This document shows, piece after piece, positions 1 to 33,457 of a stretch of 33,457 nt of DNA. The notes below the pieces were generated by a model. That model searched no databases. It had not been told where the DNA came from and saw only the letters and a list, made by a program, of their open reading frames with translations. Source of the DNA: a virus (Duplodnaviria > Caudoviricetes); IMG/VR virus record IMGVR_UViG_3300005805_000265, positions 1 through 33,457 of that record. One strand, 5' to 3'. How positions within the stretch are numbered: the first letter of the stretch is position 1; each line of letters begins with the position of its first letter. The position numbers were made by a program, and so were the translations under genes.

Positions 1-185
1 CGTGGAGCGTGGACCCCTTCTTTTTTCAGGGCATCGCGCATGAGGAACCAGAACTGGCTCCACTCGACCGCCCGCATGGCCGACCGGGCTGATGCCGCGC
101 CGGATCCCTCCCGCTCGGCGAGATAGGAGTCGATGCTCCCGGCATGGCGGTAACGCCAGCCCATGATGTTCGAGAGGCGCTTCAT
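1..185 (-). CDS. hypothetical protein, partial (runs off the left end)
   Basis: Manual translation MKRLSNIMGWRYRHAGSIDSYLAERE...; its ATG overlaps the TGA of the upstream ORF (ATGA coupling at 182-185). Confidence 0.6.
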   Translation of the reverse strand, partial: MKRLSNIMGWRYRHAGSIDSYLAEREGSGAASARSAMRAVEWSQFWFLMRDALKKEGVHAP

Positions 186-553
186 TTTGCGAAACGAATC
201 CAGCGCTTCTCTTCGACTATGTAGAGACGGCCATCTGCATCGGCCTCGGCCTCGATGTAGGTCTTGACCCGGAATGCCTGGGCATCCTTGCAGCCGACCG
301 TGAGAAGCTCATCCTCCGGTCCATGCATCCTGCGTGCCTGAAGGAGGTTCTTGTTTTTCCCGATCCGGGCGACATAGAGGCGAACCCTCCGGTCGTTCCC
401 CTGGTCGGAAGCTCCCGATGTCTCGGGTGCCGTCTTCCCCATCGGCCCAGCCGCCCCCCCTTTTTCTTTTTTGGGTGAGATTCCGGGCAGGATGCGGTTG
501 ATCAGCGAGGGTTTCTCCTCAGTGGTATTGGGTTGTGGTTGTGTGGTGCTCAT
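182..553 (-). CDS. hypothetical early protein
   Basis: ORF 182..583 in the track begins with TTG; the ATG at 553 (MSTTQPQ) is the more likely start. Coupled to the downstream ORF. Confidence 0.6.
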   Translation of the reverse strand: MSTTQPQPNTTEEKPSLINRILPGISPKKEKGGAAGPMGKTAPETSGASDQGNDRRVRLYVARIGKNKNLLQARRMHGPEDELLTVGCKDAQAFRVKTYIEAEADADGRLYIVEEKRWIRFAK

Positions 554-579
554 TTTAGTGAAAATTTTCTGAGAATGGA

Positions 580-1527
580 TCAATGCCCCCCGGACACCCG
601 GCGTGATTTCGACGCCCCCCTCCCCCCCTCTGTCCGCGTCCGACTGGCCCTCTTGCGCTCGCCGGTCGTCGTCGTCGCATCGTTGACCGACTCGACGATC
701 TCGACGCTCTGGCCGGGCTCCTGGACGACTGGCGAGGCATCACCGGAGTCGTTCGGTAGGGTGGAAAGTGTATCAAGATGCGTAGCAATCCCATCCGCTA
801 CAGAGTCGGAACCATCTGAAACACCTGATTGCTCATCAGGTGCTGTCATATTCTCAGGGGATCCAGTGGGAATGACGCCAGCAGCAGGCAATGCCAGGAC
901 AAGACCGGACTCGGCAGCCGGGGCGCTCACCTCGAAGGGCTCGGCCTGCACCGCGGCGACCGGATCGGCCTCCTTTTGGGGAGCTTCTTCCCCCTGAAAA
1001 CCGGTTGCGATCACTTCAGCCTCGATCACCTTACCCTGGATCATCCTTAGATAGTCCTCGTGAGTTGGACCGCTCTGGGTGTGCTCGATCCTCGATGTTG
1101 CGCCACCTTGAGCGATAGACAGCTTGTCGCTTACAATTCCAAAGGCGACAGCCACCGTCTGTATTGGGATCTCATAAACTTCATCATTCAATCGATCGAT
1201 GCTGAGCCGTTGGAATTTCCGGCAAGACGCAATGAACTCTTCTTTGTATGTGGCTATAGCATTCGGTTCTCTTTCCACTACCGCCGAAACCGTGTGATGG
1301 CTGACCCGATAGGCCCGGCAAAGTTGCCGGACAGACAAACCCTGGGCGTATCCTTCTACGATCGACCGATAGATTGCCGGTCGCCGCTCGATAAGCCTTT
1401 CGGCGGTGAACTCTCCGCGCTTCTCCATGTTCTCCGTTCCCTCTTCTTGGCTATCCACTAAAAAAAGAGAAGGGGCGGCGGATTCCTCCGCTGCCACCTG
1501 ATCCAGAAGTGAAGGACGCTTCGCCAT
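580..1527 (-). CDS. HTH protein, terminase small subunit-like, with long acidic disordered C-terminus
   Basis: HTH-like segment QGLSVRQLCRAYRVSHHTVSAVV, then helical region and AFGIVSDKLSIAQGGATSRIEH, resembling phage TerS-like proteins. ATG at 1527 lies just after the upstream stop. Confidence 0.55.
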   Translation of the reverse strand: MAKRPSLLDQVAAEESAAPSLFLVDSQEEGTENMEKRGEFTAERLIERRPAIYRSIVEGYAQGLSVRQLCRAYRVSHHTVSAVVEREPNAIATYKEEFIASCRKFQRLSIDRLNDEVYEIPIQTVAVAFGIVSDKLSIAQGGATSRIEHTQSGPTHEDYLRMIQGKVIEAEVIATGFQGEEAPQKEADPVAAVQAEPFEVSAPAAESGLVLALPAAGVIPTGSPENMTAPDEQSGVSDGSDSVADGIATHLDTLSTLPNDSGDASPVVQEPGQSVEIVESVNDATTTTGERKRASRTRTEGGRGASKSRRVSGGH

Positions 1528-1528
1528 G

Positions 1529-1729
1529 TTATCCAACTAAGCGTCGAGCGATGAACGCATCTAGGGCAGTTTCCGAAATGCGGCGATCTTTACGGGACAA
1601 GAAGAGGACTTTCCCGAACTCACCCGCCGCAACATAGCGGGCCAGCGTGTTCAAATGGATCCCGAGCCGATCGCAGACTTCCCGGGAGGTAAGCCAGCGG
1701 GCCGGAGTGGTGGAAGTGGTCGCGCTCAT
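1529..1729 (-). CDS. excisionase-like HTH_17/MerR-type DNA-binding protein
   Basis: WLTSREVCDRLGIHLNTLARYVAAGEF...RRISETALDAFI is a typical Xis/HTH_17 pattern; ATGA coupling at 1726-1729. Confidence 0.8.
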   Translation of the reverse strand: MSATTSTTPARWLTSREVCDRLGIHLNTLARYVAAGEFGKVLFLSRKDRRISETALDAFIARRLVG

Positions 1730-1947
1730 GCCTTGCAGGCGAATCGACAGCAATCCCGGAAGACTTGCCGAGCCTTTATCGGGTCCGGCGTGCAGGCTTC
1801 ATGCCTGTTATTGACTTCCACTGTATAAAAAAAAGAAGCGCCGGGGTGGAGGGCCAGCAGCCAGGACGGTTGCCGCTTCTCCAATACCACGCGAGTTTTA
1901 CGGGTAGGCCAGACCTCTAGGCGCACCAGTTCGCCGCCTGCGATCAT
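1726..1947 (-). CDS. hypothetical protein
   Basis: 73-aa ORF with ATGA overlaps at both ends. Confidence 0.6.
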   Translation of the reverse strand: MIAGGELVRLEVWPTRKTRVVLEKRQPSWLLALHPGASFFYTVEVNNRHEACTPDPIKARQVFRDCCRFACKA

Positions 1948-2078
1948 TTCCTGCCCCTCCGATTGTTGGACCCGTAAAAAAAAGAAGCGGCGGCGGCAGA
2001 GATCGGGTCGGAGAAGATTGCCAGTGATAGGGCGACGAGCACACCGAAAAGCTCAAAGATGAAAGCGTGGGCGCTCAT
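1944..2078 (-). CDS. small membrane protein (44 aa)
   Basis: Manual translation MSAHAFIFELFGVLVALSLAIFSDPISAAAASFFYGSNNRRGRK; ATGA overlaps at both ends; one hydrophobic stretch. Confidence 0.6.
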   Translation of the reverse strand: MSAHAFIFELFGVLVALSLAIFSDPISAAAASFFYGSNNRRGRK

Positions 2079-2248
2079 TTTGATGCCTCCGTCATTACTG
2101 GCTCATGAGTTTTAACAGCGCCCGCCACATGGGTTTTAAGTATACCCCTGATTACGTCGGATCGGCTTATTCCATGGGCCTCCGCAAGCCGGTCTAGATT
2201 TTCGATCAGCTCATCAGGAGCCTCAAAGCAGATAGTCCTTTTGCTCAT
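2075..2248 (-). CDS. ribbon-helix-helix (CopG/Arc-like) regulator, Cro-position, 57 aa
   Basis: Manual translation MSKRTICFEAPDELIENLDRLAEAHGISRSDVIRGIL...; alternating beta strand and GxSRSxxIR helix motif; first gene of the leftward operon. Confidence 0.8.
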   Translation of the reverse strand: MSKRTICFEAPDELIENLDRLAEAHGISRSDVIRGILKTHVAGAVKTHEPVMTEASK

Positions 2249-2330
2249 ACAGGCGTAAGTAAAATGAGTATCTCATGAGTCGTCAATAAAAATTGTTGAG
2301 AAATATTTGAGGCACGCCGAAAGTCCTATC
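2249..2330. promoter_or_regulatory. divergent promoter/operator region (putative genetic switch)
   Basis: AT-rich gap between divergent RHH genes. Leftward TTGACG (2286-2281)-17 bp-TTTACT; rightward TTGAGA-17 bp-GAAAGT; inverted repeat ATGAG-TAT-CTCAT and palindrome CTCATGAG lie within the leftward promoter spacer. Confidence 0.5.
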
Positions 2331-2624
2331 ATGGCCAGAAGATCATCAGGAAAGGACACGCAGCCAGTTAGCACTGCCATTGATTCAGTCCTCTTTGCCG
2401 AATTGCGGAAACTGGCTGAAAAGGGAGGGATTACGGTCAACAAGTATTGCCGGATCGTCATCGAAGACGCCGTTTCAAAAGGCGTCTTTGCAGTCGAGCA
2501 AAAGACATACAGCCTTCAAACCGATAAAAACCCACAAACAATATATCCCCCGATTGAAATTGAATCCCTCCGCGCCGCTGAAAACCCGAGCCAGAACAAG
2601 CCCGGCCGCTCCGCTGGCGCATAG
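2331..2624 (+). CDS. ribbon-helix-helix (Arc-like) regulator, repressor position
   Basis: TQPVSTAIDSVLFAELRKLAEKGGITVNKYCRIVIEDAV matches the RHH pattern; ATG at 2331. Confidence 0.7.
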   Translation: MARRSSGKDTQPVSTAIDSVLFAELRKLAEKGGITVNKYCRIVIEDAVSKGVFAVEQKTYSLQTDKNPQTIYPPIEIESLRAAENPSQNKPGRSAGA

Positions 2625-2658
2625 ACCAGGACGACCCCAAAATCATCCACCTGATCCC

Positions 2659-2964
2659 ATGACCGGCCCGACATCCTACATAGTCACAGCCTTGGCTGCA
2701 ATATCACTTGTGGCCTGTAAGCCAGCGTCCCGTTATACGCTCCACGAAACGACAGATCCTAGAAACGGCAACAAAATAACACTCCTGCTTGACACCACAA
2801 AAGGCCAAGCCGCCTATCTCGGCGGATACCAGACAACAAACGGCACTTGGCTAGTCTGGAGGGGGATTGATGATTTCAACCGCGCTTACAAATTGGATTT
2901 GGAACTTAGAAAAACTGAAGAAATGCTCAGAACCAACCCCGGAGCGCCCTTAGACATTTACTGA
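2659..2964 (+). CDS. putative lipoprotein (possible superinfection exclusion / lysogenic conversion)
   Basis: MTGPTSYIVTALAAISLVAC: hydrophobic signal plus lipobox-like LVAC; ATG at 2659. Function inferred from position only. Confidence 0.6.
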   Translation: MTGPTSYIVTALAAISLVACKPASRYTLHETTDPRNGNKITLLLDTTKGQAAYLGGYQTTNGTWLVWRGIDDFNRAYKLDLELRKTEEMLRTNPGAPLDIY

Positions 2965-2965
2965 C

Positions 2966-3241
2966 ATGACCAAGAAAGACGAACGCACCGGCAACGGGCC
3001 CGGCAAAGGGAAAGCCTCTATATCGTCCACCCTCTGCGTCGAAGTCCTCGACGCTCTGGATTATCTCGCCAAGGAAAGCGAACTATCACGCGGCGGGTAT
3101 ATCTCAGCCGCAGTGACGGCCTCAGTCCTTGCCGGGACCACGTTTCCCCGCGTCACCGGGACCGGGAAAATCCCGTCGAACACACTCCAGAAAGCCCGGA
3201 AGGCCGCCGAGAAGGACGACCGCAATCGTCCGCCGAGCTAG
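2966..3241 (+). CDS. ribbon-helix-helix protein
   Basis: KASISSTLCVEVLDALDYLAKESELSRGGYISAAV matches the RHH pattern. Confidence 0.65.
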   Translation: MTKKDERTGNGPGKGKASISSTLCVEVLDALDYLAKESELSRGGYISAAVTASVLAGTTFPRVTGTGKIPSNTLQKARKAAEKDDRNRPPS

Positions 3242-3372
3242 GTTTTAAGCCGTTTCGCAGGCCATAAAGGATTTCTGAAACTTTTCTGTTGACTTCCAGT
3301 GGGAACCCGTGAGAGAGTGGAAGCCGAGCAAGAAACCGGAAGGGCCAACCGAACAAACGGGCACCGTCAAAA

Positions 3373-3552
3373 ATGCACACGCAAACCATCCGCAAAGTCA
3401 AAGACCTGGCACGCCGCGATTATCTCGAGCGCGCGGCCACCAAACAGGAACCAAAGCAAAGCACCTGCCGCGCCTGGATCGCCATCCTAAACAACCGCTG
3501 GCACTGGTCCAGCCCCTCGAACCTCCAACTCCCCAACCCATTCCGTAACTAG
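3373..3552 (+). CDS. hypothetical protein (59 aa)
   Basis: Manual translation MHTQTIRKVKDLARRDYLERAATKQEPKQSTCRAWIAILNNRWHWSS...; downstream of TTGACT at 3289-3294. Confidence 0.5.
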   Translation: MHTQTIRKVKDLARRDYLERAATKQEPKQSTCRAWIAILNNRWHWSSPSNLQLPNPFRN

Positions 3553-3599
3553 ACAACCCACCCACAACGCACCAAACTAACCACAACCCACCCACACCC

Positions 3600-4301
3600 A
3601 TGAAGATCCTAAACACCACCACCAACGAGATCGAGGCCCTAACCTACAACCCAACCGGGTCGGGCGACCAGATGGCCGATCTCTCGGCAGACGACACCAA
3701 CATCACCCGCGTCACTGGCAACTCCGACTATGATGCAGAGGCCGATCAATTCACCATCTCCTGGTGGATCGACATGATCGACAAGATGGATGAGAGGGAC
3801 GGTCTAGTCTCCGGCCTAAAAGCCAACCACCCCAATGAGGCCCAGGCGGCACTCGAAGAGATGACTCAGTGGCACTCCGGAGGAGAAACATGCGACGACG
3901 TGGAAAACCAGATCGAATTCTTGCATTATTTGTCGGGAGAATTGGACCTCATCGCAAGCCATGGATCAAACTACTATCGCGGGGAGAGTGCCCCCGATTG
4001 GTGGGACATCATCCAAGATTCGCCAGGGTCTGAGATTATCCTGGAATCTGCCACCATGGGGTCGTCCCCGAATAACGAGTGGTATGCCTTCCGCGATCGC
4101 GCTGCCGCAGTCACTCTCATTATTAGCACATTCGACCGGCAGGCATTCGTTGATAACTACACCTACGTCGACTCGGAATTCTACCGGACCGACGACCTCG
4201 AGGCCACCAAGACCGATGATGGTGAGATCGTCTACTCAATTCCGGCCGGAGTCAAGACCGCCTCCCTCGCGGAGATGATCGCCTGCGAAAGCCGATTCTA
4301 A
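3600..4301 (+). CDS. acidic hypothetical protein
   Basis: 233-aa ORF with coding-like composition, preceded by an unstructured A/C-rich leader. Confidence 0.75.
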   Translation: MKILNTTTNEIEALTYNPTGSGDQMADLSADDTNITRVTGNSDYDAEADQFTISWWIDMIDKMDERDGLVSGLKANHPNEAQAALEEMTQWHSGGETCDDVENQIEFLHYLSGELDLIASHGSNYYRGESAPDWWDIIQDSPGSEIILESATMGSSPNNEWYAFRDRAAAVTLIISTFDRQAFVDNYTYVDSEFYRTDDLEATKTDDGEIVYSIPAGVKTASLAEMIACESRF

Positions 4302-4495
4302 TGAGCCACCAGGACGCCAAGGCCACCGCGCAGCAGGTCATCCGTGACCTGCTCGCCAAGCACCCTCCGGGATTCGTCGTCATGGTCATCCGGGCACTGA
4401 CCAGGATGCAGCGAGCAAACCCCGACATCACCGTCTTCGCCCAGCCCCAGAAACCCGGCGCGACACCTCCCGAGAAACACCCACCACGGGAATGA
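4301..4495 (+). CDS. hypothetical protein
   Basis: TAATG overlap with the upstream ORF; 64 aa. Confidence 0.55.
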   Translation: MSHQDAKATAQQVIRDLLAKHPPGFVVMVIRALTRMQRANPDITVFAQPQKPGATPPEKHPPRE

Positions 4496-4521
4496 CTACC
4501 TGCGCCGCCAGCCTCGCCAAA

Positions 4522-4747
4522 GTGTAGCATACCGCGTAGCACGAGACCGCCAAAAGAGAGGAAGAAACAATTACAAATCAGGTGCTCTACCAGCTGAGCT
4601 ATACCGGCTTTGAAAGTGTTGGTGACTGGAAATCTCTGATTTTACTCTGTTGCGGTGTCAAAATGCTTCCCACTAGAAACCAATAGTTAGCACTATTGCA
4701 ACCCAGCTTGACGTGTAGCAAATCGTGTAGCAGGCTGGCGTGTAGCA
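4522..4747. mobile_element. attP with integrase arm-type sites
   Basis: GTGTAGCA 4522-4529 and GCGTAGCA 4534-4541 lie left of the core; CGTGTAGCA at 4712-4720, 4724-4732 and 4739-4747 lie right of it; inverted repeat CAATAGT-TAGC-ACTATTG at 4681-4698. Confidence 0.75.
4570..4608 (-). tRNA. 5' half of tRNA-Thr(UGU), attP core (partial tRNA)
   Basis: Minus strand GCCGGTA TA GCTC AGCTGGTA GAGC A CCTGA TTTGTAA T: acceptor 5' strand, D-arm, anticodon 5' stem and loop (anticodon TGT), after which tRNA similarity stops. Adjacent to the integrase. Confidence 0.85.
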
Positions 4748-4757
4748 AACCATTACC

Positions 4758-5996
4758 ATGAGCACCGCAGAAAGATCTGAGATCGTCGTTATTCACCGGG
4801 GCAAACGCTACACCTTATGGAGGCGTGGGGACAATCTCTATCTCCGACTCCGGAAGGGGGGACGGGCTATCTGGAAATCCCTAGGCACCGGCCTAAAAGA
4901 TCAAGCCGTGAAGCAGGCCAAGACCGAGTTGGACAAGCTGGAGAAGAACGACTGGAACCCCTCGCCCCAGAAAGCCGAGGCGACGACTACCGGCCTCGCC
5001 ACCATCGGAGATATTCTGACCCGCCTGGAGAAGAGCGCCGAGGATACCGGGATCGCCCGCCGATCCGTGCTCGACTACATCCACGGTCTCGAGCGGCTGG
5101 TCTCGGTCGTGACCAAGAGAGCGGACCCCCGGAAGGTCTCCAGCTCGATCCTCACCGAGGAGACGGCGCTCTCCTTCATCCGACGCTGCCGCACCACCGA
5201 GATCGTCGGGCCGGACGGCACCAAGAAATACCGCTCCGATGCCTCCATTCGCAGCCACCTCATCCAGGCGCGGGCCGTCTTCACCAAGGATAAGATAGGC
5301 CTCTACAAGGGGCTCCGCCTTCCCGATCTGACGGGATTTAAGACCGCCACCCCGACGCCGAAGTGGGCACCCTCGGCCAAGGGATTCACCAGGTTTGAAA
5401 AGGAGCAGGTCATGAGCATGCTGGCCGGGGCTGAAGAGCTACGCCTTGCAAGGGATCCCGTCTGGCCCTGCTGGGCTCTCATGCACAACCTCGGCGTCCG
5501 GAACAAGATGGTCTATCAGGCCAAGTGGAGCGACTTCCACGAGCAGGCTGGAGCGATCACCTTTACCACCCGCGGCGACTACCGGGAGGCCGTCACCATC
5601 CGGCTCGATGTCAGGCCCGACCTGTGGCAGCAGCTCCTAGAGTTCAAGAGCGCCACCCCAGTCGAGCGGGATGAGAATGCCGCCTACGTCGTCCCGGCCA
5701 AGAACAAGACCGAGCGCCACGACATCTGCTACAACCTGGTCAACCGCTTCTTTGAGAAACACATCCCCACTCCGAAGGGAGCGAAGAAAGCCTATCAGCT
5801 TCGCGGACAGGCCGCCTCGATCGCTTTCAAGTACCACGGAGTGGACGCAGCCATGCGGATGCTGGGTCACAAGCACGCCAGCACCACCCTGAATAATTAC
5901 GCGGAACACTTACGGGAAAGCGAAGGCATCGACCCCGCCGACCATGCTAAGTTCTACGGTATCACCCCTACAGAAACCACCACACCCACCCCATGA
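4758..5996 (+). CDS. int: tyrosine recombinase / phage integrase
   Basis: N-terminal arm-binding region (WKSLGT); catalytic R (GVRNK), YQLR (H-x-x-R variant), LGH and NNY near the C-terminus; next to attP. Confidence 0.9.
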   Translation: MSTAERSEIVVIHRGKRYTLWRRGDNLYLRLRKGGRAIWKSLGTGLKDQAVKQAKTELDKLEKNDWNPSPQKAEATTTGLATIGDILTRLEKSAEDTGIARRSVLDYIHGLERLVSVVTKRADPRKVSSSILTEETALSFIRRCRTTEIVGPDGTKKYRSDASIRSHLIQARAVFTKDKIGLYKGLRLPDLTGFKTATPTPKWAPSAKGFTRFEKEQVMSMLAGAEELRLARDPVWPCWALMHNLGVRNKMVYQAKWSDFHEQAGAITFTTRGDYREAVTIRLDVRPDLWQQLLEFKSATPVERDENAAYVVPAKNKTERHDICYNLVNRFFEKHIPTPKGAKKAYQLRGQAASIAFKYHGVDAAMRMLGHKHASTTLNNYAEHLRESEGIDPADHAKFYGITPTETTTPTP

Positions 5997-6304
5997 AGAC
6001 ACACACCACAATCCTAGCCACCCTCATCCTTGGATCACTTATCACTGCCGGTCGAGCCCAGGACTGCGATCCTGATCCCATGGCAGCCGTCGGCGCGGCC
6101 ATGATCGTCGGCGGACAGAGCACCGGCGTCGTCCCTCAGCAGATCAATGACAATGGGCGGAATGCCTGGGTCATCTCCGACGGGAAGGGCTCGGGCGTCA
6201 TCTACCAGGACAAGGGGCCGACCTACATCCAGAAGATGGGAGATACCACCTTCATCGTCCCCACTGCGAACCCTCCCGCCAGCCAGCGGAACCGCCAGCG
6301 GTAA
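5993..6304 (+). CDS. secreted hypothetical protein
   Basis: Signal peptide MKTHTTILATLILGSLITAGRA; ATGA coupling to int. Confidence 0.65.
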   Translation: MKTHTTILATLILGSLITAGRAQDCDPDPMAAVGAAMIVGGQSTGVVPQQINDNGRNAWVISDGKGSGVIYQDKGPTYIQKMGDTTFIVPTANPPASQRNRQR

Positions 6305-6321
6305 ATTGAAACTTAAATATA

Positions 6322-6600
6322 ATGAATAACGAATCTGAGATCAGGATGCAGGAAGCATGTCGGAATGTTCCAATGGATCAGCTATACAAAGGCAGGGAAC
6401 ACTTGCTTAGGGCTCTTTCAAAAGAGGAGCTGGATCGTAGAGATTTTAATAATTATCACGGCATGTATAACATGGCGAGGTTCTCCAAATACCCGCCTCA
6501 AGAAATCAGGAACCAAAATGCAGGGGTTGGTAAGAGGCCAGGATTCTGGCGGAGGATTCTTGACGATCTCACCGACGCCTATCACTGGCTAATGCGCTAG
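6322..6600 (+). CDS. hypothetical protein (lower GC)
   Basis: 92-aa ORF converging on the late operon. Confidence 0.55.
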   Translation: MNNESEIRMQEACRNVPMDQLYKGREHLLRALSKEELDRRDFNNYHGMYNMARFSKYPPQEIRNQNAGVGKRPGFWRRILDDLTDAYHWLMR

Positions 6601-6601
6601 G

Positions 6602-9600
6602 CTACCGTGGAGCGACTACCTGCGTCGCCACGGGCGGAGCGGGGGCCGTGGGAGAGACGGGTCCGGCCTGCCGGGCATCGCGGGCGGACATGGCCTGATC
6701 GCGCCATGTCGAGACGAGGTCACGGTTGCGGGCTAGGAGGCGCAGCTTGCCGATCTCTGCGGCGGCATTGCTGACCGCTATCATGGCGCTGGCCTTGGCA
6801 TCTGCCGGACCCGCTGCGAATTTCGGACTCATGGCGAGGCGGGTGTATCCCGTGAAGATGAGGGAGCCGACATCCTGCTGGTAGGCCGAGAGCTGTTCAT
6901 TGGTCAGGTCGAGTTGCTGGCCGCGCAGGGTGAGCTTGGGTCGGAGCTGATTGGGGACCACCTTGGGATTCCCCGTGTAGGAGAAGACCGACTCCATCTC
7001 GCGCAGGGCGGGAGAGGACTTGAACTGGGAGACGAATGCCGGATTCAGCATCACGTTGAAGAAGCTATTCCCCCCGTAGGAGTAGCGCTCCATCGCCTGG
7101 CCGAAGGCATCATAGCGAATGGGGAATCTCTGAGCCAGCCACGGGATCTGACTCTCGATCTGGTTAAGATTCTGGACGATGGGGCCACCGGCTCGGGCCT
7201 CGCGGACATAGTTGTCCATGAGCTTATTGACCTGCTTGATCGCGGTCGGGACATACATGCCGGGCACCGAGGCGGCGGAGTCGGCGAGGGCGGGGCCGAG
7301 CCCTTGGTTGCCAGCCGCACCCATGAAGCGGACCAGCCCCGAGAGCATCGGCTGAGATTCCAGCGTCTTCACACTGCCTGCCAGAGTGGCGGCCACATTC
7401 CCGGCGAAGACCGCAGGCTTCCCCTTCAGTCGTTCCAGACGGGTCTTGTCCCGCTCATGGACCCACTGGGCACCCATGGCGAGGGGCAGGGCCAACGGTT
7501 GAGCCCAGTCATAGGAGACGATCACATCCCCATCGAGGGGAGGCTGGGGCGTCCAGAGATTCCCCGACATCAGGAGGCGCTTCAGGGCGGTGGTATTGAT
7601 CCGGTAGCTTCCGAACCCACTCGACCGCCTCAGCTTCTCCAGATCATCGCCATCCTCGCGCATGGCCGTGACGATCCCGAGACCGGCGAGCCATGCCCCC
7701 GTACCGGAGAGACCGGCGGTGCCGAGGGTGGCACGGGTGAATGCCTCCGAGAACTTCTTCTGGTCGAACTCCTTGCTTGTCAGCACCGGGCCGAGCCCTT
7801 CCCATGCCGCATTCAGGAATCCGATGGGACTCCACTCCACCCCACGGAGCAGGATCGAGCCCGGCACCTGGGCGAAGGGGGCGATGGCCATCCCGAGGCC
7901 GAACTCCTTGGACTTCCCGAGGGTCGTCATCCAGTTCATCGCCTCGCGGACCTTGGCCATCCCGGTGGAGAGGAAGTTCGGGTCCTGATAGATGGCGCGG
8001 GCGGCCTCCATCGAGGCACGCTCCAGCATCTCCGAGGTCGGGCCGACATGGGACTCGCCGCGTGACTTGGCGGCGGAGAGTTGCTGGGCGATGGAGCCCT
8101 TGAACTGCGAAGAGTAGAAGGCCCTGTCGGCACCCGAGAGGGCGACCGAGAGAGTATTCTCCAGCAGGCGCATCACCGGAGAGGAGAAGACCGACTGACC
8201 CGTCGCCGCATTGATCTGGCCGATCTCGAACTTATTCTGGGCAGTGAGACGGCCCAGGGTGACGAGCGTCTTGACTCCCTCAGCCATCGAGGACTTGGGA
8301 GATAGGCCCTTCTGCCGGGCAAAGGAGTACCCCTGCATCACATCGACGACCGGCTGGGCCAGCCCCTTGATGCGCTCGGCCATCTCGACCGAGTTCACCG
8401 TCCGCTCTGAGCCGGTCACGCGGGAGACCAGGGGATCGGCGACATAGGCCGTCACCGCATCGGCGACACGCTCCGGAGCCCAGAGGATCAGGTTGCCCCC
8501 GACATTCTTGATGATCGTCAGGGTATTGAGGAGCATTGCCATGTTCGCGGCAGCGCGGGACTTCGTCCAGACCGAGGGAGTAACCGACTCATGGACGAGG
8601 TCGGAGACTTCGGCAGCCTTCACCATGGCGACTTCCTCCATGCCGAGCGCCTTGGCCTTCTGGTAGTCGGCGATCAGGGACTGGGCCTTGAGACTATTGG
8701 CGCGGGTCCAGATGGGAGCGCCGAGGATCTTGGCGACACCTTCGGTTGCGGCGGTATCGGAGAGGGCACCGGCATTATTCAGCTCCACGAGCTTCTGAAA
8801 CTTGGTCTTGGCCTTGCCATCCTTGGAGGCATTGAGCTTCAGCTTCAGGACATCTCCACGCTTGTTATTCTGCACGGAGGCATACCTCTTCACGAGACCG
8901 GAGGCGATGCCACCGGCTTCGGCCTTGCTGACTCCTGCCGAGACGAGAAGATCGACGATCGCCTTCACCTTCTCATCAGTGATGGCACCTCCTGAAAGGA
9001 TCTCCCTGAGCTTCAGGTTAATGTCAGTGATCGCACCCTTGTCCTTGATACCCTCCTTGATGGATTGCTTCGCCCCCAGGATAGCTTCCGTTCCGGATTG
9101 CTGGCGGGCTTCGAGAAGTTGCTGACGGAGGTCTTGGATCTCGGCGAGGGCGGCGGCTAGGCGGGGATCGCCAGCGGCCACCTTGCGGATGATATTCTGG
9201 GCATGGATCTCGATCCCCTGCGGCGTCATGCGGGTCAGGAGAGAGGCGGCTTGAGTGGCCTGACCACTGGTGGTCAGCTTCTCGCCGAGGCCAAGTAGGA
9301 GGGCACTACCATCTTCAAATCTGCCGAGCCCTTGGAGCCGACCGGCCAGCTCGAACCCCGTGGTGATCGTGTCCTTAGTGACCTGCTGACCGGAGGCGAG
9401 TTCACCCAGGATGCGAGTGAGGGCGGCGTCGATCCCGACCGCATCGACTTCGGCCTTAGCACGGGTGACTGCGGCGGCATCGGTCTGTACCTCATAGAGA
9501 GATCGGGGAGAGGCGGCGACCTCGGCCTTGATCTCGGGGGCGACATTCTCAGCGGCGGCGATAGAGCGAGCGAGCCCACGGACTTCGGGGGAAGGGGCGG

Positions 9601-11152
9601 ACTGGGAGTTAGGAGTTGGGAGTTGGGATCTGAGGGCGGGTTCGGCCTGCTGGCCCTCGACTCTCGACGCTCGACTCTCGACCTCAGTACCCCTCTGGCC
9701 CTCGACACTCGACGCTCGACTCTCGACTTGGGCATTCTGGCCCTCGACTCTCGACCCTCGACCCTCGACTCCGTTTGCCCCGCCTGTAATCCGCCTAGTC
9801 CCTAGCTCGAAGGCCGCACCGGCTCCGATGTTGGCCAGTCCGGGGCCGAGGTTTCCCACGGCGGCGGCTGTCATGTTGGCAGGGGTGATCGTGCCGGAGG
9901 AGGCGAGTTCCCCGGTGGCCTGACCGGCCATGGCGAGACCGGTCTGTGTGGCGACTTCACCGGCACCTTGGGCGGCCTTGCCGATGATCGACTTGGCGGG
10001 GAGTCGGAAGAGACGGCCACCGATCCCGGCGGCGAAGCTGTCGAAGGCGGCGGCCGGGACAGCATAGCGGGTGGCATAGGACTTGGCAGAGGCCATCACC
10101 TCGGGAGTGGAGAATGCCTTGGTGAGAGACTCAGGACTCTTCAGATCGACGCCGCTCTTGGCCAGGGATTCGAGGATCTTGCCCGAGTAGTTGAGGGCAT
10201 AGCTGGTCTCTCCCATTCCCTCGATGAAGCCCGCCCGCGCTCCCGTCATTCCTCCCTGGACGGCACCGGGGATGGCTCCGACGCCACCGACAGGGGCACC
10301 GATCGCGGCACCGACCGGCACACCGAGGGCGATGCCTTGGGCCATGCGGGTCGGGATGGTCCGGGTGGCTTGGGGGACGAAGGCGGAGAGCCCCTCGGCG
10401 ACCAGCTCCGTGGTGATGAGGAGAGGGTTCTCTATGAAGGAGGAGACCGAGTCGCCCCATGAGTTCTCGGGATTGGAGAACTTTTGATAGGCAGGCGACG
10501 GAGCCGACTGCTCGATCCTCTGCTGGAGCGCGGCGATACGCGGTGCGTCCTGCTGCTCGACGGCTGAGACTGCCTCCTGCTGGGCCAGTCCCCGGTCGAT
10601 GGCGCGGGAGAGATAGTCCGTGATGGAGGGGGCGGCGGGTTGGGAGCTAGGAGCTGGGAGCTGGGAGCTGGGATCGGATAGCTCGGGCGGAGCCCACGGG
10701 ACGGGTGCTGGAAGCTGGGAGCTAGGAGCTGGAAGCTGGGAGGCCGGTGCGGATAGCTCAGGCGGTGCCCAGTCAGAGAGAGAGGCGGGGGCAGGAGCGA
10801 CACTTCCTGTCGCTGGAGATTGCTTGTCAGGGATGGGTGCGCTGGAGGGAGTCACACTTCCTGTCTCCCTTGCCGTGGTGTCAGGCTGGGCAGGAGCGGG
10901 CGGAGCGGGGGTGAAGGTGATCGTCGGAGCATTCGACTGCTCCATGCTGACAGGCGCAGAGGCCGGGGTGGCCGGGGTGGCCGGGGTTGATGGAGCCGTT
11001 AGCTCAGGGGGGACCCATGCCGGGGCATTGGTGACGGCACCCTCCTTGGGTGCGGAGAGTTCGGGTGGCACCCATCCCGAGGATGGGGACGGTGCGGCAG
11101 GTGCCTCCTTGGAGGGCTTGGCCTGCTCCAGCTCAGGAGGGACCCATGCCAT
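6602..11152 (-). CDS. large internal virion / DNA ejection protein
   Basis: 1516 aa, last gene of a podovirus-like structural operon. Pro-rich N-terminus with W(V/A)PPEL repeats, Gly/Ala hydrophobic segments, C-terminal SYDWAQPL region typical of large ejection proteins. Confidence 0.75.
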   Translation of the reverse strand: MAWVPPELEQAKPSKEAPAAPSPSSGWVPPELSAPKEGAVTNAPAWVPPELTAPSTPATPATPASAPVSMEQSNAPTITFTPAPPAPAQPDTTARETGSVTPSSAPIPDKQSPATGSVAPAPASLSDWAPPELSAPASQLPAPSSQLPAPVPWAPPELSDPSSQLPAPSSQPAAPSITDYLSRAIDRGLAQQEAVSAVEQQDAPRIAALQQRIEQSAPSPAYQKFSNPENSWGDSVSSFIENPLLITTELVAEGLSAFVPQATRTIPTRMAQGIALGVPVGAAIGAPVGGVGAIPGAVQGGMTGARAGFIEGMGETSYALNYSGKILESLAKSGVDLKSPESLTKAFSTPEVMASAKSYATRYAVPAAAFDSFAAGIGGRLFRLPAKSIIGKAAQGAGEVATQTGLAMAGQATGELASSGTITPANMTAAAVGNLGPGLANIGAGAAFELGTRRITGGANGVEGRGSRVEGQNAQVESRASSVEGQRGTEVESRASRVEGQQAEPALRSQLPTPNSQSAPSPEVRGLARSIAAAENVAPEIKAEVAASPRSLYEVQTDAAAVTRAKAEVDAVGIDAALTRILGELASGQQVTKDTITTGFELAGRLQGLGRFEDGSALLLGLGEKLTTSGQATQAASLLTRMTPQGIEIHAQNIIRKVAAGDPRLAAALAEIQDLRQQLLEARQQSGTEAILGAKQSIKEGIKDKGAITDINLKLREILSGGAITDEKVKAIVDLLVSAGVSKAEAGGIASGLVKRYASVQNNKRGDVLKLKLNASKDGKAKTKFQKLVELNNAGALSDTAATEGVAKILGAPIWTRANSLKAQSLIADYQKAKALGMEEVAMVKAAEVSDLVHESVTPSVWTKSRAAANMAMLLNTLTIIKNVGGNLILWAPERVADAVTAYVADPLVSRVTGSERTVNSVEMAERIKGLAQPVVDVMQGYSFARQKGLSPKSSMAEGVKTLVTLGRLTAQNKFEIGQINAATGQSVFSSPVMRLLENTLSVALSGADRAFYSSQFKGSIAQQLSAAKSRGESHVGPTSEMLERASMEAARAIYQDPNFLSTGMAKVREAMNWMTTLGKSKEFGLGMAIAPFAQVPGSILLRGVEWSPIGFLNAAWEGLGPVLTSKEFDQKKFSEAFTRATLGTAGLSGTGAWLAGLGIVTAMREDGDDLEKLRRSSGFGSYRINTTALKRLLMSGNLWTPQPPLDGDVIVSYDWAQPLALPLAMGAQWVHERDKTRLERLKGKPAVFAGNVAATLAGSVKTLESQPMLSGLVRFMGAAGNQGLGPALADSAASVPGMYVPTAIKQVNKLMDNYVREARAGGPIVQNLNQIESQIPWLAQRFPIRYDAFGQAMERYSYGGNSFFNVMLNPAFVSQFKSSPALREMESVFSYTGNPKVVPNQLRPKLTLRGQQLDLTNEQLSAYQQDVGSLIFTGYTRLAMSPKFAAGPADAKASAMIAVSNAAAEIGKLRLLARNRDLVSTWRDQAMSARDARQAGPVSPTAPAPPVATQVVAPR
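9603..9769. repeat. in-frame repeat modules: T(G/A)GGAGT array plus three 33-bp CTGGC-(NCTCGAC)4 units
   Basis: Units at 9650-9682, 9695-9727 and 9737-9769; heptamers at 9603-9630. Confidence 0.9.
10641..10742. repeat. in-frame T(G/A)GGAGC heptamer arrays
   Basis: 10641-10673 and 10708-10742; encode SQLPAPSSQLPAP-type peptides. Confidence 0.85.
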
Positions 11153-11155
11153 GGA

Positions 11156-11752
11156 TTAGCGCTTGATGAAGGTCTGACCGTTCCAGCTTACCGTGGCACC
11201 GGGGGGCACCTTCGCGTAGTCCTCCTCGCCGGAGATCGAATAGACCTGGGGCTCGGCGGGAGGCGCGGGAGCGGGCTGGGAGCTATGGGCCGGAACGGGA
11301 GCCGAGACCGGAGGTTCCAGAGTCGCGGCTCCGGACTGACCGACCGGCGCGGACTGAGGCGCTCCACCTAGCAGAGCGGCAAAGGGGTCCGCCTTCTTGG
11401 CGGCCTTGACGGGTTGTCCGCTGTTCCCATCCCATGCAAAGACCGTCCTCCCATCAGGATAAATCATCCCGATTCTCCCGTCTTCAGTTTGAGTATAATG
11501 AGGGGCGGGAGCCTGATAAGGTTGCTCATACTGAGCTGAGTTGGGTGAAGTCTTCAAGGCGACCCGCTTGCTCCCATCAGGTAGAATCACCTCACCGGCC
11601 GATGGCTCGAAGGCGGTCTTGGCCTTATCCATGCTTTCCACATGCTTGGCATACAGGCTGCGGACCATATCAAGATCCTTCCCCTTCAGGGTAGTGCCAG
11701 GGGTAATGCCTAGATACTGACGGCCATAATCTCTTAGGGTGATTGGTTCCAT
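11156..11752 (-). CDS. internal virion protein
   Basis: Lies between ejection genes; C-terminal EEDYAKVPPGATVSWNGQTFIKR resembles termini of podovirus internal proteins. Confidence 0.6.
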   Translation of the reverse strand: MEPITLRDYGRQYLGITPGTTLKGKDLDMVRSLYAKHVESMDKAKTAFEPSAGEVILPDGSKRVALKTSPNSAQYEQPYQAPAPHYTQTEDGRIGMIYPDGRTVFAWDGNSGQPVKAAKKADPFAALLGGAPQSAPVGQSGAATLEPPVSAPVPAHSSQPAPAPPAEPQVYSISGEEDYAKVPPGATVSWNGQTFIKR

Positions 11753-11755
11753 AAA

Positions 11756-12139
11756 TTAGAACGTGTATCCCTCACCACCAGCCGCAGCCCCAGCCTGCCC
11801 TTGTTGGTTCATCTGGATGTTCTGCTGCTTGAGCATGTTGGCGTATTGGAGCTGGCCCATGTTGTAGATCCCCCGCTTGGTTCCGATGGATCCGGACTGG
11901 AACTTCTCCAGCATCCCGCCGTCGATGGCTCCCTGCTGGGCGAGGAAGTCCATGCCACCGCTCATCATGTCCAGTTCCTCGCGGGTCATCTGACCCTTGT
12001 TGGCTGATTGGGTCATCCCTCCGGAGATGGCTCCCGTGGCGGAGTTGACTCCGTCGGTGATGCCCTTGGCCATGGCGAGTGTGCCAGCGGCGGTGATCTG
12101 GCCGGATTGATCTTGGACGGTGGGATTGTAGGCGAACAT
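11756..12139 (-). CDS. internal virion protein
   Basis: 127 aa, Gly/Gln/Met-rich; position in the ejection cluster. Confidence 0.6.
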   Translation of the reverse strand: MFAYNPTVQDQSGQITAAGTLAMAKGITDGVNSATGAISGGMTQSANKGQMTREELDMMSGGMDFLAQQGAIDGGMLEKFQSGSIGTKRGIYNMGQLQYANMLKQQNIQMNQQGQAGAAAGGEGYTF

Positions 12140-12153
12140 GAAGTTAGGGGTTT

Positions 12154-12202
12154 AGGCTGAAGGCTGAAGGCTGAAGGCTGAAGGCTGAAGGCTAAAGACT
12201 GA
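12154..12202. repeat. AGGCTGA heptamer array (7 units)
   Basis: Five perfect and two variant units, intergenic. Confidence 0.95.
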
Positions 12203-12208
12203 CGGGTG

Positions 12209-13414
12209 TTAGTATTGGTAGGGGGCGGCGCTGGCCATTTCGGCGCGGCGTGCGTCCATCCACTTACGGAGGCGGGCCTTCCAGCCGGGGCGGGTGGAGA
12301 TATACTCGGCGATGCGCGGGCCGTTGGCGGCGTAGCGGCTGACGCGGCGGTAGCTGCCACGGGTGAGGAGCCAGTCACGGAACTCCATCCAGGCCGGGTT
12401 CTCCTCGCCATAGACCTCGCGGGCTACCCAGCAGAAGGCGGCGGCGGATCCGATCTTGCCGATGGCACCGATCCCGGCCCCGGCGATCTGGCCCCACATG
12501 GCCTTGTCGGCGGCAGCGGTGGCCGCGTTGTTGTTGAGTGCCGAGTTATACATCGACGCCTGCATGTTGGTGTTGAAGCTGGAGACATTCCCCGCCATGC
12601 CGAGGGCTTGGTTGTAGGTGTTGCCGATCATCTGACCCGTCTGGCCGAGGATGCCACTGCCGAGCTGGACACCGGTGCCAAGCGCACGCTGATAGGGATC
12701 GAGGTTGACCAGGGCATTGGCCCCGCCGAAGCCGAGCTGGGTGGCATTCTGGTAGGCCCCACCACCCTGACCGTAGATGTTGGCGGTATTCCCCAGCATT
12801 CCGAGGGCTGCGGACTGGCGGCCCTGGATACCCTGCTCGCGTGTCTGGTTGGCGGCCTGGGCATTGGCGAGGCGCTGCTGGTAGCGGGCATCGGCGACGG
12901 CCGCACGATTCAGGATCTCAGCGGCGGCGGCACCGGATCCGACTCCAAGCCCGCGTGCGGCGAAGGCACCACGGGCGGCTTGGGAAGCATTGCGGGCTTC
13001 CTCGGCATTGAGCGAGCGGCCGAGGGCCAAGTCACTGGCGGCGGCGTCGTAGAGGCCCTGCTCGATGGAGGTGGGACCGGCGAGAGCACGACCCTGAGCA
13101 TCGAGAGCGACGGTGCCGGAGAGATCGCCGAGCGCATTGATCCGGTTTCCGGTGTCAGCCAGTGCAGTGGCTCCCTGCTGGAGCGTGGTGTCGATGACTC
13201 CCTTGGCCTGACGAGTGTAGGCATTATCGAGGTTTCCTCCCAGCTTGGAAACCGTGCCAAGCTGAAGCGCCTCCATCTTGGGATAGTAGGCAATCTGGGA
13301 CTTGAACTGCTGATCGACGGCTGCACGGGCCTGCTCGTTGGCAGAGCGCATGAGCTTGGCATAGTCGATCTGCTGAGGTGCCGCTGGTACTGGTTGTGAT
13401 TTGGATCCGCCCAT
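12209..13414 (-). CDS. ejection/pilot protein with C-terminal CWVAREVYG (CFI-box-CTERM-like) domain
   Basis: Ala/Gly/Gln-rich helical body, Gly-rich hydrophobic segment, then CWVAREVYG...FRDWL...Y..NGP.IA. Confidence 0.7.
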   Translation of the reverse strand: MGGSKSQPVPAAPQQIDYAKLMRSANEQARAAVDQQFKSQIAYYPKMEALQLGTVSKLGGNLDNAYTRQAKGVIDTTLQQGATALADTGNRINALGDLSGTVALDAQGRALAGPTSIEQGLYDAAASDLALGRSLNAEEARNASQAARGAFAARGLGVGSGAAAAEILNRAAVADARYQQRLANAQAANQTREQGIQGRQSAALGMLGNTANIYGQGGGAYQNATQLGFGGANALVNLDPYQRALGTGVQLGSGILGQTGQMIGNTYNQALGMAGNVSSFNTNMQASMYNSALNNNAATAAADKAMWGQIAGAGIGAIGKIGSAAAFCWVAREVYGEENPAWMEFRDWLLTRGSYRRVSRYAANGPRIAEYISTRPGWKARLRKWMDARRAEMASAAPYQY

Positions 13415-13422
13415 GGGGAGAT

Positions 13423-13492
13423 TAGGAGTTGGGAGCTAGGAGCTAGGAGATGGGGACTACAGATTCTCGCGCAGAGGCGCAGAGGCGCAGAG
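13423..13492. repeat. TAGGAGC array plus 26-bp TCG-(CGCAGAGG)3-type unit
   Basis: 13423-13456 and 13467-13492. Confidence 0.9.
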
Positions 13493-13894
13493 GGGAGAAG
13501 GTGAAAGGTTTACGCGGCGGGCGAGGTGATCCCACTTGTAGGCATGGATGTTGTGCGGGCGATTGCGTGCGGCCCGATACCAGAGGACGTAGGTGTGAGG
13601 ATGGGGAGCGATGCGGAGAAACTCCCGAATGGGAGAAACCTGAGACTTGAAACCTGAGACCTGAGTTGAAGCAGCCGCCAGCTCGGTGAACCATGCATTG
13701 ATCGGTAATCCCTGCGCCCTTGCGTCTTGGCGCGAGATCATTTCCTCTCCCGTCCAGTGACATTCCTGGGCGAGCAGGAAGACTTCTCTCGTCGAATGGA
13801 TGAGCCCGCCGGAAAGATGCCATCCGAGGATTTCCTCGAAGGGCGTCATGCAGTTCTCCGACTGCCATTGGCGAGCGATCTCCCATGCGAGCAT
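13457..13894 (-). CDS. virion-associated protein, possibly acetyltransferase-like (T7 gp13 position)
   Basis: 145 aa between tail and ejection genes; contains repeat-derived QVSGFKSQVS and LCASAPLR. Confidence 0.55.
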   Translation of the reverse strand: MLAWEIARQWQSENCMTPFEEILGWHLSGGLIHSTREVFLLAQECHWTGEEMISRQDARAQGLPINAWFTELAAASTQVSGFKSQVSPIREFLRIAPHPHTYVLWYRAARNRPHNIHAYKWDHLARRVNLSPSPLCASAPLRENL

Positions 13895-14329
13895 TTAGGC
13901 TGAGGGACGAGGGCCGAGGATGTCGGGCCAGACTTCCTTGAGCGATGGGATCTCAGATGGCAGCGCCACCTTCGTCACATCGCGGAGGGACTGCTTCTCG
14001 GCCGCGATCTCGGCCTGCTTGGCTGAGTCACCCTGCTCGACCGCACGCATGTAATCAACATCCAGCTTTGAGAGGATCGGCTTACGAGCCTCGCGGAACT
14101 TGTCGAGGTGGAGTTGCTTTGCCTTCTCGATGTTGACTTCTGCGCCAGACTCCTCGCTAAAGTCGTAGGCGTTGAAGTAGTCGTTGTCCAAATCGAGCGA
14201 ATCCACAATCTTGTAGGGGACTCCTGCGGGGGCATCCTTCGCGGCGATTTCTTCGATAGACAGGCTCGGATCGGCTGGGATGATGACCGCGACTTGTCCG
14301 TTAGGCTGGGGGTAAGTGATGAAGGGCAT
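13895..14329 (-). CDS. tail fibre assembly chaperone
   Basis: DKFREARKPILSKLDVDYMRAVE...EKQSLRDVT...WP is a typical fibre-chaperone pattern; directly after the fibre gene. Confidence 0.75.
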   Translation of the reverse strand: MPFITYPQPNGQVAVIIPADPSLSIEEIAAKDAPAGVPYKIVDSLDLDNDYFNAYDFSEESGAEVNIEKAKQLHLDKFREARKPILSKLDVDYMRAVEQGDSAKQAEIAAEKQSLRDVTKVALPSEIPSLKEVWPDILGPRPSA

Positions 14330-14330
14330 A

Positions 14331-15017
14331 TTAGTTTCCGAAGACTCGGATGTGACAGACGGTAGCGTCAGAAACTACTGCGTTTACCGCACTTGATCCC
14401 GTCCAATTTGAAGTAGCGAACCGAAGTGATGTGGTTGTCGCCGCAGAACTGGCGTTGTTGATCAGCACTCCAAGCTGGGTATTTGCTGAGGTTGTGAAGC
14501 CTGCGAAAGTATAATTCGCATCCGCCATAGCCGTTGCAAAGTTCACCGTGTAGTCGCCTGTCCCGTTCTTCGTGACCGAGGAGACGTTGTAGCTGGATCG
14601 GATTGCAGGGGTTCCAGTTCCGTTGAAATTCACCCACGCCTTGCAAATCTGCCGCTGCTCGTTGGTTCCGAGCTTCGCGGCGGTGACGACGCCATTGGCG
14701 ATCTTGGCCGTTGTCGATACCACCCCGTCAGCAATGGCATTGGCTGTGGTGGCCGTGCTGGCATTGCCAGTCAGGTTGGCCGTGATGGTTCCCGCCGAGA
14801 AATTACCACTCGCATCCCGAGCCACGATAGCGCTGGCCGTATTGGCGCTCGTGGCCGTGGTGGCGGAGTTGGCAACCTTGCCAGCTCCGGTGATCGGACC
14901 GGTAATGTCGGCATCGACGATCTGGGTGACGGTCGCGCTATCGACGAGCGAGTTGAGCTTGGTCGGGGTGACGACTTCTCCGGAGACGAAGGTGCGGCCT
15001 TTGGTGACGAGAGCCAT
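14331..15017 (-). CDS. tail fibre protein
   Basis: VTPTKLN N-terminus, IVARDASGNFSAGTITA, C-terminal KAWVNFNGTG...NVSSVTKNGTGDYTVNF domain. Confidence 0.8.
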   Translation of the reverse strand: MALVTKGRTFVSGEVVTPTKLNSLVDSATVTQIVDADITGPITGAGKVANSATTATSANTASAIVARDASGNFSAGTITANLTGNASTATTANAIADGVVSTTAKIANGVVTAAKLGTNEQRQICKAWVNFNGTGTPAIRSSYNVSSVTKNGTGDYTVNFATAMADANYTFAGFTTSANTQLGVLINNASSAATTTSLRFATSNWTGSSAVNAVVSDATVCHIRVFGN

Positions 15018-15033
15018 GGGGAATTAGGGGTTT

Positions 15034-15220
15034 AGACTGAAGGCTGAAGGCTGAAGGGGTTTAATCAGGAAATCAGGAAATCAAGAACTGAAGGGATGAT
15101 GGGGAGGGGGGGAGCTGAAACGGAACTGGATCCAGTGGGAAAGTGGGAAAGAGGCAGGTATGAAGGTTTCTCTGTTTTAGCCTTTCGCCTTTTGCCTTTC
15201 GCCTTTTGCCTTTCGCCTTC
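15034..15220. repeat. composite spacer: AGGCTGA x3, AATCAGGA x3 plus tail, AGTGGGAA x2, GCCTTT(C/T) x6
   Basis: Read directly from the spacer between the fibre and nozzle genes. Confidence 0.9.
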
Positions 15221-15224
15221 TCCC

Positions 15225-17324
15225 CTACTCTTCCGTCCTCGTCCCTGTCTTGGGGAGTGAGTCGATGGTGGCTTCTGCCGTGAGTGCCCGCAGGATCGGC
15301 CTGCCTGATGTCGTCCTCCATCTCAGATCCAGCATGTTTGCATTCCTGCGGATCGGCCCCTTGACTGTATAATCTTCCAGTGAGATCCCGTTATTTGTCA
15401 AGCTCAGGATCTCGAAATCTCCATCGGGATCGGTCGTGATCGCATCCATCGCAGCGCTGGCTCCAGCCGGAAGCACCACCGAGGCGACGGTTCGGGTCAG
15501 GCGCTTGCGGGTGAGCGATCCGAATCCATAGCGACGGGTGAGAATCTCTCCCTCCACGACATAGGCTCCGGTTCCGGTTGGCTGGTCATCGAGGCCGCTG
15601 TCATACTGATCGAGAAGATAGAGCTTCCCGTTGCGGCTGGCCGCATAGAGGCGACGCTCCGTGCCGTAGTCGGAGACCACAAGCTGATCGAGGTTAAAGG
15701 CGTAAATGTCCCGGCTCTCCCAGGCCTCATTGAGCATGTTGTAGATGAAGAGGGTATTGGGAGCGTCCGAGGGGAGCCCATTGGCCAGCTTGGTCGGGAC
15801 GGCCAGGTAGTAGCGGTTATTGAAGAAGATCCCGTTGGAGAGGCCGACGGCAGGGATATTGATGTCAGCGAGCAGGTTGGCGATGGGATCGGAGAGGGGC
15901 TTGGTATTGCCGCGTAGCTTCAGGTCGAACTGATTGTCGAGCCGATAGACCCCGCTATCCGAGAGGAAATAGACATAGATCCCGGCTGTTGCAATGGATC
16001 GGCGCGCGCAGCATCCCACCTCATTGGTGAGGAGCTGGAGGGAGGAGTTGGCCGGGTCGATGGAAATGCCGTCGGCAGCCATGACGGCAGTGGCCAGGTA
16101 GATCGACTTGCGGCAGAAGACAAGGACCTGACCCTCGGCGTAGGGATGAAGGGCCACGATCTGATCATTGCTGCCCGCATTGGCCCGGAAGGACTTCAGC
16201 AGGGGATCATAAGTCTCGGCATCCAGCACGTCGGAGATGATCACCTCATCCCGGTTACGGGCCATGAGGAGCTGATTGTTCGTGTAGGTGGCGATGGAGG
16301 CCGAGGGCATCCGCGAGAAAGTAGGCCCGGCCGGGTGGGTTCCGAGTCCTACCCTGACAAAGTTCCCCGTGCCACCATCCCAGACCAACGGAGGGCAGGC
16401 TCGGCGAGCAAAGGCCACGCCAGTCGATGGGGTGACGGTGCCGCTGGGCACGGCAAAGGTGAAGGTCGTGGTCGTCGGCACGCTGGCAATCAGGAAGTCG
16501 GCATTGTATCCGGCCTGATCACTGCCATAGATGCGGACAACCTGGCCGACCGTGTAGCCATGAGGCGTTGGTGTGGTGGCGGTAGCAGTTCCGCTCGACT
16601 GAGTGAGTGAGGAAAGGCGATATTCTGGCTCATCGCGCCAGCGCAGGAGATAGAGTCGGTCGAAGGCTTGGATCAGCGAGACATCATCACCTGGGAGGAT
16701 CTGCTCCGTGACAGGGCTGGTGGGATAGCTCTTGGTGACAAGACTTGCCCCGTCGCGCCAGAGATAGGCGGCATCGGGTCCTGCCAGGACGATGTATTCA
16801 TTGGAATCATCCAGGCTCGGCGAGGAGTAGAGACCGGCTGCAAAGACACCTCCCGAGTAGGTCGAGCGGACGACCGGGCCACCGTTGAAGGTGATGGTTC
16901 CGGTGGCCGGGGTGGCCGGAGTCCCCGAGACCGTGATCGTGAAGCTGGTCGAGGAGGGCACGGTCCCCGCGGCGAAGTCGCCATTGTATTCCGCCTGAGT
17001 CGCACCTCGGAGGTTGGCGATCTGGCCGACTGTCTCGCCATGGGGGGCCGAGGTCGTGACGGTGGCGGTGCTCCCTGATCGGGTGATCGAGGTCACGCTG
17101 ATGTCGGTGCCGAGCGTGAAGTCGAGGACCAGCTCCGTCTCACCGGCCGCGATGGCATCGGCCAGGCGCTTGGCCCCCTTGCGGGTCTGGGCAACGCCCC
17201 GGTCGAGGCGCATGTTCTCCGCGAGCTGGACCATCCCCTCCTTGAGCTGGAGAGGATTGATGCGGGAGGCCATGCCGATAAAGCCGGAATCGCCTTCGCG
17301 TTGGACTGGATTGTCTAATGCCAT
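15225..17324 (-). CDS. tail nozzle / stabilisation protein (tail tubular protein B-like)
   Basis: 699-aa beta-rich protein with VGCCARRSI and YFLSDSGVYRL; two internal SITRSGSTATVTT..PHG-type beta modules. Confidence 0.75.
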   Translation of the reverse strand: MALDNPVQREGDSGFIGMASRINPLQLKEGMVQLAENMRLDRGVAQTRKGAKRLADAIAAGETELVLDFTLGTDISVTSITRSGSTATVTTSAPHGETVGQIANLRGATQAEYNGDFAAGTVPSSTSFTITVSGTPATPATGTITFNGGPVVRSTYSGGVFAAGLYSSPSLDDSNEYIVLAGPDAAYLWRDGASLVTKSYPTSPVTEQILPGDDVSLIQAFDRLYLLRWRDEPEYRLSSLTQSSGTATATTPTPHGYTVGQVVRIYGSDQAGYNADFLIASVPTTTTFTFAVPSGTVTPSTGVAFARRACPPLVWDGGTGNFVRVGLGTHPAGPTFSRMPSASIATYTNNQLLMARNRDEVIISDVLDAETYDPLLKSFRANAGSNDQIVALHPYAEGQVLVFCRKSIYLATAVMAADGISIDPANSSLQLLTNEVGCCARRSIATAGIYVYFLSDSGVYRLDNQFDLKLRGNTKPLSDPIANLLADINIPAVGLSNGIFFNNRYYLAVPTKLANGLPSDAPNTLFIYNMLNEAWESRDIYAFNLDQLVVSDYGTERRLYAASRNGKLYLLDQYDSGLDDQPTGTGAYVVEGEILTRRYGFGSLTRKRLTRTVASVVLPAGASAAMDAITTDPDGDFEILSLTNNGISLEDYTVKGPIRRNANMLDLRWRTTSGRPILRALTAEATIDSLPKTGTRTEE

Positions 17325-17336
17325 AGGTAGAAGTTA

Positions 17337-17436
17337 TCGCGCAGAGGCGCAGAGGCGCAGAGAGGAGGGAGACGGAGAAACCACGAAAGGCTGAATCATC
17401 ATTCCTTCTGTTCCTGAGTTCCTGATTTCCTGATTA
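17337..17436. repeat. composite spacer: CGCAGAGG unit plus inverted AATCAGGA module
   Basis: 17337-17362 and 17397-17436. Confidence 0.9.
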
Positions 17437-17445
17437 TTCATTTCC

Positions 17446-17895
17446 CTAGACGATGGACTTTCCAGCGGCGACCCGCTCGCGCATTTGAGCCATGGTCAGG
17501 CCGGTGCGCCACTGGATGTGCGGCTCGTCGATGAACTTCCAGTTGCCTCCCCATTCGAGGGTCGGGAACTCCTTCACGATCTTGCCGATGTCGCGGTAGT
17601 GGGGTGAGGTGCCGAGATACTTTCCATCGGGAGTAAAGAGCCCCACGTCCACGGCTATTGAGAAATTGTGATTTGAAAAACCACCTCTGGCCTTGGTGAC
17701 GATGGGGCCGGGTGCGGTGCGGCCTTTGGCGTAGAGGGCATCCTGCTCGGCGTAGGTGCGTGTGCCGCTGATATACTTCACCTCCAGTCCCTTCTCCTGA
17801 TAGTGCTTCTTCAGCTCGATCAGGAGATTGGCAAAGGTCGGCTGGACCTTCAGGAGAAGGGTGGCGATGACTTTGGCGGATCTTGAGTCGATCAT
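17446..17895 (-). CDS. endolysin, peptidase M15 (L-Ala-D-Glu peptidase-like)
   Basis: RTYAEQDALYAKGR, SNHNFSIAVD, WGGNW, DEPHIQ zinc-peptidase motifs. Confidence 0.9.
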   Translation of the reverse strand: MIDSRSAKVIATLLLKVQPTFANLLIELKKHYQEKGLEVKYISGTRTYAEQDALYAKGRTAPGPIVTKARGGFSNHNFSIAVDVGLFTPDGKYLGTSPHYRDIGKIVKEFPTLEWGGNWKFIDEPHIQWRTGLTMAQMRERVAAGKSIV

Positions 17896-17913
17896 GGGTG
17901 GGAGGGGGAATTA

Positions 17914-17939
17914 TCGCGCAGAGGCGCAGAGGCGCAGAG
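17914..17939. repeat. 26-bp CGCAGAGG unit
   Basis: Identical to the copies at 13467, 17337, 20370 and 22500. Confidence 0.9.
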
Positions 17940-17957
17940 GGAGAGAAATGGAAAGGA

Positions 17958-18362
17958 TCACTTGGTGACTCCTCGTATCTTCTCCCAGGAGCGAGCGCCG
18001 GTTAGACCGAGGAGGCCGAAGAGGACGGTGTTGAGCGCATCGTGGTCGAGGGCGACGACGGGCGCAGGATGCTTGGTGAAGAGCGTGTAGAAGAAACTGA
18101 AGAGGGGCTGGCCCACGAACTGCCATGCAAACGCCGAAGCGCAGACCCATCCCACGGCGGGTCTCCATGATGAGGCAAAGAGGTTGCTGCTTGAGGCTTC
18201 GATGGCGTTGACATCGGTTTGCGCCTTGCTCATCTGAGCCTCCATGTCCATCAGCTTGATGCTGAGTTCCGCCTGGATCTTGGCAGCTTGATCCCGGTCG
18301 GGAACAAACTTGTTCACGATCCCGCCGATCGTCGTGACCATCTGTGGAATGTCCCAGGGCAT
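17958..18362 (-). CDS. holin (3-TM, GTA-holin-like)
   Basis: KFVPDRDQAAK, FASSWRPAVGWVC, LLGLTGARSWEK; adjacent to the endolysin. Confidence 0.85.
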   Translation of the reverse strand: MPWDIPQMVTTIGGIVNKFVPDRDQAAKIQAELSIKLMDMEAQMSKAQTDVNAIEASSSNLFASSWRPAVGWVCASAFAWQFVGQPLFSFFYTLFTKHPAPVVALDHDALNTVLFGLLGLTGARSWEKIRGVTK

Positions 18363-18379
18363 GGTTGCAGTAGGTATTT

Positions 18380-18492
18380 AGGCTAAAGGCTGAAGGCTGT
18401 TAGGTCAGAGGGGAGAAACCACGAAAGACACGAACGACACGAAAGGGTGAACCATCATTCCTTCTGTTCCTGAGTTCCTGATTTCCTGATTC
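18380..18492. repeat. composite spacer: AGGCTGA, CACGAA-type 9-mer x3, inverted AATCAGGA module
   Basis: 18380-18411 is identical to 32201-32232; 18453-18491 is identical to 17397-17435. Confidence 0.9.
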
Positions 18493-18513
18493 ATTTTCTT
18501 GAGCCTTTCAGAG

Positions 18514-18568
18514 TGGTCCTCGGACGGATCGTCATCCGACGCAGGGGGTTCGGACTCCCCGCCCGAGG
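18514..18568 (-). ncRNA. mini tRNA-like element ending in ACCA
   Basis: CCTCGGG/TCCGAGG stem plus A-CCA enclosing hairpins GGGG-AGTCCGAA-CCCC and CGGAT-GACG-ATCCG. Confidence 0.4.
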
Positions 18569-18572
18569 CAAA

Positions 18573-18863
18573 TTATTTCGAGAGGATTCGATCTTCGATC
18601 CGGCGGGTGCGCTGGTCGATCTGGGTCAGGGTCGCCATGGCGGCGGCCAGTACCTCGCGTCGCTGGGCGGCTTCGCTCTGGAGTTCCGAGAGTCGAGCAT
18701 CCTGGGATTCGTTCAGCTTCTCGACCCGCTCCATCCGGAGGGGGAGGGCTGAGTAGAGGCTGAAGAAGGTGAAGAGGGCGGCGGCTCCCGAGCAGGCGGC
18801 CACGGCCGAGAGGGCCAGCACCGCCGGGTGAGGGAGGGGTGAGGAGGCCGAGGCCGACATCAC
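18573..18863 (-). CDS. membrane-anchored coiled-coil protein (lysis-region hypothetical)
   Basis: N-terminal transmembrane segment followed by a coiled coil. Confidence 0.6.
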   Translation of the reverse strand: MMSASASSPLPHPAVLALSAVAACSGAAALFTFFSLYSALPLRMERVEKLNESQDARLSELQSEAAQRREVLAAAMATLTQIDQRTRRIEDRILSK

Positions 18864-19112
18864 TTAGTTCTGGTAGGCGACGACCGTTCCGCCGTGGAGT
18901 CGGATCTCGCTGAATAGCCCGCTCAGGACATGATTGGCGGGATAGGTCGGGGCGCTGCCGATCGTGGTGTCGGCGGCTCCGGTGACACTTCCTGTCAGGG
19001 TGTGGAACTGGGCCGGGGTGACGACCCGGATCTCGCGCCACGATCCGGTGACGGAGGTGGTGCCGGTGATGACTTGGCCGACTGCTGCTGGGAATTGGTC
19101 TCTGGCGGACAT
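18864..19112 (-). CDS. small structural protein (hypothetical)
   Basis: 82-aa beta-rich ORF in the late operon. Confidence 0.65.
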   Translation of the reverse strand: MSARDQFPAAVGQVITGTTSVTGSWREIRVVTPAQFHTLTGSVTGAADTTIGSAPTYPANHVLSGLFSEIRLHGGTVVAYQN

Positions 19113-19132
19113 AGATGTTTAGGGGTTAAGAC

Positions 19133-19243
19133 TCACAGGGATGAAGGGGATGAATGGGATGGAAGGAAATTATGAAGGATGAAGGATGAAGTATGAAAAC
19201 TTGCAGCTTGCTGGCTCTCGACTCTCGACTTTCGACTCTCGAC
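19133..19243. repeat. composite spacer: GGGATGAAG 9-mer, GATGAAG 7-mer, 33-bp CTCGAC unit
   Basis: 19133-19162, 19167-19197 and 19211-19243. Confidence 0.9.
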
Positions 19244-19252
19244 TCGGGCTGG

Positions 19253-19969
19253 CTATGCCACCCGTGCGCTCCACCTTCCTCCCATCCCTCCGATCTGGAG
19301 GCCGATCTTGTCGCTCTCGCGGATCAAGTGGCCCTCGGCGCGGTATTCCTCGTTGTTGGCCTTGTCGAGCTGGCCATCCTCGCGGAGGGCGTCGCTGGCG
19401 ACGGCGAGCTTGAGGTACTCGGCGAGGAGCTGGGGGACCGGGATCTGTTTCCAGTGTGTTCCCGTGGGAGGGGTGACAGCGGAATGGGCGATCAGTGCCT
19501 CGTAGCAGTGGCCGTCCGTGAACCGCACGATGTCCCCGGCGGCATAGGAAGTTGCCGCGCTCCATGACACCGCGCCGTACTGATAGGGACGGAGGCGATA
19601 GTGCACCCATACGTCAGTCACCGCGAGATCAGGGTCAAGCAGAATCCGCTCGTCGCGCAGGGAATATCCCACCTCCTTGGGGGTGAGTGTCTTGTCGGGG
19701 TCCTCCAGGTAGATCCCGAAGATCTCGCCGAAGGGCTCCTGACCCGCCTGCTCGTAGGAGAGATAGAGCGAGTCACCATCCAGCTCGGCAGTGCGCTGTT
19801 CGATCCGGCAGAGCTCGGGCCAGCGGTCCCACTCCCAGGCGATGGAGATGCGGGAGTTCAGGTACTCGGTGAGGGCGGCGCGGGTGGAGGTCTGGAGGGT
19901 GGCCGAGGGATCGAGGCCCATGCGGGCGGCGACACCGGTTAGGATCTTCTCGTAGGAGGTTGATTTCAC
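19253..19969 (-). CDS. head-tail adaptor (tail tubular protein A-like) with CBM5/12-like insert
   Basis: Helical N-terminus with WEWDRWPE; WSAATSYAAGDIVRFTDGHCY insert; C-terminal ASDALREDGQ; GTG start. Confidence 0.7.
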   Translation of the reverse strand: MKSTSYEKILTGVAARMGLDPSATLQTSTRAALTEYLNSRISIAWEWDRWPELCRIEQRTAELDGDSLYLSYEQAGQEPFGEIFGIYLEDPDKTLTPKEVGYSLRDERILLDPDLAVTDVWVHYRLRPYQYGAVSWSAATSYAAGDIVRFTDGHCYEALIAHSAVTPPTGTHWKQIPVPQLLAEYLKLAVASDALREDGQLDKANNEEYRAEGHLIRESDKIGLQIGGMGGRWSARVA

Positions 19970-20126
19970 AGGGATGAAGGGGATGAAGGGGATGGGAGAA
20001 AATTATGAAGGATGAAGGATGAAGGCTGAGGGGATTGAATATGGAACTCAGGAACTCAGGAAAGGGATGAGCAAACGGAAAACTTGAAACCAGAGTCAGA
20101 AATCTCTGCGCCTCTGCGCCTCTGCG
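19966..20126. repeat. composite spacer: GGGATGAAG, GATGAAG, GGAACTCA, GAAACCT-like, inverted CGCAGAGG
   Basis: Five module types in about 160 bp. Confidence 0.9.
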
Positions 20127-20130
20127 GGAG

Positions 20131-20355
20131 TCATCGGTTTAGAATGTACGCCAATCCGACGGCGATCATCACGACGGCTCCGGTGATTTGGCTGTCTTCC
20201 CTGATGCCGCGCTTGACGAGCTCCGTCCTGGTCTCGTTGTACGCGATCATGTGGAGAACGGTGCCGGGGTAGCGTGTCTCCCGGGCGGCCCATACCCGGC
20301 CCTTGGCGATGGGGTAGCAGCGGAGGAAGAGCCGGAAATCGCGGAAGAGACTCAT
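20131..20355 (-). CDS. hypothetical protein
   Basis: 74-aa ATG ORF with C-terminal hydrophobic stretch, flanked by inverted CGCAGAGG modules. Confidence 0.55.
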   Translation of the reverse strand: MSLFRDFRLFLRCYPIAKGRVWAARETRYPGTVLHMIAYNETRTELVKRGIREDSQITGAVVMIAVGLAYILNR

Positions 20356-20369
20356 GGATGGGGAAGTTA

Positions 20370-20395
20370 TCGCGCAGAGGCGCAGAGGCGCAGAG
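20370..20395. repeat. 26-bp CGCAGAGG unit
   Basis: Exact copy of the unit. Confidence 0.9.
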
Positions 20396-20399
20396 AGGG

Positions 20400-20660
20400 T
20401 TATGCGGAGGCGAGTTGCTGGACGAGGGCTTTGAGTTGCTCCTGCTTGTCGCTGGGGAGAGTGGCGGCGAGGTCGAAGAAGGCGGCGTTCTCTTGCTTTA
20501 CGCGCTCGACTTCCTGCGCGTCGTAGCTGGCGAGGATTTCCTCCACGCGAGCGAGAAGGTAGGCTTCGGGGGTGGTCTGCTCGGCACCTTCGGCGGCGTT
20601 GAGTCGGGAGACGATGGCGGTCAGGCCGGAGAGTTTGTCGGGAGAGATGGAAAGATTCAC
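20400..20660 (-). CDS. hypothetical protein (possible fibre chaperone)
   Basis: 86-aa helical ORF with GTG start, downstream of the fibre gene. Confidence 0.6.
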   Translation of the reverse strand: MNLSISPDKLSGLTAIVSRLNAAEGAEQTTPEAYLLARVEEILASYDAQEVERVKQENAAFFDLAATLPSDKQEQLKALVQQLASA

Positions 20661-20690
20661 AGGGATGAAGGGGATGAAGGGGATTGGTGT

Positions 20691-20861
20691 TTAGGCTGAA
20701 GGTTCCTCGCTCGACTCGGCATTAGGCTTGATCGCGGCGGCTAGTGTCTCGATGGCTTGCTGTATGGCGATATAGCCAGCACGGGATATTTGGCCTTGGG
20801 CTTTTGGCTCCAGAGCTTCGGAGAGGAGTTGCAGGGCTTGTTCGGGTGTCATGTTTTGCAT
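20691..20861 (-). CDS. hypothetical protein (56 aa)
   Basis: Manual translation MQNMTPEQALQLLSEALEPKAQGQISRAGYIAIQQAIETLAAAIKP... Confidence 0.65.
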   Translation of the reverse strand: MQNMTPEQALQLLSEALEPKAQGQISRAGYIAIQQAIETLAAAIKPNAESSEEPSA

Positions 20862-20889
20862 AGGTGTTTAGGCTGAAGGCTGAAGGCTG

Positions 20890-22104
20890 TTAGGATAGAG
20901 TCAGGGAGGCGGAGCGCACGGTGCCATCGGTGCCGCGCATCTTGAAGGTGATGGAGGTGTCTGATGTCTGCTCAATGACGAGATCGCCGTTGCTGGCTGG
21001 GGTAACGGTTGTAGCGATGCCGCTACGCTGGATCACGTTGCGGACACGGAGATCGCGGAATGTTCCTGCCGTTCCGTTGTTGACTTCCACGACTCCTGCG
21101 GCGTTTCGGGAGAGGGCTGTATCGCGGGTTGCTCCAGCGTATGCCGAAGTCCAAGTATATGCTCCTCCTGAGGGAAGTCTGACAAATGCATTTGGTCCAG
21201 GAGTTCCTTCGACTATAAATCTTTCAAAATTCGATACCCCTAAAACAAGAGCATTTCCACTAGTGGCATCAAACCGAGAGATAATGGCTCCAGTGAAGGA
21301 TACTTGGCGAACCGCCCCCGTGCCGCCCGCCTCGGTGCCGATTTCGAGGACGTTGCTGTTCCAGCGCATGAAGCCGCGCTCGAAGTTGGAGGCGTCTGTG
21401 AACGTGTTGTAGAGCCGGAATGCCTGAGCATTCGTGCCGTTGCGCTGTGCGATAGCCTGAGGCGATGTGCTGTCTTGAACCAATGTGGAAAATACCGAGA
21501 CTCCGGGGTTAACAAAAGCCAATGACTGAGTGGACGGTATTTCAATACCGGCACCAGTCCCTGCGCCGAAGAAGAAACGTGTCACGCCACCAACAGAAAC
21601 ACCTACAGCACCGTCAATAGCCCCCGGAAAGAATACGGCTGAGTTCGACGAAGCATTCCTAAGCGTCAGAAATGGATTTGCGGACGTATAGGTTCCAGTT
21701 CCGTTTGAAACTAAAACCGATCCAGTTTTGGAAACACTAAACCGACTCGTCCCACTGACTCTGAAATCTGCGAGGAGAGACCCGGCATTGCTCGCCGTAT
21801 CGGTGACATTGAGCAGAATGCCCCTTGCAATGCCCGTGGTGTTCCAAGTTCCCGACAGATCGAGAAGCGGGGTCGTATTCGCGCCCGTGACGGAATAGGA
21901 AGCTGTCAGGGCCGAGGTATTCGCCGCCGCCGAGATCGTCTGGCCTGCCGTGAAATTGTTGTTGATGTTGTCGAGCGTGACGTTGGAGCTTAAACGTGCA
22001 TCGGCAAGCGTGCCGCTAGTCAGTAGCGAGGCGTCCGTGGTGGCACCTCCACCCGATCCGACGAGATCCAGCTTTCCCGTGATGGGGTTGAATTGGTAGC
22101 CCAT
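20890..22104 (-). CDS. tail fibre / spike protein
   Basis: FNPITGKLDLVG N-terminus, ASLLTSGTLADARLS, Gly/Thr/Asn-rich beta repeats (QRNGTNAQAFRLYNT, RNAAGVVEVNNGT). Confidence 0.75.
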   Translation of the reverse strand: MGYQFNPITGKLDLVGSGGGATTDASLLTSGTLADARLSSNVTLDNINNNFTAGQTISAAANTSALTASYSVTGANTTPLLDLSGTWNTTGIARGILLNVTDTASNAGSLLADFRVSGTSRFSVSKTGSVLVSNGTGTYTSANPFLTLRNASSNSAVFFPGAIDGAVGVSVGGVTRFFFGAGTGAGIEIPSTQSLAFVNPGVSVFSTLVQDSTSPQAIAQRNGTNAQAFRLYNTFTDASNFERGFMRWNSNVLEIGTEAGGTGAVRQVSFTGAIISRFDATSGNALVLGVSNFERFIVEGTPGPNAFVRLPSGGAYTWTSAYAGATRDTALSRNAAGVVEVNNGTAGTFRDLRVRNVIQRSGIATTVTPASNGDLVIEQTSDTSITFKMRGTDGTVRSASLTLS

Positions 22105-22106
22105 GA

Positions 22107-22481
22107 CTAGCTCTTGGTGACGCTGACGAGATCGCTGCCGCTATAGGCCAACGTGAGTGTCGCAACCGTCGTGCCACTAGAACCACCCGACTTGTAGACC
22201 ACGGAGGTCAGGTTCCCCGATGTGTAGGAGAGCGAGATGTAATCATTCGGCGGGATTGCCATGCCTGCGATGGAGGCAGACGATGCCTTAATGAGTGCCG
22301 TGTCTGCGGCCTGCGTGGTCAGCAACGCATTGGTGGTGTCCTGCTTGGCCTCGATCTGGTCGGTGTTGAGATTGAGGGAGTCGAGCTGGACGCCTCCGAT
22401 CTGGAGTTTGCCAGCGGCGTCAACCGCGACGGGGACTTTGTTGCCGGTCGGGTCTTTGCCGACGATGAGATTAGCGGACAT
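22107..22481 (-). CDS. structural protein (fibre/head decoration-like)
   Basis: DYISLSYTSGNLTSVVYKSGGSSGTTVATLTLAY, a beta domain common upstream of such fibre genes. Confidence 0.65.
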   Translation of the reverse strand: MSANLIVGKDPTGNKVPVAVDAAGKLQIGGVQLDSLNLNTDQIEAKQDTTNALLTTQAADTALIKASSASIAGMAIPPNDYISLSYTSGNLTSVVYKSGGSSGTTVATLTLAYSGSDLVSVTKS

Positions 22482-22499
22482 AGGGAGAGGGGGAAGTTC

Positions 22500-22657
22500 T
22501 CGCGCAGAGGCGCAGAGGCGCAGAGGAGAGAGATGGGGATTTCATTGTTTGGATTTAGCAGCCTCAAACATCGCAAGGATCTTTTGAGCCGGGGTGAGTT
22601 TCTTAAAAACGATTTTGGACTTCTTCATTTTCTCTGCGCCTCTGCGCCTCTGCGCGA
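22500..22657. repeat. perfect 26-bp inverted repeat pair
   Basis: 22500-22525 and 22632-22657. Confidence 0.9.
22542..22628 (-). CDS. 28-aa basic mini-ORF inside a 26-bp inverted-repeat pair
   Basis: MKKSKIVFKKLTPAQKILAMFEAAKSKQ; AT-rich; fills the space between the inverted repeats. Confidence 0.45.
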   Translation of the reverse strand: MKKSKIVFKKLTPAQKILAMFEAAKSKQ

Positions 22658-22660
22658 TCA

Positions 22661-24715
22661 TTAGTTCCCTTGGCCGAGGCTTTGCAGTGCCGGGACGGCG
22701 CCCATGCGTCCGATCTGGGCGTTCTGTTGTTGCTGCATCTGGAACTCGAAGCTCTGCACCCGTGCGTCGATCATCTTCCGGAAGATCTCGTCCTGCTGGT
22801 AGCGCTGGGTGACGGCGGGGTTGCTCTGGATGGTTTGCTGGAGGACTTGGAGGCGAACTTGGGGATTGCCACCTTCCTTGAGCGGGGGCTCGGCACCGGC
22901 GGCGATCTTGGTGAACTGGACCTGCTCATCCTCGGCCTCGGCCGCAGCGGCCACTCCGGCATCCCGGACGAGGTTCTCTCCCAGGACGGGATCCACCGCT
23001 CCCATGATGAACTTGACCAGACCCGCACGGTCGATGACTCCAGCGACATCAAGGGGGATCGCCACCTTGGCGATGTAGTCGAGCTTCTTGCCAAGGAACT
23101 CGTTGTCGAGATCCCTGACATCGAAGTCGGCCTGAAGGTCAAACTGTCCCTGGATCTCCTCGCGTGATAGCTGGAACTTGCCGGGGAGCATCCCGACGAT
23201 CCGCTGGACCTGGGCGTCGGTGAGATACTGCTGCATGAGCTGGAGGGTCTGGGCCACGGCCAGCTTCATGTCAGTCAGGAAGCTATCGACCAAGTCCTGC
23301 TGGGCCAGCATGGTGCGGGCCGGGGCGATGGCGGCGGTGGCCCGTCCGAAATACTCATCCACGTCTCCACGGGTGGACTGCTCCACTTCGATGGTCCCCT
23401 TGTCAAAGGGAGGGGGCTCCATCCATCCGAACTCTCCGGGCCTGCGCTCGGGGATCTGGGTGCCGGGGCCGAAGACCAGCTCGATCTTCCCACGATTTGC
23501 CGGGACGCGGACGGGGGGCAAGATGGCGATGGAGGCGCGGTCGCTCCGGTAATCCCTTTGCGTCTTGATCTCCATCTGCTGGGTGGCGACCAGCTCGGGG
23601 ATGCCGCGTGACTCCAGGAGATTCCGACTGGTCCGCTCGCGGGGTAGCTCAATGAAGGGGAACTGGCCGTGCTCGTAGGGGGAGATGTCGTGCTTGGCGA
23701 CGAGGTCGGTGACGGCCGTATTCAAGACGGTGCATTCGACGCGGGTGGCTCCCTTGTCGTGGACCTTGCGGTAGAGGTGGAAGACTTCGATCAGATCTCG
23801 GTCGTTGTCGGTGAGGTGCTCGTTGTTGCGGAGGATGTTCCGGTTGACCCGTTGGGTCACCCCCTTCTGCTTCACGGCACGCTCGACCCACTCGGCGTCG
23901 TAGCCCTCGGTCAGCTCGCGCTCGCGCAGCTCCTCCTCGGTGATCAGCTCGCGGCGGGCGACCCATGGTGCCCTCTGGATCGACCAGCAGGAGGCGGGGA
24001 AGAGGATGTCCTCCAACGGCTCGAGGGCGACCCACTCGGGCTTGCTCTCAAAGATGTAGGGTGACTCATACTCGAAGATCCCCTTCTCGCGCAGGGCGCG
24101 GACGGCCGAGAGCTTCCCGGCCTCCTCGGCCAGCAGGCCCAGCATGGCGCGGGCGCTCTCCTCCTGAAGGGGGTCAAGGATCGCCTCGACCAGGGCGGCG
24201 GCGGCTCCGTCACCTTGCAGGGCGACATTCTGGATCTCCTCCAGGGTGATCGACTTCTTCTCGATGCGGGTGGTGGTCCTCCAGAAGATGCCCATGAAGG
24301 CCAGCCCGAAGGTCTCCCGGATCTGGAGCGCCAGCTCCACCTCGCGCCGGAGGTCGTCGAGGCAGTGGACCTTCATCATCCAGTTCAGAGCGGTCTGGAC
24401 GGCCTGCTTGATGATGGAGTCGCTCGACTCGACCGGCTGGACCTGCATCCTTGCCGAGAAGAAGGCCCGCTTGAGCAGACGGACGGTCTCGTTGATGATG
24501 GTGTCGGCCAGCCTGATCCGGCTGTCGGCGGCTCCGTCCCATGGGAAGGGCTTCCGGCCGAGCGAAGCCTGATGCTTGCGGCCATCCTCGCTCTGACCCG
24601 CCCAGAGGCAGAAGCGGGTGTTGAAGTTCTCGACCTTCCGCCCGTAGTAGTAGGAGGCATCGGTCTCCGCCTGGGAGATCTCGGAGAGAAGGGTGGAGAT
24701 TTGGGAACGATCCAT
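22661..24715 (-). CDS. portal protein (podovirus-type)
   Basis: 684 aa; PFPWDGAADSRI, HGQFPFIEL, SRGIPEL motifs; Gln-rich C-terminus. Confidence 0.85.
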   Translation of the reverse strand: MDRSQISTLLSEISQAETDASYYYGRKVENFNTRFCLWAGQSEDGRKHQASLGRKPFPWDGAADSRIRLADTIINETVRLLKRAFFSARMQVQPVESSDSIIKQAVQTALNWMMKVHCLDDLRREVELALQIRETFGLAFMGIFWRTTTRIEKKSITLEEIQNVALQGDGAAAALVEAILDPLQEESARAMLGLLAEEAGKLSAVRALREKGIFEYESPYIFESKPEWVALEPLEDILFPASCWSIQRAPWVARRELITEEELRERELTEGYDAEWVERAVKQKGVTQRVNRNILRNNEHLTDNDRDLIEVFHLYRKVHDKGATRVECTVLNTAVTDLVAKHDISPYEHGQFPFIELPRERTSRNLLESRGIPELVATQQMEIKTQRDYRSDRASIAILPPVRVPANRGKIELVFGPGTQIPERRPGEFGWMEPPPFDKGTIEVEQSTRGDVDEYFGRATAAIAPARTMLAQQDLVDSFLTDMKLAVAQTLQLMQQYLTDAQVQRIVGMLPGKFQLSREEIQGQFDLQADFDVRDLDNEFLGKKLDYIAKVAIPLDVAGVIDRAGLVKFIMGAVDPVLGENLVRDAGVAAAAEAEDEQVQFTKIAAGAEPPLKEGGNPQVRLQVLQQTIQSNPAVTQRYQQDEIFRKMIDARVQSFEFQMQQQQNAQIGRMGAVPALQSLGQGN

Positions 24716-24725
24716 GGGGAAAAGG

Positions 24726-24867
24726 GAAAGGCGAAAGGCGAAAGGCGAAAGGCTGAAGGCTGAAGGCTGAAGGAGTTGAATCAGGAAATCAGGAAATCAG
24801 GAACTGAAGGGATGATTGTGATGGAATGGGATTTCTGGCCCTCGACTCTCGACTCTCGACCCTCGAC
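24726..24867. repeat. composite spacer: AAAGGCG x3, AGGCTGA x3, AATCAGGA module, 33-bp CTCGAC unit
   Basis: 24726-24773, 24778-24816 and 24835-24867. Confidence 0.92.
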
Positions 24868-25191
24868 TCATCTTGTTATCCTTATCTTCCTCTCCGCCTT
24901 GGGTGCGGCGCAGTGGGGGTTCTTCTTGAGGAAGTCGGCTCGGAAGCCCTTGTCCTGCCAGCAGCCGCGCTCTTTCCACTGCCAGTAGTAGTAGGCGTCG
25001 GCGTCCACGCTCATGGTGTGCTGGCCGATCCCCTCGATCATGGCGCTCTGGATGCGGGAGTTGGCCTCGGCGACCTGACGCTGGCGGATCTCGGCCATGA
25101 CGGCGGAGGCGTGCCAGCCGGAGTAGAGCTCCTTCTTGATGAGGTCAAGCACCTCGGGATCGTCGATCCCTATGTTCTCTTCAGTAATCAT
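24868..25191 (-). CDS. hypothetical head-associated protein
   Basis: 107 aa directly after the capsid gene; CWQDKGFRADFLKKNP. Confidence 0.7.
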   Translation of the reverse strand: MITEENIGIDDPEVLDLIKKELYSGWHASAVMAEIRQRQVAEANSRIQSAMIEGIGQHTMSVDADAYYYWQWKERGCWQDKGFRADFLKKNPHCAAPKAERKIRITR

Positions 25192-25210
25192 CCCCTGTGT
25201 GATCTGGCTG

Positions 25211-25240
25211 GGATGCTCCCCCCATGACAGGGGAGCATCC
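25211..25240 (-). terminator. stem-loop after the capsid gene (terminator or mRNA stabiliser)
   Basis: GGATGCTCCCC / GGGGAGCATCC 11-bp perfect stem with outer extension; no U-tract. Confidence 0.5.
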
Positions 25241-25257
25241 GGTGTCAGACCACCCGA

Positions 25258-26277
25258 TTAGGAAGCGGTCGAAGCGATCTTTCCAAACCCGCGAGGGGCA
25301 TGGACTACGAGGCCAGCGATGGCGTCGATGATGCCACGGGGTCCACCGCCGCGATCCTCAAGCTCGCGGAAGGCGGGACGGCGGCCGTAGCGCACCTCGA
25401 CCATCTCGGGGTCGATGATGTATCCACGGCGGCTCTGAACCGCTGCGTTCCCGTCCTGGGCCAGAAGCAAGGAAGGGAGGAGCTGGGTCGATCCAAAGTC
25501 ACCCTCGAAAAGATCGATCGTCGAAACGATTTTCTTTTCGGAGGCGTTCTGGTTGTAGGTCTTGACGTTCAAGGCCACGTTGGCCGAGCCAGCCTGAGTG
25601 CGGGTGAACTCCGTGAAGCGGCGCTTCAGGGTCGGGCCGCAGAGCAGCACGAGGTTCTTCACCGTGCCGGTCTGCTCGTAGATCGCCTGAAGCAGGTTCT
25701 GGATGCTGCCCTCGGTGATCGAGTCAGTGGCGGTCGTGCTGATCGCACCGGCCACGGAGCGGTAGTCGCTCGGGACGGGGAGATCTGCGGTGGCCGTGGA
25801 GGAAATCCAGGCGCCCAATCCCCTCGTGCGGTACGGGGTACTGGCTCCGCTCTGCTGGACGCTGTCGCTGTCCGAGCAGAAGGCGGCCTCGATGTCGCGG
25901 CCGAGTTCCTCGATGGACTTGGCAGCACCACGGGCCATCTCCTTCTTGCGGCCGACACCGGCGACATCGGAGATGTTCGCGGCGAAGTCGTCCACCATGA
26001 TGGAGCGGCGGAACTTCTGGCAACGGCCGGAGAGCTTCGCACGCTGGGCGGCGGGGGAGTCCCACGCGGAGACGTCGTCACCGGCCATGACGCCGGAGAA
26101 GGAGGGGGCATTGTAGCCGTCGGCTTGCCAGGAGAAGACGTCGGGGTTGACGAGTTCGGCACCCTTCTTGGCGAGGGCGAGGAGGGGCTTGCTCTTGGCG
26201 TCGACCACAGCGATAAGGTCGCTCAGGTCTTCGCGCAGGCCCTTGGGGATCTGTTCATTGATGGTGAGTAGGGGCAT
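25258..26277 (-). CDS. major capsid protein (SU10/DUF5309-like, HK97 fold)
   Basis: GLREDLSDLIAVVD, FSWQAD, ELGRDIEAAF, YRTRGLGAWI, FEGDFG; follows the scaffold gene. Confidence 0.85.
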   Translation of the reverse strand: MPLLTINEQIPKGLREDLSDLIAVVDAKSKPLLALAKKGAELVNPDVFSWQADGYNAPSFSGVMAGDDVSAWDSPAAQRAKLSGRCQKFRRSIMVDDFAANISDVAGVGRKKEMARGAAKSIEELGRDIEAAFCSDSDSVQQSGASTPYRTRGLGAWISSTATADLPVPSDYRSVAGAISTTATDSITEGSIQNLLQAIYEQTGTVKNLVLLCGPTLKRRFTEFTRTQAGSANVALNVKTYNQNASEKKIVSTIDLFEGDFGSTQLLPSLLLAQDGNAAVQSRRGYIIDPEMVEVRYGRRPAFRELEDRGGGPRGIIDAIAGLVVHAPRGFGKIASTAS

Positions 26278-26319
26278 TTTGGTTGGTTGGTTGTTCGGAG
26301 TCGGCGGGGGTAGTTGTGC

Positions 26320-27378
26320 CTATCCGAGGAGTGATTCCATGAGGGCTGTGACCGAGTCCCGGTCTCCACCCTCCAAAGCTTTCTGTAGCGACGCGGCGTC
26401 GCGTGCGCTCTTGGCGGGGATTTTCGACTTGCCTGTCACCTTCGGAGGCTCCGGCGCGGGTGACTGCGCCTTCCGGGATGGGGAAGCGGCGGGGGCTGTG
26501 GCGGATTTCGCCTTGGCCTGTGCTTCCTGACGCGCCATGCGGGCCTGCTGGCCGACAAGTGCGTCACCGATGATCAGCTCGACATTGGGATACTTGCCCA
26601 ACGCGGGGTACTGCTTGAGGATGTCCCGTAGCGCCTTGCTCTCGGCCGAGCCCTGGGTGAAGAACGCCGGGTAGGCCGTCTGGGCCTCGGCCCGACTGGT
26701 CTCCCTCTGCGCCAACCATGCCCTGCGGGACGGCCCGTGATCGGTCACGATCGCGTCGGCGGCTGCGAGGTGTCGGGCCATCTCGGCCGCATCGACATAC
26801 TCCTCACTGCCATCGGCCCCCTTCACGGTGGCCCCGTCGCGGTTGGTCATGGCCCAGGTACGCACCCGCTTGGCGGTGGCGATCCTGGCATCCAGGTCCT
26901 CGATGGACTCGACATCGGTGAGCGGATCCTCGGGAGTCGGCTGGAGCACCACCTTGGAGGCGGCGGCCAGTTCCGTCCTGAGCTTCTCGGCTTCCTCGCG
27001 GGTCTTCTCCAGCGCCTCTTCGGCCTCGCGCCGTTTGGCGGTCAGCTTGTCGATTCGCTTGAGGAGCTTGTCAGCCTTAGGGGACCGGGCCTCGCCCTTC
27101 TCTGTGTCCTCGCCGTCGGCTTCCTCCGCGTCGTCGTCCTCTTCGTCGGATGATTCCTCATCCTCCTTGGAGTCTTCCTCTTGCTTCTCCTCATCCGTCG
27201 TGGAGGCTTCCTCCTGCACGGATGGTGCTGTGTCATCGTTCCCGGAGTCTTCGGTGGCCTCGGGCTTCTCAGCCGTGGGCTCCTCTTCCTCCGTTGCGGG
27301 CTTCGCTGATTCGATCCGGATGCTCTCCGGGAGGAATGCCGCGATGTCCGTCAGACTTATCTCGTTCTCTGCTGCCAT
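26320..27378 (-). CDS. capsid scaffolding protein
   Basis: Acidic N-terminus, KRIDKLTAKRREAEE coiled coil; immediately upstream of the capsid gene. Confidence 0.8.
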   Translation of the reverse strand: MAAENEISLTDIAAFLPESIRIESAKPATEEEEPTAEKPEATEDSGNDDTAPSVQEEASTTDEEKQEEDSKEDEESSDEEDDDAEEADGEDTEKGEARSPKADKLLKRIDKLTAKRREAEEALEKTREEAEKLRTELAAASKVVLQPTPEDPLTDVESIEDLDARIATAKRVRTWAMTNRDGATVKGADGSEEYVDAAEMARHLAAADAIVTDHGPSRRAWLAQRETSRAEAQTAYPAFFTQGSAESKALRDILKQYPALGKYPNVELIIGDALVGQQARMARQEAQAKAKSATAPAASPSRKAQSPAPEPPKVTGKSKIPAKSARDAASLQKALEGGDRDSVTALMESLLG

Positions 27379-27492
27379 AGGTAAAATCCCCTAAGTGGAA
27401 ACAAGCCCCATTTGTCCCTGCTCTCCGATCAGGCTGGCCGGGCTAGGTACTGCCGCCTGATATGCGCACTCGTCAGGTATCGAGGGGGGAGG

Positions 27493-27529
27493 TGTCAATA
27501 ACTTTCTAACTGGAACCAGTTAGAAAGTT
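27493..27529 (-). promoter_or_regulatory. putative late promoter with upstream palindromic operator
   Basis: TTGACA at 27498-27493 points into scaffold/capsid; perfect palindrome AACTTTCTAACTGG-AA-CCAGTTAGAAAGTT at 27500-27529. Confidence 0.6.
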
Positions 27530-27717
27530 GAAGGATGAATGAAGAAGGATGAAGGATGAAAGGGATCCGAAACCTGAAACTGGAAACTGGAAACCTGAGT
27601 CAGAAATCTCTGCGCCTCTGCGTTTGCTTGCCCGGCCGTTGCTTCGCATCCGTTACGGCTGCGCGAGAACCTTCAGCCTTCAGCCTTCAGCCTTTCGCCT
27701 TTCGCCTTTCGCCTTTC
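27530..27717. repeat. composite spacer: GATGAAG, GAAACCT, interrupted CTCTGCG unit, CCTTCAG/CCTTTCG array
   Basis: 27670-27717 is the exact reverse complement of 24726-24773. Confidence 0.92.
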
Positions 27718-27723
27718 TGGAAA

Positions 27724-27841
27724 TGGATCGGGGGAGGATCAGGTCGCTAGGATTTCGGAACGAGGCATGAAGCCTTCTGCGTCCGTGTTTCCCCCCTCAT
27801 TGCCTCCCCCGTCCTAAGCGCGGTCAGAGCCTACTCGATCC
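27724..27841 (-). ncRNA. candidate rod-like structured RNA
   Basis: Nested pairings GGATCG/CGATCC, CGC-T-TAGGA/TCCTA-GCG, GAGGCA-A-TGAGG/CTTCA-TGCCTC; ends in CCA-TTT; no credible ORF. Confidence 0.4.
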
Positions 27842-27908
27842 GTGCTCCATTGGCGCATCAGTCCTCGGTTGACCGGCAGCCAGTCGTCGAAACGTGCTGG
27901 CGGGAAAT

Positions 27909-27983
27909 TGGTTCCCGGCTGGGCTGACCATATCAAGCTTTGACCTTGGCCCATTCAAAGAGCCTGCGTCCATAGCACCGGGA
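27909..27983 (-). ncRNA. tRNA-like element ending in ACCA (non-canonical)
   Basis: TCCCGGT/GCCGGGA 7-bp terminal stem plus A-CCA; GGCTC-TTTGAAT-GGGCC anticodon-like arm; 75 nt; D and T arms non-canonical. Confidence 0.4.
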
Positions 27984-28024
27984 TCTCTCAGGCGTCCCCG
28001 AGAAAATATGTAAAAGATCAGTAT

Positions 28025-28101
28025 CTCTGCGCCTCTGCGCCCCTGCGGGAGTCTTCAGTTTGTAGCTCTCGACTCTCGACTCTCGACCCTCGACTGTCGA
28101 C
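28025..28101. repeat. inverted CGCAGAGG unit plus TCTCGAC x5
   Basis: 28025-28047 and 28062-28101. Confidence 0.9.
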
Positions 28102-28386
28102 TCAGCTCTTAAACCGATAATGCAGCGTCGGGTAGACGCCGCGCAGTCCCGTGTCGATGCGGAAGGTGCGGTGCTCTGCCATGCCGCTTCGCACGGCCTT
28201 GGAGATCAGGACTCCGGTCCGCTTGTCGGAGAGGCCCCATGCCTCCTCCAGATCGCGGCGGGTGTACCAACCGGAGGGAACCTTCTCGGGCTTCACCAGG
28301 GGGCGGGACGGACGGGATGGCTTCCGCTTTGCTGGCCCTCGACGTTCGACCCTCGACCCTCGACGCTCCGCTTTTGCCTTCTTCAT
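28102..28386 (-). CDS. small basic, winged-helix-like protein (94 aa)
   Basis: ATG at 28386 coupled (ATGA) to the phosphoesterase stop; VPSGWYTRRDLEEAWGLS...PTLHY. Confidence 0.65.
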   Translation of the reverse strand: MKKAKAERRGSRVERRGPAKRKPSRPSRPLVKPEKVPSGWYTRRDLEEAWGLSDKRTGVLISKAVRSGMAEHRTFRIDTGLRGVYPTLHYRFKS

Positions 28387-29366
28387 TGGAACTTGGAGGC
28401 CAGTGTCCCGAGCAGTGAGCGACCCTCGATGATGGGGATATTCAGATGGAGGAACTCGCCTGAGCGGGCGACGACCTGCACGCCGAAGCCATGGCTCCAT
28501 CCGACGGGATTGGTATTTTGCCAGAGCGGCTGAAGCTCGCAGAGGCATCCCGGATTCCAAGCGGCGATGGCTCCCGTGTGGACGGGTCTGCCGGTCGAGG
28601 ACTGGGCGCGGTGGGTATGGCCGAAGACAAGCGGTGCTCCGAATGCCTGGAGCATGGAGTCGGTCGCCTGCCTCGGGGTGCGGCTGCCGTGGGTGAAGTA
28701 GCATTTCCCCAGTCGGATCGCGCCGGGCAACTTGAGTCCCATGTAGAACTCTCCCTGCCGGTAGTAGGGGATCCCGCGCTCCTTGAGATTGAGCAGGAAC
28801 TCGGGGGCGAAGGCCCGGCGCAGGAACTCGGCATCCTTGGCATTCCGCAGTGACTGGGTGACGCACCAGGTCTCGACGCGGCGTTCGTGATTCCCCTCGA
28901 TGTAATGGATGCGGGCGCGAGGCGCGGCAGTCTGGAGCGCATCGAGGAAGGCGCGGGTGGCGGCGATGTCCTGTTCGTACGTATAGGAGGCATCCGCGAC
29001 GTAGCCCAAAACATGATGCTGTGCGAGCAGTCCGCCGCAATCGACATGATCCCCGAGCAGGACGATCTCGTCGGGGTTCAGTGACTTCACATCACCGAGG
29101 CAGGCCGAGAGCGCCTGCTGATCGGCCTTGCACCCATGGGTGTCGGGGATGACGACGCGGACCAGCTCCTCGCCGGAAGAGCGGGCGCTCTTGGCCGGGA
29201 CGGGTGCCTTGGCCCTTGGCGTGGCGTGGGCACGCTCCAGCGCGGCGGCGAGCTTGGAGTTGGATTCCTCGGAGGATCGCAGTTGTTCGCGCAGACGGCG
29301 CACCTCATCGGCGGCTGCTGATTGTTCGAGCAGGGCCTTGGCCCCGAGCAGTGTTTTCTTTCCCAT
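28383..29366 (-). CDS. calcineurin-like metallophosphoesterase
   Basis: PDTH, GDHVD, GNHE, THG and GHTH motifs. ATG at 29366 follows a purine-rich SD-like sequence; the track starts at 29411. Confidence 0.85.
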   Translation of the reverse strand: MGKKTLLGAKALLEQSAAADEVRRLREQLRSSEESNSKLAAALERAHATPRAKAPVPAKSARSSGEELVRVVIPDTHGCKADQQALSACLGDVKSLNPDEIVLLGDHVDCGGLLAQHHVLGYVADASYTYEQDIAATRAFLDALQTAAPRARIHYIEGNHERRVETWCVTQSLRNAKDAEFLRRAFAPEFLLNLKERGIPYYRQGEFYMGLKLPGAIRLGKCYFTHGSRTPRQATDSMLQAFGAPLVFGHTHRAQSSTGRPVHTGAIAAWNPGCLCELQPLWQNTNPVGWSHGFGVQVVARSGEFLHLNIPIIEGRSLLGTLASKFQ

Positions 29367-29407
29367 AGTGTCCCTTTCTCCCCCGAGATGCGGGGGATGA
29401 GCGTCCG

Positions 29408-29731
29408 TCAACGCTGACGGACCGACTCCTGACGCCTGCGTTCCAACTCGTGACGCACTGTGCGGATCATGTCAAGCCCTCCTGCACAATGAGCGAGCAG
29501 ACCCGGCTTGTCGGCGACGGTCGCCGCGCTCACCAGCTCGATCTGATCGGCCTCGGCATCGGCAAGCAGCTCCTGCAATCCCCGCCACCAGAGCGGCTCA
29601 TCATCGAGCCCGACGGAGAAGGCCATCCGTCTCTCCTCCTCGGAGAGACGGTAGAAGCTGGAAGCTGGGAGATAGGAGCTGGGGCTAAAGAGGGAGCGGA
29701 GGTAGCTGAGGATGTAGGTGATGGGGTTCAT
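29408..29731 (-). CDS. hypothetical head-module protein
   Basis: 107-aa helical protein (LAHCAGGLDMI) of the type often found near portal/scaffold genes; repeat-derived SPSSYLPASS near the N-terminus. Confidence 0.6.
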   Translation of the reverse strand: MNPITYILSYLRSLFSPSSYLPASSFYRLSEEERRMAFSVGLDDEPLWWRGLQELLADAEADQIELVSAATVADKPGLLAHCAGGLDMIRTVRHELERRRQESVRQR

Positions 29732-29743
29732 GTGATTAGGGGA

Positions 29744-29835
29744 TTAGGCTGTTAGACTGTTAGACTGTTAGACTGTTAGACTGTTAGACTGTTAGACTGT
29801 TAGGGGTTGAGATGTGGAACTCAGGAAATCAGGAA
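29744..29835. repeat. GTTAGACT octamer array (6 perfect units plus flanks) and GGAACTCA module
   Basis: 29751-29798 is perfect; 29812-29835. Confidence 0.95.
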
Positions 29836-30227
29836 TATGGATTCCTGGGGTCTTTCTCCGGTTCACCCATGATCTTATTTGCCAAAGAGTTCAAAAGATA
29901 CGCAGGCTCTGAAGCGGGCAAATCCATCAAACGGGATGATGCATCAGCTTGATCCGTCGCCGATTCAAAATCATCCACCATGGATTCAGCTTGTTGAGGC
30001 GAAAGAGTTGAAAGAACCATGTAATCAAAACGCCTCTGCGTTCCAGGTAGACCCATCATCCTGCGTTCATATCGAACCGTTTCATAAGCAGGTTCAAATG
30101 ATTGTTGAGTTGACCAACTTGGGATTGATTGACGAGGCACAGGAACAACCCAAGATTGGCCTTCCCCGAGATCAATTTCACGAATTTGGCCGTGCCATGG
30201 CCCTCCGATAAAAATGTAAGATTTCAT
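29829..30227 (-). CDS. low-GC hypothetical protein (moron-like)
   Basis: 132 aa, FIGGPWHGQ N-terminus; visibly more AT-rich than neighbours; bracketed by inverted repeats. Confidence 0.7.
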   Translation of the reverse strand: MKSYIFIGGPWHGQIREIDLGEGQSWVVPVPRQSIPSWSTQQSFEPAYETVRYERRMMGLPGTQRRFDYMVLSTLSPQQAESMVDDFESATDQADASSRLMDLPASEPAYLLNSLANKIMGEPEKDPRNPYS

Positions 30228-30244
30228 ATTTTATTGAATATAGT

Positions 30245-30301
30245 TTCCTGAGTTCATGAGTTCCATATTTTCATCATTCATAATTCATCCTTCATAATTT
30301 T
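30245..30301. repeat. inverted GGAACTCA module plus inverted GATGAAG module
   Basis: 30245-30268 and 30271-30301. Confidence 0.85.
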
Positions 30302-30304
30302 TGC

Positions 30305-31921
30305 TCAGTACGTTCCACCGGAACGGACTGACAAGATTTCTCCTTCCACATTTGTCACTCCCGACAGGCAGAAGTACCGCAGGCAGTCGATTGGATCCTT
30401 GAGCGCGCCGGTCTTCCCGTCCGCGCCGGTCCATTCCTTGAGCGCATGAATGGTGTTCTTGCACTCCTCGGAGACGTAGAGCCGTGGCTGGTTCAGCGCA
30501 TCGACCGGCTTCCCCGTGTCGTAGTGGAGCCAGTCATTGATCAGGTCGATCCCCTCGTCGATATTCGTGCCGGGTGTGGCGACGAAGTTCAGGCCGATCT
30601 CGGCGCATTCCTCGATCAGCGTGGTGGCGCTCTCGCGGGCGACGGTGGCGGCATTCCCATAGCGGCTGTCCATCCAGCGCTCGAAGACCACTTCTCCCTT
30701 CTCCAGTCGCTCGATCTCCTCCTTGTAGCGCTCCAGTCCGAAGCCGAAGCTCTTCTGCGCCGGACCGGCACGGCCGTCGGCCTTCTTCCCGTCGGGCTCG
30801 GCCCATGCCCCTGCGTAGCCGACGCCGTCGATGTAGTCCTGTCCGGGCCACTCCCGATAGACAAAGGCCCGGCCCGAGTCGTCGATCAGGAGCCAGATCT
30901 GGAACCAGTTCCTACCCGAACAAGGATCCACAAACTGGTAGCGTGTCCCCTTGGTCGGGATGCGGCTCTGGGGGATGACATGGACGCGGTCACTGAAGAG
31001 GGGGAAGCGTCCGGCGATCGCCTTGGTCGGGACGCCGTAGGCTCGGCAGAGGATCTCGGGGCGGGCGGCCTTCTCCAGCTCCTCCCTCATGCGGGTCCAG
31101 CCTGCCCAGGGATTGTTCCGGGTGTGGAAATACAAGACGCTCGCCTTCCTGCGGACGCATCGCTGAATGACCGGCACCTTCTCATGGCCGGTCAGTGTCC
31201 GCTTCCCCTCGACATCGCCGTAGATCGGGAGCAGCTCGGCATCGGCCTCCTCGACCGTCTCGGCCCCGGTGAGGTAATCCTTCACCGTGGCGGAGTAACC
31301 CTCGACCGGCGTGAAGCTGACGATCAGCTTCCCATTCCGGTCGAGCAGGCGGTAGCGCATGGTGGTGAGCCAGTCGAGCGGGACCAGCTCGTCACACCAG
31401 ATGATGTCCAGCTCTCCACCCTCGATCGTGGAGACATCCTGGGCGTAGTTGCGGAACCAGCACTGGGAGCCATTCGGCAGGACGAAGGCATTCTCCGAGA
31501 AGCCGTTCTTCTGGGAGTAGGAGATATTTGTGACCTGAGTCTTCTTGGCGGTCTTCCACTCCAAGGGCATGTTGTGCCAGATGTAGGGCTGCTGCATCTC
31601 GACCGAGTTCGGAGCGGTCGTCTGGAAGCACCAGGCACGAGCACGAGGCTTCTCCACCAGCGCACGCATCACCTCGCGGGCGGCCCAGGAGGATTTCCCC
31701 GAGCGGTTCCCTCCCATGACCAGCACCTCCCGGTCATGCTCCAGCACGGCGCTGGCCCGCTTCCAGTGATCGGGGACAAAGCCATGCCGGAAGGGATCCT
31801 CCCGCTCCTTGCGGATCAGCTCCTCGCGGAGCTGGGCGGCGGCCAGCCACTGATCGGGGGGAAGTGTCGCGGGAGGAACCGGCAGTGCCGGGTGCGGGGT
31901 GGGTGTCCAGGATTTGGGCAT
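30305..31921 (-). CDS. terL: terminase large subunit
   Basis: Walker A GGNRSGKS, Walker B IIWCDE, coupling motif SFTP, nuclease VDP and KDPIDCLRY. Confidence 0.92.
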   Translation of the reverse strand: MPKSWTPTPHPALPVPPATLPPDQWLAAAQLREELIRKEREDPFRHGFVPDHWKRASAVLEHDREVLVMGGNRSGKSSWAAREVMRALVEKPRARAWCFQTTAPNSVEMQQPYIWHNMPLEWKTAKKTQVTNISYSQKNGFSENAFVLPNGSQCWFRNYAQDVSTIEGGELDIIWCDELVPLDWLTTMRYRLLDRNGKLIVSFTPVEGYSATVKDYLTGAETVEEADAELLPIYGDVEGKRTLTGHEKVPVIQRCVRRKASVLYFHTRNNPWAGWTRMREELEKAARPEILCRAYGVPTKAIAGRFPLFSDRVHVIPQSRIPTKGTRYQFVDPCSGRNWFQIWLLIDDSGRAFVYREWPGQDYIDGVGYAGAWAEPDGKKADGRAGPAQKSFGFGLERYKEEIERLEKGEVVFERWMDSRYGNAATVARESATTLIEECAEIGLNFVATPGTNIDEGIDLINDWLHYDTGKPVDALNQPRLYVSEECKNTIHALKEWTGADGKTGALKDPIDCLRYFCLSGVTNVEGEILSVRSGGTY

Positions 31922-31975
31922 GGGGGGAAAATGATGAAGGATGAATGAAAAATGATGAAATGGGGGAGACTGAGG

Positions 31976-32194
31976 CTATTTCTTGCGGAGTGAGCCGAAG
32001 ATCTCGTTGAACATCCCGTAGGTCTCGGCTCCGGATGCAGGCGTGGACGGTCGGGATGACTCGACTCCATGGCGGAATCCGTGATCCCAGACGGAGACAA
32101 AGAACTTCCTGATCCCCGCACTGGTGAAGTGGGGATTGTCGGCCAGTTTCGGGTTGCTCTTGAGGAGTTTCTTCCAGAGGTCTTCTCGGTTCAT
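31976..32194 (-). CDS. hypothetical protein
   Basis: 72-aa ATG ORF upstream of terL. Confidence 0.65.
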   Translation of the reverse strand: MNREDLWKKLLKSNPKLADNPHFTSAGIRKFFVSVWDHGFRHGVESSRPSTPASGAETYGMFNEIFGSLRKK

Positions 32195-32225
32195 AGGGAA
32201 AGGCTAAAGGCTGAAGGCTGTTAGG

Positions 32226-32822
32226 TCAGAGGATCTTCTCAGGCTTCACGAAGCGCTTCATGGCGTTGAGCAGGTCGCAATGACGCTCACACGTTTCTTC
32301 GTTGTCGAAGGCCGCTTCCATCGGCCAGTCGGCAGTCGTGCCCAGGTTCTCATCCATGAAGTCGATATAATCGCGCATCAGTCTGAGGAGCCTCTTGGTC
32401 CTGTCCCGTTCTGCTTCCAGGTCCAGTTCTGACATGACTGCTCGTTGCTTCCAACCGATCAGGAACTCGATCTCTCTCTGGGCATTCTCACAGGTTTTGC
32501 GGTGCGCCTCGCGCTCGCGGCAGAGGTGCGTTCTGCCATCCTCATCGCGCTGGGTTGTGTGGGCCTTGCAGGTCCAGTACGCACTAAGCGGGTCGGTCCT
32601 CGGGGATCCACAATGAGGGCAGGCGTCGGTGCGTGGGGCAGGCGCTAGGGGTTTAGGCTCTAGACTGTTAGGCTTGCTGGCCCTCGACCCTCGACTTTGC
32701 AGGCCCGGCCGTTGCTTCGCATCCGTTACGGCGACTCTCGACTTCCTAAAGATCCCATCCCAATTCTCCCGATACTCCCGGCTGAAGCAGCTCCTCGGGC
32801 TGTCACCCTTCCCGGCGCTCAT
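32226..32822 (-). CDS. hypothetical protein: GKGDxPR..Y..NWD.IF peptide, repeat-derived linker, Cys-rich (Zn-ribbon-like) domain
   Basis: ATG at 32822 coupled (ATGA) to the upstream stop; CPHCGS...C...C. Confidence 0.65.
   Translation of the reverse strand: MSAGKGDSPRSCFSREYRENWDGIFRKSRVAVTDAKQRPGLQSRGSRASKPNSLEPKPLAPAPRTDACPHCGSPRTDPLSAYWTCKAHTTQRDEDGRTHLCREREAHRKTCENAQREIEFLIGWKQRAVMSELDLEAERDRTKRLLRLMRDYIDFMDENLGTTADWPMEAAFDNEETCERHCDLLNAMKRFVKPEKIL
32645..32742. repeat. in-frame repeat block with nested 33-bp hairpin element
   Basis: TAGG/TAGAC-type units, then CTCGAC unit 32677-32742 interrupted at 32699-32731. Confidence 0.85.
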
Positions 32823-33457
32823 GGCTGGGCCTCCTTCAGCTTCTGGATCTCGTCGCTGTAGAAGTCGGTGGCGAAGTCCACAAGCAAGCCGAGACGGGCA
32901 TAGAATGTCTCCTTGCCGTGGCCTGCAAGGTGTTCGGCTGCCCATTTTCGGCAGTAGTCGATCACCTCGTCCTTGCCCAACTCTCGCCACTCGTTCTGGG
33001 TCGGTGGCTGGGTCGGAACTGGGTCGGGCAACGGGCGGCGGGTGCGGACTACGCCATCAATTAAATTCATTTTGTAGCCAAGGGAGTCTTTGCATTGAAA
33101 CCAATGCGCCCCCCATCGCCACTCATCCCCCTCTTGGATCACCTCGTCAGGGCCAAGCTCTCGCCAGTCGGGGGTCATTTTGTTGGTGTCAACAAAATGA
33201 TCGGGGGAGGCTTCCTCTGGCGCGGGGGCGTGTTTATCTGGAACTTGCCAGTTCCCGAATGGCTTTCCTTCAACCAGTCTTTGAGCCGCACCACACCGAC
33301 TGCACCAATGCCAACGAGAGCCAAGTAGCATGAGGTCTTGGGTTTCGTGTTTGCATGGTTCCTCTGGCGCGGGGGCGAGTCGGGCTAGTTCTTTTACTGC
33401 ATCAATCTCATAATGCAGATCAATTAGCTGACTGGCTGAAAGCCCTTCCTTTTCTAG
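32819..33457 (-). CDS. mosaic hypothetical protein, partial (5' end outside the window)
   Basis: Frame is open from 33457 through the ATG at 33331; internal repeats APAPEE x2 and WRELG(P/K)DEVI x2. Confidence 0.65.
   Translation of the reverse strand, partial: LEKEGLSASQLIDLHYEIDAVKELARLAPAPEEPCKHETQDLMLLGSRWHWCSRCGAAQRLVEGKPFGNWQVPDKHAPAPEEASPDHFVDTNKMTPDWRELGPDEVIQEGDEWRWGAHWFQCKDSLGYKMNLIDGVVRTRRPLPDPVPTQPPTQNEWRELGKDEVIDYCRKWAAEHLAGHGKETFYARLGLLVDFATDFYSDEIQKLKEAQP

Follow-up and report, generated by a model that had tools for sequence, protein, structure and literature searches.

The stretch of DNA analysed here (33,457 nucleotides; the window) holds most of the genome of a temperate SU10-like freshwater phage, from which a replication region of ≈ 7–10 kb is missing. 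The attP-like core upstream of the integrase gene (Table 1) recurred exactly in 8 of 41 relatives of genome G014, all eight within the first 21 listed, and in 3 of 401 genomes of the host class; a tRNA-Thr gene was called in locus L165. This 38-nt tRNA match points to one Verrucomicrobiia clade as the likely host. The triplet (AGGCTGA)3 was found in 15 of the 41 relatives, with none among the last 18 listed, and 392 kb of G014 holds the same modules and tails as the phage. A search of the 401 class genomes for a close prophage returned none, the best matches being distant capsid genes (43–46% identity).

The window contained 36 arrays of period 7 or 8, against none in each of 20 dinucleotide shuffles. 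The short repeat arrays described in a first-pass annotation are therefore real. Modules occupied 18 of the 28 structural-gene junctions between 11.1 and 32.2 kb, and 18 of the 21 such junctions of at least 25 nt. The annotation had placed the arrays in spacers, which holds for these junctions but not for 9603–9771, 10641–10742 and 28332, which lie inside ORFs, nor for the 26-mer arm at 13467, which overlaps the end of a 145-aa ORF. As had been stated, array matches were absent from positions 1–6600, and the integrase/immunity module had no module match in 6 of 6 genomes. The arrays had also been taken as specific to the late genes. The relatives' replication region bears arrays as well, and the apparent specificity arose in part because the window lacks this region.

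The exact 26-mer was confirmed at all six loci (13467, 17337, 17914, 20370 and 22500 on the plus strand, 22657 on the minus strand) and the tail of the AATCAGGA arrays at four places, whereas CACGAAAGA was exact at one place only (18420). The element CTGGC-(NCTCGAC)4, listed earlier as exact at six sites, was so at 9650, 9695, 9737 and 24835; the copies at 19211 and 28332 are also 33 bp long but have one deviant unit each. Eight listed contig pieces from run X1, possibly the source sample, matched the window without differences. Since these pieces mostly end at arrays, unit counts within long arrays are less certain than the presence of the arrays.

Table 1. Module-bearing sites and integration features of the window
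Feature	Position	Strand	Content
attP-like core	4571..4608	(-)	tRNA-Thr(UGU) gene 5' half, upstream of integrase
Integrase	4758..5996	(+)	PHROG 1
In-frame arrays	9603..9771	(-)	inside 1516-aa ORF (6602-11152), protein linker
In-frame TGGGAGC-family arrays	10641..10742	(-)	proline-rich linker of 1516-aa ORF product
Junction	12140..12208	(-)	AGGCTGA-family C-rich arm and tail before ATG
Junction	13415..13493	(-)	26-mer arm, then TGGGAGC-family C-rich arm before ATG
Stacked junction	15018..15224	(-)	AAAGGCG G-rich arm, operator-like palindrome, AATCAGGA and AGGCTGA C-rich arms
Endolysin to 699-aa gene junction	17325..17445	(-)	AATCAGGA arm with tail, then 26-mer arm
Holin to endolysin junction	17896..17957	(-)	only 26-mer C-rich arm
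Junction	18363..18572	(-)	conserved stretch, AATCAGGA arm with tail, CACGAAAGA and AGGCTGA arms
Unit A and GGGATGAAG arm	19113..19252	(-)	unit A: GTCGAG arm, unique linker, GATGAAG arm
Stacked junction	19970..20130	(-)	one G-rich arm, then several C-rich arms
Junction	20356..20399	(-)	26-mer C-rich arm before ATG
Junction	20661..20690	(-)	GGGATGAAG C-rich arm directly adjoining GTG
Junction	20862..20889	(-)	AGGCTGA C-rich arm before ATG
Inverted 26-mer arm pair	22482..22660	(-)	matched arms around 28-codon ORF (22542-22628)
Portal upstream junction	24716..24867	(-)	GTCGAG arm, then three C-rich arms
Nested stack	27529..28103	(-)	upstream of scaffold-like gene; unit A linker contains 511-bp segment
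In-frame NCTCGAC array	28332..28368	(-)	inside small conserved ORF (28102-28398)
terL to next-gene junction	29732..30304	(-)	132-aa cargo ORF (29829-30227) between arms
terL start junction	31922..31975	(-)	GATGAAG-family C-rich arm before terL ATG
Junction	32195..32225	(-)	AGGCTGA C-rich arm before ATG

The arms followed a fixed order. In 28 of the 29 spacers bearing both kinds, the G-rich arm came after the stop codon and the C-rich arm before the ATG, and the purine fraction of spacers was 0.57 in the first 25 nt versus 0.26 in the last 25 nt. C-rich arrays stood alone in 21 and G-rich arrays alone in 4 of 72 distinct spacers. The C-rich arms adjoin starts without a Shine–Dalgarno (SD) site, and an SD-like site was seen in 1 of 24 genes. 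The same grammar occurred in frame inside a gene: at 9603–9771, three GTCGAG-type G-rich arms are followed by a C-rich arm, and the equivalent place in G001 holds a different C-rich family.

Comparison with relatives revealed swapping of module spacers. Among module pairs with flanks at least 90% identical, spacer identity was below 0.6 in 12 of 32, versus 0 of 57 control pairs; these pairs are not independent, and G010 is left out here as in the mismatch and folding counts below. Unit families were swapped or missing at the same junction among close relatives, with seven spacer types among seven genomes at 15018–15224 and six among 11 genomes at the portal upstream junction. The holin and endolysin genes overlap, without a spacer, in G004 and G008. 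The relative G008 had a single array in 13.9 kb and the distant relative G010 none. Units A, C and F were found at three (in five records), four and three different junctions, respectively, with all 18 copies on the mRNA strand. They are thus discrete units present at several non-homologous sites, as in MITEs, and the earlier description of the modules as discrete units stands. An exact-pattern scan of viral contigs found unit A in five stretches and unit C in three, seven of the eight in records already compared. Arm pairs formed matched terminal inverted repeats at two window junctions and in several alleles of relatives and were mismatched at most window junctions. Visual comparison of junctions with and without modules disclosed no target-site duplication; the spacer was replaced, not cleanly extended.

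The annotation had mentioned similar arrays next to bacterial genes for four-helix-bundle (PF05635) and GxxExxY (PF13366) proteins and suggested a host origin. Both gene families were present in all five candidate-host genomes (3–8 PF05635 and 2–6 PF13366 matches per genome). Across 30 cassette loci from candidate hosts, 7 of 11 module families appeared as arms flanking genes of either family, in the same orientation, which substantiates both links; the other four had no cassette-arm match by the patterns used. The inverted pair at 22482–22660 has the layout of host GxxExxY cassettes, eight of which bear the same arms. This site folds with a z of −7.7, and the peptide of its 28-codon ORF is conserved in viral locus L251. 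At 29732–30304, GATGAAG and GGAACTCA G-rich arms on one side and GGAACTCA and GTTAGACT C-rich arms on the other are of the same family as those of host GxxExxY cassette L235. As the annotation had noted, none of the 41 window proteins belongs to PF05635 or PF13366; neither do any in five near-complete relatives, and no mobilising gene was found in the window or in these relatives. The same exact 25-mer occurs in ≈ 620 sequence stretches across phyla, with an inverted copy within 700 nt in 67 of 123 loci. A GxxExxY ORF directly downstream of it was flagged in none of 123 bacterial loci by a crude first-ORF rule and was seen in none of 15 viral loci. A search of 26 host-clade genomes returned neither the linker of unit A nor that of unit C, which indicates that the composite units are not direct imports.

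On balance, we think that the modules are probably gene-less, MITE-like derivatives of host-clade cassettes that were copied from junction to junction within the phage lineage. Because arrays differ between close relatives and the same units sit at different junctions, they are likely selfish copied DNA and not a regulatory code. An array density ≈ 9-fold that of the host, together with the absence of modules from the integrase module, is not accounted for by this reading and counts against it. Lysogeny or infection may have brought the first arms from host cassettes into the phage. The later spread of units inside phage genomes would most probably be due to ectopic recombination or gene conversion, with co-oriented junction arms as partners, a process possibly started in trans by the putative activity of a host GxxExxY nuclease. 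Homologous recombination in flanking genes would shuffle old spacer alleles among phages and yield chimeric arm pairs. Selection would tolerate units only at junctions and in flexible linkers and would keep the C/U-rich arm as a G-poor, weakly structured initiation region; the arrays may be tolerated because this arm suits initiation without an SD site.

A stronger version, which we put forward tentatively and with some doubt, casts the host GxxExxY nuclease and four-helix-bundle proteins as putative enzymes of a mobile system, so far undescribed and linked to transcription, by which short arm units would be written precisely at stop–start junctions; the phage family would be its amplifier and carrier. 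If so, lytic growth would drive junction-to-junction copying and provide accessory genes with a docking site, and the history of swaps would record, in readable form, the mechanism by which bacterial heptamer repeats arise.

Under the punctuation code proposed in the first-pass annotation, the units would act in cis on the lytic transcript, marking it for cleavage, termination or tuned translation, and would set protein stoichiometry. Strict polarity, C-rich arms next to starts without SD sites and confinement of the arrays to the main lytic strand region agree with such a code. So do a purine enrichment at synonymous sites of the six codons that precede G-rich arms (17 of 26 versus 19 of 62, in gene sets picked post hoc) and the translational regulation proposed for similar repeats by MacGregor 2015 (PMC4679880). 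However, families are interchangeable at one junction and, a single array aside, absent in G008, and the grammar also occurs within a coding linker. Folding of the mRNA strand fell below a z of −2 in only 17 of 59 spacers, and terminator-like sites (hairpin plus U run) were at chance level (15 versus 14.2 ± 3.6 expected). With units that can replace one another, can be lost and are not confined to late genes, a processing code finds no support, and we judge the code as a whole unlikely. The annotation would have abandoned it had units varied at random among close relatives with no strand or position bias; unit type does vary among relatives, whereas position and strand bias is strong. Hairpins of the antisense strand were considered as a functional structure (24 of 59 spacers below a z of −2, several alleles at −4 to −6.5). 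This folding was set aside as evidence, because C/A-rich coding strands genome-wide alone bias it: they turn arm mismatches into A–C on the mRNA and G–U on the opposite strand.

The arms could instead have been inserted long ago at each junction, to be altered now by homologous recombination and slippage without ongoing copying. Next to swapped alleles, mismatch was 23% in the first 15 nt of the following gene versus 3–8% further in (47 pairs), and ≈ 3% in same-allele pairs (19 pairs). This peak implies that many alleles are old and that swaps need not be recent insertions. Near-identical alleles that differ in the number of 7-nt units and the five near-complete relatives without a mobilising gene fit as well. 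Nevertheless, copies of unit C at non-homologous junctions share the linker variant of their own genome (mean similarity of 0.90 within a genome, nine pairs, versus 0.83 between G005 and G009, 12 pairs), and family spectra vary by lineage. We therefore regard purely fossil alleles as improbable.

The suspected link to gene cassettes was borne out at the junction between terL and the next gene, where variable cargo ORFs lie between arms. In all nine other records examined, this place is taken by DNA different from the window's ORF, mostly short ORFs, which frequently follow similar G-rich arms and precede similar C-rich ones; in G003 and L012, extra ORFs come after unit A. The 132-aa cargo of the window matched only unnamed clusters in the ESM Atlas (0.90–0.91, low recognition), and no family was assigned. 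The pattern could reflect boundary sequences selected by phages to promote accessory-gene exchange (linker-type modular recombination). This seems quite unlikely to us: most module junctions are without cargo, gene gain and loss also affect the array-free integrase module (read by eye, uncounted), and the arms differ too much between lineages for a shared linker. Independent slippage microsatellites favoured by composition would account for unit numbers changing in one-unit steps but are very improbable, being largely refuted already by shared linkers and tails, which are fixed, and opposed by the spread and inverted pairing of the 25-mer and by identity with cassette arms.

The proposed cassette-derived units can be set beside several known systems. 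MITEs and REP/REPIN elements are short, non-coding, multi-copy intergenic units with inverted ends and a putative partner gene elsewhere. The phage units are likewise short, non-coding, multi-copy and mostly intergenic, with a putative partner gene elsewhere and ends that match as inverted repeats at some junctions, but they end in tandem arrays and fill or replace the stop-to-start interval; no target duplication was seen, and the candidate partner is not a known transposase. The 23S rRNA intervening sequence lies inside an rRNA gene and has a long stem cut by RNase III, whereas the phage arrays lie between protein genes, in mRNA junctions. Host PF05635/PF13366 cassettes have the same arm families and orientation, and two window cassettes have the arm–ORF–arm form, but the phage copies are gene-less and most of their arm pairs are mismatched.

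Intergenic 7–9-mer arrays are known from several phyla, with no origin or function given in the accessible parts of the reports (PMC4692102, PMC4679880, PMC2700814). As tandem 7–9-nt units far above chance and mostly intergenic, the phage arrays belong with these repeats. The Xanthomonas and Nostoc heptamers (Rehm et al. 2015, PMC4692102) likewise have the G-rich strand within 50 bp after the stop on the sense strand and before the start on the antisense strand, are often paired as inverted repeats and are of unknown function. They comprise one unit per genus, are reported to be absent from plasmids and to occupy stable loci, whereas the phage stacks about a dozen families densely at its most variable junctions, and its module spacers swap among close relatives. 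The accessible description of the Geobacter metallireducens sites (Aklujkar et al. 2009, PMC2700814) resembles the phage arrays in having several families of 3–5 tandem 7–8-mers, in opposite-strand pairs at variable distance, both intergenic and intragenic; these sites are chromosomal, however, and are read there as regulator binding sites, without a cassette link or turnover data. The TAACTGA heptamers of Beggiatoaceae (MacGregor 2015, PMC4679880) also lie just upstream of starts mostly without SD sites but form a single family in which almost every repeat is direct; the main text never uses the word 'phage'. Literature searches that left out most subscription papers found no link of such arrays to PF05635/PF13366 cassettes or to phages, although the Geobacter supplements may list some of the same units.

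The phage population offers what chromosomes rarely do: many alleles per junction between near-identical genes, units repeated at separate junctions, an intermediate with a nested segment and relatives that are nearly free of arrays. Together, these favour a copying process over a regulatory code. With two named host gene families indicated as the source, the question becomes testable. For phage annotation, such arrays matter because they obscure where genes end and resemble regulatory motifs. In the nested stack, a contig of run X6 skips 27562–28072, with 15 letters in between. The 511-bp segment includes a palindromic repeat (≈ 27623–27660) common to the host, with six copies in 448 kb of host loci.

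The window is one virus record, 33,457 bases long, and encodes an integrase, an excisionase-like protein, a holin, an endolysin, an SU10-type portal and capsid protein, and the terminase large subunit; the structural genes are on the minus strand. The capsid proteins of 13 viral loci are 77–99% identical. As near-complete relatives measure 38–44 kb, a replication region of ~7–10 kb, present in the related genome G002, is probably missing from the window. The listed runs that contain its sequence are mostly lake or freshwater metagenomes. The 1516-aa protein is ~120 residues shorter near position 700 than its counterparts in G001 and G005, and tblastn gave no match to it in G002, G003, G004 or G009.

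The repeat arrays noticed in the first-pass annotation are real: we counted 36 period-7/8 arrays in the window and none in 20 shuffles. Between 11.1 and 32.2 kb, modules occupy 18 of the 28 junctions; as first described, 1–6.6 kb is free of arrays. Among six modules given as exact 33-mers, four are exact and two contain one deviant unit each. The arrays, regarded as spacer features, are mostly junctional, with several inside genes; in-frame arrays in the 1516-aa protein follow the junctional order, and their C-rich family differs in G001. Their supposed restriction to late genes did not hold, since the relatives' replication region likewise carries arrays. The integrase/immunity modules of six genomes gave no module match in ~33 kb, versus 169 matches elsewhere.

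On the mRNA strand, junctions run from a stop codon through G/A-rich arrays to C/T-rich arrays, with or without a linker or small ORF in between, and finish with a short C-rich tail and the start codon. The window and its relatives together supplied 72 distinct spacers. Both kinds of array were present in 29, and the G-rich kind came first in 28 of them; the sole exception consists of two units in tandem. The remaining spacers had C-rich arrays only (21), G-rich only (4) or none detected (18). A matching polarity is reported for Xanthomonas and Nostoc heptamers by Rehm et al. 2015 (PMC4692102), and the window's arrays resemble them in this respect. This kind of array is already in print, there without a mechanism; our literature search found no published case of heptamer repeats in a phage. 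An SD-like site precedes 1 of 24 window genes. In a post hoc comparison, the last six codons before a G-rich arm had purines at 17/26 synonymous third positions, versus 19/62 in other genes.

Could the modules form a regulatory punctuation code, as first suggested? Their units are interchangeable and dispensable among relatives, which argues against it. Also against a code, mRNA-strand folding has z below −2 in just 17 of 59 spacers, terminator-like sites are at chance level, and relatives bear arrays in their replication region as well.

We compared spacers whose 150-nt flanks were at least 90% identical, at ten module junctions and three module-free ones. Spacer identity fell below 0.6 in 12/32 pairs at the former versus 0/57 at the latter, the pairs sharing ancestry. 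Most module junctions had 4–7 spacer types in 5–11 genomes (controls, 2–3 types in 10–13 genomes); one had a single type in four genomes. Some relatives have empty junctions, at which genes overlap or almost touch. Three arm-linker-arm units with unique linkers each recur at several unrelated junctions (3, 4 and 3), and every one of the 18 copies has the mRNA orientation. For one of them, unit C, copies from the same genome (G005 or G009) resemble each other more closely than they do those of the other genome. The linkers of units A and C were not found in the 26 host-clade genomes searched, and the units therefore appear to have spread inside the phage lineage. In sequencing run X6, one contig whose depth matches that of the phage is missing 511 bp that the window carries inside unit A (GTCGAG arm, linker, GATGAAG arm) upstream of the scaffold-like gene. 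This fits a segment nested in unit A; a deletion in X6 would look identical. Beside swapped alleles, mismatch was 23% over the initial 15 nt of the following gene versus 3–8% further in, with amino acids at gene ends largely preserved by eye. This profile indicates that many spacer alleles are old, not recent insertions, and move when the flanking genes undergo homologous recombination. The junction comparisons revealed no target duplication.

Exact matches to the window's tRNA-Thr(UGU) half were found in 8 of 41 relatives of G014, a Verrucomicrobiia MAG, all eight within the first 21 entries of the list; across the class, 3 of 401 genomes had such a match. (AGGCTGA)3 is present in 15 of the 41 clade genomes, and gene ends in the clade bear the window's modules and tails. 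We infer that this clade is the host. Array density is ninefold higher in the window (10.8 per 10 kb) than in a G014 sample of 18 contig starts and two stretches picked for a match (45 in 392 kb; 1.15 per 10 kb). Each of five clade genomes gave 3–8 matches to PF05635 (four-helix bundle) and 2–6 to PF13366 (GxxExxY). At 30 of these loci, the genes are commonly flanked by an upstream G-rich and a downstream C-rich arm: AGGCTGA, NCTCGAC and GTTAGACT for four-helix-bundle genes, and CGCAGAGG, AATCAGGA/GGAACTCA, GGGATGAAG and CACGAAAGA for GxxExxY genes. The patterns used matched four further module families to no cassette arm at these loci. The link of modules to both gene families, mentioned in the first-pass annotation, was supported for this clade, to which the test was confined. 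Neither gene is encoded in the window or in five near-complete relatives; such arm pairs enclose two ORFs of the window, the 132-aa cargo ORF and one of 28 codons. Among relatives, G000, G004 and G009 carry tRNA-Thr(UGU)-type halves and five others a different tRNA-like half; this switch of integration target tracks integrases of 41–44% identity.

We consider it fairly probable that the arrays derive from the arm-flanked cassettes of the host but lack the cassette gene. Ectopic recombination or conversion would copy them between co-oriented junctions, perhaps triggered by the host GxxExxY nuclease as candidate enzyme; homologous recombination would then reshuffle spacer alleles, and filtering would retain the C/U-rich arm as an initiation region.

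Coordinates of individual features in the window
Position	Feature	Setting
3298-3311, 15124-15137, 27508-27521	Operator-like palindrome (ACTGG-W-W-CCAGT type)	
4571-4608	Reverse complement of tRNA-Thr(UGU) 5' half	
6602-11152	1516-aa protein	
18500-18570	Hairpin-like by eye	Upstream of holin gene
22542-22628	28-codon ORF	Between inverted 26-mer arms
27623-27660, 32701-32735	Short palindromic repeat	Among arms

The 28-codon ORF is likely a real micropeptide gene, judging from conservation of its peptide in the viral contig L251. At the terL–next gene junction of several relatives, cargo ORFs begin, by eye, with a common TDTPRT-like motif, their start codon apparently supplied by the G-rich arm. 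Relatives conserve the segment that precedes the holin gene, while adjoining modules vary. Of the operator-like palindromes, one closely precedes a TTGACA hexamer that is itself ahead of the scaffold-like gene, another is close to a similar hexamer of the immunity region and a third falls within a module junction; most large relatives have 2–8 strand matches, and 392 kb of host has three. The short palindromic repeat is common to the host (6 matches in 448 kb), and many metagenome contigs match the window by this repeat alone.
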